A stretch of 64,000 nucleotides of DNA from Rhizaria sp. SCN 62-66 (taxonomy: Eukaryota), in NCBI GenBank assembly GCA_001724265.1, contig MEDY01000010.1, positions 1 through 64,000 on the forward strand, read 5' to 3'. Both the position numbers and the translations under genes were made by a program. Positions 1-64,000 of this stretch are shown one piece after another. How positions within the stretch are numbered: the stretch's first letter is position 1; the number at the start of each line of letters is the position of its first letter. A model generated the notes under the pieces. The model was not told the DNA's origin. It made no database searches and saw only the letters and a list, made by a program, of their open reading frames with translations.

Positions 1-610
1 ACATGAAATCACGTAGGGTCGAGTTGGCATCATCTACGTCATATTTATGTCCCGCGACATCTTGCTAAAGTAGGGCTAATCGCAAGTTGGCATCAGTTAT
101 CACTACTTCGGTCGCTGCGGCGCCGCCGCGTTCAGCACAGGCAGGGGCGACGGCGCCAACCACCGGCGATGCAGTATGCGTCTGCAGCGGCTGCGGCCCT
201 GCCAGAGAAGAAGAGTTGTGAAAACCAGTCGCGGAGGCGCAGCTGTCTGAGTCGGTTTTCTGGTCGATAGAATGAGAGTCGACAGCGTCTAGCAAAAACT
301 CATCATCCCCAGCGATGTGAGCCAGCGCAGGAAGAACCGCCGAGGAGGCATGGACGTCCGCTAAGGGAAGGGGTTTGGAGGCGAGGAGAGGAGGGCTTGG
401 AGCGGAGGAATCGTCTACGGCGACAGCGGACACCTGACGGTCACGGCCGGTGCGAAGGGTGTCGACCGAGCCAAAATGAGGGTTAGGGACGGCTGAACAG
501 CTGGAACTTGCAGGCAAAGCTGCGCAGGGCATGTGTGCGGCAAGGCGACGCACCAGCCGTTCGCTATTAGACGACTGCAGCTCACCGGAGAGCGGCTTTG
601 AGGGTATCAT
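1..610 (-). CDS. Unknown protein, runs off the window edge; in-frame TAG at 67-65. Could be a mobile-element ORF
   Basis: The listed ORF 65..610 ends at TAG, but the frame continues CAA GAT GTC... (QDVAGHKYDVDDANSTLRDFM) with no stop to position 1. No recognisable domain; codon style is less GC3-rich than the neighbouring genes. Confidence 0.35.
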
Positions 611-839
611 TGTGGCAACAGCGGTGCCGAGGAGCCTTCTGGAAAGCTTGAAAATAAAAAGGGAAGCAGGAAGGAATTAGCTTAGCTGGGGGATATGACG
701 TTAAAAAAAACGTATGAAATTAATAAGTCTACGATGTCAGTCGTCACATTTGTCATTCTAGTGTTGCCAGAGTCCACTACACGCACTTTTCGATGAGACT
801 CCGAAATTGCATCACTTGGGGATCTGCCGACGAGGACAC

Positions 840-959
840 GTGAGCGACTGTGGTGACTGTGAGCGACTTTGGTGACTGTGTGAACGCCTCCGAAATGACA
901 CCATTAACCATGGTAAGGCCGGCTTTGACCGTGAGCGACCGTGGTGACTGTGAGCGACT
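840..959. repeat. 19-bp minisatellite GTGAGCGACYKTGGTGACT in two clusters
   Basis: Copies at 840-858, 859-877 and 931-949, plus a partial copy at 950-959. Confidence 0.9.
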
Positions 960-1962
960 GCTGGTTCTTGTTTACGATGAGGTTAGCACAGCATATCATA
1001 TTTGTCTCCGCAATATTTGAATGAAGGAGAAGATACATCATTAATTAGCCCGCCGTAGCCGCCCTGCTGCTGCTGCTGTGCCACGGGACGTCCCTGTTCC
1101 AGCCACTTGACCTCTCAAGTCATGTCGCGCTCGGCTGCGCCAGCATGACTTTCTCTGCACGCTCGCGGGCTGCTCGAAGGACGTGGGCGGAGTTGACGTT
1201 CGCCGCAAGGGGGTTTCGGCCGCCAAGATGATGTCGCGCTTGCGCTCTTCGCGTTCAAGTACGTGCCGGCGTACCTCGCGATCAAGAGGGGGTTCGGAAG
1301 ATGCTCGGCATTACTGAGACAGCGCTCAAAGTGGCGCACAACAAGTCTCCACTGCGTAAGTGAGGTTTTGTGCACACTCCATGCAATCTGTAGGGCGCGC
1401 CATGACCTTTTAGGGAGAGCCGTGTGGAGGGTATTCGTAGACAGAGGGAGCAGGAGTAAGATGTGATAACAATGAGCTTAGGAAGAGAAATTTAAATAGT
1501 ATGGTTATAAGCACTTAATACACTATGGCGCTTAATAATACCCCCTGTGATGATCAGTAAGTGTGTATTTGCCTAGGTCGGAATCAGCTTTGATTGGAGG
1601 GCAGTAACAGACGACAGGTTTGCCTCAGGATACCGTGAGTAGAGGAAGTTGATGAAGTGCTTGCAAAATTGACAGATATACAACAGTGCGCCCGCGGACC
1701 AGATGACGGCGGCTGACCTGGTGCAGTGCTCTCCCGCCGCGATCGAGGTCGCCGAGTTCCAGTACCTGGTGGGTTGAGGAGTGGCGACCATCGACCACTT
1801 TCCGCAACCAATGCCCTCACTCTTGCAATCATCAGATAGTGATACCACTGATATCAGGGTTTATCCACGCAATATTGTATTTTCTCATTGTTCTGATTTT
1901 TCTCAAATTGCTATCTGTTCTGACTTCTCCTTCTTGCCGTCCTGCCTCTCAATCTCTCAGTG

Positions 1963-4900
1963 ATGGACCCGTACTCCAGCTCTGTTGGTGCTTACCCGGG
2001 TGCCATCCCGGGTGCCCCATACGCTGCAGGTCTCCCCGATCCTTACTCTGCCTCCGCCATGTCCGCATACGGCCCCGCGTACCCTGGATCGATCAACGCG
2101 ACTCTCCCGATGCACTCTACCTCCTCTCTCCAGCAACAGCAGCTGTTGCAGCAGCAACAGCAGCAGCAGCTGCAGCACCAGTCCGCGCTGGTCCCGCTCC
2201 CCGTCTCGACCCTCCGCGAAGACTTCGTGCAGAACGCCATGCGTTTCCTGCAGAACCCCGAAGTGGTCAAGTCTTCCCCTGCGACGCGCGTGGTGTTCCT
2301 CGAGAAGAAGGGGCTCGCCGCCGGCGAGATCGCCGAGGCGCTGCGCCGCGTGATGCCGCTCGCGCCGGAGACCGCGCTCGTGGCCACTGCCGCCAGCAAA
2401 GGCCAGTCCGCCTCCGCCGCGGTTGCCGGGCTGGCCGACCCCGCGCAGTTCGCCGCCGTCACCGCCGCGGGCAACGCCTCTGGCTCCGTCTCCGGCTCGC
2501 ATCCCCCGGCTGCGACTAGTGACAGCGCCGGTGGCCTCTCGACGGTGGCACTGCCAGGAATGGTTCAGGTTGGCCCCACTTTGTTCGCGTATCCGTACCA
2601 GCTGCACCCCAGCGTCGCCGCGACCGCCGCCGCCTCCCCGGCATCCTCAGCCGCGGCCGCTGCGTCTTTGGCGGCGGTGGCCCGCCGGTCCCCCGCTCGC
2701 GCGTCGTGGCTCTCTTCCCTGCTCTCTGCGCTCACTGTTGCCGGGGCCGCGGCCGCGAGCATCGCGCTCACGCGAAAGCTGCTGCTGTCCTCCGCCGACG
2801 CGGAGCCCGGGGCCGCGAGCGGAGCACTCGTACCCGTGGGCTCCAACAGCAACGCAGTCTCGCAGGGCGCGGAGGGCGGCGACGTCCTCAGACTCACACA
2901 TAAGCCCGCTTCAGACGCCGCGGGCATCAGCGCTGGTCTCGTGAGTGCGCCCGATGCTGTGGCCATTGCAGCCGCTGCCTCCGCCGCCGCCGCCGCCGCC
3001 ACCGCCGCCAACGGTCCCCGCCCCAGCCCTTCCAACAACAACAACAGCACCGGCTTCGCCAACAACGGCGGCTTCCGCAGCCTGAGCGGCGGCAACAACC
3101 CGACGACCCGCAGCAGCGTCGCTGAACTGGTCGTCGAGTCCCAGGAGGACATTTTCATCAAGGGCTTCAACGAAGTCAAGGCCACGATCACGGACCTCAC
3201 GAGCGCGCTCGCCGCGACTCAGAGCGCCGCCGCCGGTCACACCGCCACCCTCGCGTCTCTGGCGCATTCGTTGGCTCCCGTGGCCTCGCTGGCGCCGGCG
3301 TGCGATGCCGCGCAGGCGGCCGCGGTGGGCGCGCAACGCGCGGCCGAGGCCGCCGTGGCCGCCGCCGACAGGGCCGCGGAGCGCGCCGCGGCCGCCGCCG
3401 AGGCCGCCGGAGCCGCACCGGCCGACGGAGGCGCCGCCGCAACCGCGCGCGAGGCTGCGCTCGCCGCGACCGTCACCAAGGCTGCAACGGACGCTGTCGA
3501 GTCGGCCGTGGCCGCCGCTGTGACGGCCGCGGTGGCGCGCGCGGTCGCCGAGGTGGAGGCGCGCGCCGTCGAGCGGGAGGCCGCTCGCGAGGCCAAGGCT
3601 GCGGCTGCAGCGGCAGCGGCGGAGGCCAAGGCTGCGGAGGCTGAGGCGGCGCGCGGGGGCGAGGCGGCGTGGGGCAAGCGTTTCGACGCGCTGCAGGGCG
3701 CGCTGGAGGCCGTGGAACAGATCCTGGGCACGCTCGTGCAAGTGCAGGTGCAGCAGCAGCACGGCGGCGCGGGAGGTATCAGCGCGACGGGCCTCGTAGG
3801 CAGCAGCAGTGTTAACAATGCTGCTGCGAGCGCGAGTGCGGATGCTGCGAGCGTGAATGCTGCGACAGCAGCCGCTGCGCATGTGGCCAGCGACGCTCAG
3901 GAGGAGGGAGACGGCGCAAGCGCAAGCGCCACCGCCCACACGAATACTCGTAGCGACCGGGACGTCAAGGTCAAGGCTTAGCTTGTTTCCGCAACTGCTG
4001 CGAACACACAGTCAACCTTGCTGGCAACGGCTCCTCTGCCCTCCTCATCCTCGTCATCGTTGTCGTCATCGGTGCTGTCGCCGTCCACGGGCTCCGACTC
4101 CGCCGCCGTCACCGCCCCCGCCGCTAGCACCACTGCCGATGCTGCTGCTGCGGCACCTGCGGGCGCAAGCACCAGCAGCAGCGAGCAGAGCGAGTACCTC
4201 TCCGCATGGGTTGCCAACTCGAGCTCCAGTTCTCTTGTCCCCAATCCTTCGGCCTCCAGCTCAGACGGCAACGCTGCTGCCGCCGCAAACGGCGTGTCTG
4301 TCAACACCGCCTCGAGCTCCACAGTGCCTGCCCCCGCCTCCGCGCCCGCCCCTAGCACCGGTGCGAGCTCAGCGCACACCGGCGCTAGCGCGGGCCACAC
4401 CGCAGCTCCTGCGACCAGTGTCAGCACTAGCGCTGCGACCGCGAGCACGGGGTTCACGTGGGCCGCTGACGTCACTTTGCCGGCTACGCGGCCTGTGACG
4501 CCGCCTCCCGTCAGCACTGCATCATCAGCATCAGCCACTGCTCCGACTGCTACGACGGCAACGGAGGTTGCTCGTGACGTGCCCACCCACACCCCGAGTA
4601 ATCCTTTCACCGACGGCACTATCTACAACGCCGCCATCGCCCGCCCCGGCGTGAGCGCGGAGATCTCTCTCCCCGCCGACCCCACCGCGGCGACCGATGC
4701 GCAGTGTGGGCTCCAGCTCGCGGCCGCGCGCGCCGCCGTCGCCGCGTCGCTAGCCGACATGCGGATGACGGCCGTACGCGAGTTCACGGCCTCCTTCGAC
4801 GCCGCGCGCGCGCAACGTGACGCGTCTGCCGCCGCCGCCGCCGCCACAGCCTCTACTGGCAGTGACAGCGCTGCGGCGACGGAGGCCAAGGTGGCGGTGG

Positions 4901-5397
4901 CCGGCGGCGGCGATGACGGCAGCGGCCTCACTGTCACCGCCACCACCACTGATGCCGAGCTCTGGGAGGCCGCTCGCGCGACCGAAGTTGCGTACGCAGC
5001 GAAGACGCTGCTGATGTATCTCCGCAACATCACCAAGGACCCGACCAAGTCGACCTACCGGCGCATCAGCATCACCAACGCAGCGTTCCGGCGCATCTCC
5101 CAAGTCCCGGGCGTGGAGCGACTCTTCACGGCGCTGGGTTTCGAGTCGCGGCCACCCTTCTACGAGCTCTCGGCGGACCCCGTGCTGCCGCTGGGACTGA
5201 CAACGGTATTCCAGCTTGCCAACAACAGCATGGGCAGCGCTGAGATGGACGAGTGGTGCACCAAGGCCAAGGAGGCCGTGTTCGCGGCGCGGCTGACCGT
5301 GGTCGGGGAGGTGCTGCAGAGCGTCAGCGAGCTGCAGACGGAGCTTGCGCTGGGGCCCAGGGGCGGGAGCGTCGAGATGCCGCCGCCGCTCGAGTGA
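1963..5397 (+). CDS. PEX14: Peroxin Pex14 (Pex14_N, hydrophobic segment, coiled coil) fused to a C-terminal PUB domain; in-frame TAG at 3979-3981
   Basis: Pex14_N motif LREDFVQNAMRFLQNPEVVKSSPATRVVFLEKKGLAAGEIAEALRR and PUB motif KTLLMYLRNITKDPTKSTYRRISITNAAFRRI...LFTALGF. ORFs 1960..3981 and 4018..5397 share one frame, separated only by TAG, with no AT-rich spacer. Ends TGA. Confidence 0.85.
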
Positions 5398-5895
5398 GCG
5401 CTCGAGTGAACGTGACATTGTCAGACTGACGTGTAAGATGAAGCTGAACTGTCATGTCGTGGCTTGACCAGTCGTTTTGTTGTTCCAAGTGATTATTTGA
5501 AAATATTTATGCTATATGGCCAGCGGACATTACGAATACATATCTATGATTTCGCTTAATCGTAGTCCACTCGAGTTGTGCATTGTTTTGGCAAAGTTTG
5601 TGACTTGTCACGCGTTTGTGGTCGTTTGGAGATTTGTGTCTGCTCGAAGCAACTTCATCATGTCTGACTGATTAACAGCATTTAATATATTTATATTAAT
5701 ATAACATATACACTGCAATGCATTGAATATTATATCTTACGACAAATTGACTTGACGATCAAATGTAGTCGCTAGGTCTACGCAAAGTCCCACTTTTGAC
5801 ACAACAACTCATGCTGCCCCTGATTCCTGTATTTCCCCACATAGCCCTAACAAAAGGCATTAACTGCTTGTCAGATCCCCTTTCGCACAAACTTC

Positions 5896-7860
5896 ATGTT
5901 ACGTTGCACACCGGCTGCACTTCGGTTTATCCCTTTGAACCCGGCAACCGTGTGCGAGATATCTTCCTTGCTCCGCGCCCGACCCCGCTTCACCCTCCGC
6001 GCTGCCAAGCCCCACTTGCCCCTCTCGTCTCTCACCACCACGCAGCAGCAACCATGCGGAGCTCATGCCACCTGCAGTCTGGCGCATAACGCGTTGGTGC
6101 CGCTGACCGGCGTCGGCCAAGAGACCGCGGGCGCCGTGTACGGGCGCAGCGCGTTCGCGCGCGCGGGCGACGACATTGGCGACCCCAGCTTCATCTCCAC
6201 CGCGCTCGGCTCGCTGCGCACGGCGCCCACGCCCACGGCGCGCGCCGCGGCCGTGCTCCTGCCGCTGTGCCTGGACGGCGGCGTGCCGTCGGTGCTGTTT
6301 ATCCAGCGGTCGCGCAGTATGCGCCACCACCGCGGGCAGGCGGCCTTCCCGGGCGGCATGCTCGACAGTGAGGACTGTGGCGACCCGGTCACGTGCGCAG
6401 TGCGCGAGTGCGTCGAGGAGATCGGGCTGGGTGTGAAGCCCGTACTGTCGAGCGCGTTCTTTACGCAGGGCGCGATCAGCCGCTTTGTGCCGGTGCAGGA
6501 GCGGCTGGCAGCTCTCTCGCGCGACGCTCACGCCGTTCAAAGCACCAGGGACCTTAGTGTCAGCGCTGACGGTGGCGATGGCCACATGTCGATGACTGCG
6601 ACGTTTGCGATGTCGAGGACGACGACGAGGGCGCCCAGCTCTATTTCAGGCTCCGACTCGAGCTCTAGCTTGAGCTCGAGCTCTGGCGCTGGGAGTGCTG
6701 CTGCGGCGACCACGCAGACCACTGAGCACAAATATGCAACCTTCACGAAGATGACACAGACGACAACAAGTAGAGCGCCGTCTCTGGGTACTTTGCGGGC
6801 GACTCGCAACGGCAACCACAGCGACTGCGAGCAGTGCAGCGACTCTGAGTCCAGCAGCACCGCAGATCCCGCTGCCCACGGTCTCCACGGCACCGCCGCC
6901 GACGCCGACGACCCGCTTGGGACCGACTCCGACGCTGGGTCGGACGTCGACGCCCTTCTCGCCTCGACGCCGGACCTGGCCGTCCTGGGGCTGCACCACG
7001 ACTGCTCGACGAGCGAGCGCCACCGCCCCGACGGCACCGTCATCACGCCCGTCATCGGGCTGCTCGCGCACGACGTCACCGTCACGCGCTTCGCGCTCTC
7101 GCAGGCGGAGATTGGACGCGTCTTTTGCGTGCCGCTCGAGGCGCTCGCCGACCAGTCTAAGTGGGGGGTATACAAGGGACGGCCTAGCTTTTAGCACAGG
7201 CTCGATGAGGGGTACTTAGTGTCCCGGCAAGGGCACTTGGACACTGCTGCACCCGGTAAGGGTATGTCGTCAAAGCCGCCTCGTGTCAAGTGCCTGACGG
7301 ATGCTGTTGAGGCGCTGACGAAAGCGCCTTACAACACCAGTCCAAGCAGCAGCAGCGCGACAGCGGTTGATGCGGATGAGACGAGTGCTGTTATTATGCA
7401 TTACCCGTTTTCACTGGATATCGATGACGATATGTGTGACGGCACTCTGCAACCAGCCTCTACAACAACAACAACGACAATGACAGGGCACATGGGTAAC
7501 GTAACGACAACGACGAGTGCTGCGGGGGCAGCGACAACGACAACGACGATGAGTATGATTAAAACGTCCTCTGTCGTTGCGTCACCGCTTGGACAACAGG
7601 TGCAGTATCAGCCGCCAACTCGGGAGACATTTCCAGGCCTTGCGGCCAACGCCACAATTGTGGATGTGAAATTATCCGCAGCGCAAGGCACTGATACTGC
7701 TGATCCGAGTGCAGCAGCTGCTGAGAAGACCGTGAGCAGCGACAATGTTGGCGTTGTTGAGGCACATGACGAAGACACATCACGTCGTGTTGTTATCTGG
7801 GGAGCTTCAGCGTGGATTCTGAGCGTGTTCATCAAGCAAATCGTCCATAAGGTGAAGTAA
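5896..7860 (+). CDS. Nudix CoA pyrophosphatase (NUDT7/NUDT8/PCD1 family) with a possible mitochondrial presequence; in-frame TAG at 7192-7194
   Basis: AAVLLPL...LFIQRSRSMRHHRGQAAFPGG..D...CAVRECVEEIGL (NuCoA motif and Nudix box), VITPVIG and EIGRVFCVPL lie before the TAG. The family C-terminal motif VIWGASAWIL lies after it in the same frame. Ends TAA. Confidence 0.88.
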
Positions 7861-8263
7861 GAAAACAACAATTCGGTGTTGTCACACTTCGTTTATTTCA
7901 TCATATTTTATCTAGCCTTTTATGAAGACCATACATTTATTTATTCCTCAAGCTTAAGACTGAACGATTGCACCTTGAAGACACGACGCGACTCGATTCA
8001 CAACGCAGACATAACACCGCGACTTATCCAGACCGTAATGTCCAACACATTTAAGCCTCAAATTGAGGTTACAGACAAAAATGTACATACGAAAGACATT
8101 TGTAAAAATCTATGATGTACTCTGAACAAATGAAAACACCGCATTATACTGATTCTAAAAACTGAAGCTACTGTAGGCAATTTAGTCAGACCGTGAGTGT
8201 CTTTTAAGTCAATTAAATGTAAGCTTATTACGTATTTGGTTTTGATATTGGCTGGTGCCGTGC

Positions 8264-11200
8264 TTATTGTTGCATGCAACCCTTGTCCTTCTTTTTCTTC
8301 TTGTCATCCTCGGCAGCTGCAGCCGGAGCTTCCTCCGGAACAGCAGGAGGTTGTTCTTGCTCATGCTTAGTCCCACTTGCCACACCAGCGTTTGATGCAG
8401 TAGCAGGTGCCTCGGTCTCAGCAGCACTGTGCTGTTGCTGCGTCTCCGGTTGGTCAGTAGCGGGACCAACCTCAACGCTGCTAGCACTGCCAGCAGAGCC
8501 ACTCACATCATCAAACACCGTGGCAGTCGCCGCGTTCTGGGCAGACTCACTAGTTTCGCCAGCACTTGAACTCGCACTTGTGTTCTCAGGAGCAGCGGAA
8601 GCGAGACTGCTGTCTGAGGCAACAGCAGCAAACTCAACGCATTCGTGAATAGTCTTGCGAACCTCAGTATTATTGCTCTCCTGAGCTTTCTCTTCAGTCT
8701 GGGCATCCTTAGCGTCATCATCTTCCTCAGCCTCGCCCGACGACGGGGGCGCCTGGTGCAAGTAGTAGGACCTCGACGGCCGCGCGCTCGCCCCTGCGTC
8801 GTCCCCCGTCGCGCCCGTCGTGCTGTTCGCGACTCTCGTAGAGCCCGCACCGGCGTTGATGGTCGGCGCGCGACCCCACCCGCTGCGCCAGTCCACCTCC
8901 TGCTCCGCCGCCGCACGGGCGAGGTCCTCTTTCTCCTTCGCGGCCGCGGCGGCCTCGGCGGCGGCCGCCAGCGCGGCCTCGCGCGCGGCCGCTGCGGCAG
9001 CCTGCTTGGCGATGTTGGCGGCGACGACGGCCTCTCCTATGTGTGCGTGCAGAGCAATTGATCAAGCAACGAGTTGAACAGGTTAAGTGATGAGTGGGCT
9101 CGTTTCAAAATTAAGCTATATGTAAAGGAAACATAAATATATCACGGATATGAATGATGAGTCCAAGAATACAAATGCAGAATAGATCATAGAAAGTAGC
9201 GTACCCGGGTAGACGAGCGCGAGCGCGACGGCGGCCTCGTTGTCGTCCTGCTCCTGCTCCCACACCGGCGAGTCCCAGGGCAGCAGCGTCTGGATCTGCA
9301 TTGACGTCGCCGCGGCCGACGACCCGGGCCGCACGAGCGCCGCGGTCGCGGCGGCGGCGGCGGGCTCGTAGTCCTTGTTGTGGTAGTGGCTCAGGCCGTG
9401 TTCATCGCTTGCGGTGCCGGCGCCCGCGTTGCCGGTGCTGTTGTCGGCGTTGGCCGCCTGCCGCGCTGCGAGCGTGGCGTACTGCGGCGACGGCGACGTG
9501 GCGCGCGAGAAGGAGTCGCAAGGGAGCGACGGCGCGACGCGCACGACGAGACCGTCGTCATCGTCATCGTCGTCGTCATCGCCATTATTACCGCCCTCAA
9601 CGACACTCGCCGTAGTGGATGGTTTGGACTCGTGAACAGTCGCGTCGCCGTCGTGGTTCTCAGCAGCAACATCATCGTGATCGTCATCATTTGCAGTAGC
9701 ATGCTTTTCGTTCACAATTTTCTTGCTGCTGCTGCTACTGCTCAGGGCGTTGATGTCTTCGCCGTTGGCCACCGCACGCATGCGGGCCTCGAGCTCGCGC
9801 TCCAGCGCCTCCTCCACCTCTGCGTACTCCCAAACCTGATCCGCATTCACTGGCAGCGGCGCCGAGAGCACCATCGACCGCCGCGCCAGCGCTGCGGCCA
9901 AGAGAGACGGAGAGTCGGGCGCTCTCTCGACCACAATGGCACTGACGCCGCTAGCGTTGGCGGCATTAGCGCCGGCACTATCCTGGTTACCGGTGGCGGC
10001 CATCTTTAGCTGCGACTGCGAGCGGGACTGCGCCAGCAGCTGCAACGTGCTGTTGCTGTTCACTGGCTCGCCCGCTGCGCCGTTGAAGATCGCGGGCGCT
10101 TGGCCCGCGGCGGCGACGCGATGCGGGCGCCTGGGCGACACGGCCGAGAGCGCGAGCGCACACGTCTTGAGCGGGCCCTGGTAGCCCAGCGTGTGCAGCA
10201 GCGCGCCGTCGATCTGCAGCGGCGACGCGTACACCTGCACTGTGCTAAGGTCGCTCGACTGCCCGCGCCCGTGGCCGTGGTGGCTGTGACCATGGCCGTG
10301 GCTGTGAGAGTGGCCGTGAGCAATGTCGATGTTGCTGTCGTCGCCGTCGTCATTGGTGCCGTGTAGGCTCTCACAGTCGCTGCCCACCTCGCGACCGTGA
10401 ACGTGAGCGGAGTCAGGTTCGCCATGGTGTTGCTGATGATGTTGCTGTTGCTGCTGCTGGTTGGCGGGCACGGGCGTGCCGGACCGCGGCGTGTCCGACG
10501 GGGACGACGGCGGCCTGACCTTGGCGAGCGCCGCGGCCGACACGGGGGCCGTGCTACCGGGCGCCGCGGGCACTGCCAGTGGCGTGCGCATCGGCGGCGG
10601 CGGGCCCCAGCTGCCGCGGACACGCACGGCAGGGGCGGCGCCGGCGCCTGCAGTGCCAGTGCCGTCCTGAGTTGACCGCTCGTTGTGCGCGTCACCGTCG
10701 CCCTGCTGTTGCTGTTGCTGCTGGTGTTGCTGGTAGCACTGCTGCCGGTAAGCCCTCCTGTCGCGCTCCTGCTACTCCTGCTCCTGCTCCTGCTGCTTCC
10801 GCAGCGTCCGCGCCGCGCGGCTGCCGCGAGGGCTCTCGTCGCGCTTGCCAGCCGCGCTGCCGCCGCCGCCGCCGCCGCCGCTGTGGCTGAGGCTGCCGCG
10901 GCGCGTCCCGGCGTACTCGACGCCCGCGCTGCCGCTCCGGTAACTCGCTGCGTGGTCGTTACCGTTCCCGGAGTTGGCCGAGTTCGCGGCGCTACTCTTG
11001 CTCTGAAGGCAGTCGGCGGCGTCCCACAGCGTGAAGTCAAGCCCGGGCGTGGTGACGAAGCCGGCCGAGTTGATGTAGCGCTGCTTGCCCGGCAGCGGCA
11101 CGGCCAGCTCGGCGATGCGGGCGGGCAGCGGCCGCGACACGACGCCCCTGTCCTTCCCGCTCTTGGCGCTTGGGCCGGCATGCTTGGAGTCCGTGCCGTT

Positions 11201-13540
11201 CGCACTGCTGCCGGTCGAGAGCCCAGTGGGCGCTGGCAGCGGGCGGCCGAGCAGCAACTCGCGCCGCCTGCGCAGCAGCAGCTCGTCGCTGGCGGCGCTG
11301 GAGCGCGCGCGCGCCGAGACGTGCAGCTGCGCCTCGGTGCGCTGCGGGTGCGGCGCGGCGGGCGGCAGGTGCGCCGACAGCGACGCCAGCAGCGCACTCA
11401 TTGCGGAGGAGGATGTCACCGGCGCGTTGCTGTTGTTGTTGCTGCCAGGGCCGCTGGCCGAAGCCGAGGCCGGCTGCAAGTAGACCGAGGCCGCCGCGGC
11501 GGTGGCCTCGAGGCGGGACTGGAAGAGGAACGAGTCGGCGCGGGACACCGAGGCCACTGCAGTCAGACTAGAGCGCTTGGACTGGGACCCCATGGGGCCC
11601 GCGGCCGCAGACGCTGTCCCGGTAGCAGTGGCCGCAGCCGCAGACGCGGAGTCGGCTTGCGATTGTGCGCCAGCGGGCGGCGACTGCTGCTGCGGTAGCT
11701 GCTGCTGTTGTTGCTGCGAGTTGTTAGGGCGTGCAGAAAAAACGTCACCAGCAATGTCCGCAATAAGTGCGTCATAGCGCGCCTTAAAGCGGTCGAGCTG
11801 CACGCCGTGCGAGACTGCAGTCGGGGCGATGGCGGCCAGCACTTGCTCGATGCTGAGCGCTTGACGCACTGCAGTTCAAAAAGAACGAACCAAAACCACA
11901 GATCCACATCATGAGAAAAGTATACATATAAACAATTTAATCAAATGCAGATAATTCAACACTACCAAGAATAAAGGCAACAAATCCACAGTTTCCCGTT
12001 TTGTACCTTGCGGGAGCGGGACGTCGACGATGAGCGGCGCCTTGACCAGCTCAGCCAGCATGCGCGCGTGCACCGTTTTGACCATTCGGGCCTTCTCCTT
12101 AAGCACTAACGCCTGCTCCTGCACTGCGGCGCGCGCGGCCTGCCGCTGCTCAGCGCTCTCGAGTTTCTTCTGCAGGTTCTCTCGCGCGGCCTCGCGGGAT
12201 AGCTCGACGTGGTAGGCCGCCTCGCGCGCGCGCTGCATCTTGGCCTCGTTCTCGGCCTGCCTGCGCGCGCGGTCCTCGGCCTCCAGCAGCTGCACGGCGC
12301 GCAGCTGCTCCGCTGCGCGAGCCTCGGCCGCGGCGCGCGCCGCGGCCTTCTCAGAGATGCGCTGCTCCGTCGCGCGCACGCTCTCCTTGTACTGCGACGA
12401 ATGCGCGACCACGCGCGCGCCCTCGCTTGCCGCCGCCGCCGACGCCTTCGCCAGGCTCTCCTGCCGGCGCGCTTCCGCCGCAGCTAGCCGGGCCCTGGCC
12501 GCCTCGGCCGCGGCGGCCGTGGCGAGCGCCTCTTTTGCCTGCTTCTCGCGCTGCGCTTTCGCGATGGCCTCGGCGGCGGCGTCGGCGCGTTCACGACGCA
12601 GCTCGGCGTCACGCTCGTTGCGCTCCGCTGCCACCGCGGCCGCCGCGGCTGTGCGCCGTTCAGTCTCGCTCTTGATGTGTTGGGACCGCGCCGCGCGCGC
12701 GTTGTCGAGCTCCGCGCAGCGGCGCTGCACGGCGTCGAGGCTGCTCTGTAGCGACTGCGCGCGCGCGGCGCGGTCCTCGTCGCCGGCCGCGCGCTTCGCG
12801 GCCAGCGCGGCGGCCGCGGCGGCGTCCTTGTCGCGGACGCGGCGCGCGCGCGCTTCCGGGGAGGTGACGGTGCCCGTCTGGCGCGCGATGAACGCAGCGA
12901 GCGCGGCCGAGCGCGGGGATACGCGGTGGGGGTTGTCTTCGCTGTCGCTTTCCCATTCCATCGTGTGCGCGTCCGGGTCCGCGGCGGCGCCGGGGCCCTT
13001 GCCGCCGGCGGTGCTGTTGTTGGGGCGCGTTGCGAGGCGCGGGAGCGAGGCGGGCGCTGCCGCGGTGGACGACGCCGTCGATGCCCCACTGCCAGAGCCA
13101 GCGGTTGCGGCAGCTGTCGATGCTAACGGCGTGCCAGTGCGCGCCGTGCCGCTGCCCGCGCCGGACGCGTTGCTGGGCTTGCTGCCATGCAGTGCGGTGT
13201 GGTCAATGGCGGCCTGCACGCGAAGCTTCTCGTCCTTCTTGGTCGCAATGGCCGCGATCAGGCGGTTGCATAGCTCATGCTCGTGGCGGTCAATTCCGCT
13301 CAGCAACTCATTGCGCTCGCGCTCCACTGCGGCTGCAATGTCAAAGCGGGTGCTGGACGATCGGGACAAGCTCCCCGGTTGCGATTGTGGACCTGTTGCG
13401 GCTGTGGAGGCTCTTGAAGGCCCGGCGCCGGCTGCGGTGGTAACTGTCGGCCGCGTATGCCGCCGGGAGGAGCCGGGGACCGGGGGCAGCACGGGGGCGA
13501 CCGGCTGGGGCGGGGGCGGGGACGCCGCGCTAATAAGCAT
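8264..13540 (-). CDS. ~1,656-aa unknown protein: N-terminal coiled coil, low-complexity middle, C-terminal polybasic + CaaX-like end (KKKKKDKGCMQQ); in-frame TAG at 10774-10772
   Basis: Model complement(join(13540..12007, 11868..9205, 9036..8264)) = 4971 nt. Both GT-AG introns are phase 1 and join four listed ORFs in frame. Ends TAA. The start codon is tentative. Confidence 0.7.
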
Positions 13541-14259
13541 AACTGTGAATACGGGGGTGAGGCCCGGAACAATGATCCTCTCTGGTCTATGAAAGGGAGT
13601 GCTGCTCTTGTTTTCGCGCCGCAATGGAAACAAGGGTGTTAAGGGGTAGTCCTCTGGAAGAGAATAACGCAAGTTGAATAAATTTGAGTGAGAAGGTAAC
13701 ATATAATGAGATTCGAATATATCTTAAACACTTGACATATATTGATTAACGATGAAACGGGCTCGATAAGGCGTGTTCAAGCGCAGGCCCTGCGAGCCGT
13801 TTCTGACCTCCTAACAGACCGACCGAACCAAGAGAGAGACAGTCATGAGCCGAAGGAGGCAATGAGTCGACGTGGACACGATCTTTCTGAGAGTGTAAAT
13901 CGTCAGACACTGCCACTACACCGATATCTGAGTGGTTTTACGATGGTAATCAACTTGTAGTTACTGATCATATTATCCAGCGTGTGTGGAACTACGTTTT
14001 CTCTCTCTATTATGTGTCATAACGATTCCCGGCTGCATTCCGATGTCTTCCTTAGGGCCCTTTCTTTAGTCACCTCTACAGCATTAAAATCGGTTTGAAA
14101 TTTGATGAGCATGCTATAGGAGTACATTATCATAATCGTGCTATAAAAAAATCCGTATGGTGTCGTATTTGATCGACTATTTTCACGCCGTTTCTCCCCT
14201 TCCATTTCCTCACCTGATTGCCCGTGTCTCTTTCTACCTCTCTTTGGTTCTTGCAGACA

Positions 14260-16218
14260 ATGAGGTTCACGCGTGTCCTTCTCGCCGCCCTCCTGGCCGC
14301 CGTCTGGGCTTGCACCCTGGCTCCTCTGGCCTCCGCCTCGCTCCCGGGCACCGGCGCGTGTATCGGCTGCACCGTCGTGGTCGGCATGGCGCAGCAGATG
14401 GCGCTTATCCACAAGAAGACGGCCACTGTCGCACTCAAGGACTGGTGCAACGACCTGACCCAGAACAACGCCGTCGAGATCTGCAACACGCTCGGCTCCG
14501 TGCTGGGCCCGCTGCTCGACCTCGACCTTGCCTTGGGCAAGTCCCCCACGCACACGTGCGTCAAGACGGTCAAAATGTGCAAGGACGAGACGGCTAAGTG
14601 CGACCTCTTCCCCACCTGGCCCCCCAAGCGCATCTCCACCTGCGCCTTCGAGAAGGCCACGTCAGCCGAGTCCCTCGCCGCGCTCGACTCCCAGCGCTCC
14701 GACCTGGGCTTTGCGCAGGCTCTCCTGGCGACGGACAACACGCTCACTGACTTCCTGGGCTACTTCGCGGCCCGCTTCGCCGAGCTGCTCCGCTACGCCC
14801 CCAAGGACACCACCGAGACGCGCACGCCCGCCGAGATGATCTCTGCGCTCGCCGACTACGCCGCGCTGTCCTCAGCGCCCGCCGCGCTGCAGGCCGAGGC
14901 CGCTGCGCTCGCGCGCGTCGCCTCCGCGCTCTCGGCCAAGAACAAGAGCTTCGGTGACGCCAATGGCGGCACGCACTTCGCCCTCGTCGACAAGGACGGC
15001 GACCGCAAGTCGACGTTCGCGCAGCTGCGCGGCTTCGACTGGGCCGGCCGCGACTGCAACGACTGGGACAAGGACATCTACCCCGGTCGCAAGGCCCGCG
15101 ACTCCACCAAACCATCGTCAGTAGATCACAACTGCAATGGCATCCAAGGCGCGAACCCGGCGACGAAGCGCTCCTATGAGGAGGAGCTTTGCGCGGGCAC
15201 CCAGCAGTTCGGCCTGATCTCCGTCGGCGACTCTGCTACAGCGCACTTCGCGGCGCCGCCCGCGTGGCTCGACCCCTCCAAGCCGACTGGCACCGCTTAC
15301 GGCAACATCATCAAGGTCATCTCCAACGAGGCTGACTGGCCGCAATGCTCCTCCACCACGGGCTGGGAGTCGCCCGCCGGGTGCCCGGAGATCCACGGCG
15401 GCGTGAACCAGACGTCCTTCTACCAGAAGCTGCGCCAGGCGAACCGCTGCTCGCACCGTGACTACCACAACGTCGGCGTTAACGGCGGCTCCTCGCGTAA
15501 CATGGGCCCCAACGGCGGCATCATCGACTCGCTCGTGCGCGACCAGGCCAACGACCACCCGGTGATCCTCAACTACGCGCTTATCGGCAACGACGTGTGC
15601 GGTAGCAACCCCAGCCGCATGACCTCGGTCGAGGACTTCGAGAAGAACACGATCGAGGTGCTCGACTACATGGACACCAAGCTGCCCGCAGGCTCCCAGG
15701 TCCTCCTGGGCGGGCTCGTTGACGGCCGCGTGCTCTACGACACCATGGCCGAGCTCATGCACCCGGCCGGCATGAAGTACAAGGAGTTTTACTCGTTCCT
15801 CAACTGCCTCGAGACGTCCCCGTGCGCCGGTTGGATGAACACGGACAAGGCGATCCGCGACGCCACCACCACGCGCGCGCGCGAGCTGTCCAACGTGTAC
15901 AGCACCATCATCGCCAAGAAGAGCTACCGCAACTTCAACATGACGTACATCCCGACGATGGAGCTGTTCCAGGAGGTCGTCGACGCGTGGACCGCGCAGG
16001 GCCGCCCCGCGCAGCAGCTCATCGAGGGGCTCGATGGCTTCCACCCCTCGACCACGTCGCAGTCGCTGCTCGCGGACAAGGTGTGGAACTACGCGCTCTC
16101 ACGCGGGCTCTCGGTGCCCGTCAACCCCAACAACGCCAAGATCGAGGCGCTGTTCGGCAACCAGGGCGGCTACACCAGCGACGTCGCCGACTTCGACGCT
16201 TCTCTCTTCGGCCTCTAA
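14260..16218 (+). CDS. AOAH: Acyloxyacyl hydrolase (signal peptide, saposin B domain, GDSL/SGNH lipase)
   Basis: Signal peptide MRFTRVLLAALLAAVWA; saposin Cys pattern CIGCTVVV...C...C...C..C; RGFDWAGRDCND, GDSATAHF, NRCSHRDYHNVGVNG, ALIGNDVC and DGFHPS motifs. Intronless; ends TAA. Confidence 0.93.
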   Translation: MRFTRVLLAALLAAVWACTLAPLASASLPGTGACIGCTVVVGMAQQMALIHKKTATVALKDWCNDLTQNNAVEICNTLGSVLGPLLDLDLALGKSPTHTCVKTVKMCKDETAKCDLFPTWPPKRISTCAFEKATSAESLAALDSQRSDLGFAQALLATDNTLTDFLGYFAARFAELLRYAPKDTTETRTPAEMISALADYAALSSAPAALQAEAAALARVASALSAKNKSFGDANGGTHFALVDKDGDRKSTFAQLRGFDWAGRDCNDWDKDIYPGRKARDSTKPSSVDHNCNGIQGANPATKRSYEEELCAGTQQFGLISVGDSATAHFAAPPAWLDPSKPTGTAYGNIIKVISNEADWPQCSSTTGWESPAGCPEIHGGVNQTSFYQKLRQANRCSHRDYHNVGVNGGSSRNMGPNGGIIDSLVRDQANDHPVILNYALIGNDVCGSNPSRMTSVEDFEKNTIEVLDYMDTKLPAGSQVLLGGLVDGRVLYDTMAELMHPAGMKYKEFYSFLNCLETSPCAGWMNTDKAIRDATTTRARELSNVYSTIIAKKSYRNFNMTYIPTMELFQEVVDAWTAQGRPAQQLIEGLDGFHPSTTSQSLLADKVWNYALSRGLSVPVNPNNAKIEALFGNQGGYTSDVADFDASLFGL

Positions 16219-16708
16219 ATCAGTGAGCTAGTGAGTGAGTAAGCGTCGCAAAGCATGACAAGATGTGTTGCATTGCATTCGCATCTCTTTGTTTTGTCCT
16301 TTGCGTTCGTTTTGCCTTCGCCTTTCGCTCTTTAACCTTTGAGAGTCGTCAATTGTTGCGTGTTTTAAAAGACTCTAGAGGGCTTCATTTTATATTTGTA
16401 TAGTTGATTTCTGTCGGATTGTTTATGAAACGGACACCTTGCGTGATAGTTACTTTATTACGCCAATAAAGTTCCATTTCTGTTGATATAACTTGTTTTT
16501 TAATTTCGTGACAACATTTGTGGTGAAACCTGATAGAGCCGAGAAGCTGACGAATGCGACATTTCGTACACTTCAGAAATCAAGTACTTTAACGACAATA
16601 GTTAGTATTTTACGCTTGATGAACGTACACTTTGACCGAATATCTCTCATTCTTATTAGACTTTCTGAAAACTTGTTTATCTCTTGCTATCGGTCAGACA
16701 AAGGGAAC

Positions 16709-17695
16709 ATGCACCCTGCTTCACCAGAGGAGCAAGGTGCGGCCCATATCGGCGAAGAAAACCGCGTGATTGGCTATGAGGTTCCTGTCAAGATACACAA
16801 CATTCTCCGCAAAGCTTTCCCGCCTTTGTTTGGCATGGACCGCGGTCACCAGCTTGACGGACACGTCTGTCTGGGTGAACTCGACAAGAAGATCGAGAAC
16901 ACTGTTGGCGGTTCCTTGCTTTATGGTGAGGTTCTGCCTGAGGGCGTGTCCAAGCTCTGCGATTTCGAGCACACACACATCATGAACGCGTTAACCGTGT
17001 TTGACTACGGCATGGGCACAGGCAAGCTCTGCGTGCAGATATTCTTCCAATTCCCGCACCTCGTCCGTGTCGTCGGTGTCGAGATCTCCCCCTCGCGCTA
17101 CGACATCGCCGCCGCCGCGCTGCGCCGCCTCGCGCGCTGCCGCCGCGGGCTCGCTATTATTGCCGACTCGCGGCACTCGTGCGTGCTGATCGACACGCGC
17201 GGGCACCGGCGGCGCGTGCTCGAGTTCCGCTGCTGTGACGTGTTCGATTCACTGCATCCGCAAACGCTCATGGCCCAGGGCGACCCCCACTACAACGAGG
17301 CCGCGGACATCATCTTCATGAACACCGACTTTCCCGCCATGTGCCAGGAAAACCTCGGCAAGCTCTTCCACAGCGTGCGCAACGGCTGCCGAATCGCGAC
17401 CTACAGCGACGTCAAGAAGGAGTACCAACGGCTCGTGAGGGAGCTCAAGGGGAAGCCGCCGAGCGCGACGAGCGAGGGCAGTGGCTCGGTGCTGTGCCGC
17501 GCGACGTTCCCGCTGTGGCAGCACACGGTGAACGTGAGCGCGGAGGAGGACCGGTTCCGGACGACGTGGTCGACGAAGCTCGGACACCACTTCCACACAT
17601 GGACTAAAGGGTCGCTCCAGGCCGGCCACCACACGGTGGCGCGGTCGCCGGCGGACACCCCGGGCTACCGCGCCAACGCTACCGCCGCTACTGCC

Positions 17696-17732
<37 letters not shown>

Positions 17733-17938
17733 CGTCCGCAGCTGCAGCGGGGGTGACTGCAGGCAAGAAGAAGGCTGCGAGCGGCGGCCACCATAACAAG
17801 GAGGAAATGATGTGGTTTTGGGCTGCGGACCCGACGTACAACGCGTGCGGCGGGCACAAGGGCAGCGCTATGCTGGGGACAACGAAGGGCGGGGCTAGCG
17901 TGCTACCAGCGGGCGCATCGGTCGCGTTTGTGGCCTGA
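16709..17938 (+). CDS. DOT1-like class I SAM-dependent methyltransferase
   Basis: LLYGEVLPEG, motif I FDYGMGTGKL, VVGVEISPSRY and ADIIFMN. ATG chosen at the AT-to-GC transition. Ends TGA. Confidence 0.7.
17699..17728 (+). repeat. (GCT)n microsatellite encoding poly-Ala
   Basis: About 10 tandem GCT units inside the methyltransferase CDS. Confidence 0.85.
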
Positions 17939-18436
17939 GGTAGCTGCATCAGATTCGCATCGTATCTGTTGCAGTCGAACTCTATATTTATAACATACTG
18001 AATATCCTTCCAGTGGGCCCAATTTTAAATATATCCCACCTAATTTGTTATATAGTCAAATACACTTTCTTATGTTAGTTGGATGTTGATCTGCGCCCTA
18101 CAGCACTTGCTTTGTGTTGCTAAGCCTCATTTTCACTGTCTAGTGCGGAGAGTCGACCGGCGAGTCTCTAGTCCCGCGAAGGGGTGTTTTGGGAGCCGAC
18201 TACAAAGTTCAAATAGGAGATGTTTCAATCGTCGATTCAGAAAGCGGGCGCATGTATAGATTTATAGACAGTATTGTTAAACCGTGTTCAAACATATACT
18301 CCTAAGTATTCGCTGTGGTCCTGTACCAACCATGTTTTCCTCACACTGCTTCCTCTCTGCCTTTGCTCTTTCCGACGACCACCTCGAGTCTTCTCCCTCA
18401 CACCACACGCATTGTGCGTCTTATTTCGCGCTGCGA

Positions 18437-21400
18437 ATGGACGGTCTTTATCCGCACGAACACCCATACCCCGGCCGCGCCCACGCTCAGCCCATGTTGG
18501 GGCCGCTCACCCCCGCCGGCCCCGCCTCCCTAGGTCCTCACACAATCCCCACTTCCGCGGGCCTGCCCGCCGGTCTAAGCTCGGGCCTGGCCCCTGGGCT
18601 TAGCACCGGGCTTAACGGCGGCCTTGGCAGCGCGCTTCCACTGGCTGGCAGCACCGTCGGCGGCCGCTATCCGCAGACCGGCTCGACCCCCCTCGGCAAC
18701 GGCTCCCACTACGCTCTGTCCGCTTTGCCAGCCACATCTCTCTTCGACGCCCCAGTGCCCGCTTCCACAGGCGCACGCGCACTGGGCATTACCGCTTCGC
18801 CATATACCTTGTCCGCTGCCTCTGCAGCTGCGGCTACCGGAGCCGCCGCAGCTGCTGCTACTCCGCTTTCTAGCCCTGCCGCCACTGACGCAATGTTTAG
18901 CGGTCTCGGCCTCGCAAACAGCGGCGCTGTCGTCGCCGGCGGTCGGGGTTTGATGCATGCCGCACCCACCTCAGTGCCGACGCTGACACCGCCGTCTAAT
19001 TCGGAGCCCAGTGGTTCTCAGGAGAGCGATGTGAAGCACCACCTCTACCACCAGACGTACCGTACCCACCTCAGCCACCCCCGTCACCATGCTCAGCATC
19101 ACAATCTACAGCCGCAGTCTGCCGGCCTGGCTGTGGGCGCTGCACAGGCTCTGCTGCCCGCCGGCATGCCCGCGGCTGCTGCTGCTTCTGCTGTTGCCAA
19201 CTCCGGTCACTCGCAACATTCGCAGGAGAGCATCGGTAGCAGCAAGACTGCGCGCGGTGCCGGCACGAGCTCGATCACCCAAGCTGTGAACAACGGCAGC
19301 AACGAATACGTGAGCTTGTTTGGACAGCACACGACGATGCCTCTTCCTTTAGCAGCGGCAGTCAATAACGATACCGCAGCAAACGACTTCACGTTTCATT
19401 ACGCAAGTAGAGCCAACGCGGCTACGCCTGTTCCCTATAACGCTGCATATGGGAACCACACAATGGACTCGTTTCACGGCAGTTACGTCGGCGGTTTCGA
19501 GATTGGAGTCGACCATGACGACGAGGACGATGACATCATGGGCAGTGCTGTGTATGACATCAACCCCTCCGCCGTCGCCACGCCAGCAACCGCGACTGAT
19601 GCGAGTCTGTACTCTTGCCCGAACGCCGCAACTTTAGGCAGCGGCAATGGCAAGGGTCCAGCTCTTGCTGCAAAGAGCAAAGCTGTGGGCAAGTCGAACG
19701 CGAAGTCCAAGTCATTGTCAAAGAAGAAAGGAGGCAACGCTGCAACTGGCGATGACGACGACTTCGACCCGAACATCGACTACGGCGGTTTCGTCTTCTC
19801 GCCCACCGAGACCTCTGGCGAAGAGTGCTACGAACAGTGCGTGCTGCTCTCGCGCTCGCTGACGACTGAGGCGCTGGACCAGTTCCGCTTCCGCGGCCAC
19901 GCCGACTACTTGGACCCCACATGTCTCGCATACTTACACTCGCTGACCTGTGCAGACCCGCCCGTGCCGCGCACCTTCCTCAACTACCTGCCGCGGCTCT
20001 GCGGCCTCCTCCCCGCGGCCGCGTTTTACCGGCCCGGCATGCACCCCGTCAAAGGCAACCCCGACGCGACGCAGGCGGCGGCCGCGAGCGACCACAGCTA
20101 CGCGCTGCAGTCGCAGTGCGAGGTCTGCGCCTCGGGCGCCGAGGAGTCGCTCATGCTGCTCTGCGACGTCTGCAACCGCGGGTTCCACACGTTCTGCATC
20201 GCGCTGGGTCGCACGCCGCCAGACGGGGACATGTGGGTGTGTCTGCGGTGCGTGTTCGACCAGCGAAGCAGGGACGTGTTGGCCAAGATCTACAACGAAC
20301 AGGTGCAGCTGCGGAAGAAGAAATGTGGCATCTTTTATGCAGCGCAGGGTCACAAGAAGAAAGCAACCAGCCATAGCAACAATATTAACAACAACAGCAA
20401 CACCAACAGTAACATCAGTAGTTTAAGTGCTGGCTACAACTATCATGCTACCACCCATAGTAGTGGTGGTAGCTCTGTGAACGCGAGCACATCAGGCAGC
20501 CCGATTGTTGACAATTCAAACGAGTTTATCACTGCAACTACGAATCCGCAGCAAAGCATGAGCACAAATCAGATTGTTGGTGCTCAGGGCATCAGTAACA
20601 ACCTCGCGACTCCTCAGGCTTCCTCCTCTGTGAATGACGATGTCTCCCGATCTGGCAGCATGAATGTGATCTCGCTGCTGTCCGACTCCGACGACGAAGG
20701 CGAGAGTGCTAGCACACACAGCAATGGGCACGACAATGCTCAAAACATGGTTAAGAACGGCTACGGGAACTGTGATGACTCAAAAACAAGTGTGGCTGAC
20801 ATCGCTTCTTCCGCTGGGGGCGACGGCTATTCGAACGAGTTTTCATTTGCAACCACAAGTCCTCACACCGCAAGCAACACAGGCGGCTACGCCAGTGGTC
20901 ACACCCACGCTGTCGACGCTGTTTCCGGCGACAGGACTGCTACTGCTGCTGCAGCAGTTGCTGGGACGACTGCCGCGGCTACTTTTGTTGGGGACGACGA
21001 TGACGTTGTATTCATTGACGATGATGATGACGATGATATTAAGCATAACGCGTTTACGCGCATCGGTTCTGGCTCTGGCACCCTCAGTCAAGCCACCAGC
21101 AGTCAAAACAGCACCACTATTAAGGCTGCTACGTTTAAGATGAATAGTCGCAAGCGCGTCGCAACATCTTCACCCCTCGTCGACACAGTAGTTATTGGAA
21201 GTTCTCATTCGAATACCACCAATAACAGCAGCCGCAGTCGTTACGCCTCTGCCGAGCCGGTCCCTGCCCTGTAGCAGCTCAACGCTCTTGGTGCCGCTGA
21301 CTCCGACGCCGCCGCTGCGACTGCGGCTGCGGCTTTTGACACGAGCAGCCGCCCCCGCCGCCGCGCCGCCGCGGTCGCCGCAGACTCGATCCGCCTGCAG

Positions 21401-23623
21401 CAGCAGCGCTCGCCGGGCGTTGTGATGGCCAGCACCACGTACCAGGGCGTTAGCACCTGCGGCGTCACCGGCCAAGCGTTGTTCTCCACCCAGACACAGA
21501 CTGCGAGCGCCGTGCCTTTCCTTGTGTCTCAGCAGCACCCCGCTACGGGGCCCGCCTCGCAGCAGCCGAACGCGTCGCAGCAGCTGCACGCGTCGCAGCT
21601 CACCGGCGCCGGCTCGGCCTCGCAATACAGCGACGTAAGCAGTGCGGGCGCTTCGCAGCAGAGCTTCCCGTTGAGCGCCGGCACTGGCGCCGGCCCGGGC
21701 TCATCGCAGTCGTCAGGCGCTGCAGGCACGAGCAACAGCGGCGCCAGCCTCGCCGCCAAGCCGCCCATGCGTTTGCTGGGCTCCGGCAAGTCTGCCGCGA
21801 CTGCTGGAGCGGGGACGGCGCGCGGCGGCCGCAGCGCCCGCGGGACCCGCGGTGGCGGCGGCGCGCGCTCTGGCGCCGGTCGCTCTGGCTCCAGCTCCGG
21901 CGTGGGCGCCGTGTCTTTCGGGAACATGGAGCTCGTGATCGGCGGGCCCGGCTTCAGCGCGTTCCACAGCGTCGAGCAGATGGCCATGGAGAAGGCCGCC
22001 GCAACCGCCGCCGCTGCTGCCGCGAAAGCGAATGGTAGTTTTGACGGCGGCAACATCAGTGGCGACGGCAGTGTGAGCGCGACCGCGTTGGGCTACAGCG
22101 CGAGTAGCAGTAACCACAGCCTTGGTGGCGTCCTCAACATGTCCGAGTCGAGCCAGAGTCCAAGTGCCGCCGGGTCGAGTCTAAGCGCCCCCGCGCTGCC
22201 CACGCCGGTGTGGGGCTACATCCTCAGCGACGCGCCCGTGGCAGGGGACGCGGGGTTCGTGCAGGTCACGGCCACCGTCGCGGTGCCTCCGATGAAGCTT
22301 ACAACTGCAGAGCGCATCAAAGTCGAGAAGGCCGAGAGTGAGGGCTACAGCAAGCCCATTTACCACCGGTTCAAGCCGCCGCAGCCGACCGGTGCGAGCG
22401 GCAGTGGCGGTGCTGGGGACTTGTCCGTGATGTTGCCGTCGTTTGGCTTTATGAACAACTTCTTCGACACTGACGACGTGCCTGGCGCGATGTACTGTGT
22501 GAAACGCTATGAAAAGCAAGCTGCCTTGCAGCAGCCGCAAGAACAGGCCCCGACAAGTGCAAATGCCAGTGTGTCTGCGATTGTTCCGAACAAGTTTACC
22601 ATTAAGGACGGCACCGTGGTCTTCTTCCCGCCCTGGGCCCTGTCTCGCGCCGGGCCGTTTGCGCCGCTGCTGCCTGTCGGCTGGACCGACCGCGAGCTCA
22701 GCAGTGGCACCGGGGTCGGCAACGCCGACAGCCCCGTCTCGCACAACATCGCTTCTAGCTGCAGCTTCGCGACTGCAAACAGTGACAACAGCGGAGCCGG
22801 GGTCACTGCTGATGACGACGAGGACGACTTCGAGATTGAAACTGTGAAAATGACCGTGAACACCGCCAGCGCCCTCGCTTCGCTGCCGCACCCACGGTCA
22901 CTGTGCAAGATGCACCCATTCGTGGCCCCGCGGAACAACACAGCGAGCTCGCAGTCGCTTGCGGCAATGACCTCGTATCTGCAGCAGCAACAACTGCAGC
23001 AATCGGGCTCGTCGCGATCGCACTTGCACTCGAACTCGCACTACAGCTACAACAACAACTACAACAATGCCGCCGCCGCCGCCGCCGCCGCGGCTGCCGC
23101 GGCGAACGTAACTGCAGCCGCGGCCCCGCAGCCGCCGCCGACCGAGGCCGCGGTCGCGCTGGCGCGGTACTGTGACAACTGCCGCTGCGTTATCTGCGAG
23201 AGCCCCCCGCGCGAGTGCCCGGCGTGGACCGACGCGGCCGCGCTGGCGCTGCAGCGCGCGGGGGCGACGTTCGGCGCCCACGCAGGCCACTGCGGCGCCG
23301 CGGCCGGGGACCCAGTGTGGAGCAAGGCCAAGAAGCGCCTCGCGGACGTGCGCGCGCACCTGGCCTCGGACGCGAGCGCGGGGCAGCGGTACATCGTGAC
23401 GGGCGACGGCAGAGACGTCTCGCTCATGCCGCACGCCGACTCCGAGGCCGCGCGGGCCGCCGCGGTCGCCGCTGTAATTGGACTGGGCGCCGCGGTGTAC
23501 GCGTTCGCGCAGCTTCCCGCCAAGGCGATGAACAAGGTCGTGCTGCAGCAGTCCGGCAGCGTGGTGCTGCCGGAGAAGGCGGCGGGGTCGCTCAAGGGGT
23601 GGATTGTCAAGTCAAGCAAGTGA
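18437..23623 (+). CDS. PHD-finger protein with SUMO-interacting-like motifs and a C-terminal RIN13-like Cys/His domain; in-frame TAG at 21272-21274
   Basis: PHD CEVCASGAEESLMLLCDVCNRGFHTFCIALGRTPPDGDMWVCLRC. ORFs 18284..21274 and 21422..23623 are one frame split by TAG. C-terminal LPHPRSLCKMHPF...YCDNCRCVICE...CPAW...HCGA. Ends TGA. Confidence 0.78.
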
Positions 23624-24316
23624 ATGCGTCGAAATACTCGTGACTTCAATCCGCGTTAGCCTCATTATGATGAGACTGTATTCTTGTGACAACAAGGTAT
23701 CTTGTTGTTTACGCGTTTTTACTATATAGGATATTTAGAAATTGCGTTACATTAGTTTCTTCCAAGAAGATTTACGTGCTCTCGAGAGCAACAATAAAGT
23801 TTAACTCGTGTGCTTTTGGTCATGCACTAAACACATATTAACATCACTATTATGACAAATAGTTGTTATATGCGCAAGAAACGCAGTATATAGGCTGTAA
23901 TTGTTTATTAAATGACATGTCCTGCTTTTATGGATTGCTGCATCGCTTATCACGATCAAAAAGTGCAATTGTTAGTTTGATGCGTGCGACGACCACAAAC
24001 GCATCTCGCCGAAGCCCGACGAGAAGGTGGCTCGTTTAGGAGTTATCTCATGTATACACTGGACGTGTTCGTCGATAGAGCGGCCATTAGGTCAGTTCAT
24101 TGTTTGTAACAGCTCTGTTTTCATTATTTCTCTTAATAATATAACTAATGGACTTGTATCTATCGCGATATGCATGTTGATTTGTTGACCATGTGATCCG
24201 GTCTGTAATGAGCGCATCGCCCTCAGTTTCACGTGTTTTCGCTCAACAGAACGATCTTGATTCTCACACGGATTATTAATTCCCCAACCTACGCGTACTT
24301 AAATTATGTTATAGAG

Positions 24317-25692
24317 ATGTTTCGCTCGACTGTCTCGCGTATGAGTGCGCAAACGGCCCAGTCTGCCCGCAGCTTCCGCAACGCCTTCGTGGCGCTGCCC
24401 AAGAAGGTCAAGATCGTCGAGGTAGGCCCCCGCGACGGCCTCCAGAACGAAAAGGAAATCCTCGACACGGGTACGCATTATAGTTCAATCCATTGTCACT
24501 GTCTTATTTACTCTAAGGCTGTTTTCTATGGCTGTGTCTTTGTGTAACTGAAATATCCTTATCTCCCCCTCCACCATGAGCGCTGAAATCACTTATGTAC
24601 ACACACTCACATCGCTTCATAAAACATACACCCTTCTATGTTGTGCGCCCCTTTTAGACGTCAAGATCTCCTTTATCGACCGCCTCTCTGCGACGGGTCT
24701 GTCTGTCATCGAGGCGACCTCGTTCGTGTCGCCCAAGTGGGTGCCGCAGATGGCCGACGCGAGCGAGGTGCTTCGCGGCATCACCCCGGCCCCCGGCGTC
24801 TCCTACCCCGTGCTCACGCCCAACCTCAAGGGCTTTGAGGCCGCGATTGAGGCCGGCGCTAAGGAAGTATCAGTCTTCGCCGCCGCGTCGGAGGCTTTCT
24901 CCCAGCGCAACATCAACTGCTCCATCGAGGTCCGTGCTATTCAGAAAAGGATATGATTATGAGATACTTTTCTGGTCAAGTGACCGTGTTCATTGATTAT
25001 ATTAGAATCGAGGAAACTGATCTTGCCTCTTTTTCACTCTTTGCTTTGCGTCTGTATCTCCCCGATCACAGGAGTCGCTGAACCGCTTCCGGCCGGTGCT
25101 GGAGGCGGCGAAGGCCAAGAACATCCCCGTGCGCGGCTACGTGTCCTGCGTTGTGGGCTGCCCCTACCAGGGCTCCGTGGCGCCCGCGGCGGTCGCCTCC
25201 GTGTCCAAGGCCCTCTTTGACGCGGGCTGCTACGAGATCAGCCTGGGTGACACGATCGGCGTGGGCACGCCGCTGGCGACCTGGAACATGCTCTCCGAGG
25301 TGATGCAGGTCGTGCCCGTGGAGAACCTGGCCGTGCATTTCCACGACACGTACGGGCAGGCCCTGGCCAACATCCTGATGGCGATGCAGATGGGCGTCAG
25401 CACAGTCGACGCCGCCATCGCCGGGCTCGGCGGCTGCCCCTACGCGCGCGGCGCCAGTGGTAATGTGGCCACTGAGGACGTACTGTACATGTGCCAAGGG
25501 CTGGGCATCGAGACGGGTGTGGACATCGACAAGATCCTCGACTGTTCGCACTTCATCATGGGCCAGCTCCACATGAAGTCGGCCTCCAAGGCGACGCGCG
25601 CGCTCATGGGCGCACGCAAGAAGCGCTTCGCGGACGACCCCGTGCGCGGGCTTAACCGCGAGATGGTCGCTATGATTGCGCAGCCGCACTAA
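24317..25692 (+). CDS. HMGCL: Hydroxymethylglutaryl-CoA lyase, mitochondrial (348 aa)
   Basis: join(24317..24470, 24658..24929, 25072..25692) = 1047 nt. Motifs [46 protein letters not shown] and [19 protein letters not shown]; Arg/Ser-rich presequence. Ends TAA. Confidence 0.97.
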
Positions 25693-26280
25693 GCACTAAG
25701 CATGAAGCGCGCGCGGGCGTTGCATTCTGAGTTTATTCTGAGTGAGCGCTGCAAAGGCAGAGCGATGGGTTAGAAGAACATGTGGGAGCATGTTGACGAT
25801 GTTTGTTTTCGATAATGTTACTTAATTATGAAGGATTGCTATTTTTAGAGACGATATATGATGAGTATGCTTATGTTTTGTAAATACGGGCCTACGTATT
25901 GAAAAATGAAACGTGGACAAGTGCGTGTGTGTGCAAATGCAAAACCTGGCTAACAGGTGTAAGAAGAACAATCATAAAGAATACATACGCACAGAAATTG
26001 TTATACCAAATGATATATACTACTATTAACAAAGAAGGCAGTCGTTGAAATCGGAGCTGTGTATTTGAGGAGATACCTACACTTCTTGGACAGGTAACAC
26101 CGTTTATGGTCGGTCTATCTACACAGTGACTCACTCAAGAGGGCCAGATCAGAGCTGGGTAAACTGTTCCAACAATGGCGCTTAAAATGTCTATATATCT
26201 CGGTAATGTTACTAAATAAGGAGCCTATGAATCATAGAGAGTTGTCCTAATGTGACAGTTAAGCATCACGCAAGGACTTT

Positions 26281-26628
26281 TCACTGCCCAGCAGCAAAAT
26301 CGTCATAGTCGCCCATCTGCGCATGCGCACCGTCGACGAACACCTCTCCGTCGGCCCCCGCATCAAGGAGCTGCTCGTCGGCCTCCGCGGCGGCGTCGGC
26401 GGCAGGCTGCGGCGCAGTGGAGGTAGCGACCTCGCGCGTCGCATCGAAGAACGCAACGGCGCCGCCAGAGCCCGCAGTCATGCGAGCGGCGTCGGCGCGC
26501 TCGGTGCCCGCGGCGGGCGCAAGAGAGTTCCTCGCGGCTGCAGGGTAGCGGCCTGCTGCGAGAGCGCGGAGCTCGTCGTTGAGGTCCTTGGTCGTGACGT
26601 CGATGCAGGTCAGGGGGCGCTTCAGCAT
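26281..26628 (-). CDS. Small protein resembling APC/C subunit CDC26 (115 aa)
   Basis: The N-terminus MLKRPLTCIDVTTKDLNDEL matches the CDC26 pattern ML(R/K)RxxTxI.L...D...E and is followed by a low-complexity tail. Ends TGA. Candidate 5'UTR intron at 26737-26632. Confidence 0.6.
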   Translation of the reverse strand: MLKRPLTCIDVTTKDLNDELRALAAGRYPAAARNSLAPAAGTERADAARMTAGSGGAVAFFDATREVATSTAPQPAADAAAEADEQLLDAGADGEVFVDGAHAQMGDYDDFAAGQ

Positions 26629-27020
26629 CAGCTTTACAAATGCGCACATGATGACCAAAACAAGATTCCGTGAGTTATAATAAAAGTAAAATAAATTATA
26701 CACATGTCTCTATACAATTATAAGGTTATAGTCTTACTGACGATCAGGTCATCGAGTTATGGCCTGGGGAGAATCGACCAGCTTTGAAGTCAAGTTAGCC
26801 GTCGATTTGGGGCCTCGTTCTTGGAGGTCCAAGCCATCAACGTTGAAGTCCAAGTTCTTCATCTTCCGAACGTCATTACAGGATATAACAAGGATTATTG
26901 CTATTAAATCGCCATATAATTGACAGTTCTAATTAGAACACCTCTGAAATCATCGCGCATCTCTCAACTCACCAGTCGTTTCTCCCTCACCGCAACGCTT
27001 CTCTCCTTTCCCCAGTCGCC

Positions 27021-30000
27021 ATGAGCTCAAGCCGGGGCACATCGCGCGCGCGCGCCTCGTCGCCCGACGCGCTTGTGACGCTCTCGCGACCCATGACGGC
27101 GGCGGCGCCCGAAGTGCTGCACCCGGCCGTGCAGCAGCAGCGCGCGCAGGACCCCCGCGAGCCCGGCTGGGCTCAGCTCACCGAGCAGTACGCGCGGCGC
27201 CAGAGCGCGGGCAGGTTCAACTACGATCACATCAAGGAGGCGCAAGCGCACGAGGCCAGCGTCACGCCGGGGCCCGTGAACCAGGTTGACTACTCCATGT
27301 CTCAGTCATGGTACGTCCGCAGAAGGAATCGCACTGCCTTATTTGCACCATCATACTCACTACTCTCCCTGTCAGGAACGCAAAACCATTGTTCAACGAA
27401 CGTACCTTGGTACATATCTAATTAATACTGCATGTGTTCTACTCATTTGCTCCTGTACTCTATAGGGTGCATTCTGGTTCAATCCCGCTCCGTTCCTCGT
27501 CCCCCAACGGCAAGCCCTCTTCCCGCCCCGTCTCCCGCGCAAACCCTAACACGCTGAGCTCGTCCCTGGGCTACAGCAACAGCAATACGCTGCCCGCTGA
27601 CAACGACCTGCCTCCGCCGAACTCAGTCTCGTTCAACAACACCAGCAGCAACAGCAGCAGCAACGAGGTTCCTCCCCCCGCCTCCGCTGCCCCCGGCCAC
27701 GGTCACGGTCACGGTCTCGGTCACCAGACCTCCCACGGCCACATCGCGCCGCCGCCACAGTCCTCGGCATCCGCTGCCGCCGCCGCGGCCATCCAAGCTT
27801 ACTACCACTCGCCCCCGCGCTCGCGCGAGCCGCCGCTGGTGCCCTACGGGCCCTCCGCGCCGCCCTCGGCACACGGCCACGGCCACGGTGGCCATAGTAG
27901 CGGGGCGGGGAGCGCGATCGACGCCGCCGCTCAAGGCCGCGCGGCGTCGCCCAATCGCGGCCGCCACCGCAACCGCCACCACCATCACCCGACAAACAGC
28001 AACAGCAACAGCAGTCTCAGTATCGGTGGGAGCGCGAGTGCGGGCGCCACGAGCGTCGCTCCAGCGAACCCAGCGGAGGCGGTTGCGCCCAACTGGGTGG
28101 CGGCGGCGCCGAGCGCCGCTGCAGCGCGGTCGCCGCTGGCTGCGCAGAGCGCGATCTATGGGGCTAGACTCGCGAAGCGCAACACCCATAACAACAACAG
28201 CCTTGTTGCTCCTGGCTCAGCTAGAAGCGGCGCTTTCAGCCGCAACGGTCACACTCCATATGGACAGATTCAACAGCAACAGCAGCAACAATTGCAGTCT
28301 CAATCTGATCACTATCTACAGCAACAGCAGCAGCAGCAAGCGCAGGTGTTTTACCACACGAAGCCCGCGACGAGGGCGAAGATCCGTGCCGTCGTCAACA
28401 GAAACAAGCCCCTGGTCAGCTACAACGATACTACCAGTGCTGACAACGCCAGCGCTGACGGCCGCAGCAGCGGCAGCAGCGCCGCGGCAGAGACCGTTCT
28501 TGTCGCCGCACTGGCCGAGACCCGAGTCACAGACCCCAGCGCAAGCTCTCCCCCCGCGGCGACCACGACAGTCGTCGACGTGTCGCCGACGGCTGCGGCA
28601 ACGGCGGCGACGCGCTCTGTTCTAGCGCACGGCGACGCGACGGACCGCGCGACGGCGGTGGGGCTGCCGCTGCGGGCTACGGTGCTGGGCGATTCGTGCC
28701 ACGCCGACGCCGAGGCTGCGTTCGAGAACAGCGAGTCGGACGGCGAGTACTACGATCACGACTACTGCACCAGCAACGACGACGACGCCAGAAGCTACCA
28801 TTACCCGCAGCAGCCGCAGCAGCAGTTGGACACTCAGCAGCAGCAGCAGCAGCAGCAGGGGCAGGCTCATGGACCTGGTCAGCAGCCGACCCCTGCGATC
28901 GCGGGCGCGCCGGTACCAGCCGAGTCGGCGCCGCTCTCGTTTCCCTCGAGCGCCAGCATAACGCACGGGCTGGGCGGTGGCAGCGCCGTGGGGGCGTGGT
29001 TCGCGACCGGGGCCGCCAACAACACGACGGTCACAGGCAGCGGCGCCTTCTCGCAGGTGCGCGGGCCCGATGTGCTGAGGGGTGTGTTGAGGGGCTCGCC
29101 GTGGGGAGAGCTGAGCAACAGCGGGGGCAGCAGCGGTGGTGGCAGCGGGGGCCGCGCGGGCAATGAGGGCGACGGAGCCGCGGCGCTCGCGGCTGCCGAG
29201 GCTGTCGGTGGCGGCAACGGCGACGACGCCGACGGCAACGGCAGCGGCAGCAAGGCGCTAGTCGAGGCCGGCGGCAGCGCGGGCGGCAGCGGCAGTGACA
29301 GGCACGCCAGCAGGGCGCTGGTGCTGCAGACGCACTCGTTCCCGCCCCGGGAGCCGCCCGCGCCGGCGCCGGAGGAGGCCCGCCACTACCGCTACTCGAC
29401 GCGCTACGGCAACCAGACGGGGCTCAACGACCCGAACCTGCCGCAGTTCCTGCCCAAGAGCGGTGACAACACGCCCGAGTACCACAACAACGGCGGCGGC
29501 GGCGGCAATGGCGGCATGGGAGCGCAGTCGTCGCTGGCGTCGGCGCGCAAGCCGGTTCCCGCGTCCGTGCACGCCGCCGTGGCCGAGAGTCCGGTGACGC
29601 GGGTGACGGTGAGCTCGCGCGCCCACGCACCGGCCGAGCTGGTGCTGCCGTGTCTGGGCCGCGCGGCGGCGTACAAACAGCAGCAGGAGCAGCAGAGGCA
29701 GCAGCAGGAGCAGCAGAAGCAGCAGCAGCAACATTGTGGTGGTGTGACACCCGACAATATCAATGCTACCGGGAATGCATCTGAGCAGCAGCGGATTACC
29801 TTTGACTCCTCGGCCACGACCCCTACTCATAACAACAACAATAACAACATCAACAGCAACAGCACGCATAAAACGAGTCGCACTGGTCTGTTCGCCAGTT
29901 TACCAATTTCTCCGCCACCTCAGTACAGTAATAACTCTCAGTCGCGGTCGCACTCTGGGTCGGGCTCGCAGTCGGCGCGCAGCATCAGTGGCAACTACAA

Positions 30001-30808
30001 GACTCCGCAAAAGCAGCAGCAACAACAGACTGCACCCGCTGCAAACGCTCGTTCTCACGGTCCCGGAAATGGTCACGGCCAGACCCAGCGTCAGAATCAG
30101 GGTCAGAGTCAAAGCGCCCGCAAGCCCGTCGCGAACTCAACCAACTCAGCGGCAAAGCCACAAGGCCAGCAGCAGCAGCAGCAGCAGGGCAAAGACCAGC
30201 CGCCGCCGCAAGGGGCCGGCGACGCCTACCCTGCCGTCGCCGGGCACTCGTTCTCCTCGGCCCAGCACGCGCGCGGGCGCCTCGAGGCGCGCCAGTGGGT
30301 CGAGACCGCGGCGGCCGCGACCGCCGCCGCACGCACGCGCCGCCCCGCGCCGGCCCCGCGCCCCGATGACGGCGAGGGCGGCGCGGCGGCCGGGCAGATG
30401 AGCGGCGGGCAGATGGGCGGGCACGCACTAGTCCCGTTGGCGGCCGTGAAGCAGGACAAAGACAGCAGGTTCCTGCGCGGGAACCATCACTCGCAGTACT
30501 CGCGCAAGGCGCTCGAGGCCGTGGACCTGACGTACCGCGCCTACGAGGGACCCGACAGCGAGGACGAGCTGGGCAGCGACGACGACGGCGGCGGCGGCAG
30601 CGGCAACGGCAACGGTGGCAAAAGCGGCAACGGCCGGTACTTCAACGCGAAGCTGCGGCACCATTTCCCGGTTGCACTGCGGAGCTTTTTGCTGGCGTAC
30701 AAGAAGACAGTGCAGCCCAAGCTGGCCGCGCTGGGGCTGGAGCAGCAGCAGGGCCGAGACGGCGGACCGCATCAGCAGTAGCAGCACCACGGTGGCGAGT
30801 ACAACTGA
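27021..30808 (+). CDS. Unknown Gln/Asn/Ser/Gly-rich, probably disordered protein; TAG at 30779-30781 probably read through to TGA at 30806-30808
   Basis: join(27021..27310, 27466..30808) with a phase 2 intron GTACGT...TATAG that is frame-consistent. The end reads CAT CAG CAG TAG CAG CAC CAC GGT GGC GAG TAC AAC TGA. No known domain recognised. Confidence 0.7.
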
Positions 30809-31174
30809 AGCAGCTATTCGCGACAAGAATGATTATTTTAGTGATAATGAATATCAATGTGATTTGAAGAGTGATACAGTGAACATTGTGTATGTACAAA
30901 CGGGGTTGAATAATAATTTTGTTATGTGTTGTTCTTGAGGGTCAATGTTGTACATGTACTGCATATGCCACGCATAAAGGCGTGTGCTAATAATGATAAG
31001 CTTGTTTGTGTTTGGCTTGTTTGATTAGAAACTTATTAAGGAATGTGTTACGAATAAATTTGCGACATGTTCCTCCTTCCTATCTTACCCAAGGCGCATC
31101 TCGCTTTCGTGCTACAAATAGCTGTACATCTTTAGTAGCCACTCAAAGCAAGAGCACTGCGTGCGGGTACTTAC

Positions 31175-32255
31175 TTAGAAGTTGGGGGTCATGGTGGGGA
31201 CCGAGAACTCCGTGCCCTCGGGGTTATTCACGGGCGCCGCAGTGGGGGGCGTGGGGGGGCGGCGCGAGGGCACGGCGGGCTTGTCGTCGCTGCCGAGGAA
31301 GTCGTCGATGTTGGCCGACGCGGCGCCGGCGTTGGAGGCCGACACAGCGGCGTTGTTGACGACCCCCGCGGCCGTGGCCACGCCCTGCGAGAAGAGCACC
31401 TGCGCGCGCGCGAAGGCCGCCATGGCGGGCTCCAGGCGGTCGTAGCGCGTCGACAGGAAGGTGGAGAGCGCCGAAAAGACCTTCTCGTGGTCGGCGTCGT
31501 AGATGGCCTTGTGGTCGCGGTACTTCTGGTCGTTGCGGTCAAGCTTCTCCTGGTCGCTCGCCTTGTACTGCTTGCCCTTAGCCACCTCCTGCTCCTTCTC
31601 CTTCTGCAGGCCCTCGAGCTTGTTCTGGTAGTAGTCGGCCTCCTTGAGCGACGCGTCGCGCTTCTCGCGCAGCGTCTTAATCGAGGTCGCCTCGAGCGAG
31701 ATCTTGGTGAAGACCTCCTGCGCCTGCGCGAGCGCGTCGTGGCAGCCGGCGATGTTATTCGCAGAGACCTTCTGGTAGGCGGCGTGCGCGTAGGACGCCG
31801 AGTCCTGGAGCGCGGTGCAGCCGCGGCCCGAAGCGGTGCCCGCGAAGACGACCTTGTCGGCGCCGTTGGAGCCCGCGACCGTGGTGGACGTCGCCGTGGA
31901 CAGAGGGGTGAAGAGGTCCATCGCGGTGCCGTAGGCAGCGGTGGCGCAGGCGGAGAACTCAGTGCAGCGGTTGCCAAAGGTGCGGATCTCGTTCGCCAGG
32001 CGGTTGCTCAGCGCGAGGTAGCGGTCGTACTCGGCCATGTAGTCCTCGTACGTCTGGTCGCGCGTCTTGGTCGTGTCGTTACCGGAAAAGACCTGCGCAA
32101 GATCACAAAACAAAAAGCAGTTCAAGTTCAGTGTGAAGTAAAAAGCGTTTAACTATGATATTCAACGGTATTAAGTGCATGTGATTCGCTTGCGAGCGAC
32201 AAACTCGCTGGATCAAGTCAGACTGCGTTTCGGGCTGTCCCTGACCGAGTGTCAT
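31175..32255 (-). CDS. BAR-domain (amphiphysin/Rvs-like) protein
   Basis: Main exon 32092..31175 follows a GCAG acceptor and reads TKTRDQTYED...KTLREKRDASLKEADYYQNKLEGLQ...KLDRNDQKY, with a Pro-rich tail. The first exon 32255..32205 is tentative. Ends TAA. Confidence 0.68.
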
Positions 32256-32843
32256 AGCCAGCGGTCGGAGGAAGGTAAGATCATATTTTAAAGCAAGATG
32301 TAACGTACGACCGTCTTCAGGGAGTGGAAGAAACTCATTGTAAAGCTTCGGAGAATAAGATGGAGGCACGAGGGTGAGCAAAAACCAGAGTTAGTGAGAC
32401 ATCGAGACAGATGGGCAATCAAATGTGATGGTAAAACTTCCGAGTCTGAATTCGCATGCAGCACCGCTGCTTTCGGCGTGATAAAAAGAGTAAAATAGAT
32501 CCCAGTATGTGATCAATGTAGATACATCAAGACAAAACAGTTTCACGCGCAGAATGATGCAGAGAAACGAAGTCAATCAAAGAATCGAGATTCTCCGAAA
32601 TCGCGAGCACGCGACCGCAACAACCCACGGCCATTCCAGAATCGACTTGTGGTCAACCTGCCGTTCAAACGTAAATGTGCATTTTCTCACCCAAGACCGC
32701 TGCCTGATGAGATATCATTGCATACCATGGGTATGAAAGAAGTTGAACTATCATAAACAATGTATTAAACTCAGTTAGAATAATTAATCACTGGACACAA
32801 CGAGGCTCTCTTGAACCCATTACACAACAAAACTGCGACGCAC

Positions 32844-35445
32844 TCACTTAGCTCCGGAAAACACGGCGGTTTTGGCGACCATGACGTGCCTCCAGCACTT
32901 CCAGTGCACGGGCACGCCGTCCTTGCCCCTGAACGTCTCCGCAGTCGCCGGCTGCGCCTTCTGGAGCGCCGCGAGGTCGAGCGGCACGGCGCCCAGGAAT
33001 ACCCACGAGTCGTCGTCGTCGTCCCACTTCTTCACGAAGGAGTCCTTGCAGACGGCGCACGACGGCGGGCTGGCCTCCCACTGCTCCGCCACCGCCAGCA
33101 CCACGCGCTTGCCGTCCACGATCACCTCGCCGTCGTCCTTCTCCTCAAGGACTGCGTCCGCCAGACCGTCCACACCGGACTCCCCAGCGCCCGTGCCCGC
33201 GGCGGCGGACTGGGCGGCGTTGGCGGCGCCGCGGCCGGCCTTGCTGCGGCCGGCGGCGCGCACGCGGAGCACGGACCCCGCGTCCCTGCCTTCGGTCACG
33301 GCCTTCTCGACCTCGGCGAGCGTGTCGCGGAGCGAGGTACTCGTGACCCACGTGGACTCGCCCCAGTAATACTGCCGGGACTCGCGGCCCGAGACGGCCG
33401 CGCGCCGTCGTTGGTTGTCCCGGAAGTGTTCGTCCAGGTGTTTCTGCAGCGCGGCGTTGTCGTGGAAGCGCCAGCCGCACGTGTCGCACGGGTACGGCAT
33501 GTTCTCGTACAGATCTGCCACGGCGGCGGCGGCCGAGGCGTCGGTGCGGCGCAGACAGAGACGGGAGAAGTCGGCGACCTCGACGATGTCGCGGTTGGCG
33601 CCGGCGAGCGCGCTGCTGGTGCCGGCCGCCGCGGTGGCGCGCGCAAGGCTGTCGCGCGCGTAGCTGCGCGCGTTGGGCGGCAGGCGGGAAAGAGTGACCA
33701 CGGCCGGCGGCAGCACCGGCAGCACAGCGATCGTCGGCAGCCGCCGCGCCAGCAGGCCAGTCGTCGACACAGCGGCAGAGGCGGCGGCGGCGGCGGATCT
33801 AAAGGGCTGCTTGCGCGTGCCCTTCGCCGCCCCCGCATTGTGCGCGGCCGCATCGTTCTCGAAGTCGTCGATGCCATAGCTCTCGCCGGCGCCACCGCCG
33901 TCCATAGGGCCCATAGCCTCGCCCATAGCATCGCCCCTAGCGCCGCCGTCAAAGTGGCCGCCGTGGGGGCCGTCGCCCATGGGAAAGTGACCGTGGGCAG
34001 CGCCCAAGTGACCGTGAACAGTGTCATACTCGCCGCCGCTGGTGCTGCAGTTGACATCGCTGGCATGGGCAGGCACGTACTGGCCACCGATGAAGTGGCT
34101 GTGCTCGCTCTTGACGCCCGTGATGCTATAATGCCCCACGTTCTCCAGCTTGATTGCGCCGCTGCCATCGCCCGCGCCCGCGCCAGGCGGCACCGAACCA
34201 GAGCCCCCGTTAGTGGGACCGTAACCGTGACCGTGACCGTGGCCGTGATTGTAGCTGCTGCTGTCCGCGGTGCGCACGACGGGGTCCGCGGCGACCTCGG
34301 GCCGCTTGAGGAACTGCGACACGCGCTCCGCCGGCAGCGGCAGCGTTGCCGTCGCGCTCGCCGCCGCAGCAGCGCCGCTCGCGCCAGCACCGGTGGCGGC
34401 CGAGTGCTGACGCGCGCGCTTGGCCAGGGCCTCGGCGGCGGCGGCCGCGGCGGCCGCGTCGACCGTGTTGGGCGCCGGCAGAGGGCGCTTGTCCCGCGAG
34501 GTCGCGGCGCTGAGATGGGCCACCGAAGCGCTCACATGCCCGCCATAGGAGGGCGCGCCATAGGGCGGGCCACTGTAGTATTGGCTGTGACCGCCACCGC
34601 CGCTGGCGCTGGCGCTGGGGCTCGCAGTGGCCGGCTGGAATGGTTGGAACTCGCCGGCGGCGGCCTGGTAGGCGCGGCTGCGGGCGCCGTGGGGGCCGCC
34701 GACGCTCGTTGCCGCCGCCGCGTTGGCCGGCAGCGGGCCGCTCGAGGCGGGCAAGGGAGCGGGGGCCGAGCCGTAGGGAGGGTACTGCTGCTGATGCTGC
34801 TGCTGTTGTTGATACTGGGGCGGGGGGCCCTGGCCGTAGGGAGCCGCCTGAGGGTACTGATGATGTTGCTGCGGCGGCATGGGCGCGGGCACGTGGGGCG
34901 CGGCGGGCGGCGCGCGCGAATTGGGCGGCGTGGCGTCCATGTTCTGCTTGAGCTGGTTGCAGAAGTCGCGGGGAAAAATGTTCTCTTTCAGCCACGAAGC
35001 AACCGTGCGCTCCATGCGGCCCCTGTGAAGCGAGAAACAAACCAAAACAAATATGAACAGATAAGAAACAAGATATAATACAGAATCTTCGTCAGATAAC
35101 TTCGTATAGTAACATTTACGCGACATATGAAGTAAGATGGACGAACCTGTCGTTGGCAGAGACCATTCCGTAGGTGTTGACGTAGAGGTCGAAAAAAACA
35201 AGGCTATTGACAAAAAACGGCACAAACCCGCGGTGTGACTTACACATCGAGTCGATGGTGTAGATGAGTGGAATCTTGCGGCGGAGCTCTGCGCTCTGGA
35301 CCTCGGTGCAGAGCAGGGCGGTGAGGACCTCGCCGTGCGTGGCCAGCATGTCGCCCGCGATCATGGTAAGGCGCTCAATCGCCTTTGCATCCGTCGAGTT
35401 GAGCGCGGCAAGCATGCCGTGGAAACGGGTCGCGTACTCGTCCAT
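32844..35445 (-). CDS. PCF11: Pre-mRNA cleavage/polyadenylation factor Pcf11 (CID + two Zn fingers, 825 aa)
   Basis: complement(join(35445..35147, 35022..32844)) = 2478 nt. CID motif KAIERLTMIA...KIPLIYTIDSMCK; LYENMPYPCDTCGWRF...HLDEHF...SRQYY; CAVCKDSFVKKWDDDDDSWVF...HWKC. Ends TGA. Confidence 0.9.
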
Positions 35446-35829
35446 AATGCGTGGGGATAAGAGCTGCGAAAAAGCAGCGACGTTCGAGGAGAGGCTGTGA
35501 AAGCAAGAGAAGTTTGTCGAGCCCACAACGGTTAGCTGGCTGGAGCGGAGGGTCTGTGGAGGAAAACGAAATGAACAAGAGTAGAGGCAAGATGTGTGAG
35601 TGGCAGCGTATAATTAAAGGAATATATCCAAAGTACAGTTGGCAGTTTCGCACGATTATTCGCATTCCTGTTCATCGGATCAGTGACTTAATTTACTCTG
35701 TTGATTCTTCGCGCTCACCCCATCCACACTCACGACTCCACCCCGTGTGCGACTGCGATATCGCAGGTTCTGCCTTAGAGACGCAACCTACCTTTCAACT
35801 AACAGACCCATTGGCTACATTCCGCTGCC

Positions 35830-38800
35830 ATGGCGTCACTTCTGAAGAACAAACTTCTGTCAATCGGTACGCCCCCTATCATATCTTGATTTCCCTGCTC
35901 CGCACTGCACGCACGCTCGCACCTGCCTCACGTATCCCCTCCACGCACTCCCTCGCACCCGCAGTCGGCGGCGGTGCCGGCCGCAAGCAGCGCGCCGTCG
36001 CCGTTGAAGCTCCGGTCCAGACTGTCGCTTTTGACACTTCGAGCAAGGGCGAGTTGGACGCGATTCAGAACATCTTCCTCGACCACGTAGACACGATCGC
36101 GCTCCCCCTCGCGCCCGCGGTCCTCGCCGCCTCCGCGCTCCCGCTCTCTTCCGCGGCCGCCGCGGTCATTGCCGCGTCCACATCGGCGACAGACCCGTCC
36201 CGTGTTCCGCTGCCGCGCTTCCCGCTGCTGCCCGCCGCACTGGCCGCCGCTGACCAGCTCTGCGCGGACCTCTGCCCGGCCGACCTCGTGCGCTCGCCCA
36301 CCAGCGCGCTCGCCAATATAACCACCGCAACGCTTGACGCAGCCGCTAATAGCACTCTCGCTAGCACACTCGCATCCGTTGCGCACTCTAGCGCCGGCCA
36401 CGCCACCAGCAGCGCGGCTGCAAGCGAGAACCGCGTCTGGAAGCACGTGTTCGGCGCAGACTCGACCCCCACCGCCTCGGGCAACCCCGCCTCGCCGACG
36501 GTCGCCCACTCCGCGCGCGCCGCTGCGGCGCTCCTGTTTCCTGACGTGGAGCACGCCGACGGCAAGAGCGCCGCGGAGCCGTTACCGCGCGCATTGCTGA
36601 ATGCGGCCTCGTTCGTGCGCCCCGCCGCCGCCGTGCCCGCCGCTGCCGCGGCCGCGCCCGCCGCGTGGCTGGCAGCACTGCCCACGCCGCTCACGCTGCG
36701 CGCCGCGCTGCGCCGGGCGCTGCTGCGGCGCATCGACGTCAAGGACGCGCTATGCGACGCCGAGGGCAACAAGGCACGCGGGACGGCGCCGGCTGACAAC
36801 GGCGGTGCGCAGGACGCGTTCGTGTCCGCGACCGTGTTGACGCGGGCGACGAAGACGAGCAGCTCTACAGCAGCTGCGAACGCCGCGGATAACAGCAATG
36901 CCAGTTCTACCAGTGCTAATGTGACAGCAACGACCGAGGCGGATGTTATCTACATCCTCCCTCCTTCTATCGTCGCTGCAACCTCAAGCGCTAGCAGTAG
37001 AGGCAGTGGCCAACAGTCGCCCACCTCCGACAGCAACAACAGCAAGGCGCCTGTGTCGAGCTCTGGTGACTCTAAGCGTGGTGCGGCGAAGCTCCGCAGC
37101 AAGGGTACTTACCCTGGCACTTACCTGATCCTTACCGGCAGTCACACCGACCTTCCTTTCGGCCGCTCTAGCAACAGCAACAGTAACAACAGCAGCAGCA
37201 GCAGCAGCAGCAATACCGCAGCTGCTCAAAGTCAGTTTGATCCGCTGGCGCTGCCGAGTGCTGCGTTTGAGGCGCACTGCAATCTCCTAGCGCTGTTGTT
37301 GCGTGAGCTTTTGGCGCACCTGCACGCCTGCGTCGCCTCCGCCCCCAGCCTCCCCAGCAACAGCAGTGCAAACAGCCACTCCAACAGCGGCGCCACTGGT
37401 TCGGGCTCGAGCGCCACCGCAGCCACGGTGAACGAGGGCTCTCTGCTCAGCACGCCGCAAGCGCTTGTCTGCGGCGAGCTCGCGCAGTTCGCGCTGTCCC
37501 CGCTGGCGTGGTCACCCCGGGCGCTGCTGCAGCGCGCAGCTTACCTGGCCGCGCTCGTCCGTTTCTACAGTCAACTGCGGTACAACTGGGCGGTTATCAA
37601 CGCCGACGCCGCGGCCACGGTCACCTCTGCGGCGGCCGCAGTGACGGCGTCCACCTCTGTCGTCGTCGCCCCCGCCGCTGTCACCGCCAGCAGTGCTGCC
37701 GGGAGCAAGGGAGACGCTGCCGCCGCTGCCGCCGCCGCTGCTGCGAACGCGAACGATAGCTACGCGGACGGCCTACTGGCGCCCGGTCCTGGCCACCCGC
37801 CGCGGCTGCGCTTCATCGCTCTGCTGCAGGCGAGCACGCTGCTGTTGCGCTTTGCTGCCACCCGGCTGACGCGCGCCGCCGCCGCGCAGTCGCTGCGCCG
37901 CTCGCTGCTCGCCACGGTTGTCTCCGCGCGCGCCGCGGTCACGGCCGCGGTCGGCGCGAGCGTGTACGTGGCTGGGACCGCGCCGCTGCCGGTGACCGCT
38001 CCCAGGGACCAGGACCTGCCCGCGCTGCGCGGCGACTGTGAGCACGCCGAGGAAAGCGCTCATAGTGGCGACAACGCTGTGCCGGCGTCGGCGACTGCGA
38101 CCGTGGGCAGTGAGCAACAAGAGACGTGGGCGAGTGTGTGCTACTCCGTGAATAGTGCTGGCGAGGGCGGTGAGTCTGCGGGCTTACAGACATCGACTGT
38201 AACTGCGACGTCGCTCGCTCTGTCGACGCCGGCGCTGCGTGCGCTGTTCCCGACAACCGCGACGCACACGAACGCCCAGACCGGCGCACTCGCGCACTCG
38301 AGTGCGAGTGAACTGAGTGGCGTTGATCTTGTTGACGCGGTGTTCCCGTCTGTCATCACGCCCGTGACCGCCACCGGCACCGTTCCGCTGGTGTTCCCCA
38401 CGATCCCCACATCAAGCAGCACAATGGCAACCGGCGCAACTGCGAAGATTGCGCCCGCTGTGGCACTGCCTCAGTGGGTGTCTTCATCCCTCGCTGTTTT
38501 ATTCTCGTTCGCGCCATCTGCGCCTCTCGCATCAGCCGCTGCGTTCTCCTCAGCAGCCTCTGCCGCGGCGCACGATAACTCAAGCGGCAACAACGACCTT
38601 CCGTTCCTGCTCGCCGGCGACCCTGCGGCGCGCGCCTTGCTCGGTCAGCTCTCCGCTCTCACGGCCGCGCTCGGCGAGGCCGCGCTCACGGCGTTGCACG
38701 CGGCGACTCTGTCGTACACGCAGAGCGACTGCGAGCAGCATCAAATCGCGGACGCGCTGCGGATGCACGCTGCCGGCAGTGGCCGTGATGCTATGGCGAG

Positions 38801-41800
38801 CGCTGTCGCCGCCGCAGCTGGGTTCGAGAGCCCCTGGGCTCCGTGGGACACCGCTGTTCACGGTTATGCATCGTCCAAGGCTAAGGGACAGCTGTCAAAG
38901 GACAACGTTGCCTCTGCTTGCGGTGTTGACCAGGATGACAACGCGTACTCGCAGTACCTGAACACAATATTTCCTACGCACTCAAAGAAGCACGGCGATA
39001 GCAGTGAAGAGGAGAAGTCCTCTGCATCCGGCTCGATTGCGACGCAGCTGCTGGGTCTCTCTGGTGATGACGCTCCGTTGATCTCACTTCTTGCGTTGCT
39101 CCACCGAGCCACGCTGACGCCAGAGCGCTCTGTCGACTCTGCTCTGAGGACTGCACTTCACGGCGCCACTCGCAACACTGGCCAGAGCAACGACGTCGGC
39201 AACAAGAGTACCGAGCCCGCGGCGACCGCCAATGCAGAGACGGCAGAAGTCTCTCTGCTGCGCCTTGGCGCTCTGTTGCGCTCTGTTCCCGCCCGCGGTG
39301 GCACATACGCCCAGGACTATCTGCACCTGCTCACGCAAGGCGAGCGCGACTTCTACGGCGTCTCCGTCGCTGTCAGCGCGAAACCTGCCGCGGCACCCGC
39401 GGATTGTGCTGCTGCAGCCGGGACTGCTGGCGCAGCGAGCGCTGGTACGAGCGACAGCGGGCCCGTGTCTATCAGTGGCGGCGCGCGCCGTAAGCGCGGC
39501 GGCAACATTGTCGTTCCGACTGACGCCAGTAGCGGCGCGCCCGTGACTGCCACTGTTAACGCGGACGAAATCAACACGAACGCAGCGTCCTCGGTCGGAC
39601 GTCGCTCCTTCGTTGGCTCACTTGTCGGTGCGGTCAGCTCAATCACCCACCTGGGCTCCGCCCTCAGCGGCAACGCTGCGGCGCCTGCCGCCGCCACGGC
39701 GGCTGTGGGCAGCGGCGCCGCTAGCTACTCTGCGGAGGAGATGAAGCGCGAGCTGCTGAGTCAGCAGGGCGCGTGGTACACCCCGATCGACTGGAACGCC
39801 CCCTACACCGCGTCGCTCACCAGTGGCACCTTCGCCGAGGCCAATGCCGCGCCGGGCACGTCGCTGCCACTGGGCACCAACACGGCCACGCTCTCGCACT
39901 TCCTGCTCCCGCGCCTGTCGCCGCGCCAGCTCGCCGCCGCGCGCGCCGCCGCTGACGCCACCGCGGCGCTTGCCGCCGCGACTGCCGCCTGCGCGCGCGC
40001 GCTGCTGGCCCGCGCCCACGCGCACCGCGTCGCATACGCGTTGCGCGGCGGCCTCGCGTCCTGCGCCGGCACGCTCGGCCCCGCCGCGCTGCTCACGCTG
40101 CCCCCACTGTCGGTGCTCTTCCCCGTCGGTGGCGCCGCCGCCGCGCCGCCGATGCAGTCTGGCCTCGTCGCCACTGCGCTGCAGGCTGCGGCCGAGGCGG
40201 CGGCGCGCGTGTCGCTGGCGACGCTGCAACGCGGCGTCCGCGAGCGCCGTGCACGCGCGCTGGCCATCCAGGCCGCGGCCAACGCGAACGCCTCTGTCGC
40301 GGCATCCTCGCAGCAACGCTTTGGCCGCAACAGCATTGCCACCGAGTCTGGCGCCCGGAGCCGTGGCGCGCGCACGTCCGTCGCCCTCGTCGACAAACGA
40401 CGTGGCTCTGCGCTGAACTCCGCCTCAAGCTTTGTCCTTAACAGTTTGACGACCGCGGCCAGCGCGCGCGTGGCTGGCTTTGATAGCGATGAGGTGTTGC
40501 TGCGGCTGCTCGACATGCTCGACGCGGACGGTGCATTCAGCCCTCTATCTCCCTCAAGTCCTGAGGACTTTAGTTCCTTCAACTACAGCTACAATAGCAG
40601 TGGTAAGAACGATGGCAATGGCTCTCGTGTTGCTCAGTGGAGGCAGGACGTTTCTGCAGCGCGTGATGCAGCGCCCGCGCTTGGTTCTCTTTGCACCAGT
40701 GACACCTCTGTCGCCAACGTGCAGAAGCAGCGCTCTGCCGCGCTTGCATGGCTGCTGACTGGCGTCCCCCTCTCCAAGCCCTCCGGTATTTGTGAAGACA
40801 CGGGCATCAGCGGCGCCCCTGGTGACGCTGCTGCGTTGCTTTGGCGCGACTATGATAGCAACGCTGTGGCTGCAGCCTCGGACGCGAGCAAGCAAAACAC
40901 TACCTCGGTGTTTCCTTTCGCTGACCAAATCGCGCTCACAGTCACCTCGATGGCCTCCGCGGGCGACGCCGCCGCGCAAAGCGCCGCCGACGCGCTGTCG
41001 CTCCCGACTGGCGCCTCCGTGCTCGCGAGCAACGCGGGCAACAACACCGGCGCGCGGAGCGAGAGCTCCCAGGCGCTGCAGATGATGTCGGCGCCACTCT
41101 GGTCTGTGGACGCAGGGAAGCACTTTGCCGAGACTGGCACGGTCTTCTCGTCGATGCAGCTGCAGGACATGATTAGGCCCGCCGCGCTTGCGCAGGCCCT
41201 GCTCACGGTCACCGGCCAGACGGTCATCGGCGCAGCCACCGCTGCTCTTTCGCCCGCTGAGAGCGCTGCTACGAACATCACCGCGAACACTGGTGACAGC
41301 ATTCTGGGTGGTGTAGACGCTGACGTCGCCGCCGCGGCCGAGCTGCGCCGCTGGGGTCTTGACGTGGGCGTCATGTCGCTGCACTCCGCCCTCGCCGCTG
41401 CCCCGCTGCCACCCGCCCTCACGCTCTCGCGCCGCGGCCGCCCCGGCGCTAGCGCTAGTCTCGCGCTCAGCGGCCGCGACTGGGGCCTTGTCCGCTCTGC
41501 CGACTGTGCTCCGCTCGCTCCTGTCGCGCTTGCCGCGGCCGACGACGCGCTGCGCGCAGCTGTGCCAACGCTCGCCACTGCCACCGCGGCGAACACCGGC
41601 GCGAAGGGAGCGCACCTCGCCCCGCGCCCGCAGTCTGCGTTCTCGGCAGCAGAGTCTGCGTTCGCAGCGCTGAGTCAGGACAACATTGTTGACTCTGCCG
41701 CCACGACGTCGCCGTTTGCGCTGCCATTTCACCTCTTTGCCGCTCTTGTTACGCCCTGGGGCTCCGACGCCTGTGTCGCCACGCTCGCCGCGATTGCCGC

Positions 41801-44800
41801 TGCGGACGCCGACGCCGCGGGCGCTGCGGGCCCCCGCGCCGCGCTGCCACCGCTGAGCGCCGTCCCCGGCGCCGGCAGGCACACCACGAGCATCTTCGCT
41901 GCCCCTGTCACTCCCACGGGTGCCGCATCTAATAGTGCGTCTTCTCTTACGACTGGATCTGCGACGCATGCTGTTGTTTCTGCCGCTCCGGCGCTGTCGT
42001 ACCTTGCCTCCGCGGCCGCTGTTGCCGCGTGGGGTCAGAACGTCATCGTGGCGACCTCCGCGTGCGCTCGCCTTGAGTCTGCTGCAACGGCTGCGCGGGG
42101 CTCCGCTGCCGCCGCGTGTGCGGCTGTTGATGCGCTGCTCCAGTCATACGTTGCGCTCGACGCCACGCGTGTGTCCCCCGGCTTGTTCAGCGAGCCGATG
42201 AATGTGATCATGGCTGCGATGAATGCCATCACTGGAAGCGCGACTGCGGGCAATGCCAGCGAGAAGCTACCCTCGCTGGCGACACCGGACGGCCTGTACG
42301 CCCGCGCTAGTGTGTGGGACACGCGCACCGCGACTGCAGTCGACCTGTCGCGCTCGCGCTGCCGCGCAACCGCTGCCGCGGCTGTCAAAAGCGCAACCGT
42401 GAGCAAGAAGGCCTCTAAGAAGCCCAAGCTTCTGAAGTCTCTTTTCAACAAGCTCTCGCGCTCTGTGAAGCGCTCCGCGGAGCCAAACTCGGTTGCCTCA
42501 CCTGAGTCTGCATCTGCTACAGCAGCTGGTAGTGACTCTGCTGTCATTGTTGTCTCACGCGCGCGCTCCCGCACCGTTGCGCGTCCCGCGGCCGCCGCCG
42601 TGGCGGTACCATCTGCGACTACCGGACTGCCCCCGCTGGCGGCGCTCGCTGCAGCTGTCGCGAAGACACTCTCGCTCGCCAACCCGCTTGGTCTTGTGAC
42701 GCTCACTGGTGGCGCTCCGTCCCGCGCTATTCTGAGCACTGACGGCAGCGTCAGCACTGCTCGCGGCTACGGTCGCGCGGCGGCCAACGCAGGTCCTGCC
42801 GTGTACGCAACATCGATCACCGCTCTCGCCGCCGGTGTGACGGTCTTCAACGCGGCACTGCTCTCGGCGACGTGCCAGACCATCTCCCCTCTTATCATCC
42901 TGCCCCCGTCTCCGTCGCTGTTGCTGCAGTCATTGCCGGGCTCCACATCGATCGCTGTGACCGCGACTGTCGCGCCTGCGCTGGCCCCGGTCTCGACCCG
43001 CCTGCTCCTGCGCGGCACGCTCGCAGTGCGCACTCGCCGCGGCCGCGCCGCGCTCGCCGCTGCTGCGGCCGCGCAGGAGGCTGCGTACTTCGCGGCCCGC
43101 GGAGCCACCGTGCTCACGGTCACGCCTTTTGCAGCGGCAGCTATTGCCGCTGCAGCGGCGGCTTCTGCCGCTGCTGCAGCCGCGGCTGCTGGCGAGGGCA
43201 GTGAGGCGACCGAAAGCTTCGCTGAGGCGGGAGTCGTCGGCAGCGCAACCGAGATTGCCACGAGTCCTGCCACAGCTGCCGCGAAGTCCGCTGGGGCTGA
43301 GTCTGCTGCAGTCGCCGCGATCGCCGCTCCCGAGGTCACGGCTGCGGGTGCGCTGATCGAACTAGCGGGCCTCGGTGACTTGTCCGACTTCTCTTCTGAT
43401 TCGGACAGCGAGACTGAGAGCGTGAGCGATGACGATGCCAAGAAGAACAATTCAGACTCTGATTCCGACAGCGGTAGTGACAGCAATCGCGCCTCGAACC
43501 CATTTGCGAAGAGCAAGAGTACTGTGAACGTGTTCGCCAAGAACAAGACCACGGCTGCTCCCCCTGCGCAAACCGTTGTTTTGCCGCCTCAACAGAACGC
43601 GCCCATTGTTCTTCGCGGCCGCAAGTCTGTCGCGTTTGCCAAGCCTCCTGTTGAGGCTGCTGCGGCCGGAGCTGCGGCAACACTCGAGGTCATCAATGAG
43701 TCGGAGCCTGCTGGCACAGAGAGCAACAAGAACAGCGAGACCGTTGCCGATGTTGCTGTGACCGCAGAGACCTTGCTCGGCCTGACCGAGGCCTCTGCGG
43801 ATAGCGGCGTCAGTGGGACCAACCCGTTCGACGATGACACCGCAGCGACGGTGGTTGGGTCTGCGGACAACGCGCCGACGGAAGTCACTGACGCGGACGC
43901 TGCGTCGGCCTCGTCGTGGCTTCACAAGCTCATCTTGGCTCTTAAGGCCGGTGACAACGCTCCCGCAAGCACTAGCTTGAACGCCAACAACAGCTCATCA
44001 GCCTCCACGGCTGCGCTTGGTGGCAACGGCGGAGACGATAACGCTGACGACGACACTGGCAACAACGTGTGGGGCCGTAGCTCTCGTGCGGGTCTGTCGC
44101 CGATCACGATGCGCAAGCGCGGTGCCGGGCGCCGTCAGAACCGTTCCGAGTCGACTGCCAACGCTGAAGACGACGCTGCTGAGAACGCCGCCGCCGACTC
44201 TAATGCTGCCGCCAAGGCTGTCAGCAACGAGTCGCGTGACCTGTCTCTGTCGGAGTCGCTGGCGTGGCTCGCATCCTCCCCGCTGTTCTCGCCCGAGTCT
44301 GTTGCCGCGCGCGTGGCCGGCGCGGACGCCGGAGCTGCCCGGTACGACTTCGCGCACTATGCAGGCTGGCTTGCCGAGCTCGACACCGCGGGCCCCACTG
44401 CGGCCCCCGCGCCGTCTCCGCTCGACGCCACGCTTGACACGACTGTCCATGGCAGTGCACATGCTGTCGCTAATGCTGGCGACGCATCTGAAAGTGCAAC
44501 TGCAGTTGACATGACTGAGGTTGCCGCCGTTGTCGCGGCGCGGGCCAGGCCGGTGCTGCTTGAGCTCAAGGAGCTTGACTGCGCAGCCGCTGGTCTTGTC
44601 GCCGCGCTTTCGCAGACGCACGCGCGCGCGCAATTGCGTGTTGCCGCGAGCTCTAAGAGCGCGGCGTTCGATGACAGCGAGTTCTTAGTCAACAGTGCGA
44701 TGCTGCGCGCGATTGGCGCTGTGCCTCATCACGGTGTTGTCTCTGCTGCTCGGTACTACCGCTCGAGCGCCGATGGTGCTGCCGTCGAGCCGTTCGACTG

Positions 44801-47800
44801 CGGTGACGCCGGCCGTGGCGAGGCAAGCATGAGTCTGGATTCGATCATTGACCAAGTCGCTGCCAGCACCGGACTGTACTCGTTGCCGCACGCCGCCAAG
44901 GACGCTGTTACAACTGCGACCACTAAGACAACGACGACAACCGTCACCACGATGACCATGACGACAACGACTACAACAACAACAGCACCTGCCGTTGCCG
45001 CTGTCAGTGCGACTGCTACAGCTGTCTCCGTCGTGGCTCAGTCGCAACAGCTGCTCCGTCAGCAGCCGCACGATCCGTTCCCGCGCTTACGCCGCCTCGT
45101 TGCCTCTTCTCGCCGCGCTGCCGCCGCCTCGCTGCTGCAGGCCGCGAAGCTTCTCGCCTCCCCCGCGACTGCCGGTTCTCTCTACAACCCCGCTCTCGCG
45201 CGCGCCCTGCTGCTGCGCGCCGTCGACGTCGCGCCTCTCGCCGAGTCAGACGCGCTCGCGCTCCTAGCGCTCCTGCTGCGCTGGGACCAGCACACTGCGG
45301 CGAACAGCGCCTGTGCGACTGCGACCCCCGAGTTTGTTGCTGATGCTGATCGGAATACCCTTGATGTTAGTGCTTGGGTGTCAACAGATGACGCAGCGCA
45401 CCCGCTGCCTTTGCCGTCCGAGCCCGACGCCGCATCGACTGCGAGCGCGCCGCCCGCAATGCTGCCGTTGCCGCCCGCCGCCCCGCTTACCCCTGGTGCC
45501 GTGTTGCCGCCGGCGCTGCTCTTTGTACCAGCATCCGCGACGCACGCCTCCACTGCGGGCCTCTACCGCGGCCTCAGCCTGCATGGCGCTGCGAACACCA
45601 ACAAAAACTGCAACGCGAGTGCCTCGCTTGCCGCGCTGTTCCCCGCGCCGTCGTCTCTCGTTAACAACGCATTTGCTCGCCTCACGCACCTCAACCTGAC
45701 CGGCAGTGGCCTGAGCTACTATTCGGGCGCTGCGCCCCCGCTGGCCGCCGCGTCTCTGTTTGCGGTTGCGTCGACGACGGGACCCTACGCCGCTCTGCCA
45801 CCGCCGGGCTCCGCGTTCGCCGCGCTACTGCAAACGCTGCGCGCAGCTGCAGGCGCTGTGCGCAGCGTCGTGTTGGACAAGAACCCTGGCATGGGCGAGG
45901 AGGGCGCGATCGCGGTCACTGAGCTTATTGCGCCGTACTCGTTCGTCACGTTTGTGCGCGCTCTCAAGGCGCATAGTCTGATCGCAAAGTTCGAGAACAA
46001 CGCTGCAAACGCGCTGACGTGCACTCACGCCAACTCGAATGACACGGACGACAAGAAGAAGAAGAAGTGGAGCAAGTCCTCTGAGGAAGACACTACAGTG
46101 CGTTTCTCCCCGCCTCCCGCATCGCCCCTCACGCTCGGCGGCCTGACTTCTCTCTCAATGCGCGACTGCTCCGTCGGTCCCATCGCGAGTCTCTATCTGG
46201 CCTTCGCGCTGGCCTCGCCCGACGGCCCGGTGTTGTCCCTGCTGAACCTCGGCGACAACCCGCTCGGAGAGACGCCTGCGCTGGCCATCGCCGCCGCCCT
46301 GCGCATCCGCGCGTCTGCGGCCGAGCTCACTGCCGCTGCAGCTATCTCAGAGGTACCTCACACTGCGACGTCGGTGAATACCGCGCACGATGAACTAAAG
46401 CCTGCTGTAACCGCAGGAGCCTTCTTCTCGAACTTCTCCGTGTTGTCTTCCGACTGCGCGCGCATGGCTAAGCACAACGCTGCTGTCACTGATGGCGTCG
46501 AGCGCCGCCGTCGCGCCGCGTATGAGGCCTTCTCGACTGCAACTGCCGACTCAGAAACCACTGGCGCCGATGTGGCGAGTGCGCCCACCACTGAGATTGA
46601 CGCAAGTGCCAGTGCCAGTGCCCTTGACGCATACATGGCGATGCTTAATGTTGACGACAACGCAGCCAGCAGCAATGCGAACGAGAACAATGAGGAGTCG
46701 ATTGAGGATGCTGTGACCCACAAGAACGCGCATGACGACGTGGCTAACCACGCGGTTGTTGCTGAGCCCACCGTCACGTTCGACGGCACGCCGTCGCTGC
46801 TGCCCTTGCTCGCCCCCGCGCCGCTGCCGCGCCCGACCGCGCTGCCCGCCGCCGCAGTGCTGCCGACGCACGTCTCCCTCGACGTCACCGGTGCCGGCGA
46901 CGGCGCCGCGGCCGCGTGGACCGCGCTGTTGCTGTCACTGCAGCTGCCTACGGTCGCCGGCACGCGCCCGCCGCCCGCCCCCACGGTGTTCCTCGGGGTG
47001 AGGGCGCTGGAGGGCCACGAGGACCGGTGGCGCGAGCAGCGGGCGGCTCGCAGTGAGTACCTCGCTCACGTGGCTGAAAAGAGTGCGGCCCAGTCTCGTG
47101 AGAACGCGTCTAAGGCGGCCCCCGAGATTGTGCACGAAGCCGCTGATGCCGTTAGCGACGCCACGTTGACTGCTCCTGTTGCTTCGAGTGCCGAGACCGC
47201 TGCTGAAGATACAGTTGTCCGCAAGTCCCCCACGCTGGCACCTGCCCTGCCCCGTGCCGCGCCGCCGCGCCTGCTGCCTTCGTCGCCCCCTCCCAAGCTC
47301 TCTGCCACAAGTACGGCGTCATCAGCTGGGGTTGATGCTCCAGCGAAGCCTCCGAGCGGCGCTGCGTCTCCCTTAGTTGCCGCGCTGCCTACAATCACCC
47401 TGTGGTTCCGTCGTCGTCCGCTGTCACTGCAGACGCGGCTCGACTTCTTGCACCCGCTGCTCACTCTGCCTGCGGCTGTGACCCGCTGCGACAAGGGTCA
47501 GAGTGGCAACGGTGACTGTGAGCAGTGCACTGAGGCGCGGAGTAAGAAGCAGCACTCTGGTGACTCGCAGCACTCCGTGTTGACGGTGCTGCTTCGCGGC
47601 AACGGCGTCGCGCCTACCCCTCTCGCGCTTGCACTCACGGAGGCACTGGATCAAGCCACGCACGAGCCCGAGTCGCATGTGGCTGACGCTGCGAAGAACT
47701 CTGCATCAGCAAGCGTCGAGAACGACGAGTTTGGTTGTGTTGTCTACCGCGCGCTGCCTGCGCCGCCTCGCGTCACCGAGCGCCGCCGTCCGACGCCGCT

Positions 47801-50800
47801 TCCTGCTCCTGTAGACGACGACCCGAACGGCGGAGATGGCGGTAACGACAATGACAAGACTGACGATAACATCGCATCGAAGCCTGCTACCTCTCGCCGC
47901 ACCGATAATAGCAAGACTGCCGCGAGGCAGAAGCAGTGGCAGTACCGGCTCCCCGCGCTCACCGTCGCCGACGCGCTGCCCCCACCGATCTCTGCCGCGG
48001 CTGCCGCGTGTCTCGACGCCGTGCTGCACCGCGTCGAGGCCTCGCGTGCCGCCGCCGCGACTCAGCCGCTGCTCGACGCGTTGTGCAGCCTGGCCTACGA
48101 CCCCGCGGCCGCTGTCTGCAGCGACGCTGACCTCGCTCTCTTCGGCCGCGTCCGCGCCTTGTACCGTGCGCACGCGAAGACGCACGCCGGCGTTGGCGCC
48201 AAGACCAAGGGCCGCGTTTTGATCCCGCCGCAGCTGCTCACGGTCGCCTGGGAGCGCCACCCGGCGCACCTCGCGTCGCGCGCGGCGGGCGTGATTGCGT
48301 GGAGCCACCGCACGGACGCTGCGGCAGCGACGGGCGCGCTTGAGGACGCCTCGCTGCTGCCCGCTGGAGCGGCCGCTGCGGCTGCACTTGCCGCCGGCCG
48401 CAATGGCTCAAGTGAGAGCACTGTGCTGGGATATGTCATGAGCGAAGATGGCACTGTAGACGGCGTTTCTGTGCCGCCTGTGCGTATTGCTCGTCTGACG
48501 TCTGCAAACCTTTCTACGGCTGCAACGGAGTCTGTCGCTGCGGTGCCTGTCTTTGTTGCGTCGAGTGAGGACGATACTGTCACTGCGGGCGCTGCGGTGC
48601 CGCTGCTGCAGCCGACTGCGGACGCGATGGTGCCTGCGTACTGGCTCCCGCTTGACTGCCCCGCGCCGGCCCGCAGCGGCATCGCTGCTGCAGTGCAACT
48701 GCTCACGACGTACCTTTCCAGTGATGTCGGGCAAGTGACTGTGAGCGAGGCGGCCGAGATCACTAACAGTGATCATAAGGCGTCCCTCGCTGCGGTTGCT
48801 GCTGGCATCGAGCGTCGTAAGCAGTTCTTGGCCGAGCACGAAGTCAAGTCGGAGTCTCATGTTAATGCATCCCACAGCAGTGGCAAGAACGACTCTCTGG
48901 AGAGCAATGCCTCCAATGCAGTGCTCGTGACTCTTGGCTCTGCGGCCGCGCCCGTGATGCCCCCGACTGCTGTCGGCTCCGCGCTGTCTCTGCTGCCGCC
49001 GGTCTGCGTGCTCCGCCACAAGATCCGGCCGCATCCTCTGTATGCCGCTCTCTGGGAGACTCTCTCGTCACTCTCTTCGCTCTTCACCACTGCGTCAGGC
49101 GCCGCCGACGCGCGCCCGGACAGTTCCGCGGTCCTGCACTCTGCTGCGAAGGCGCTCACGTGGCGCCTTGGCTACCTGGAGTCTCTTCTTATGCTTGCTC
49201 GTGCAGAGTCCGCTGCAGGTGACGCACGCGCCTCTCGCGCTGCGATCGCGATTTCTGCACTGATTCCCATTCTGTCGACGCTTGTGCTGTCTCTACGCCG
49301 TGCCATTGCGCGCGCCGCCGCGGTCTCCGCGCTCACTGCTCTCGCACACCGCCAGCGTGCCCTTATCGCAGCCCTCGTCGCCGCAGCCGCGCTCGTGGGC
49401 GCGTCGCCCGCTGCCACTGCTGCTGCCAGCGGGCTCACTGCCCCGCCGGTCTCGCTCGCGCCCGCCGCTGCGCGTGCGCTTGCCCACGGCCTCTGCGGGC
49501 CCGAGACGCAGCCGCTGATGATGCACTTGCTCACAACCGGCGCCGGTCGCTTTGTCGCGGAAGTGCTGTCCTCTGCGGCGATGCGCGTCGTGTTCCCGGA
49601 CCCGACGCTCGTCAGCACGGCGGCGGCGGACTCCACCGCGCCCGCTGTCCCCGCACTGCTGATTCCGGCGCTTCAGACGGCGACTGCAACTGTGGGCACC
49701 GCGTCCCTGGCTCACCTTGCCGCGGCGCTGTCTGCGCTCACTCCGACGGCGGCGGCGTCGCTCGCGGCCACGCTCGGCCTAGCTGCGCCTAACGCCGCCG
49801 TGACTGCGGCAGCTGCTGCTGCAGCGAGCGCTGCCGCCGCGCTCGCTGCCGCGAACGCTGACAGCGACGCCTCTGACAACGAGGGCGGCATCGGCGACGC
49901 TGCGGTTACTCACGCAGAGGCCCGCGCTGCCAAGCGGTCGACGGTGCGCTTCAGTGACGCGCCCAGCCGCACGCGCCGCGCTGCCGTCACGATTGCGCCT
50001 CCTATGCGCACCACCGGCGCGGCCGCTAATCGCGCGGCGACCGGCAGCGACAGTAACAACGGAGTGACCGTGAGCGCGGCGCTCGTGGCCGCGCTCTGTG
50101 ACCACCCGCTGCTCGACCCCGCCGGCACGGGTCGTCTGCGCCCGCACCCCGCCTCGTGCGCCGGCGACCCGCTGTTCTCGCACCCCTCGGCCCCCACGTC
50201 CCCCGTTCCCGGCGGCGCGACGGGCGCTGCGACGGCCTGCACTGCGGAGCACCTGCCCGCGCTCGGCTTCCCGGCGCCGCTGGGCACCAACCCCGCCGCG
50301 ATCATCGCGTTCCTTGCGCTCTGTGCGCGCACGCAGTCGTTCGCGCAGTCGGCGGTGCTCACAGTCACTGCCGGCGCGACGCTTGCTGGCGTCTTCTCTG
50401 CTGCTGATGCGGTGATGGATGGCGATGCAGGTGACGCTGCCAAGGAGAATGCAACCGTTGCGCGTTCGGCGGCGCTGGCAGCCGCGACAATGACTGCACC
50501 CTTGTGTGCGCAGGTCTCCCAGGTCTTAAAGAGCCTCACAACGGCGCTTGCATCCGCCGCCGAGACGGATGCAGACGTGCACGATGCTGACAGCAATAAT
50601 AGCTACGCTATGACTGATCGCTTTACGGATGCCTTTGGCAACAAGGTGACCGTCACCGCGCCCACAGCTGCCCCACTTACGCTCACGGCCGCTGCCCGCG
50701 CCGCGCCTGCGCTCGCGGCGTGCCAGCGCGCGCACGCCGCGGTGTCTGCAGTCGCTCGCGCGGCCCTAAAGGCCCGCAGTGCGCTGTGTGCAATGGTGAC

Positions 50801-53800
50801 AGAAGAGGCGTTTGTTCCTGTCGCGGAGAAGGCTGTGGCTGCACTCGTGACCCCCGCGAAGAGTGGACATGCGCAGCATGCTGAGAGTGTGTTCGCAAAC
50901 AAGGTTGTCGCTGTGTCGGATGGTGGCGTCAGTGACGTTGGCCACGCCGGTGACGACGACGATGATGATGGCGATAGTGACAGCGACAACGAGCGCGGCT
51001 TCGATAACAGTGACGTTCTGGCGAGTCCCACTGCGTTTGTCGCGTATGACGATGGCGACGATACCAGTGACTACGGAGATGATGAGGATGATGAAGCCGA
51101 CGACGACGATATCAGTAACTCTGGCACGGATGATAGCAATGAGGACTCGACCAGTGAAGACGAGTTCGACGCTCCCAAGCCCTCGAAAAATGGCAAGAGC
51201 ATCACTAATGTCAACACTCGCCGTGCGTTCCCCGCTACCGGCCCCCGTAGCAGCCCTGCTGCTGCCGCCGCTGTTCTGCCGCCGCCGGCCCCCGCTGGCT
51301 CGGCGTGGGCTCGTGGCTACCGTACCGCGTCGCTGCTCGCTACTGCGCGCGCAGCAAGCGCTGCAGCCAACGCTGCGGCTGGCCCCGTGACTGCAGAAGG
51401 TGATGCAGCAAGCGTCACCGTGTTGCTGCCTGCTCTCACGGCTGCAGTGCGTCTCGGCGCTACAGGCGCCTCGCTACTGCCACCGATCGAGGTTGGCGCG
51501 ACCAGGAGGCCAGCAGTCGCAGCGCCGCAGCCCTCTGCATCCACATCTGCATCTGCGATTACCAAGATCGACAGCTCTAGCGCTGACCATGGATCGACCA
51601 CTCAGAACCTGAGTGACGTCAAGACGGATCAGCCAAAGGGTAAGACGGACAAGCCTTTGCTGAAGGACTTTACAAAAAATGCCACGAACAAGAATGCTAA
51701 GAGTGCCGCTTCTAAGACTGCGCCTGCGAAGGACGACAGTGAGAGCGACGATGACGACTTCGAGCTGCCTCCTGAGCCCATGAGTGACTCTGATTCGAGC
51801 TCCGACTCCGATGCTGACTCGAACGCGCGCGAGAGTGAGGCCAAGAGCAACCCTTTTGCCAAGAAGTCCACGGTTGTCGTCCCAGAGCCTGCTGAGAGCT
51901 TCATCAAGAGCGGTGCTCCCGAGACAGCGACTTTGAGCGCGGACACTGTCGACACGTCAATCGCGCAAGGCGCGCCTCAAACAGCAACTGCTGACGTCGA
52001 CTTCTTTGCTGCCGCTGCGGCCGGTCGTGGCCGCGGTCGCGCCGGCGCCGCGCCGCCGCCCGTCCCCGCCCCTGTTCCGGCCACAGTCACCACGACGACA
52101 ACGGTCACGACCACCACCACGACAACAACGACGATGACCACGACCGCCGAGGTCGATGTTGCTGCGGCGGCTGCGAGCGGCATCGCCCCCGGTGCGCCGA
52201 CCGTCGAGATCGCCGATGAGTTCCCGGCCTCACCCTCCGCCGGCGGGGACGCTAGTGGCCGGCCGCGCATCGGCAGCGTCGCTGACCGCGCCTCGCGCTG
52301 GGAGCAGCGCTCGCCCTCGGCCTCTGTCTCCGCCGCCCCCGGATCGCCGGGCGCTGTTAACAGTAGCAGCTCTGGCAGTGCTGCTGCCCGCAGTGCCGCG
52401 CTCTCGAATGCCACCGCGCCCTTTGCGCCCGCGTCGCCGTTCGCGACCGCCCCCGGCTCCCGCGGCACTGGCGCTACGAGTGCTGGCGCGACTGCGGTGG
52501 AGACGCGGCCCCGTGGTGCATCATCGCTGGTGAAGGGTCTCGCGAGCCGGTTCCAGCAGATTTCGCCGTCGCAAGATCATCAGCGCCGCTTCAACTTTGC
52601 TTCCGACAATGCCGCTGACTCTGCTAATGCATCCAGCATTGCTGTCGCAAGTAATGCTGCCGATGAGTCTGCGGCTGTTGATGCCCCTGCAAAGTTGGCT
52701 AAGATCAGGACAAAGACGAGTTGTGATGCGGATAACGAGAGCGATGACGAGGATACGCCGCTCACTGTGAGCGCGCACCTTGCTGCATCCGCCGCGGCGC
52801 ACCGCACCGCTCGGGCGAGCGTCACAGCTGCGGGCCCGCGCGGCAGCGTTGCTCGCGGCAGCGTTAATATCACTGCGAGCGGCCACCATGGGAGCGTCAC
52901 TGGTCCTCGTGGCAGTGTCAGTGGCCCCCGCGGCAGTATCACTGCGGCGCCGCGTGGCAGCATCAGCGGTCCCCGCGGCAGCATCAGCGCCGCTCCTCGC
53001 GGCAGTGTCTCGGCCGCGGCGGGCCCTCGCGGCAGCATCGCGCTTGCTCGTGGCAGCATCTCGGCCGCCGCGACCGCTGCCGCCGCGGTGGCGAGCGCGC
53101 CCCGCGCCAGCTTGACTGTGGGCATGGGCCCTCGCGGCAGTCTTGTCATGCTGCCGACACCGACTGTACGCGGCTCTGTTGCGCTCGGCTTTGCTATGGA
53201 GCCTCTCGTCGACGCGGCTGCTCTCGCCGAGTATGACAACGCGATCGCTGAGTACAATGCCGATATGGATGCTGACGGCAACGCGATGGGTTCTTACAAC
53301 GCCGCTGCTGCAACTCGCAGTGAGGGCGCTGATAACACTGGTCGCCGTCCCCGCCGTCGTCGTGTCGGGGCCTTCGCGCACGCCAACTGCTCTCTTTGCG
53401 CTGCGGTTGTGACTGCCTCACAGTCGTCGCAGGCAGCGGCGGTGTCGCAGTCCCTGTGGGCTGTTGCAGCCCCCGACGCGCTACAGCTGCTCACGGTCGC
53501 TGAGAAGCAGTGGGTTGTTACCGCGCTGCCCGCTCTCACCTGCCTTGCTCCGGCCCTGTTTGGCGCTTCCGCGCCTGCTTCGAGCACCGCCACTGACAGC
53601 ACGAGCGCTATCACCGGGACTGAGCAGAACGCTCTCACAGCGCCCGGTGCGGCTCTGACAGCCACTGCGTTCCCGTCCTACACCGAGTACGGTTCTGCGT
53701 TGCTGCTCAAGTCACCCCTGCTGCACGCCGTCACACTGCATCACGTCACGCGCGCGTGCCATCTTATGGCCGCGCACGGGCTCGACACGCTCCCGCTGCC

Positions 53801-56800
53801 CGCCACGCTCGCGCCCTTCGCCGCCCTGTCTGCAGCCGCGCCTGCTGTTGCGCCGACCGCGGCCGTCGCGCTTGCTGAGGCGGAAGCCAGTCTGCTGCGT
53901 GCGTTCGCTCTCTGCCCTGCTATCCCGGTTACGCTTGTGCTCCTCCGCCGCTGCCGCACCGCTGCGCGCGCACTTCCGGTTATGCTGTCTGCGGCCGACG
54001 CGTCTGACCTGAGCACCTGCACTGTCAGCGGCAAGAACGGCGTTGCTAGTAGTAGTAGCGCTGACGAAGCGCTCTCGCTGCTCTTGAGCTCGCAAGCAAC
54101 GCCATATTCTCGCGCCACAGCGTTCGCGACCCCCGTGCTCGCTTCAGCGACGCCGGCGCTACTCCGCGCAGTCTCGCTCACTACAACGACCGGTTCCCTT
54201 AGCGGCGCTGGCAGCAACGGCGCTGTGACGTCTCGCGGCGTTGCCGCACTGGTGTCCGCACTTATGACGCGTGGCGACCGCTCGCTCGCGCATCTCAACG
54301 TCAGTGGTAACCCTCGTCTTGGTGACACTGGTCTGGCGCTTCTGCTGCCTCTTCTCTTCCCTTCATCTGCCTCCACAGTGTGCAGCTCAAGTCGTGTTAC
54401 ATCGACCGCAGATGCCCGCCCTGCCATCCGCTCTCTGTCCGCGTGTGGCATCGGTGCTTCAGAGTTCTCTGCAACCGCTCTCGCTGCCGCGCTTGCGTGC
54501 GCGTCGCCACGCTTCACCTCTCTCGAGCGCCTCGACCTGTCTTCAAACCCGCTCGGCGACGACGGCGGCGCTGCGCTTCTCACAGTCATCCCACGGTCCC
54601 CCGCCGGCCTACTGCTGCGTTCAGTCTTCCTGCGCGAATGCGACCTGGGCCCCAAGTCCGCCCGTTCTGCGCTGCGCGCGCTCGCCGCGTCGCCGTTGCT
54701 GGCCCGCGTGGACATGGAGGCCTGCCCCGCGCTGATGCATGCGCCGGTGTGGGCGCCCGGCGCGCTGGTGCCGCCGTTCTCGGCCGCGCTTGTCGGCATG
54801 CCGTTCGGCCCCCAGTCGGGCTCGCTGGGCGGCCAGGTCGAGGCGTGCGGTATGGAGCAGCGCAGGCAGTGGGCGCACTGGCAGCATGTGGTTGACGCGA
54901 TTCTAGCCACGAACATCGCGGTCAAGGGCGCTGGAAACGCGAACTTTGCGGATTTTTTGAGTGGCAAGACATCGCCGATGTTGTTTGCGCCGCTGCCGTC
55001 GACGGCCGCACTGCTCCGCGTGCGCGGCCTAACTTCTGATGCCGTATTGACGCAGCTGCACAAGCACATCCTGTCTCTGCCGATCGAGGCCTACGTGACT
55101 GCCGTTGATGCTGCGCTCGCCGACCCTCTGCGCACGCCCACGGCCGGCGATCGCGACAGCGCGCATGCTGTCATGATGCCGGCCTTCAACGGCAACATCG
55201 GCACTTTTGGTGCTCCTTCCACTGTTTCCGCATCTGTTGCTGTTGCACGCGCGCAAGCAGCGGTCCATGCGTTCGCAGTGTTCCGTGCCATGGGCGGGCA
55301 CTTAAGTCAAGCTGCGGCCCGCCTCGCGCGCGCTGTTGCTACGATCCGCACCGCGCGTAACACCGCGACCGGCGTTTATGTGGCTGCGACCGCGTTCTCG
55401 ACTGCAGCCACGTCGCTTCCGCGCTGGCTCGCCGCCGGCACCGCGCAGCCACCGTTCTTGCTGACCGCGTACACTGAGCTCGCACTGCTGCTGCCGCGCC
55501 TGCTCGCGCTCTGCGCTCACGTGCCTGCCGCCGCTGCAGCTCCCGTCATCGCTCAGCCTGCCGGCATGTCTTCTGACGCCGCCACGCCGCTGTTGACTGC
55601 CGGTCTGGGCAACATCGCGGTTGCGATGCAGCAGCCGTTCCTGCCCCTGTGGCTTCTGTCCGCGGCTGAGCTCGCCGCCTCTGTCACGAAGCACGTCTCT
55701 GTCCGCCTCGCTGCGGCCCGTGACTTGGCGTCCGGTGACGAGGCCCGTCTCACTGCCGCCGCGAAGCGCGCCAGCAATAGTACTCCCACCGCGACCGCGA
55801 ACGGGGGCGGTGGTGCGGACAGCGCTGCCGTGTCGGTGGCCAACGTCGGCCTGCTTGACGAAGCGATTGCTATTGTACACGCTGATTTTGGCATGATCAC
55901 GAGCTTTACTACGACTGCGCTTTCGCCGACCAACAGCTCCGTGTCGGAGGCGCACCACGCCGGGTCTCAGGATCACAACGTTGTGGCCACCGGCATGACT
56001 GCGGCTGAGCCCGTGTCGCCGGTCGCCAGCACCGCGTTCACGCACGACGACGACGACCTGGAGAGTGCCTTCGCCCGCGTTCAGTCTGCGCCTGTACCGG
56101 CCCCCTTGAAGCAGTCTCCGTTTGCTCCGTCCACGATCGACCAGGCTTCATCCTCCGCGGCTGAGACTGCAGCTGCGACTACCGCTTCATCGTCCGGTGC
56201 AGCCGCCGCTGTTTCCGCACTGCGTGGCGGGCTCTGCCACCCGCGCCACCTGCCTGTCGCGCTGCAGACTGCGATTGCGCGTGCGCGCACGACTGTGGGC
56301 GCGTTGGGTCCCCGCCGGCTGCGCTGCGTCGACGGACTTGGACAGCTGCGTCAGAAGCTCTCAGCGCTCGCGACCGCGGCGGCTGCCGTTGCTGCGGAGG
56401 CCGCAGCAGGCGCGCGCGACGAGTCGGAGCGCGGGCCTGCGGTGACGGCTGCGCAGACACTGGGACTGCTCGCAAACACCGTCGGTGAGGTCGCGCATAA
56501 TGGCATTCGCGGCAAGGAGCAGATCGCGGCGCTTGTTGCGATCGGCGTTGACGAGGCCATCGCAGAGGTTCTTTGGGATGAGGAGGAGCATGAGGCTGCT
56601 AGCAGCAACAACAAGTCTTCTGCGAAGCACGCTGGCGCTCATGTGAGCAAGCTCTCGTTTGAGAGCGATGCTAAGACGGACACTGCTAGCACTGCCGCTA
56701 GCGGCATGAAGCCGACTGAAGCAAAGGCAAGCAAGTCCGCGTCATCCAACCCCTTTGATGATGGCAACTCTGATGGCGAGAAGTCTGACGCTTCTGATAA

Positions 56801-59800
56801 GAGCGATGGCAGTGATGCCAATGGAGATAGCGACGGCGACATCAGCAACCTGTTTAACAAGAAGGCTAGTAGTTTTAAGAAGCTTGCTACTGCTGATTCT
56901 GACTCGGAGGCCGAGGCTGACTTCGATCTCAACTCAGACTCAGACTCCGACGATATTAACAGTCATAAGAAGTCCACTGGCGTGCACGCGTCTTCGTCGC
57001 CGCGCGCGACCGTGGTCTCCCGCGCTGAACACGCTGTGCGCCGCGCGTGGCGGTCAGTCTATTCCATCACTGGTCTCAACCCCAACGCTGTGCATATACA
57101 CAGTCAAGCGCACGCACACGGCGACCCGTTGTCTCCGATCAAGCCGTCGGCGCTCGACCGTTTCCTACCATGGCGCCAGAAGCAACGGCAGCAACAGCAG
57201 CAGCAACAGCACCCTCACCAGCAGCAGCACCAGCAGCAGCCCGGTGGCGGCGTGTGGGTGCCGCAGTCGCTGCGCCGCTACGAGGGCCACCGCGCCGTGC
57301 TCGCCCGCCGCCCGCTCGCCAAGGCGCTGGAAGACCTCGCCGAGATCGCAGAGGAGGGCCGCGCCGTGCTGCGCTCGCTCCCGCGCCACTTCAATCTCTA
57401 CACACCCGGCGCGCCCGGCGCTCCCGGCGACGTCAACGCCGGCGCCGACGCCGAGTGGGTGAGCGAGCCAGGGCTGTACGTCTGGTCCTGCTTGTTCGCG
57501 CAATTCCACGCGCGCATTCTCTACCTCTTTGCAGCGCGCTTCCACATGCCGCTTGGCGGCTCATCCTCCAGCACCGAATACTCACCGGCGGACATCCTGC
57601 GCTTGTCGGCCTGGCTGCGTGAGTTTGCCCGCACGCAGCACGCTATTGCTGCCGCCACGCTGCCCGCTGCCGCACCTGCCGCACTGTCCGCTGGCGCCGC
57701 TCAGGGTCCCAAGGGCACTGCGACCGCGCTCGCGGCGTTGATGGCGTACTGCCCGTCGTTCACCGCTGTGACGCGGAACGACCTGCCCCCGCCTCCGCCG
57801 CGCGCTGCTGAGGGCGCATACGTCTCGTCGCATCAGGCCGCGGTTGCTGCGGCGACGCTCAAGATGCCCCGTGGCGCGCTGTTGCGCGCGGCGCCCGCGG
57901 CTGTTACCGCCGCGGCAGCGCTGCTCGCCGGCGCAGGCACACACACGCATCACCTGATGTACCCGCTTACTGTCACTGCCACTGCGGCTGCCGCGGGTGC
58001 CCATTCCAACGCTATTGCGAACTCCGTGACCGACAGCGCCGCGCTTCCCGCTATCTCGCCACTGTTCGTGCTCAACTTTGCCCGCACCGACATGCCCGCC
58101 GCGGCGTGCACCGCGCAGACGCTCGCGTACGCGCGCGCTGTCGACTCGCGCTACGTCGCCGCCACGCGCCTGCGTCTGATGCAGTGGGCGTCGAGTGCGC
58201 TGCGCGTCGAGCAAGACCGCTTGCTCACGCTCGCTGCGCCTCCGGTCACCGTCGACGCGACCGCAGCCGGGACCACTACGGGCGCTGAGAAGAGCGCCGG
58301 CGGCTCTGCCACGGACAAGGCTGGCCAGCGTCGCGTGCTGCGCCAGCTCACTGCCTCGGGCCGCCGCATCAACCACACGTGCCAGAACGCAGACGTGCCC
58401 GCTGGCGACGACTGCCACTGCGACGTGTTCGTGTATGATTCGCGCGGCTTCGTGCGCACGACGGCACCGGAGGACTTGTTCTCTGCGCTAGCTGTGGCGC
58501 TGCCTGAGCTCTGGCGCGCCTCGCTCGCAGGCCTCTCTGCGCCTGCTCTTGGTCTTGGTGATGCCACTGCTGGCGCCTCGAAGGTCGTGCGCAGCAGTAG
58601 TGGCTATGATAGCTGCAATGGCGCGACCGTTAGTGTGTATGCGTTGTCTCGTCTCACGCACAGCTACCTTGAGGCCGCGCCCGCTGCTGATGAAAGTGAC
58701 TCAGCGCCCTGTGCCACGACTCTCGCGTCCGCCGCGCTTGACGACGGCGCCGACGCCGTTGAGCTGCCCTGGCCTGTGCCGGGCTCCTTCATGCTCGCAG
58801 CGGTCGCGTGCGTCACGGACGTTGTCAGCATGTTCCAGCGCAACCTCACTGCGCTCTCTGGCATTTCACCCGCTGCAGCTGCTGCTGCCGCCGCCGCTGC
58901 TAACACAGTCAACTCCAACGCAACTGGCATTGCGATCGCGCCTCACCGCGCCGCTGCTGCCCTTGCCGCCGCCGCGTCGTCTGGTGCGCTGTCGCTTACG
59001 CAAGCGCCTGCCTCTGCTCACGGCACGGCTGGTGATGCAAACGGCACTAGTGGGAATGCAGCGGCTGCGGGTGGTGGCGCGTCCTCTGCCGCTGCCATCA
59101 CGCGCTGGGCGCAGATGCAACGCGCGCTGGAGACCGCGCGCGCCGCGCACGCTACCGCTGCTGTTGCAACTGCAACGGCCAACGGGAGAATGAATAACAC
59201 AATGGGCCACGGTGCGAGTGCCCATGAGAGCACCCTTGAGTCTATCCAGAGTGCGATCGTGTCGTCTGGTCCCGTTTTCCCTGCTTTCTTCACCACTGCC
59301 ATCAACGCTGCCACGAACCACGGCCACGACGAACACAGCAACGCCGCGCCGTCGCCCGCCTCTGTTGCGCGCATCACAAGTGACCTGCTCGGCGCCGCCG
59401 GCACGCTGCCTCGCATCGCGCTTGTGGTGCGCTACTTGCACGCGCAGATCAACAACTGCAGCGAATATGCGCGCCGCCTGGTTCGCGAGTGCGGTGAGAA
59501 GGCTGTGGCGCATATGGACAGCACGTACTCTACGCTTCTCCGCAAGAACAGCAGTGTACGCGGACAGACTGCAGTTACTGCCGCGACGCAGAGTGTCTTC
59601 TCTGATACCATCGATGCATGTGCGAAGGAGCCTTCCGGCTTGACTTTTTACAGTGAGGTCTTCATTGACGCTCTCACTGCAGCACGCACTGCTGCACAGA
59701 AAAAGTCGCTCGTTAAGACCGTTTCTAACTCAACATTGACTGCATCCGACGCTGTCGCCACCGCGCGCTTGCGCCGCGCGTACCACTGCGAACGCTCTGC

Positions 59801-62800
59801 CGTGCGCGCCGCGTTCGCTCACTGTGCCGCGCACTTCACGGGCGAGACCGTGGCTCCCTCTGCACAGTCGTCTGCCGCTATCGCGAACGCTGCTGCCTCC
59901 GCGCGCACCGGCTCCGTCGCGCAGTCTCCGTCCGCCGCGGCCTCGCACGCGCTGACGGCGGCCACCCGCACTGTAACTCTGCTGCCCGTTGGCGACAGTG
60001 TTGCGGGCGCCTTTGCCAAGAGTCTGCTGCGTCAGCTCTCTGCGACGCTGCAAGCCGTGCTATACCACACGCACACGCACGCTAACACCGGTTCCAGCGC
60101 GGGGCACGGCGAAGGGGCGCTCTCCGCACTCGCCGCGACGCTCGGGCTCTCGGCCCCCTCTGACCCCACGCCGGTCTCGCTCTCAGCGGCCGCCTCGCTG
60201 CCGCGCCGCCTCGTCGCCGCGCTCTCGGGCTTCGCGGCCTCGGACCCGCTCGCAGCCGCGATGCGCGACGTCCTAGCCGGCGACGCCGCCCGCGCCGCCG
60301 CAGCCACGCGCGCCGCTGGCGCCCTCTTCTCCCCGTCCTGGGCCTTTGAAGACAACGCCGCGCTCGCGTCGCTGCTAGCGCGCCTTACCGCGGCCGAGAC
60401 CGACGCCGCTGAGGCCCTCAGCGCCGCCCGCGCGCGCGTCGCCACGGTCATCACCGCGCTGCGCGGGCTCTACAACGAGCGCGCCGCGCCGGGGCAGGCC
60501 ATCGACGGCGCGCCGACCGTCATGATCTACAACCCTGACGAAGGCTCCGCTGCAGGTGGCGCCGGCGCTGGCGCGGGATCGCTGGCGGGCGCGGCACGAC
60601 TGGGCGCGCTCTGGGGCAGCAACCTGGCCCCCGCTGCCGCTGCCGCGACTGCCGCCAGCGCTGGTGCTGCCGCAGGTGGTCTTGAGCCTGCTGGGCGCTC
60701 GCGCGGCGGCGCCGTCGCCCCCGCGTCCGCCACCGCTGCTGCGGACGCTGCACCGGCCCGCACGCGCGGCCTGAGCGTTGCGACGGCGTTCTACAACAAC
60801 CGCGAGCGCGCTGCTACCGCTGTGCGCGGCCGCCGGCTCTCGACCGTACTCGCCACCGGTAACAGCGGTGCTGCGGGTGGGTCGTCCGCGTACCGGAGGC
60901 AAGACACGATTGCGGAGGACGACGAAGAGGACGAGAACAACGCCGACAGCGAGAGCTCACGCAACCCTTTCGAGGACGACGATAATAACTCCGCACCTGG
61001 CGCATCCGCCTACAGCAACAACAGCAGTGGTGTGGCTGCGATTATGGTCACCTCCTCGCTCACCGCTGGCGACTCCTCGTCCTCCGCCGTCGCCGCCGCG
61101 CTCCCCGCCACGACGCTTGCGACGCTTGCGCTGGTCTCGGCGCTGTGCTCCGGCGCGATTATGGACCGCGTGCGCTCGCCCGCGCACTGCGCCTTCATGC
61201 TTCGCGCCGCGAAGCAGCTCTTCCTGTCCGCCTACGCCAAGGCATTCGCGGCCTACGGCGGTTCGGAGCACCTGCTCGCCGCGCTCAAGGCTACGGTCAA
61301 GGCCGCGCCGAAGAGCGCCCCCGCGGTTGACGCCGCCACGCAGCGCGCCAGGGAGCTCGTCGCCGCGGGTCCCGCAGCCGCAGCCGGCGTGCTGGGCAAG
61401 CACCTGACTGGGGACGACGCGCTGTACCGCTCGCTGTTCGCGGCGCTGACGGCGGAGGCGTCGGCCGAGCTCATGGAACAGCGCGAGTCGATGCTGCGCG
61501 CGCAGAGCCTTAAGCTCAAGAACAAGAGCAAGGCGGGCAATGACGATGACGATGACACCTACGAAAGCGGTGAGATTGGCGACGATGACGAGGAAGACGC
61601 GTTCATCTGGCTCTCGCAGATGCAGACGCAGATCCAACTCGAGAACGCGTCGCTTCTCCGCCGCGCCCGCGCTGCCGCTGCTGCTTCTCATCAGAATCAT
61701 GGAGATGCCGCTTCTGGTGACGCTGTGGACGACGAAGAGCAGGACGACGAAACCCCTGCGGCCGAAGCCGTCGCCGTCATCAACGGCGTCTCGACCTCGG
61801 AGCACGACAACAGCGTCGCGTCCTCCACCGACGCCCGCGCCGACTCGATCATCGCCGCCATCGCGGCCCTTATTTCCCCCAGCGCAGCCCCTGCGGAGGG
61901 CTTTGCGACGCCCGACGAGGCCGAGGCCGCGCTCACCGCGAGCCTCATCGCGCGCCTCCGCCTCGGCTCCCAGGACGACTCGGCGCGCCTGCCCGGCATG
62001 GGGCTGCTGGCGGCGCTGCCATCGCGGCTGCCGCTGCTGCTGCCGGGAGCCGCAACCGCGCTGGACGAGGCCGCGTGCGGCGTGGCGCTCTACCTCAGCA
62101 AGCGCGGCGACCTCTCGCGGCAAGCGCGGCACCGCGTTGTGGCGGCGCTGCTCAGCACCGTCACCACGGGCTACGGCGCCGCGGACCTGCCCCCGCTCAC
62201 GGTTACCGCGGCGGACATGGAGCACGCTGCGCAGTCGGCCGAGGCGACCGTGGTCAACGTGCTGCGGGCCACGCCGGGCAACGCCACGGCTGCGCTGCCC
62301 GCCAGCGACGCCGCCGCGCTGCTGCCGGTCGCCCTGTGGGCCGCGGTGCCCACGGACGCCGTCGCCGCACTGCTGCAGCGCGGCGAGCGTGCGCTCTCTG
62401 AAAGCGCGGACCACAGCGCTTACCACGACGACAGCGGGGACGCCGTCGCTGCGGCTGTGCCTGGGGGTGGGCTGGCTTTGGAAGCGACGCGCGTACTCGT
62501 CGCCTCGATCCGCTCGACGACATCCACCGCCAACAACCACAGCCATGGCCACGGCCACAATAACAACAACAACAGCAACAACGCTGCTGGCGCTGCGCAT
62601 GACAGCGCTGCCCACAGCAACCCGATTGCCAACGCGTCTCTGGTGTCCAACTCCGCGCTGGTCTCGCTGACGGCGCTGGAGAAGGCCCTCGCGCGCGGCG
62701 CCGACGCGCTCAAGACGCAGGTCGGCTTGCTGATGCCAGTCGCGGTCATGCGCGTGGGCGCGCCGTCCCTCGGCGCGCTGCTTGCGCCTGACGCCACGAC

Positions 62801-62953
62801 CGGAGGCGGCGGCACGCCTGCTGCGACGCATGGGGCTGGCGAAGGAGAGAGTCTGGGCGATAAGGCCAAGGCGCTGTTCTCGAAGTTCAAACACCGGAAT
62901 CAGCCGCAGCAGCACAACGAAGCTCGCGCTCATGAACAACAACAACAGCAATC

Positions 62954-63003
<50 letters not shown>

Positions 63004-63089
63004 AACAAGCTCAGACAGAGACGCAGAGTGACGCCGGCAAGGTTGTGAATGCGGCCAAGGAGAAGTTGAAGAACTGGTTCAAGTGGTAA
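35830..63089 (+). CDS. Giant ~9,053-aa Ala-rich protein with two RI-type LRR clusters, five NPF motifs and a C-terminal exocyst Sec6/EXOC3-like region
   Basis: join(35830..35866, 35965..63089) = 27162 nt. Exon 1 MASLLKNKLLSI is followed by a 98-nt GTACGC...CGCAG intron in the correct phase, then a 27,125-nt stop-free exon. LRRs at ~45680-46300 and ~54285-54730; Sec6-like motifs at ~57470-62150. Ends TAA. Confidence 0.8.
52800..53180 (+). repeat. Degenerate peptide repeat (G/A)PRGS(V/I), about a dozen copies
   Basis: Translation reads GPRGSVARGSV...GPRGSVSGPRGSITAAPRGSISGPRGSISAAPRGSV...GPRGSIALARGSI...GPRGSL...VRGSV. Confidence 0.9.
62935..63009 (+). repeat. CAG/CAA microsatellite encoding poly-Gln
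   Basis: QQQQQ S followed by about 18 Q near the C-terminus of the giant protein. Confidence 0.9.
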
Positions 63090-63527
63090 ATGAAACGTAC
63101 TCGAGCTTGCAGTGTAACACTTCATGTTTTTTACAAATTAAGATTGATTCGGGTAATTCCATTGAAATGATAGACTTTCATATGTACTTCTATGTTAACA
63201 CTTTTCACATTTAAATAATACATTTTTATTTTCATATCTCTTCATTTTGAACCACGGCTCATTTTTGCTATTTTTGTCGTAAGCATCAGGCCACAGGTCG
63301 TCAATAGGAAGCTAGAAGAGAGAGAGCCTTTCTGAAAGTGAGATTGCATCTAAAGTTTTGATTCTTGATTTACGACTCACAACATCCGTGACGTACAGTG
63401 TTGTTACGATACCCAGTGCATATTTAATCTACAATTTACAGATATATTATATACACTCGTAAATAACTCAATCATAACCGTGTACACCTTGATTACAATC
63501 CGACCCACGCAGATTTCCGTTCCGGTC

Positions 63528-64000
63528 ATGTCTTCTTCCTCCGCCGCCCCCGCGGCGGCTGCCACCACCCCCGCCCTCGCTGCCGCTTCCGCCGTGCCGC
63601 AGGAGACCCCTCTCCCCATTCTTGCGCCGAAGCCCCCTGCGAAGATCGACTCGATGGGCCCGCACAACAACATGGTGGATGCACTGCTCACAGATCTCTA
63701 CCAGATCACGATGGCCTACGCCTACTGGAAGTCTGGCCGCCACAACGACGACTCCGTGTTCGAGCTCTTCTTCCGCAAGAACCCATTCGAGGGCGAATTC
63801 ACCGTTTTTGCCGGGCTCGACGACGTGCTGCGCTTCGTCAACACCTTCGGCTTCTCGGCCGAGGACTGCGCCAACCTGGCTGAGCGTTTCCCCACCTGGG
63901 ACAAGGCCTTCTGGGGTTATCTCCAGTCGCTCTCAGCCAAGGACATCAAGCTCTACGCCATCAAAGAGGGCTCTATCGTGTTCCCGCGCATCCCGCTGCT
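63528..64000 (+). CDS. NAPRT: Nicotinate phosphoribosyltransferase, 5' part (cut by the window edge)
   Basis: Not in the ORF track because no stop falls in the window. My translation gives ...ALLTDLYQITMAYAYWKSGRHNDDSVFELFFRKNPFEGEFTVFAGL...YAIKEGSIVFPRIPL. Confidence 0.95.
   Translation, partial: MSSSSAAPAAAATTPALAAASAVPQETPLPILAPKPPAKIDSMGPHNNMVDALLTDLYQITMAYAYWKSGRHNDDSVFELFFRKNPFEGEFTVFAGLDDVLRFVNTFGFSAEDCANLAERFPTWDKAFWGYLQSLSAKDIKLYAIKEGSIVFPRIPL

Follow-up and report, generated by a model that had tools for sequence, protein, structure and literature searches.

The 64-kb stretch of DNA analyzed here (hereafter the window) comes from a GC-rich (63%), intron-poor, non-ciliate microbial eukaryote from wastewater, and it raises the question of whether UAG is translated as a sense codon in this organism while UAA and UGA continue to end translation. 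The original prediction had proposed such a code on the basis of six in-frame TAG codons, at positions 65–67 and 10772–74 on the minus strand and at 3979, 7192, 21272, and 30779 on the plus strand. A check of the coordinates and reading frames bore out all six. The evidence described below is drawn from the sequence of this one 64-kb window, and the features to which it refers are collected in Table 1.

Table 1. Genes, in-frame TAG codons, and terminators in the window
Feature	Positions	Strand	Description
Gene model A (weak)	2..676	-	Runs off window
TAG, gene model A	65..67	-	Context CTT TAG CAA; possible true terminator
Gene B	1963..5397	+	Pex14_N ahead of TAG, PUB domain past TAG; TGA end
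In-frame TAG, gene B	3979..3981	+	Context GCT TAG CTT; coding-like frame on both sides
Terminator TGA-G, gene B	5395..5397	+
Gene C	5896..7860	+	NUDT7-type Nudix hydrolase (Nudix CoA-diphosphatase-like) with long low-complexity inserts; TAA end
In-frame TAG, gene C	7192..7194	+	Context TTT TAG CAC
Terminator TAA-G, gene C	7858..7860	+
Gene ED	8264..13723	-	Exons 13723-12007, 11868-9205, 9036-8264; introns 12006-11869, 9204-9037; TAA end
In-frame TAG, gene ED	10772..10774	-	Middle exon; context GAG TAG CAG
Terminator TAA-G, gene ED	8264..8266	-
Terminator TAA-A, gene F	16216..16218	+	Acyloxyacyl-hydrolase-like
Terminator TGA-G, gene G	17936..17938	+	DOT1-like
Gene H	18434..23623	+	PHD-finger protein; PHD finger ahead of TAG, C-terminal module with homologue P0006 past TAG; TGA end
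In-frame TAG, gene H	21272..21274	+	Context CTG TAG CAG
Terminator TGA-A, gene H	23621..23623	+
Terminator TAA-G, gene I	25690..25692	+	HMG-CoA lyase, three exons
Gene J, main exon	27467..30808	+	TGA end if TAG 30779 is read through
TAG, gene J	30779..30781	+	Context CAG TAG CAG; 9 codons ahead of TGA; weak case
Terminator TGA-A, gene J	30806..30808	+
Terminator TAA-G, gene K	31175..31177	-
Terminator TGA-G, gene L	32844..32846	-	Zinc-finger protein
Terminator TAA-A, gene M	63087..63089	+	9,213-codon ORF, TAG-free

TAG codons within long coding frames

The 18,329 modeled codons hold five in-frame nonsense codons, all of them TAG (genes B, C, ED, H, and J); as had been claimed, neither TAA nor TGA occurs in frame. 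Interruptions thus affect 5 of 13 genes, with five nonsense codons and no frameshifts. Reading through the TAGs at 3979, 7192, 10772, and 21272 joins frames of 686 + 472, 448 + 222, 368 + 552, and 998 + 783 codons, respectively, and places the next in-frame stop 471, 221, 551, and 782 codons past the TAG. By comparison, the next in-frame stop past the 11 TAA or TGA gene ends lies 3–84 codons away (median 11), such that real genes would gain only a few codons by reading through these terminators. The 150 nt after the four TAGs have a GC content of 0.59–0.75, as against 0.27–0.58 after the 11 gene ends, and codon log-odds in the TAG frame remain positive throughout at all four sites. The five known introns are 138–189 nt long with a GC content of 0.34–0.43, and no AT-rich GT..AG span was found over any of these four TAGs. 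We consider them solid cases inside long GC-rich coding frames.

The TAGs at 30779 and 65 are weak cases. The eight codons past TAG 30779 have a coding score of 6.6, compared with a maximum of 2.0 in 11 UTR controls, and AT-rich sequence begins only past the TGA at 30808. Gene model A is weakly coding, with a signal that fades near position 90, and the 21 codons between its TAG and the window edge have a UTR-like score (−6.9); the TAG at 65 may be the true stop of this gene. The claim that coding style continues unchanged across every TAG holds for the four solid sites, is weak at 30779 with its eight codons, and is doubtful at 65.

Orthologues, exon structure, and start codons of the interrupted genes

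Gene C provides the most direct view of a TAG in its protein context. The public gene call for this gene (P0001) ends at TAG 7192, but the orthologues P0002 (529 amino acids) and P0003 (321 amino acids) from related organisms extend past the equivalent position. Opposite the TAG, these orthologues carry a single residue, A or D, which is preceded by an invariant GRPSF and followed by H, and they have a C-terminus in common, VV(I/V)WGA(S/T)AW. The position falls within the NUDT7 fold, although the second aligned stretch is weak. Because there is exactly one orthologue residue opposite the TAG, an intron or gene boundary is excluded at this site. Gene C is the one TAG-bearing gene of the five for which an orthologue spanning the TAG was found; none was found for the other four.

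In gene ED, GT-AG introns flank TAG 10772 and fix a single frame down to the terminal TAA. The spliced coding sequence comprises 1,718 codons with one internal TAG. A TGA at 11909 falls within the 138-nt intron that joins two minus-strand ORFs into this gene, and a second TAG in frame 9083–11875, at 9116, lies within an AT-rich intron. One possible intron was noted around 10772 itself, a GC-rich in-frame GTACGC..CAG span of 159 nt.

Pfam matches on the gene B ORF are to Pex14_N (residues 98–142) and PUB (residues 1022–1076), which to our knowledge is not a familiar domain combination. Comparison of the C-terminal PUB part with proteins of 629–2,002 amino acids gave no match, a result that has no bearing on Pex14_N/PUB fusions elsewhere. 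The first ATG past TAG 3979 is found 259 codons downstream, and all of the intervening codons are coding-like. A contig from a polyA RNA library maps to 4524–4811, in the post-TAG part of this gene.

For gene H, the product in the public protein collection (P0005) ends at TAG 21272, and P0006, a standalone protein of 501 amino acids, matches only the part that follows. No protein spanning this TAG was present in a library of 1.84 billion sequences, and the sole return of the gene H protein search was the window's own TAG-truncated product. A search of representative sequences with gene H residues 600–1780 yielded 472 matches at E ≤ 0.001. Among the matches inspected besides P0005 and P0006, all were to the PHD-finger part (query residues ~1–190), leaving P0006 alone on the post-TAG side; the representatives library itself lacks the post-TAG ORF of the window.

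TAG codons in other assemblies and RNA contigs

The TAGs appear to be genuine in DNA, and independent assemblies confirm those at 7192 and 21272. TAG 7192 is present in a separately assembled X2/X3 contig corresponding to 6658–7741, and TAG 21272 is present in an X2/X3 contig corresponding to 19078–23010 that has no differences from the window. The X2 and X3 contigs are identical and were treated as one data set. TAG 21272 also occurs in an X4 contig from another study (20933–21726), which differs from the window at seven other positions. No run carried another letter at 3979, 7192, 10772, or 21272, with the listed pieces covering 7192 and 21272. RNA contigs flank 21272 on both sides, and none of the X5 RNA contigs bridges a TAG.

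Sequence collections were scanned in four ways, none of which recovered DNA from this organism or from relatives. Querying metagenomes with the final 5,000 residues of the giant ORF (gene M) gave 588 pattern matches but no relatives. A metagenome scan with Nudix alignment A1 gave 19 loci that were set aside, as they matched the Nudix box only (query 1–60, 39–66% identity); the contig that encodes P0003 was absent from these 19. Neither the giant ORF nor P0002 found a match when scanned against genome contigs.

Terminators and the sequence context of TAG

Eleven gene ends are well defined, comprising six TAA, five TGA, and no TAG, with AT-rich sequence next at each. UAA and UGA act as terminators at all 11. 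The original prediction had counted 12 ends by including a sixth TGA, which is the intronic one at 11909. Its view that TAG never terminates a gene agrees with these ends, with the reservation that gene A possibly does end at TAG 65. The largest gene, gene M, has no TAG, whereas the mean rate across the window predicts ~2.5 (P ~0.08).

The base that follows the codon distinguishes the two groups, being C at 6/6 TAGs and a purine at 11/11 terminators. Given a first-position C frequency of 0.24, the probability of this result is 8e-4 for five of five TAGs and 2e-4 for six of six with site 65. The next codon is CAR at four of the six sites, and YYA follows at none. UAG-CAR-YYA is the leaky stop read-through context of plant viruses, which the window's TAGs resemble in C at +4 (6/6) and CAR (4/6) but from which they differ in having neither YYA nor downstream structure. 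Moreover, the window's TAGs affect whole core domains in 4–5 of 13 cellular genes rather than optional extensions. A search for stimulatory RNA structure in the 122 nt from the TAG at five sites was negative, with folding that did not exceed that of shuffled sequences (z +0.18 to +0.49), which fits a trans-acting code change and not a local signal.

That TAG is the only codon to interrupt genes is a weak argument, because TAG represents 65–67% of one-step nonsense opportunities with the window's codon usage. The exclusivity of TAG at five of five sites (P = 0.12–0.14) is not significant. UAG usage is also very low, at five in 18,329 codons, or ~0.8% of the number of Gln codons.

Explanations for the in-frame TAG codons

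The explanation we favor, and consider rather likely, is a nuclear stop-to-sense change restricted to UAG, wherein UAG is translated and both UAA and UGA terminate. Each TAG falls within one coding sequence, and complete gene products require that ribosomes pass it; UAG is very probably translated in this organism. This part of the earlier proposal stands, on the strength of the Nudix orthologues, the gene ED frame, the 259 codons free of ATG, and the additional assemblies; its argument from the exclusive use of TAG does not carry the same weight. Mechanistically, the ribosome would insert an amino acid at UAG and then continue, with UAA and UGA still read as stops. UAG would presumably be decoded either by a tRNA whose anticodon is CUA or by a near-cognate tRNA-Gln, and a weakened recognition of UAG by eRF1 would be the expected partner change. 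The 64-kb window carries no tRNA gene and no eRF1 gene.

Plain nonsense mutations in pseudogenes or null alleles, left undecoded, would explain the composition of the set easily, since TAG is the commonest nonsense opportunity, two sites lie in runs of CAG, in which C>T changes arise readily, and the TAG at 30779 would cost only nine residues. Such mutations nevertheless give a very unlikely account of the data. They would have struck 5 of 13 genes without a single frameshift and left frames open for 221–782 codons past the TAG with coding codon usage, and they would have spared both the conserved Nudix C-terminus and the splice-linked frame of gene ED. Furthermore, there is no mutational reason for C at +4 throughout, and the same TAG is found in a second strain. 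It is likewise highly improbable that the TAGs are bypassed, whether by GC-rich in-frame introns, by RNA editing to CAG, or because they mark boundaries between adjacent genes in the same frame (a Pex14 and a PUB protein, or a PHD and a P0006-like protein). The unfamiliar pairing of Pex14_N with PUB, the standalone P0006, the strict 159-nt span around 10772, and the lack of any RNA contig bridging a TAG all speak for such a bypass. However, the single orthologue residue opposite TAG 7192 argues against it, as do the AT-rich composition of the five known introns, with no such span over four TAGs, and the absence of an ATG for 259 codons past 3979. True intergenic spacers are also uniformly AT-rich, in contrast to the 150 nt past the TAGs.

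An ambiguous UAG, by which the codon terminates at some gene ends and is efficiently read through at internal sites with C at +4, would have a precedent in codes with dual-use stop codons; what the codon means would then be set by its context or position. The uniform C after TAG, the frequent CAR, the purines after true stops, the very low use of UAG, and the possible end of gene A at TAG 65 are all consistent with this arrangement. We consider it unlikely, given that all 11 well-defined gene ends use another codon than TAG, that the complete CAR-YYA motif occurs at none of the six sites, and that downstream structure is lacking. TAG 65 likewise has C at +4, and therefore context alone cannot separate it from the internal sites. 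Even if UAG is reassigned, as we favor, its confinement to TAG-C indicates that the release factor may still compete for it, and decoding may be context dependent rather than completely reassigned.

The proposed amino acid for UAG

Glutamine, as originally proposed, is the most likely residue to be encoded by UAG, although the data are also compatible with Leu or Ser. The contextual case for Gln comes from two poly-Q sites, and a likelihood based on neighboring residues places Gln ahead by ~5 ln units solely through this pair. These sites are ambiguous because CAG>TAG mutations would arise there whatever TAG means. In the sole alignable TAG column (7192), the orthologues have A and D and not Q.

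Relationship to known UAG reassignments

Passages of PMC11687900 and PMC5304391 describe organisms in which UAG alone has become Gln while UAA remains a stop, namely the fornicate Iotanema spirale, Protocruzia tuzeti, and some phyllopharyngean ciliates, and the abstract of PMC9523058 refers to TAG=Gln as ‘genetic code 15’. PMC11687900 also describes UAG alone as Leu in the uncultured rhizarian exLh and as Ser in the green alga Scotinosphaera, and its relevant part names three non-ciliate nuclear cases. The known cases listed with the original prediction were incomplete, as the same part of that source adds Scotinosphaera, Protocruzia, and several phyllopharyngean ciliates. Within the library of papers covered, a literature search turned up no GC-rich eukaryote from wastewater in which UAG is described as sense. 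The code of the window is a probable addition to the known UAG-only reassignments.

With Iotanema, Protocruzia, and the phyllopharyngeans, the window shares in-frame nuclear UAG, UAA and UGA stops, and Gln as the likeliest meaning. It differs from them in being GC-rich, intron-poor, and non-ciliate, in carrying a peroxisomal gene (Pex14_N), and in its extremely rare UAG, which is confined to TAG-C. The uncoupling of UAG and UAA meanings in a non-ciliate nuclear genome is common to the window, exLh, and Scotinosphaera, but Gln is proposed here rather than Leu or Ser. Amoeboaphelidium protococcarum, an aphelid parasite of algae in which parts of PMC6299283 and PMC5304391 report TAG and TAA as apparently Gln, is similarly a non-ciliate heterotroph, one reported with stop-to-Gln reassignment. 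Its code differs from that of the window because TAA is a stop in the latter; an aphelid-type code was rejected, as TAA ends six genes in the window and is never in frame.

Implications

Nuclear reassignments of UAG alone are rare. They uncouple UAG from UAA, with which it is usually paired, and every further example therefore puts to the test how eRF1 and tRNAs tell these codons apart. The rarity of UAG in the window and its confinement to C at +4, the weakest termination context, suggest that the reassignment is recent or incomplete and that the release factor still competes. A more specific possibility, which we regard as doubtful, is that the organism is a living ‘ambiguous intermediate’, a free-living, bacterivorous, GC-rich wastewater eukaryote in a lineage without an earlier reported code change. 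UAG capture would then have just begun, at TAG-C only and for <1% of the codons of its amino acid, with a few UAG-terminated genes possible. Gene callers cut proteins at TAG, as they have with P0001 and P0005, and the metagenomic annotation of this lineage is consequently wrong wherever TAG occurs. If the proposed code is true, low UAG usage together with strict TAG-C would represent an early competitive stage of codon capture, one that has been predicted but seldom seen.

TAG triplets lie within open, GC-rich reading frames

UAG is probably read as a sense codon in this organism, with UAA and UGA retained as stops. This core claim of the original prediction draws its support from Nudix orthologues, the splicing of one gene, the open GC-rich frames that continue past TAG, and the 11 gene ends that use TAA or TGA. 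The coordinates of all six TAGs (65–67 and 10772–10774 on the minus strand; 3979, 7192, 21272, and 30779 on the plus strand) were confirmed. Among 18,329 modelled codons we counted five in-frame TAGs, leaving out the sixth, which lies in a weak gene model (gene A, 2–676, minus strand), and neither TAA nor TGA interrupts any modelled gene, as had been proposed. The earlier tally of 12 gene ends (six TAA and six TGA) was revised to 11 (six TAA and five TGA) because the TGA at 11909 falls in an intron of gene ED.

Reading through TAG joins frames of 686 and 472, 448 and 222, 368 and 552, and 998 and 783 codons, and reading through TAA or TGA adds few codons before further stops are met. The next in-frame stop after TAGs 3979, 7192, 10772, and 21272 comes 471, 221, 551, and 782 codons downstream, compared with 3–84 codons (median 11) after the 11 TAA or TGA ends used as a control. 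The G+C content of the 150 nt that follow is 0.59–0.75 at these four TAGs and 0.27–0.58 at the control ends. Scored by codon log-odds, with TAG-free genes as the training set, the TAG frame is positive throughout at each of the four, and the other two frames are negative in all but two scored windows. No AT-rich GT..AG span was found over any of the four.

The prediction that every TAG is flanked by unchanged coding style without an AT-rich spacer or intron holds for these four sites but is doubtful at TAG 65, where the 21 codons beyond it in the window resemble untranslated sequence, scoring −6.9 (11 UTR controls, −33 to −2.6) against a fifth percentile of 4.3 for coding windows. Gene A is itself weakly coding, and it is doubtful that TAG 65 is a sense codon. 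Only eight codons follow TAG 30779 in gene J; they score 6.6, above all UTR controls (maximum 2.0), and AT-rich sequence starts only past TGA 30808.

Gene content and intron structure

The window is eukaryotic, with a G+C content of 63%, GC-rich coding frames (GC3 0.7–0.9), and AT-rich introns and intergenic spacers, and its sequence is present in metagenome runs from bioreactor, wastewater, and activated sludge. Pfam matches are to Pex14_N, PUB, NUDIX, DOT1, PHD, Saposin plus GDSL lipase, HMGL-like, and NAPRTase_N, and two GT-AG introns interrupt the HMG-CoA lyase gene (24.2–25.7 kb). The five known introns are 138–189 nt long, with a G+C content of 0.34–0.43 in a tally that used some boundaries off by one base. 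All five share an unusual 5′ splice site (GTACGC, GTCCGT, GTACGT, GTACAA, and GTACGC).

Exons of gene ED and introns of the window
Feature	Position	Strand	Length	Character
Gene ED exon	13723–12007	−
Gene ED exon	11868–9205	−
Gene ED exon	9036–8264	−
Gene ED intron	11869–12006	−	138 nt	AT-rich; 5′ site of GT[AC]C[GA] type
Gene ED intron, before last exon	9037–9204	−	168 nt	AT-rich; 5′ site of GT[AC]C[GA] type
Intron	24470–24658	+		AT-rich; 5′ site of GT[AC]C[GA] type
Intron	24931–25071	+		AT-rich; 5′ site of GT[AC]C[GA] type
Intron	27312–27466			AT-rich; 5′ site of GT[AC]C[GA] type

An uninterrupted plus-strand ORF at 35448–63089 spans 9,213 codons (27.6 kb) without intron or TAG. Its sole Pfam match is one LRR_6 repeat, and two scans of sequence collections found no relatives. 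At 14218–16218 (plus strand) lies an acyloxyacyl-hydrolase look-alike that combines a saposin-like domain with a GDSL lipase. Because enzymes of this type remove acyl chains from bacterial lipopolysaccharide, the gene fits a bacterivorous lifestyle.

Evidence for read-through in individual genes

The Nudix gene C is the best case for a TAG within a single gene. Its public gene call (P0001, 432 aa) terminates at TAG 7192, and the orthologues P0002 and P0003, from other organisms, extend through this position, with pairwise identities among the three proteins of 45–47% over the alignment. The window reads KGRPSF-TAG-HRLDEGY where P0002 has RGRPSF-A-HQLGVPY and P0003 has KGRPSF-D-HFLHTPY, and all three share the C-terminal block VV(I/V)WGA(S/T)AW(I/M)L. 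In each orthologue a single residue aligns with the TAG, which excludes an intron or gene boundary as the explanation. Among solved structures, the closest are those of the peroxisomal CoA diphosphatase NUDT7, and the position equivalent to TAG 7192 falls inside that fold, a lead only, as the second aligned stretch is weak. Gene C (5896–7860, plus strand) also carries three long low-complexity inserts in its Nudix domain that are absent or far shorter in both orthologues. The P0003 gene call begins at the conserved internal Met of ...SRxMRHHRGQ, so that relative must have an in-frame stop or an intron immediately upstream.

The minus-strand ORFs 13723–11909 and 11875–9083 are one gene, ED, joined by the first of its introns. 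The spliced coding sequence comprises 1,718 codons and contains no stops other than TAG 10772 and the terminal TAA, the splice model placing both TGA 11909 and a second TAG, at 9116, in introns. The upstream splice fixes the frame before TAG 10772, and the downstream splice needs the frame after it to reach the TAA.

In gene B (1963–5397, plus strand), the first ATG after TAG 3979 comes 259 coding-like codons downstream, and thus the PUB part cannot start independently there. Read-through of this TAG would yield one protein with a Pex14 N-terminal domain and, at its C-terminus, a PUB (p97-binding) domain, a pairing unfamiliar from other organisms. A protein search found no long proteins with a PUB end related to gene B.

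TAGs in independent assemblies

Contigs from other sequencing runs were placed on positions 3500–23400. Runs X2 and X3, although filed under different studies and years, have identical contig sets, matching in length, depth, and ends; they appear to be a single data set deposited twice and were counted as one. Their contigs 6658–7741 and 19078–23010 cover TAGs 7192 and 21272, respectively, with zero differences. A contig from another study (X4, 20933–21726) also carries this TAG (21272) and departs from the window sequence at seven other positions. No run has another letter at 3979, 7192, 10772, or 21272, contig cover being established at 7192 and 21272. A polyA-RNA library (X5), in which DNA carry-over is possible, yielded contigs 4524–4811, 20805–21157, and 21552–21874, which represent the post-TAG part of gene B and both sides of TAG 21272; none of its contigs within 3500–23400 bridges a TAG.

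Alternative explanations for the TAGs and the probable mechanism

For the PHD-finger gene H, support for read-through at TAG 21272 is compositional only, and the locus may instead hold two separate genes divided there. A protein from elsewhere (P0006, 501 aa) matches the post-TAG part alone, but two genes would need a 150-nt, in-frame, coding-like spacer with a G+C content of 0.75, and no other spacer in the window is of this kind. The post-TAG ORF (21275–23623, plus strand, 783 codons) is absent from a representative library of 1.84 billion proteins, in which the pre-TAG gene call, P0005, is present.

Gene decay through plain nonsense mutation could also produce the exclusive use of TAG. Given this codon usage, TAG makes up 65–67% of the single-base routes to a stop, and five TAGs among five interruptions are therefore unsurprising (P = 0.12–0.14), which leaves TAG-only interruption a weak argument for reassignment. 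Five nonsense codons spread over five of 13 genes, with no frameshift, speak against decay. The lack of TAG among the 11 ends is suggestive only (P roughly 0.01 to 0.09 if an assumed 20–35% of ends were TAG). The +4 context is a much stronger statistical signal: the base after TAG is C at all six sites (CAA, CTT, CAC, CAG, CAG, and CAG), and A or G follows all 11 terminators. For the five gene-internal sites, P = 8e-4 if C is expected at its first-position frequency of 0.24, and about 0.02 if the expectation is its frequency after CAG codons (0.45). The 122-nt stretches from the TAGs show no more stable folding than shuffled sequences do (z +0.18 to +0.49), which makes a local read-through signal unlikely.

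A trans-acting change, comprising a tRNA that reads UAG and an eRF1 with weakened recognition of this codon, would fit better; no tRNA gene was found within the 64-kb window. The GTS, NIKS, and YxCxxxF motifs of the eRF1 N-domain and its position 69 (human numbering) are discussed in PMC5304391. Among eukaryotic termination contexts, C at +4 is known to be the weakest, and UAG is rare (five codons versus 520 CAG and 134 CAA). The strict C and this rarity suggest that the release factor still competes at UAG, and the reassignment may be young or incomplete.

The amino acid and comparison with known codes

Gln would be the likeliest meaning of UAG, as originally proposed, with a neighbour-residue likelihood ~5 ln units over the next candidate. 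The signal comes from two poly-Q sites only (Gln comes after Gln in 23% of cases, compared with 3–6% for other residues), and poly-Q tracts are where CAG-to-TAG changes would arise anyway. No amino acid stands out at the other three sites, and the sole orthologue column, at TAG 7192, holds A and D.

UAG-only reassignments that keep UAA as a stop are described for Iotanema spirale (Gln), the rhizarian exLh (Leu), Scotinosphaera (Ser), Protocruzia, and several phyllopharyngean ciliates (PMC11687900; PMC5304391). The code described for Amoeboaphelidium protococcarum, in which TAG and TAA both encode Gln (PMC6299283), was ruled out because TAA is a terminator here. Searches of one literature library turned up no account of a GC-rich eukaryote from wastewater that uses UAG as a sense codon. 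The window is a probable further case among the known UAG-only reassignments. Its low-usage, TAG-C-restricted pattern is unusual and would be of greater interest if it holds true genome-wide.

Follow-up and report, generated by a model that had tools for sequence, protein, structure and literature searches.

In-frame TAG codons followed by C in an uncultured GC-rich eukaryote, and their probable decoding as glutamine

Is TAG a stop codon in this DNA, is it read as an amino acid, or does its meaning depend on the base that follows it? The initial annotation of the window, by which we mean the whole 64,000-nt stretch that was analysed, had described a complete split at the +4 base, with C after every in-frame TAG and a purine after every true stop, and had proposed that UAG may be decoded as an amino acid mainly in the UAG-C(A) context. 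We re-examined the genes of the window (Table 1), the sequences on both sides of each TAG, and the relatives of the encoded proteins.

In-frame TAG codons of the window

Thirteen gene models, comprising about 18,450 codons, were scored for in-frame stops. They contained six TAG codons, and neither TAA (0) nor TGA (0). Recounting gave C after all six of them (67 and 10774 on the minus strand; 3979, 7192, 21272 and 30779 on the plus strand) and CA after five, the following codons being CAA, CTT, CAC, CAG, CAG and CAG, in agreement with what had been claimed. The counts thus stood, whereas the range assigned to the pattern, 3979..63090, did not, since the first TAG, at 67, falls outside it. A seventh TAG (9116..9118, minus strand, followed by CTT), apparently in frame, was rejected as coding. 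It lies in intron 2 of g3, an AT-rich GTACGC...CATAG segment (GT at 9204-9203, AG at 9038-9037, GC about 0.33), and the spliced coding sequence lacking this intron stays in frame. The five introns seen in the window have GC contents of 0.31-0.42.

Table 1. Gene models and in-frame TAG codons of the window
Feature	Coordinates	Strand	Stop or TAG, and what follows	Stop position	Remarks
g0 TAG	65..67	-	TAG then CAA		ORF 610..2 runs off the window
g1	1960..5397	+	TGA then G	5395	Pex14_N ... PUB ORF
g1 TAG	3979..3981	+	TAG then CTT		lies in one ORF, after Pex14_N and before PUB
g2	5896..7860	+	TAA then G	7858	Nudix hydrolase with long low-complexity inserts
g2 TAG	7192..7194	+	TAG then CAC		Nudix CoA-pyrophosphatase-like gene
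g3	8264..13702	-	TAA then G	8266	1,710 aa; three exons, 13702-12007, 11868-9205, 9036-8264
g3 TAG	10772..10774	-	TAG then CAG		inside a CAG/GAG repeat (CAG GAG CAG GAG TAG CAG GAG)
g5	14218-16218	+	TAA or TGA then purine	16216	acyloxyacyl-hydrolase-like; Atlas search agrees
g6	16493-17938	+	TAA or TGA then purine	17936	DOT1-like
g7	18284..23623	+	TGA then A	23621	PHD-finger protein
g7 TAG	21272..21274	+	TAG then CAG		PHD-finger protein gene
g8	about 24340-25692	+	TAA or TGA then purine	25690	HMG-CoA lyase, 3 exons
g9	about 26628-26281	-	TAA or TGA then purine	26283	
g10	27434..30808	+	TGA then A	30806	low-complexity protein; upstream exon ending at a GTACGT donor near 27310
g10 TAG	30779..30781	+	TAG then CAG		in a CAG run (CAT CAG CAG TAG CAG CAC CAC)
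g11	32125-31175	-	TAA or TGA then purine	31177	
g12	35225-32844	-	TAA or TGA then purine	32846	zinc-finger protein
g13	35451..63089	+	TAA then A	63087	9,212-codon ORF

Two of the six TAGs could be either sense codons or terminators. TAG 67 lies within a low-GC stretch (1-89); just 21 codons are visible beyond it, up to the window edge, and these 63 nt score -0.26 in frame, intermediate between coding and UTR values. TAG 30779 stands 8 sense codons upstream of the g10 TGA. Composition and codon scores do not separate the sense from the terminal reading at these two sites, both of which have C at +4. The five TAGs whose relative position is measurable (g0, which runs off the window, being excluded) sit at 0.54-0.99 of gene length, that is, in the second half.

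Coding sequence downstream of the TAG codons

The remaining four TAGs (3979, 7192, 10774 and 21272) are clearly internal. Beyond them the frame is coding for 660-2,350 nt, resulting in extensions of 220-780 codons with full coding signal. GC3 in these extensions was 0.78-0.82 (0.53 in g2), as against about 0.40 in 3′UTRs, and the codon log-odds were +0.04 to +0.40 in frame but -0.46 to -1.05 out of frame, the UTRs scoring -0.6 to -0.9; the codon score of g7 is circular, g7 having belonged to the codon reference set. Intergenic spacers were AT-rich in 12 of 12 cases, and none of them comes after the four internal TAGs.

The 750 nt of g1 past TAG 3979 scored +0.40 in frame versus -0.65 and -0.48 in the other frames, with no AT-rich spacer. 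A HMMER search with g1 returned no protein uniting Pex14_N and PUB; the only close-relative fragments were P0126 (52% identical, E=8.6e-38) and P0127 (41%, E=1.1e-14), and P0126 has no Met at the point where a separate PUB gene would need to begin. In g3, the 1,566 nt past TAG 10774 remain coding (GC3 0.81, score +0.29), and the splice to exon 3 preserves the frame. The corresponding stretch of g7 past TAG 21272 measures 2,346 nt (GC3 0.82), and a homologue search with this gene retrieved its own TAG-truncated form and nothing else. Poly(A)-library contigs of 300 nt at 4524-4811 and 21552-21874 lie downstream of two of the TAGs; no such contig was found to bridge a TAG, and the RNA libraries may contain DNA.

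When other assemblies were compared, X3 carried identical letters at TAG 7192 (record 10) and at TAG 21272 (record 16), and the latter site was also unchanged in X4, an independent run of 2025 (record 24). No variants were listed at any of the TAGs in this comparison, which involves contigs throughout and in which most joints are repeat noise.

Sequence comparison points to TAG 7192, in the Nudix gene, as the best supported of the sense TAGs. In a relative encoded by a single ORF (P0122, 529 aa), GRPSF-A-HQL is aligned to GRPSF-TAG-HRL of g2, and the C-terminus that follows the TAG in g2 is retained (E=3e-10). At query residue 415, which precedes the TAG by 18 residues, the alignment with NUDT7 chains of the PDB has reached only chain residue 137 of 196-236, and the fold would therefore be incomplete at this codon. 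In an NCBIfam scan the CoA-pyrophosphatase profile covered the N-terminal core only of the g2 protein, and the last 86 residues alone matched no NCBIfam profile; an AlphaFold model of the protein, built from a 2-row alignment, had a mean pLDDT of 28 and was unusable. A short isoform ending at the TAG would lose the conserved C-terminus, which counts against the stop reading. We also considered a 27-nt GT...AG mini-intron around this TAG, and rejected it because the relative is collinear across those 9 codons.

TAG terminates none of the 12 genes whose ends lie in the window (6 TAA, 6 TGA). Because no TAA or TGA occurs in frame, no gene ends in TAG, and coding continues beyond four TAGs, TAG is very probably a sense codon, with UAA and UGA terminating. 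The proposal that internal TAGs are decoded as an amino acid is thus borne out by the Nudix relative and by the in-frame coding signal past the four TAGs.

The encoded amino acid and the base after TAG

To assign an amino acid to TAG, we used the statistics of neighbouring codons. A Gln codon follows four of the six TAGs and precedes one. The likelihood of this 4/6 is 2.3e-2 if TAG is Gln-like and does not exceed 1.6e-4 if it encodes something else, placing Gln about 150-fold ahead of any other residue, and two of the TAGs stand in for CAG within CAG-type repeats. At the sole alignable site, that of g2, the residue of the relative is Ala and not Gln. TAG probably means glutamine, on the strength of neighbour statistics and not of conserved alignment columns; the neighbour evidence is confounded with the idea of selection for CAR as the codon following TAG. 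Pyrrolysine was considered as well and rejected, as it is not known to occur in eukaryotes.

We judge it somewhat probable, overall, that UAG is a rare sense codon, most likely for Gln, with UAA and UGA as stops (a code of the table 15 type), in a GC-rich, intron-poor uncultured eukaryote. UAG would be read by a tRNA with the anticodon CUA, for which tRNA-Gln(CUG) is the simplest source, and eRF1 would have lost its recognition of this codon; neither is seen here, a tRNA scan of the window having found 0 genes. C-to-T changes in CAG would have given rise to the TAGs, as can be seen in the CAG run and in the CAG/GAG repeat, and the TAGs would thereby have inherited a Gln-codon neighbourhood, in which the next codon is Gln in 22% and C-initial in 45% of cases. 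TAG makes up about 1% of Gln-type codons (6 versus 661, with CAA at 20%), and g13 contains 233 Gln codons and no TAG, the chance of zero being about 0.08. Such usage is far from neutral equilibrium and is compatible with a code change that is recent, or with TAG being selected against, and so with some residual decoding cost.

It is rather unlikely, in our estimate, that UAG encodes a different amino acid, for example Leu or Glu. The Ala at the one alignable site, the plausibility of Leu at several sites (LALL-L-QD, PAL-L-QL) and the existence of UAG=Leu as a code already described (in the consulted portions of PMC5304391 and PMC11687900) speak for it, but the neighbour likelihood prefers Gln about 150-fold over Glu and by more over Leu, and two TAGs occupy places where CAG is expected in CAG-type repeats.

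We then evaluated the two halves of the +4 split separately. G or A after terminal TAA and TGA, as claimed, was confirmed in 12 of 12 cases (7 G, 5 A). With a purine background of 49% in the 100 nt after the stops, this corresponds to p about 2e-4, and a contig from a relative (L002) adds two further stops, TGA-A and TAA-G. A purine at +4 is the usual eukaryotic termination context, found at roughly 60-70% of stops in typical eukaryotes. The always-purine half would reflect the usual bias of real TAA and TGA stops towards contexts in which termination is efficient.

As the baseline for the other half, the 661 in-frame CAG/CAA codons are followed by a C-initial codon in 44.6% and by a Gln codon in 22.5% of cases, which upholds the earlier caveat that clustering of Gln raises the chance of a following CAR. 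Against this baseline, the 6/6 occurrence of C has p=0.008 (0.014 with TAG-bearing genes only) and the 4/4 occurrence at the secure internal TAGs p=0.04, for a pattern that was chosen post hoc and with n=6. TAG in all frames and on both strands is followed by C in 277 of 664 instances, and CAR comes directly after TAG in 4/6 cases versus the 22.5% expected after Gln codons. The always-C half is mostly accounted for by the Gln-codon neighbourhood and the small number of codons. Taken together, C after TAG is largely expected from Gln-rich neighbourhoods, leaving room at p=0.008 for a real, but unproven, context effect. Two further points raised in the initial annotation were not supported. Likeness to the tobamovirus signal UAG-CAR-YYA ends at CAR, YYA being present at 0/4 CAR sites (next codons GAT, GAG, CTC and CAC), and a dependence of decoding on UAG-C(A) is not supported by the data: TAG followed by a purine was never seen to stop translation, and the excess of C and CAR is largely a Gln-neighbourhood effect.

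A context effect would be central if UAG were ambiguous or only partly reassigned, which we consider doubtful. In such an ambiguous-intermediate stage of code change, eRF1 would compete for UAG, sense UAG would survive where +4 C, often within CAR, weakens termination, and real stops would carry a +4 purine for efficient termination. The contrast between C after TAG (6/6) and C after stops (0/12) would fit this idea, as would its p value against the Gln baseline; both non-Gln followers are C-initial, where 28% is expected; TAG is scarce and absent from the largest gene, as if it were costly; and purines at 12/12 stops, and at 2/2 in L002, exceed the usual frequency. However, no TAG followed by a purine acts as a stop and TAG ends 0/12 genes, the pattern was picked after inspection from six codons of which four are secure, Gln clustering explains 4/6 of them, and CAR-YYA occurs in 0/4. 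In addition, the consulted portion of PMC11687900 does not report a dual meaning of UAG for phyllopharyngeans with UAG=Gln. A more specific form of this idea appears similarly doubtful: UAG would have been captured recently, would still be contested by eRF1, and would be tolerated only at +4 C, mostly in low-constraint, Gln-rich tracts in the second half of genes, and selection for a +4 purine at the TAA and TGA stops would be unusually strict.

Even less credence can be given to UAG having remained a stop codon that near-cognate tRNAs bypass by programmed readthrough, producing short and long isoforms. Readthrough is favoured by +4 C and CAR (CARYYA; PMC3542737, consulted portion), every measurable TAG (5 sites) lies in the second half of its gene, and the g1 TAG divides Pex14_N from PUB, domains usually found on separate proteins. 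This explanation would nevertheless have to hold for 4-6 of the 13 genes; TAG is the sole stop of no gene, the extensions bear full coding signal over 220-780 codons, none of the four CAR sites continues with YYA, and the short Nudix form would be devoid of its conserved C-terminus. That the TAGs are artefacts, namely assembly errors, pseudogenes or unrecognised introns, is very improbable: the seemingly in-frame TAG at 9118 does lie in an intron, and TAG 7192 can be placed inside a 27-nt GT...AG stretch, but the in-frame stops are TAG alone and never TAA or TGA, two of them (7192, 21272) have the same letters in other assemblies, which led us to reject a pseudogene or sequencing-error origin, and the TAG flanks are GC-rich (50-86%) in contrast to the introns.

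Relatives of the organism and comparison with known codes

The organism has turned up repeatedly in metagenomes of wastewater and bioreactors, in several years and studies, and the TAG-truncated form of its Nudix protein is on record for 7 contigs, of which the longest measures 205,739 bp. A metagenome scan with the clade-specific tail of HMG-CoA lyase detected the same organism (L001, 2.4 kb), the 90% relative (L002, 5.9 kb), whose three genes contain no in-frame TAG, and one unrelated match. All 80 loci kept from a scan of genome contigs with P0005 were labelled as bacterial genomes or MAGs, and a scan of viral contigs yielded only 52-57% relatives, which were not used. The best named matches of the HMG-CoA lyase, 63-68% identical, were from cnidarians, oomycetes, bacteria and EukProt entries. 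The organism is likely to be a new lineage with a table-15-like code; the limited literature collection that we searched contained no UAG reassignment in a wastewater eukaryote.

Reassignment of UAG alone is known, according to the consulted portions of the literature, in very few eukaryotes: one fornicate, one rhizarian and some phyllopharyngean ciliates. If true, the present case would be a further, apparently unrelated one, and would add an independent origin of UAG reassignment. In practice, gene callers cut the proteins of this organism at TAG, as seen in the database entries P0121, P0123 and P0124, which are truncated in this way. Were the +4 rule to apply throughout the genome, it would be direct evidence of a stop codon passing through an ambiguous stage, for which six codons are a lead only. 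If UAG were indeed contested, the organism would represent a living ambiguous intermediate in a GC-rich free-living eukaryote, in which AT mutation pressure could not be the driver.

The closest known systems have UAG=Gln with UAA and UGA as stops, and were described, in the consulted portions of the sources, for the fornicate Iotanema spirale (PMC5304391) and the ciliates Hartmannula sinica and Trochilia petrani (PMC11687900). The table 15 type is shared here, with UAG alone in frame, UAA and UGA terminating, and Gln as the best fit. Unlike the fornicate and the two ciliates, the present organism is GC-rich (63%), intron-poor, and equipped with Pex14 and HMG-CoA lyase. TAG usage is also far lower here: the codon is present in 4-6 of 13 genes and has a share of about 1% among Gln codons, whereas in Hartmannula and Trochilia it is found in 78-84% of genes and makes up 18.5-31.8% of Gln codons (PMC11687900, same portion).

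UAG=Leu is represented by the rhizarian exLh (PMC5304391) and by phyllopharyngean TARA MAGs (PMC11687900), again as given in the portions consulted. In these codes, too, the only reassigned codon is UAG, with UAA still a stop, and the rarity of UAG in highly expressed genes of exLh (PMC5304391) resembles the low usage here; in contrast to them, Leu fits the neighbour statistics of the present TAGs far worse than Gln.

In the ambiguous stop/sense codes of Condylostoma, Parduczia, karyorelicts and Blastocrithidia (PMC4967479; 10.1101/2022.04.12.488043), as far as the consulted portions go, nearness to the mRNA 3′ end and poly(A) sets the meaning and the +4 base does not, and the codon demonstrably terminates genes, whereas here TAG ends 0/12. 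The tobamovirus signal UAG-CAR-YYA (PMC3542737) is matched at CAR in 4/6 cases and at YYA in 0/4; it acts, in the portion of that source consulted, in individual viral genes, where a true stop is read through in part, and does not bring about decoding in about half of the genes of a cell.

In-frame TAG codons, terminators and gene content

Long frames were read with TAA and TGA as the sole stop codons. Six in-frame TAGs were found, each followed by C (see the table). They are those listed by the initial annotation, but the first, TAG 67, lies outside the range of 3979–63090 that it gave. A seventh, a TAG-CTT at 9118 (reverse strand), seems to be in frame but was rejected as a sense TAG, as it sits inside an AT-rich intron of g3; removal of two introns from this gene yields a single 1,710-codon frame. 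Twelve genes end in TAA (6) or TGA (6), and the following base is a purine in all 12 (G in 7, A in 5), as had been claimed. An AT-rich spacer begins no more than about 40 nt past each terminator. In g9, g11 and g12, the chosen strand has coding GC3 and codon score, which the overlapping alternative frames lack. Two stops on L002, a metagenome contig of a relative, are also both followed by a purine. The g1 stop region (5395–5409, TGA GCG CTC GAG TGA) carries a back-up stop in frame, and that of g8 (25690–25699, TAA then gcacTAA) carries one out of frame.

Positions of in-frame TAG codons, introns and domains in the window
Feature	Position	Strand	Next codon	Fractional position in gene	Remark
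TAG, g0	67	-	CAA		
TAG, g1	3979	+	CTT	0.59	
TAG, g2	7192	+	CAC	0.66	
TAG, g3	10774	-	CAG	0.54	
TAG	21272	+	CAG	0.56	
TAG, g10	30779	+	CAG	0.99	
HMG-CoA lyase (g8) introns	about 24471-24656, 24930-25071	+			AT-rich
g3 introns	12006-11869, 9204-9037	-			AT-rich
g10 intron	about 27310-27465	+			AT-rich
Pex14_N + PUB (g1, one ORF)	1960-5397	+			Pfam
NUDIX (g2)		+			Pfam
PHD (g7)		+			Pfam
Saposin + GDSL lipase (g5, acyloxyacyl-hydrolase-like)	14218-16218	+			Pfam
DOT1; zinc fingers; NAPRTase (further domains)					Pfam
g13 ORF	35451-63089	+			

The sequence is eukaryotic. Its G+C content is 56–68% in 4-kb blocks, with GC-rich coding blocks set apart by AT-rich spacers of 100–530 nt; a tRNA scan found no tRNA genes in the 64 kb. 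The five introns seen have a GC of 0.31–0.42 and unusual donors (GTACGC twice, GTACAA, GTACGT and GTCCGT), and the HMG-CoA lyase gene of a 90% relative (L002, 2221–3369) has neither g8 intron. The gene g13 is a single stop-free ORF of 9,212 codons, almost devoid of recognisable domains (Pfam detects a single LRR_6 repeat and, below threshold, TFIIA). Identical DNA occurs in bioreactor and wastewater metagenomes from several years and studies; the closest proteins in a large database are metagenome proteins, named HMG-CoA lyases being at most 68% identical. The g5 product matches clusters of acyloxyacyl hydrolases from animals (feature score 0.97; TM 0.73 over 514 residues). On L002, the acyloxyacyl-hydrolase gene adjoins that of HMG-CoA lyase in opposite orientation. 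Gene order varies among relatives, the Nudix and lyase genes sharing one 6.8-kb contig in an 86% relative (P0002/P0122) but lying 17 kb apart in the window.

Coding sequence beyond the TAG codons

TAGs 3979, 7192, 10774 and 21272 are truly internal. The same frame runs on for 663–2,346 nt past them with coding composition. GC3 there is 0.78–0.82 (0.53 in g2), compared with about 0.40 in 3′ UTRs, and codon log-odds are positive solely in frame, UTRs scoring −0.6 to −0.9; the score of g7, which carries TAG 21272, is partly circular, because this gene contributed to the reference codon table. No AT-rich spacer follows these four TAGs, whereas one follows 12 of 12 real gene ends. For TAG 30779, which has 8 sense codons ahead of TGA, and TAG 67, with only 21 codons visible beyond it, composition and codon scores alike fit either a sense or a terminal codon.

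The Nudix gene g2 is the strongest case. Its pre-TAG part aligns to residues 28–87 and 105–137 of NUDT7 chains (196–236 residues long); since the alignment reaches only residue 137, the fold is unfinished 18 residues before TAG 7192. P0122, the Nudix protein of a relative and a single 529-residue ORF, is collinear through the site (GRPSF-A-HQL versus GRPSF-TAG-HRL), and both share the C-terminus VV(I/V)WGA(S/T)AW(I/M)LSVF(I/L)KQ(I/V)V (E=3e-10). In g1, the Pex14 N-terminal and PUB domains lie in one continuous coding frame with TAG 3979 between them. In a relative, P0126, the PUB part has no Met at the start point that a separate PUB gene would need; no protein joining the two parts was present among 120 HMMER matches. 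Database entries P0121, P0123, P0124 and P0125 are cut at TAG (Nudix, 432 aa; PHD protein, 980 aa; Pex14, 672 aa, its 272-aa post-TAG tail being entered separately). As public gene calls stop at TAG, the proteome of this organism is systematically truncated in databases.

About 18,450 codons contain 6 in-frame TAGs but no TAA or TGA, and none of the 12 genes ends in TAG, which fits a reassigned codon rather than errors or decay. That TAG is decoded rather than terminating, as had been proposed, is well supported by the coding frame past four TAGs and by P0122, which spans the site.

The base after TAG

Of the codons that directly follow the 661 in-frame CAG/CAA codons, 44.6% start with C (48.8% when only TAG-bearing genes are taken) and 22.5% encode Gln, in keeping with the initial caveat that Gln clustering favours CAR after TAG. 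Against this baseline, p is 0.008 to 0.014 for C after 6/6 TAGs, 0.04 for 4/4 at the secure TAGs and about 0.02 for CA after 5/6; these values overstate the evidence because the pattern was noticed post hoc. When frame is ignored, C is the base that most often follows TAG in the window (277 of 664 sites). The purine half of the split is statistically solid (12/12 stops, where the first 100 nt of 3′ flank are 49% purine; p about 2e-4). In eukaryotes, efficient termination usually goes with a purine at +4; this half is therefore unremarkable in itself, and a direct contrast of the halves sets a coding position against the first UTR base, which differ anyway. The +4 rule is weak, a post hoc pattern that appears largely explained by Gln clustering.

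We lean modestly towards plain reassignment of TAG, the C pattern being incidental. A real +4 dependence of TAG decoding is improbable, even though TAG is rare (about 1% of Gln-type codons, versus 20% for CAA), is absent from g13, in which 233 codons encode Gln (P about 0.08 for a zero count), and falls in the gene's second half at all five measurable sites (0.54–0.99; g0 runs off the window; chance about 0.03). Such sparse and uneven usage is consistent with a recent change or with a codon that is still costly to decode, in which case selection for a weak termination context would be plausible. However, no purine-followed TAG serves as a stop in the window, and TAGs 67 and 30779, if terminators, would be TAG-C stops that contradict the rule. 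In two ciliates with UAG=Gln, the authors found no dual meaning, according to the available part of PMC11687900, and the portions of the literature at hand describe ambiguous codes whose meaning is set by closeness to the 3′ end and poly(A), not by the +4 base.

The amino acid specified by TAG and known UAG codes

If TAG is sense, it probably encodes Gln, the best reading. A Gln codon directly follows 4 of 6 TAGs and directly precedes 1. Two TAGs lie in repeats (CAG CAG TAG CAG and CAG GAG CAG GAG TAG CAG GAG) and would appear to be CAG codons changed C-to-T. In a model that takes as each amino acid's neighbourhood that of its codons in the window's genes, the likelihood of four Gln followers in six is 2.3e-2 if TAG stands for Gln and never exceeds 1.6e-4 with another amino acid, although this inference is confounded with the earlier idea of CAR selected after TAG. 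An amino acid other than Gln is unlikely. The sole alignable site (7192) has Ala in the relative, which at a variable position speaks neither for nor against Gln. Programmed readthrough of a TAG that kept its meaning as a stop is more doubtful still: the tobamovirus signal cited in its favour requires YYA after CAR (PMC3542737), and the four TAG-CAR sites continue with GAT, GAG, CTC and CAC, none of them YYA. Least credible is an artefact; the letters at TAGs 7192 and 21272 are identical in other assemblies (for 21272 including a 2025 run from a different study), and this comparison listed no variants at any TAG.

No paper describing a code of this kind in a wastewater eukaryote was listed in the limited literature collection searched. 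Codes in which UAG alone is reassigned, while UAA and UGA still terminate, have been described from Iotanema spirale (Gln) and a rhizarian, exLh (Leu), in PMC5304391, and from Hartmannula sinica and Trochilia petrani (Gln) and some ciliate MAGs (Leu) in PMC11687900. Unlike these known UAG-only organisms, ours is GC-rich, with few introns and with peroxisomal and mitochondrial genes, and its TAG usage is far below that reported there for H. sinica and T. petrani, in which UAG makes up 18.5–31.8% of Gln codons.

Follow-up and report, generated by a model that had tools for sequence, protein, structure and literature searches.

The Nudix gene and its in-frame TAG

The window, that is, the whole 64,000-nucleotide stretch analysed, carries a gene for a CoA-pyrophosphatase-type Nudix hydrolase at 5896–7860 on the forward strand. 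The gene is a single exon of 654 codons if one internal TAG is read. Its frame runs from ATG at 5896 to TAA at 7858–7860, and the sole internal stop is this TAG, codon 433 at 7192–7194, flanked by ...KWGVYKGRPSF and HRLDE... and probably decoded as glutamate. The family assignment comes from PF00293 (33.8 bits against a cut-off of 21.1) and from five PDB sequence matches (NUDT7, the D. radiodurans CoA pyrophosphatase and NUDT11), all of which are CoA-type Nudix proteins or NUDT11. NUDT8 and PCD1 are presumably further names for proteins of the CoA type. The hydrolysis of CoA is the predicted activity.

The Nudix core consists of three blocks, residues 111–179, 360–427 and 628–652, with low-complexity inserts between them. 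The CoA-specificity motif region, VLFIQRSRSMRHHRGQAAFPGG, lies at 6292–6357. Compared with the motif LLTxR[SA]x3Rx3Gx3FPGG, as quoted in bioRxiv 2020.01.31.929182, the protein has RSx3Rx3Gx3FPGG and opens with LFI instead of LLT. The Nudix box helix (…AVRECVEEIGL) follows at 6355–6429 and is identified by PF00293, the PDB matches and the family HMM; Arg170, Glu171, Glu174 and Glu175 of its RExxEE signature are invariant in 91 of 91 aligned sequences. The second core block, extended here to residues 360–435, is encoded at 6973–7200, 3' of a low-complexity insert. It is defined by the HMM, the relatives and the structural model, and its strand 429–435 crosses the TAG. Another low-complexity insert separates the core blocks at 7201–7776; its pLDDT is mostly below 50, and five relatives carry a shorter insert in the same place. 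The final strand and helix of the fold, VVIWGASAWILSVFIKQIVHK, are encoded at 7777–7857 and supported by the HMM, by conservation and by a pLDDT of about 95 for residues 631–650. The closing motif VIWGASAWILSVFI forms residues 633–646 of the read-through protein (nt 7792–7833). At the other end of the protein, the N terminus (window 5896–6000) is Arg-rich and initially free of acidic residues, much as in a mitochondrial presequence; no SKL-type signal is present at the C terminus.

Gene callers cut the gene at the TAG, and public protein collections hold the two parts as P0254 (432 aa) and P0002/P0405 (213 aa). Four sequencing runs were aligned to 1900–11900. A contig of run X5 covers 6980–7423 with no differences, TAG 7192 included; this run comes with no library record and extends over intergenic DNA, and it may represent the genome's own source material. 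None of the pieces listed from the four runs is RNA across 7192. The relatives have D, A, P, G or T in the column of the TAG. By this alignment the column is a coding position, yet the inserted residue is not identifiable from that site.

The tail downstream of the TAG completes the fold

An HMM was built on 140 family members, leaving out the Nudix protein itself and its closest relatives. The tail matches the last block of the family (model positions 181–205 of 224) with 12.0 bits, while the best of 500 shuffled tails reaches 6.9 bits. The sequence-only reading had placed the TAG inside a conserved fold with the C-terminal motif downstream, and this arrangement is borne out: the motif is in frame, and Trp635 and Gly636 are invariant in 91 of 91 aligned sequences. 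The statement that family members end with an (I/V)WG(L/A)(T/S) helix also holds, the pattern (I/V/L)WG[LAFMIV][TS] being found in 134 of the 140 members.

When the TAG is read as Glu, AlphaFold predicts a strand at 429–435 over the site, a strand at 631–634 and a helix at 636–653, with pLDDT of about 95. The read-through model aligns with NUDT7 (5qh9) over 181 of 185 residues (Z 20.6, rmsd 2.8). The TAG-stopped model aligns over 152 residues (Z 16.2) and ends at chain residue 177. The same 90 homologues were fed to both models, so the structure comparison is not independent of the alignment. The terminal strand and the WG helix are present in the Nudix fold only if the TAG is read, as expected from the claim that stopping there removes the closing motif, and the full NUDT7 fold appears only in the read-through form. 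The protein shares its fold with NUDT7, the D. radiodurans CoA pyrophosphatase and Arabidopsis NUDT11 (5qh9, 1nqy, 9nxm; Z 18–20.6), and has the CoA motif, the Nudix box and the terminal WG helix in common with them. It differs from them in two inserts of about 180 and about 190 residues, in LFI for LLT at the opening of the motif and in having no SKL-type end.

The TAG at 7192–7194 is almost certainly read as sense, in agreement with the proposal that it is translated, for which both the tail match and the complete fold of the read-through model speak. One supporting claim was overstated, namely that the downstream piece has no sensible start: possible starts exist, and gene callers make P0002 (213 aa) from it. 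The sequence-only reading named neither a residue nor a mechanism; its view of the TAG as sense stands, and the feature is better described as a genome-wide reassignment than as one of this gene.

TAG, TAA and TGA in the genome

The behaviour of the three stop triplets was followed in 790 kb of partly overlapping sequence, made up of the window, the search loci and 400 kb from two contigs; this is about 2% of the assembly of 34.9 Mb. The 126 strongly coding open frames of at least 150 codons end with TAA in 62 cases, TGA in 48 and TAG in 16. Median downstream coding scores are −0.59 after TAA, −0.62 after TGA and +0.16 after TAG; the coding signal collapses past TAA and TGA and usually persists past TAG. 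Twelve of the 16 TAG-ended frames extend at least 52 codons further. Among the other four TAGs, two are intronic, one has 33 acidic codons beyond it and one has 8 codons. No clear gene end at TAG is found among the 16, and at most one or two possible ends among the 126. Stop triplets flanked on both sides by coding signal comprise 24 TAG, one TGA and no TAA. As a codon TAG is seldom used: no more than 29 cases were counted in 110,539 codons, compared with 721 GAA and 3676 GAG, and the dynein stretches examined contain no coding TAG.

Several of these sites lie in the window. The TAG at 3979–3981 (forward strand) joins Pex14_N and PUB domains within the frame 1963–5397, according to frame and Pfam analysis. 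A contig from X2, a polyA run in whose library DNA may be present, covers 3769–4031 with no differences. The TAG at 10772–10774 (reverse strand) lies in ...QQEQEQE*QERD... with 562 codons of open frame beyond, and that at 21272–21274 (forward) in a PHD-finger gene (frame 18281–23623) with 782 codons beyond. At 30779–30781 (forward), TAG is followed by 8 codons and TGA, and by frame analysis this is the sole examined candidate for a true TAG gene end. Elsewhere in the window, an open frame at 35448–63089 has 9,213 codons, no intron, no TAG and a single Pfam match, LRR_6. Frames that match saposin plus GDSL lipase (14218–16218), DOT1 (16487–17938) and a PCFS4-type zinc finger (32844–35360) have no in-frame TAG. 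Short imperfect repeats of a GTGAGCGACTGTGGTGACT-like unit occupy 840–960, near the contig start, and look non-coding.

In-frame UAG is found within conserved coding regions of eRF1, four kinase domains, an E2 enzyme, a ubiquitin-like domain and the Nudix gene. Nine of 142 kinase matches have TAG alone. Four intron acceptors (L068, L069, L075, L076) and one TAG in an insert (L072) were dropped before counting, and the four retained sites correspond to e, e, v and one insert in the paralog HMM. The TAGs of the kinesin (L103), the DEAD protein (L173) and all dynein matches are intronic. These calls rest on visual inspection of where alignments start and of pyrimidine-rich sequence upstream. Of a further 16 TAG fragments, 14 have no Pfam match. 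The cause looks genome-wide and not particular to the Nudix gene.

A tRNA gene with a CUA anticodon

ARAGORN calls a tRNA gene with the anticodon CUA at L031:1489–1561 (contig G000:C84), a cloverleaf with CTA followed by a T run. A tRNA pattern search gives 2 matches against 21 in the control and is by itself not significant; ARAGORN called one of the matches. The gene sits beside an ordinary gene of the same genome, and one copy was found. Among 24 other tRNA types of the organism, its best match is Glu(CTC) with a score of 47, followed by 37 for the next type and 31 and 25 for Gln. This set is incomplete, 63 of 506 candidates having been scored, and does not include tRNA-Glu(UUC); by pattern search, neither a second CUA tRNA nor a close Glu(YUC) parent was found. 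The tRNA carries U11-A24, U13-G22 and A46, lacks residue 47, and has A at position 36. In E. coli, as given in the available part of PMC9976931, U11-A24, U13-G22, A46, the absence of residue 47 and C36 are determinants for Glu. It lacks the long variable arm seen in the tRNA-Leu of the organism. Judged by these features the CUA tRNA is of the Glu type, and it would be charged with Glu.

The release factor eRF1

The eRF1 gene (L033, contig G000:C63) ends with TAA and has an in-frame TAG in the N domain, at L033:1593–1595 on the minus strand. It was compared with 117 homologues, leaving out three fused top matches. In the column of the TAG they have E in 106 cases, D in 10 and V in one, and none has Q or K. 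The N domain also carries substitutions at positions that scarcely vary. Thr32 is Ser, giving GSS for GTS, where all 117 homologues have T. Gly57 and Thr58 are Ser and Lys, giving SKASNIKS for GTASNIKS, where 117 of 117 have G and 116 of 117 have T. Glu55, Tyr125, Leu69 and Ser70 are unchanged. The TAG is also present in a second assembly, where L169 is identical at 1626 of 1626 positions; L169 may come from the same material as the genome. The gene is not a pseudogene, since the search gave only one eRF1 gene, its second match resembling pelota. The closest eRF1 relative, P0011, has T58K too, as the sole exception at this position, and Val in the TAG column, the sole non-acidic residue of the 117. 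A metagenome scan did not return the contig of P0011.

The available part of PMC5304391 ties Thr32 to the third base of UAG, and Glu55 has been linked to UAG as well. G57S and T58K adjoin Glu55 and may take part in UAG recognition. Human eRF1 with T32S is nearly normal (PMC3632111), which leaves the substitutions as candidate causes. By comparison with its homologues, eRF1 is altered in two stop-recognition motifs, and it may terminate poorly at UAG.

The probable residue at UAG

Seven of the 20 residues were tried at seven TAG sites inside Pfam domains, with intron acceptors removed, and the bits were summed by hand. The totals are 396.2 for E, 394.3 for Q, 394.1 for K, 391.8 for D, 389.5 for S, 383.4 for Y and 381.2 for L. 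Glu is best or tied at four of the seven sites and at most 0.4 bit off the best at all seven. Its lead is about 2 bits over Q and K and 15 bits over Leu, the lowest of the seven. These scores exclude Leu and Tyr, and it is chiefly the eRF1 column and the tRNA that favour Glu over Gln or Lys. At single sites the picture is mixed. The solved homologues nearest to the E2 enzyme site have D, D, S, S and E, those nearest to a kinase site have A, A, Y, Y and Y, and the TAG in the ubiquitin-like domain corresponds to Q in the organism's own ubiquitin. That domain is encoded at L160:1–2100 (contig G000:C681) in a long frame that also holds an internal repeat and ends in a coiled coil; the contig is of lower GC and is possibly a mobile or foreign element. 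The ubiquitin genes at L158, L159, L161 and L164 are divergent, mostly single copies, start with MSMQIF and end with ...RGGHPQ or similar.

Two earlier assignments were set aside. Gln, the first guess from Gln-rich contexts, is disfavoured by the eRF1 column, the tRNA match and the Pfam bits. Leu, by analogy with the sainouroid exLh, is disfavoured by 15 bits and by a tRNA without a long variable arm. In a neighbour-composition test the 24 coding TAG sites score −8.3 for E, near random positions (−8.8) and far from sets of GAA/GAG codons (median about +10), of which 0 and 1 of 200 draws are as low. The test is also against Q (−14.1), L, K, Y and W. These non-Glu-like contexts may reflect a young codon, derived from several neighbours where the sequence is unconstrained, and they would also agree with mixed decoding.

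Lineage and habitat

The named matches of the ER HSP90 are from Paulinella, Norrisiella, Lapot, Bigelowiella and Guttulinopsis. A FastTree phylogeny of 114 sequences and 744 columns, rooted on Cafeteria and with six near-duplicates left out, places the organism with Guttulinopsis vulgaris (SH-like support 1.0). In this tree of one gene with long branches, the organism groups as a sainouroid (Sainouroidea, Cercozoa). About 11 dynein heavy-chain genes (13 matches) suggest a flagellate. No polyubiquitin junction was found in the assembly, and an Atlas search with Pex14 gave no help on lineage. An 18S rRNA gene at L117:1501–5945, on a contig (G000:C706) that may be of the same organism, is very divergent and has four matches to group I introns. 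Its first insertion has a His/Cys-rich stretch, which we take to be a possible homing endonuclease. Runs containing parts of the window, in small shares (X1–X4), are labelled sludge, wastewater and biofilm, and these labels are the only hint of a habitat.

Proposed code and alternatives

Directly in the sequence are TAG in intact frames, including conserved coding regions, its rarity at gene ends, which lie at UAA and UGA, a CUA tRNA gene and a changed eRF1. We consider it probable that the nuclear code reads UAG as Glu and keeps UAA and UGA as stops. The CUA tRNA would derive from a duplicated tRNA-Glu, would be charged by GluRS and would read UAG and not UAA, as the anticodon rule in the available part of PMC5304391 has it. 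The altered eRF1 would terminate poorly at UAG and be a weak competitor. Together, the two would place Glu at codon 433 and yield the whole 654-aa Nudix enzyme. The reassignment may be recent; TAG would then be rare, and its contexts unlike those of other Glu codons, because the change is young.

At the Nudix gene itself, the TAG could instead be the acceptor of a 27-nt GT..AG intron at 7168–7194 (forward strand), leaving the standard code in place. The GT..AG ends and the length, divisible by three, would allow this, TTTAG also ends one HSP90 intron, several TAGs first flagged in kinase, kinesin, DEAD and dynein matches are intron acceptors or intronic, and the pieces listed include no RNA over 7192. 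Against this, the eight codons concerned are gap-free protein in five relatives and form a hairpin strand in the model. VYKGRPSF is identical at 8 of 8 positions in P0003 and in part in P0256, P0258, P0259 and P0262, and these five proteins likewise carry an insert ahead of the WG helix. In eRF1, HSP90 and an eIF4A-like gene, the seven introns whose lengths were measured span 134–292 nt and start with GTACG or GTATG in six cases and GTCCG in one, never with GTATA as here. Splicing would also leave unexplained the TAGs that have aligned sequence on either side in eRF1, two kinases and the E2 enzyme. The sequence-only reading had named this intron beforehand as the finding that would undo it; we reject the intron, and splicing here is scarcely credible. 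No more credible is a nonsense allele, a pseudogene or an assembly error in a standard-code genome. The assembly is uncurated and the Nudix TAG column varies among relatives, but the tail motif is intact 200 codons past the TAG, and the TAG is seen again in run X5, possibly from the same source material. Errors or decay are further disfavoured because they would yield TGA and TAA too, against the 24 TAG, one TGA and no TAA flanked by coding signal.

With UAG as sense, it might still mean glutamine (or lysine), as in Iotanema, if the CUA tRNA were mischarged by GlnRS or another one had been missed. In E. coli some amber tRNAs are charged by GlnRS, according to the available part of PMC9976931. 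Q and K score only about 2 bits less than E, TAG lies in Gln runs at window 30779 and at L063 and at a Q column in L160, and 63 of 506 tRNA candidates were scored. The Gln runs are expected under any sense meaning, because CAG to TAG is one transition. The absence of Q and K from the eRF1 column in 117 homologues, the tRNA scores for Glu and Gln, the pattern search for a second CUA tRNA and the neighbour-composition score for Q all point the other way, and we regard this meaning as quite improbable. A partial reassignment, with the CUA tRNA competing against an eRF1 that still sometimes stops, or with several tRNAs, would give mixed products. The rarity of TAG and its absence from the dynein stretches examined, contexts that fit no single residue, a single CUA tRNA gene, the unchanged Glu55, Tyr125, Leu69 and Ser70 of eRF1 and the small effect of T32S alone in human eRF1 (PMC3632111) would suit it. 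The TAG in the eRF1 N domain could then act as feedback. But none of the 16 TAG-ended frames is a clear gene end, against 110 ends at TAA or TGA, the N domain of the essential eRF1 itself carries a TAG, and a young full reassignment would likewise be expected to give rare TAGs in mixed contexts. We think partial reassignment unlikely and prefer UAG as Glu throughout.

Comparison with known codes

The nearest comparison is exLh, also of the Sainouroidea, in which UAG is Leu and UAA and UGA are stops. The available part of PMC5304391 describes it as the first non-standard code in Rhizaria and calls for more sainouroid data; there, Guttulinopsis has the standard code and ends genes almost only with UAA. 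By the single-gene tree exLh belongs to the same group as the organism studied here, and in both UAG alone is reassigned and genes end with UAA and UGA. In exLh, as far as that text goes, UAG occurs in most genes examined and eRF1 has L69A, whereas here TAG is rare, Leu69 is kept and the changes are T32S, G57S and T58K. The residue is Leu in exLh, which here is the worst of those tried, 15 bits below Glu. The exLh data are a transcriptome in which, by the same text, no tRNA was found, whereas a CUA tRNA gene is available here.

UAG is read as Glu elsewhere as well. In Oligohymenophorea sp. PL0344 this is done by CUA tRNAs closest to tRNA-Glu, as here; that organism is a ciliate in which UAA is Lys and ten CUA genes are described, whereas here UAA is the most frequent stop and the search gave a single CUA gene (PMC10553269, available part). 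In peritrich ciliates (PMC11687900) and Blastocrithidia (PMC12153298), in the available parts of both reports, UAR is Glu, and UAG has the same meaning as here. There UAA is reassigned along with UAG, and in Blastocrithidia UGA too, whereas no TAA and one TGA are coding-flanked here. UAG as sense with UAA kept as stop is described in the available part of PMC11687900 for Iotanema, Protocruzia and phyllopharyngean ciliates (Gln, Leu) and for Scotinosphaera (Ser). Thr32 of eRF1, Gly in Iotanema, is changed here too, to Ser. The UAG-only reassignments reported in that part are to Leu, Gln and Ser, with UAG as Glu just alongside a changed UAA. In the literature searched, which covered few subscription journals and no supplements, we found no code with UAG as Glu and UAA as stop. 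Nor did the same search, with few subscription journals in its scope, yield a non-standard code in Cercozoa beyond exLh. A heterolobosean reportedly reads UAG as Gln.

UAA and UAG are nearly always reassigned jointly, and a Glu code for UAG only, if true, adds one more variant and is, among the codes found, the second non-standard one in Rhizaria. We somewhat favour the view that this code is caught early, sainouroids having lost UAG as a stop before two captures, one in exLh involving a Leu tRNA and the other here involving a Glu tRNA. On this view the TAG in the N domain of eRF1 could serve as feedback, coupling the amount of release factor to UAG read-through during the spread of the change. 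Two UAG captures in one small group with relatives reported as standard would open the codon-capture route to testing. Unlike the exLh study, the present one has the tRNA gene, the altered eRF1 and the whole genome, and the eRF1 substitutions are candidates for the loss of UAG alone. Standard gene callers split genes that contain TAG, the Nudix gene among them.

Follow-up and report, generated by a model that had tools for sequence, protein, structure and literature searches.

An open frame of 27.6 kb raises the question of whether it forms one functional gene and, if so, what kind of protein it encodes. The frame lies at 35451-63089 on the plus strand of the window, by which we mean the whole stretch of 64,000 nucleotides analysed here, and runs over 9,212 codons with zero stops. 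In the original prediction it was read as a lineage-specific giant tether or scaffold of ~9,050 aa, combining leucine-rich repeats (LRRs) with a C-terminal part related to Sec6/EXOC3. The host is an uncultured, GC-rich and intron-poor eukaryote, present in bioreactor and wastewater metagenomes.

Gene structure

A self-consistent gene model is obtained when translation starts at the ATG at 35830: two exons then join in phase and encode 9,053 aa, the only stop being the terminal one, which bears out the predicted size. Putative exon 1 (35830-35866, +; 37 nt, made up of the ATG, 12 codons and one base) encodes MASLLKNKLLSI- and is followed by a putative GT..AG intron of 98 nt (35867-35964, +; G/GTACGC ... 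CCGCAG/, with the slash marking the splice site). The main exon, exon 2 (35965-63089, +), measures 27.1 kb with the stop codon included, so that in this model nearly all of the protein is indeed encoded by one 27-kb exon. The donor heptamer G/GTACGC of the putative intron is identical to that of intron 1 of the HMG-CoA lyase gene in the same window (24471), an intron verified by homology; other donors in the window read GTCCGT and GTTCGT. Across 35476-35900, GC150 goes down to 0.41, resembling the other introns and spacers of the window, which drop to 0.25-0.41, and inside the main exon it is at least 0.47 throughout. A contig of 1,194 nt from a run of unknown kind crosses the putative intron unspliced, and the RNA-library cover, thin in places (e.g. 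35336-36002), is silent on this intron either way. Amino acid positions of motifs are counted along the ORF 35451-63089.

Compared with the spliced model, a start at the in-frame ATG of codon 41 (35571) seemed less probable because of the spacer-like GC (0.41) of 35476-35900 and because the start of a divergent PCF11-like gene lies at 35445. A kinetoplastid-style polycistron was rejected as well, since the window contains spliceosomal introns and the Pex14 domain encoded in it lies no nearer to trypanosome chains than to mammalian ones. A search of the whole window against Rfam gave zero matches.

Evidence for a functional gene

The giant frame is one real protein-coding gene. Its stop-free length is far beyond chance when compared with the other five frames over the same stretch, which hold 1-41 stops per 1.5 kb (1,500 nt). 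GC3 (0.63-0.85) is above GC2 in 17 of the 18 chunks of 1.5 kb, and the end of the frame coincides exactly with a drop of GC to 0.25. Four runs, drawn from three studies, each contained at least half of the words sampled. In the read comparison, which spanned 32001-52000, seven contigs (1.4-2.9 kb) of an independent DNA sample among the matches listed had zero differences to the gene, and seven contigs (229-717 nt) of a polyA RNA library, which may contain DNA, had 0-1 differences and no gaps among the matches listed; the DNA contigs and the short RNA-library contigs are colinear over 36010-52000. GT..AG end pairs occurred in none of the 15 joints among the matches listed. The shorter side of 14 of these joints was just 20-22 nt long, the remaining one (42 nt) lies outside the gene, and the only RNA-library (X5) joint among the matches listed is likewise placed outside it.

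That the frame might nevertheless be non-functional, whether open by chance in DNA of high GC, created by a chimeric assembly or left by a pseudogene in decay, we regard as highly improbable. Long spurious ORFs do arise in GC-rich DNA, overlapping antisense ORFs of 442-722 aa without a Pfam match exist here, and zero homologues were found in our searches; furthermore, the strain variants in the contigs (n=7) comprise five non-synonymous and two synonymous changes, tiny numbers of which some are possibly errors, and give no sign of strong constraint. All this is opposed by the stop-free length, the GC3 excess and the abrupt GC fall at the frame end, by identical sequence in runs from three studies with colinear independent contigs, and by the Pfam-grade LRRs and the motif enrichments that lie in the giant frame.

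Composition and leucine-rich repeats

The whole ORF consists of 22.8% Ala and 10.7% Ser, and a crude order filter is passed by 1,877 of its 9,212 residues, the other ~80% failing. About four fifths of the protein are Ala/Ser/Thr-rich low complexity and presumably flexible. Neighbour genes likewise bear large low-complexity expansions, so that expansion is habitual in this genome; despite an equal load of such inserts, Pfam recognises six of the ten ORFs of the window. Self-BLAST for internal duplications gave a sole off-diagonal pair, at E 1.8.

Two clusters of ribonuclease-inhibitor-type (RI-type) LRRs had been proposed, and both of the strings quoted for them are present once each, at aa 3595 and aa 6358. 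Cluster 2 (54252-54710, +; aa 6268-6420), with about 4-5 RI-type units by eye, holds up at the profile level: Pfam LRR_6 (PF13516; curated cut-off 23.4 bits) matches it in two stretches with 36.4 bits and E 3.7e-9 (best at 54516-54578), and with 26.5 bits when the cluster is searched within a long cut. Cluster 1 (45858-46316, +; aa 3470-3622), which has three core matches and long inserts between the units, stands at the level of motifs, with zero Pfam matches at E<=10 and a weak likeness to cluster 2 (best BLASTP E 0.052). The LRR core pattern was observed six times vs 0.7 +/- 0.9 in 200 shuffles, namely at aa 3470, 3565 and 3595 in cluster 1, at aa 6358 and 6389 in cluster 2, and isolated at aa 4043; the core pairs aa 6358/6389 and 3565/3595 have a tandem spacing of about 28-31 residues. 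With known RI-type LRR proteins (LRR_6), cluster 2 shares, besides its score above the cut-off, the pattern LxxLxLxxNxLgdxG at ~30-residue spacing, but the giant protein differs from them in having just 4-5 units per cluster, broken by inserts. A word-index search at near lengths for homologues of aa 6200-6620 scored 508 candidates and retained none at E<=0.001.

The C-terminal region and the Sec6 assignment

The C-terminal region (57258-62504, +; aa 7270-9018) comprises seven ordered-looking islands split by low-complexity inserts. All seven strings which the original prediction likened to Sec6 are located here, once each and in the order given, at aa 7349-8890 (57495-62120 of the window). 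Whereas the strings and their order are thus confirmed, the resemblance to Sec6 found no support in Pfam, the PDB or sequence libraries. The Pfam model PF06046 (Sec6) has 537 positions and a cut-off of 29.7 bits; neither it nor any other CATCHR family gave a match in two halves (E<=1) or in four C-terminal cuts and six C-terminal islands (E<=10), with the reservation that the HMMER filters discard most matches above E ~0.1 and very faint similarity could slip through. The profile search of 57470-62150 for Sec6/CATCHR had been named as the test by which the claim could be refuted, and with its zero matches the HMM part of the claim falls. Searching the PDB with phmmer yielded no tether subunit or Sec6 chain, and 57468-62150 gave one noise match (E 1.1).

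Relatives were not recovered elsewhere either. For aa 7260-8459, phmmer found none among 1.84 billion representative proteins of all lengths at E<=0.001; a word-index search at near lengths with aa 7300-9212 scored 515 candidates, none at E<=0.001; two metagenome scans and one genome-contig scan with C-terminal pieces returned 88, 215 and 207 pattern matches, of which none was confirmed. A contig scan with the 71%-identical HMG-CoA lyase of a 79-kb contig, intended to reach a related locus, found only bacterial loci at 56-66% identity. Single-sequence AlphaFold2 modelling of aa 7260-8140 assigned helices to 23 of 25 secondary-structure elements, with unreliable packing (mean pLDDT 38.6), and the corresponding model of aa 6230-6600 around LRR cluster 2 (mean pLDDT 39.2) is too poor for a fold reading; both are unusable as evidence on the fold.

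The PDB search with phmmer also matched four ankyrin-1/2 chains (E 0.0033-0.61) over aa 7621-7688. We set an ankyrin identity of this segment aside as probably due to chance, because the match is largely one short string, is confined to ankyrin-1/2 chains, and Pfam Ank is silent at E<=10 on the cut containing these residues. The string in question, YDSRGFVRTTAPEDLF, is one of the supposed Sec6 motifs, and its match to an ankyrin chain at E 0.0033 illustrates how little such short matches discriminate. On sequence grounds, the giant protein is not a recognisable Sec6, since none of the tests applied bore the assignment out. With Sec6/EXOC3 (PF06046) it would share a predicted all-helical C-terminal region, ordered conserved-looking blocks and a possible vesicle-tethering role; it differs in lacking any HMM, PDB or library match, in a putative domain that spreads over ~1,540 aa vs a 537-position model, and in an N-terminal extension of 7,000 residues that includes LRRs.

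A lead towards CATCHR tethers

The only positive tether signal came from a protein-language-model Atlas, in which the best 10 of 30 hits of aa 7260-8146 all belong to CATCHR tether families, among them Vps54, ZW10, Sec15, Sec5 and COG5, with scores of 0.85-0.89, every one of them below the Atlas threshold of 0.9. Recognition reached 1319 vs 2300 typical for known families, shared features numbered 102-139 vs at least 170 usual inside a family, and the family or clan of the top hit was common to just three of the ten best. For another part of the giant protein, aa 3975-4578, taken as a control, the Atlas had no usable match. According to a study of this superfamily, the Atlas families belong mostly to the Vps54/ZW10/Sec15/COG5 group ('g54'), separate from the group of Sec6, 'g53' (PMC8290106). 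We regard the CATCHR neighbourhood as a lead rather than proof, and Sec6 is not the family that it indicates.

Subunits of the 'g54' group, i.e. Vps54, ZW10 (Dsl1), Sec15 and COG5, are the nearest language-model neighbours of aa 7260-8146, and are themselves built as helical rods behind an N-terminal coiled coil. The giant protein departs from them by its scores below 0.9 and by having no profile match, and known CATCHR subunits are several-fold smaller and work in multi-subunit complexes. Plasticity in size and domains is documented for CATCHR proteins (PMC8290106), and no CATCHR tether subunit with LRRs was found among the papers listed by the literature searches.

NPF motifs

An observation beyond the original prediction is the enrichment of NPF tripeptides, of which the giant protein contains five vs 0.34 expected (shuffle maximum 2 in 300 shuffles), while none of the other five permutations of these three residues occurs at all. 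All five are placed in acidic or Ser-rich tracts on the plus strand: at 43497-43505 (aa 2683) an SD-rich tract precedes NPFAKSKS, 43821-43829 (aa 2791) encodes NPFDDD, at 51849-51857 (aa 5467) an SD-rich tract is followed by NPFAKKS, at 56748-56756 (aa 7100) NPFDDG is followed by an SD-rich tract, and at 60963-60971 (aa 8505), within the putatively helical C-terminal region, an acidic tract precedes NPFEDDD. Acidic residues follow in three of the five motifs and basic ones in two.

Dsl1 possesses a 'lasso', and similar tether loops are known, i.e. disordered, acidic stretches with aromatic residues on a CATCHR rod, which capture coat or adaptor proteins. The giant protein would resemble these in the idea of disordered acidic capture stretches on such a rod, by functional analogy; unlike the lasso, its tracts contain NPF, an EH-domain ligand, instead of Trp-acidic motifs, in five copies over 6,000 residues. 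NPF is bound by EH domains, and those of the EHD type favour NPF with acidic flanks (PMC13282721). The NPF/acidic tracts may be considered candidate capture sites for EH-domain proteins. NPFDDD, NPFDDG and NPFEDDD fit the EHD-preferred form described there for partners such as MICAL-L1, Rabenosyn-5, Rab11-FIP2 and Rabankyrin-5 (PMC13282721), and several NPF copies in disordered regions of a scaffold are a further likeness; sequence kinship between these partners and the giant protein is nil, and two of its five NPF are followed by basic residues.

Possible role and competing interpretations

We tentatively interpret the locus as one real gene of ~9,053 aa whose product would be a giant protein, specific to its lineage, that works in membrane traffic as a scaffold or tether, a reading to which we give a little less than an even chance and which is still the most plausible one. 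Gene, size, the near-single-exon structure and the RI-type LRRs of the original proposal are retained in it, and the Sec6 part is dropped. The very long, flexible chain would serve as the scaffold or tether, a C-terminal helical module (~1,750 aa with helical islands) and the LRRs would be its docking sites for partners, and EH-domain proteins might be captured by the NPF/acidic tracts. A bolder version, which we consider unlikely, is a single-polypeptide giant tether in which a CATCHR-type rod, RI-type LRR docking modules and kilobase-long disordered NPF/acidic arms are united in a chain of ~1 MDa, so that one protein would do the work of multi-subunit tethering complexes plus their adaptor partners. 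Such an architecture of CATCHR rod, RI-type LRRs and NPF arms in one chain is not described in the papers that the literature searches listed.

Two other explanations have to be weighed. The C-terminal region could belong to a genuine homologue of Sec6/EXOC3 that has diverged extremely far, whether as a subunit of the exocyst or as a paralogue. Low-complexity inserts would have stretched its 537-position domain over ~1,540 aa, and an LRR-bearing N-terminal extension of 7,000 aa would be fused to it. The seven hydrophobic or charged motifs in fixed order would fit this, as would language-model neighbours from CATCHR, the superfamily containing Sec6 (PMC8290106), and there is a precedent in the highly divergent Sec5 and Exo84 of trypanosomatids, which earlier escaped in-silico detection (PMC6784791). 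Yet PF06046 stays silent in halves, C-terminal cuts and islands, although Pfam copes with an equal low-complexity load in six of ten window ORFs; Sec6 is absent from the best 10 of 30 Atlas hits, which belong to 'g54' or 'g51' and not to 'g53' (PMC8290106); and in the PDB, YDSRGFVRTTAPEDLF meets an ankyrin chain rather than Sec6. We deem a divergent Sec6 decidedly improbable.

A considerably weightier alternative, possible in our view although we doubt it, is a giant protein restricted to its lineage and largely disordered, which has LRR interaction modules but is unrelated to tethering complexes, its CATCHR neighbourhood being a by-product of long, Ala-rich helical sequence and its function lying, e.g., in the cytoskeleton, the cilium, the nucleus or a condensate scaffold. 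The complete lack of sequence and profile relatives in the searches run, Atlas scores below the tool's own thresholds, the low share of residues passing the order filter and the low-complexity expansion common in neighbour genes all agree with it. On the other hand, the best 10 of 30 Atlas hits all come from one functional superfamily, which takes up very little of protein space, the control piece yielded nothing there, and acidic tracts enriched in NPF are characteristic of adaptors in endocytosis and recycling (PMC13282721).

Should the C-terminal region prove to be a CATCHR module, the scaffold or tether that we favour would be the first giant chain known to unite a tether-type rod with LRRs and EH-ligand arms, an example of a CATCHR domain employed outside canonical complexes, and a natural experiment on building tethering reach and partner capture into one molecule. 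If it is not, the locus documents the extent of low-complexity expansion in an intron-poor, GC-rich protist (27-kb exon, 23% alanine) and serves as a warning that family calls by eye from motifs are untrustworthy in such proteins without profile or structure support.

Further sequence features

An array of RGS[IVL] units is encoded at 52836-53180 (+; aa 5796-5910). It contains 11 units, eight of them as PRGS, vs 0.56 expected and a shuffle maximum of 3 (200 shuffles); the units are possibly phosphorylation sites, and a DNA tandem repeat of period 45/21 lies within it at 52908-53009. One segment in the whole protein has a Kyte-Doolittle mean of at least 2.2, a hydrophobic 19-mer at 49239-49295 (+; aa 4597-4615; mean 2.3) with Arg on its flanks. 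The last residues of the protein (62955-63086, +) comprise polyQ, encoded by CAG x 15.7, plus a basic-aromatic tail ending in ...KEKLKNWFKW.

The giant reading frame and its start

The 27-kb coding frame proposed for the forward strand is indeed uninterrupted: a single stop-free frame of 9,212 codons, by which residues are numbered below, extends from 35451 to 63089, whereas each of the other five frames contains 1-41 stops per 1,500-nt step. Along it, GC3 (0.63-0.85) lies above GC2 in 17 of 18 such steps. The product is rich in Ala (22.8%), Ser (10.7%), Leu (9.3%) and Thr (7.6%); by a crude filter 1,877 of its 9,212 residues look ordered, spread over 23 islands, and self-comparison found no large internal duplication. 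Four ORFs of 376-722 aa overlapping the giant gene on the opposite strand (40554-41969, 53741-55069, 60957-63125) or in another frame (61540-62670, forward) gave no Pfam match and probably reflect nothing more than the high GC and Ala-codon content of this DNA.

In-frame ATGs are found at codons 41 and 48, the next being codon 992. The ATG at 35830 lies in a different frame and is followed after 37 nt by G/GTACGC, with CCGCAG/ 98 nt later; a splice from 35866 to 35965 brings the sequence back into the main frame and gives a product of 9,053 aa with a single terminal stop, in agreement with the roughly 9,050 aa originally predicted. We consider this spliced model (37-nt exon 1, 98-nt intron) likely but unproven, and several local features favour it. 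The same donor heptamer is found at intron 1 of the HMG-CoA lyase gene (24317-25692, forward), whose three exons, set by homology, are separated by introns of ~189 nt (donor GTACGC) and ~142 nt (donor GTCCGT). Besides that intron 1, two homology-supported introns in the window have donors GTCCGT and GTTCGT (lengths 113-189 nt), the latter belonging to a PCF11/PCFS4-like gene (32844-35445, reverse; zf_PCFS4, a C2H2 finger, E 4.3e-6) with an intron of ~113 nt. Since this reverse-strand gene begins at 35445, head-to-head with the giant gene, the two diverge from a short common spacer. In a 150-nt profile, GC never falls below 0.47 inside 35965-63089, dips to 0.41 over 35476-35900 and falls to 0.25 directly past the stop, while introns and spacers of the window drop to 0.25-0.41. 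The first exon of the PCF11/PCFS4-like gene (35445-35135), which we take to be CID-like, has no Pfam match on its own.

Leucine-rich repeats

Ribonuclease-inhibitor (RI)-type leucine-rich repeats are present in the giant protein. Of the two clusters originally predicted, from strings that occur once each (aa 3595 and 6358), cluster 2 (aa 6268-6420; 54252-54710) is firm, matching Pfam LRR_6 in two stretches with 36.4 bits (cut-off 23.4; E 3.7e-9), and with 26.5 bits in a longer cut. Cluster 1 (aa 3470-3622; 45858-46316) is probable and stands at the level of pattern, having no Pfam match at E<=10 and resembling cluster 2 only weakly in BLASTP (E 0.052). The LRR core pattern occurs six times in the protein against 0.7 +/- 0.9 in 200 shuffles: at aa 3470, 3565 and 3595 in cluster 1, at 6358 and 6389 in cluster 2, and isolated at 4043. 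The predicted structure of cluster 2 (mean pLDDT 39.2) is unusable.

The C-terminal region and the question of Sec6

Kinship with Sec6/EXOC3 had been proposed from seven strings in the C-terminal region (aa 7270-9018; 57258-62504), where ordered-looking islands alternate with low-complexity inserts. All seven occur once each and in the proposed order (aa 7349-8890; 57495-62120), so that here, as for the repeats, the raw observation was accurate. The resemblance drawn from it found no support: Pfam returned neither Sec6 nor any other tether family for the two protein halves at E<=1, for ten islands, including six C-terminal ones, at E<=10, or for four C-terminal cuts at E<=10, which gave polyQ noise only. 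Against PDB (phmmer), the one match of the whole region was a ribosome-recycling factor (E 1.1), and three of its islands gave, respectively, nothing, a CobT chain (E 0.89) and ankyrin-1/2 chains (E 0.0033). The ankyrin match (aa 7621-7688; 58311-58514, forward) consists largely of one EDxFxxLAVAL string and overlaps the 'YDSRGFVRTTAPEDLF' block that had been read as Sec6; we regard it as chance, Pfam Ank being silent there, and it shows how little discriminating power such blocks possess. No relative of aa 7260-8459 was found at E<=0.001 in an exhaustive phmmer search of 1.84 billion representatives, and none came to light in metagenome and genome scans with pieces of the region. Word-index homologue searches among proteins of similar length gave nothing at E<=0.001 for aa 7300-9212 or for aa 6200-6620.

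For aa 7260-8140, AlphaFold2 gave an almost wholly helical model of low confidence (mean pLDDT 38.6). A positive signal came only from the ESM Atlas, where the best 10 of 30 matches of aa 7260-8146 were all CATCHR tether families: Vps54 (0.89), ZW10_C (0.88, 0.86), Sec15_C (0.88, 0.87, 0.87), Sec5 (0.86), Syndetin_C (0.86), Dor1 (0.85) and COG5_C (0.85); aa 3975-4578, taken from elsewhere in the protein as a control, had no usable match. With scores below 0.9, a recognition value of 1319 and 102-139 shared features, this neighbourhood is, on the calibration of the Atlas search itself, to be taken as a lead only. Santana-Molina et al. (PMC8290106) place these neighbours in the groups 'g54' and 'g51' but Sec6 in 'g53', so that the lead does not favour Sec6. 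We lean slightly towards some CATCHR-like rod in the C-terminal region, and a Sec6 homologue in particular appears improbable.

NPF motifs and a possible role in membrane traffic

Five copies of the tripeptide NPF are present (aa 2683, 2791, 5467, 7100, 8505) against 0.34 expected and a maximum of two in 300 shuffles, while each of the other five orderings of N, P and F is absent from the giant protein. All copies lie within Ser/Asp- or Glu/Asp-rich tracts, three as NPFDDD, NPFDDG and NPFEDDD, and two as SNPFAK(S)KSTV behind long SD tracts. NPF is described as bound by all EH domains, its acidic-flanked form being preferred by EHD-type EH domains, as in MICAL-L1, Rabenosyn-5, Rab11-FIP2 and Rabankyrin-5 (PMC13282721). 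The protein further contains an array of 11 RGS[IVL] units (aa 5797-5907; 0.56 expected), a polyQ tract (CAG x 15.7) followed by a basic-aromatic tail and, as its sole strongly hydrophobic segment, the arginine-flanked 19-mer AAIAISALIPILSTLVLSL (aa 4597-4615; 49239-49295, forward), which may be a membrane anchor or else a buried helix.

These features lead us to infer a flexible scaffold or tether of great length that would act in membrane traffic. In it, stable docking would fall to the helical, possibly CATCHR-like C-terminal module and the two LRR patches, NPF/acidic tracts along kilobase-long disordered arms could recruit EH-domain proteins, and phosphorylation may regulate the RGS array. 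The gene, the make-up of its product, the LRRs and the motif enrichments are established, whereas fold, partners and role in the cell are predicted. The eight exocyst subunits are described as well conserved across supergroups, divergent ones having evaded detection and lineage-specific components such as Exo99 being known (PMC6784791), and domain gain and loss occur in CATCHR proteins (PMC8290106). Full-text literature searches turned up no paper on a CATCHR or Sec6 module fused with LRRs or NPF-bearing arms. We class the protein as a giant scaffold bearing LRRs and trafficking motifs; its more far-reaching reading depends on one sub-threshold lead.

Independent sequence support and genomic neighbourhood

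At least nine sequencing runs contain part of 35001-45000; in four of them at least half of the sampled words are present, and these four derive from three studies, on bioreactor, wastewater and activated-sludge material. Within 32001-52000, the stretch covered by the contig comparison, at least seven contigs (1.4-2.9 kb) from an independent DNA sample match with no differences, and at least seven (229-717 nt) from a polyA metatranscriptome library align gap-free within the ORF, with 0-1 differences. Because the RNA-library contigs may include DNA, transcription of the giant gene is suggested rather than demonstrated. GT..AG ends are absent at all 15 listed joints in this stretch, the shorter side measuring 20-22 nt in 14 and 42 nt in the remaining one; most come from the DNA run, and the sole RNA-library joint (X5) lies outside the giant gene. 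RNA-library cover over its putative intron is almost nil. The seven contig variants inside the ORF (five non-synonymous, two synonymous, none creating a stop) are too few for interpretation.

Exon 3 of the HMG-CoA lyase gene has metagenome relatives at 91, 86, 77, 77 and 71% identity, which shows that there are related uncultured organisms, represented mostly by short contigs; many further matches at 56-71% come from bacteria, oomycetes and animals. No Pfam family was found for a charged, helical-looking 316-aa ORF (31175-32125, reverse) or for two large Q/N/S/G/A-rich ORFs of 1,115 and 733 aa (27434-30781 and 21422-23623, both forward). The source organism is eukaryotic. Among the ten large ORFs nearby, six contain Pfam domains (Pex14_N, PUB, NUDIX, saposin + GDSL lipase, DOT1, PHD) and form a same-strand run of single-long-ORF genes (1960-21274, forward); all six carry large low-complexity additions, with introns few and short, and low-complexity expansion looks genome-wide. 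Trypanosome chains are no closer to the Pex14 domain than mammalian ones.
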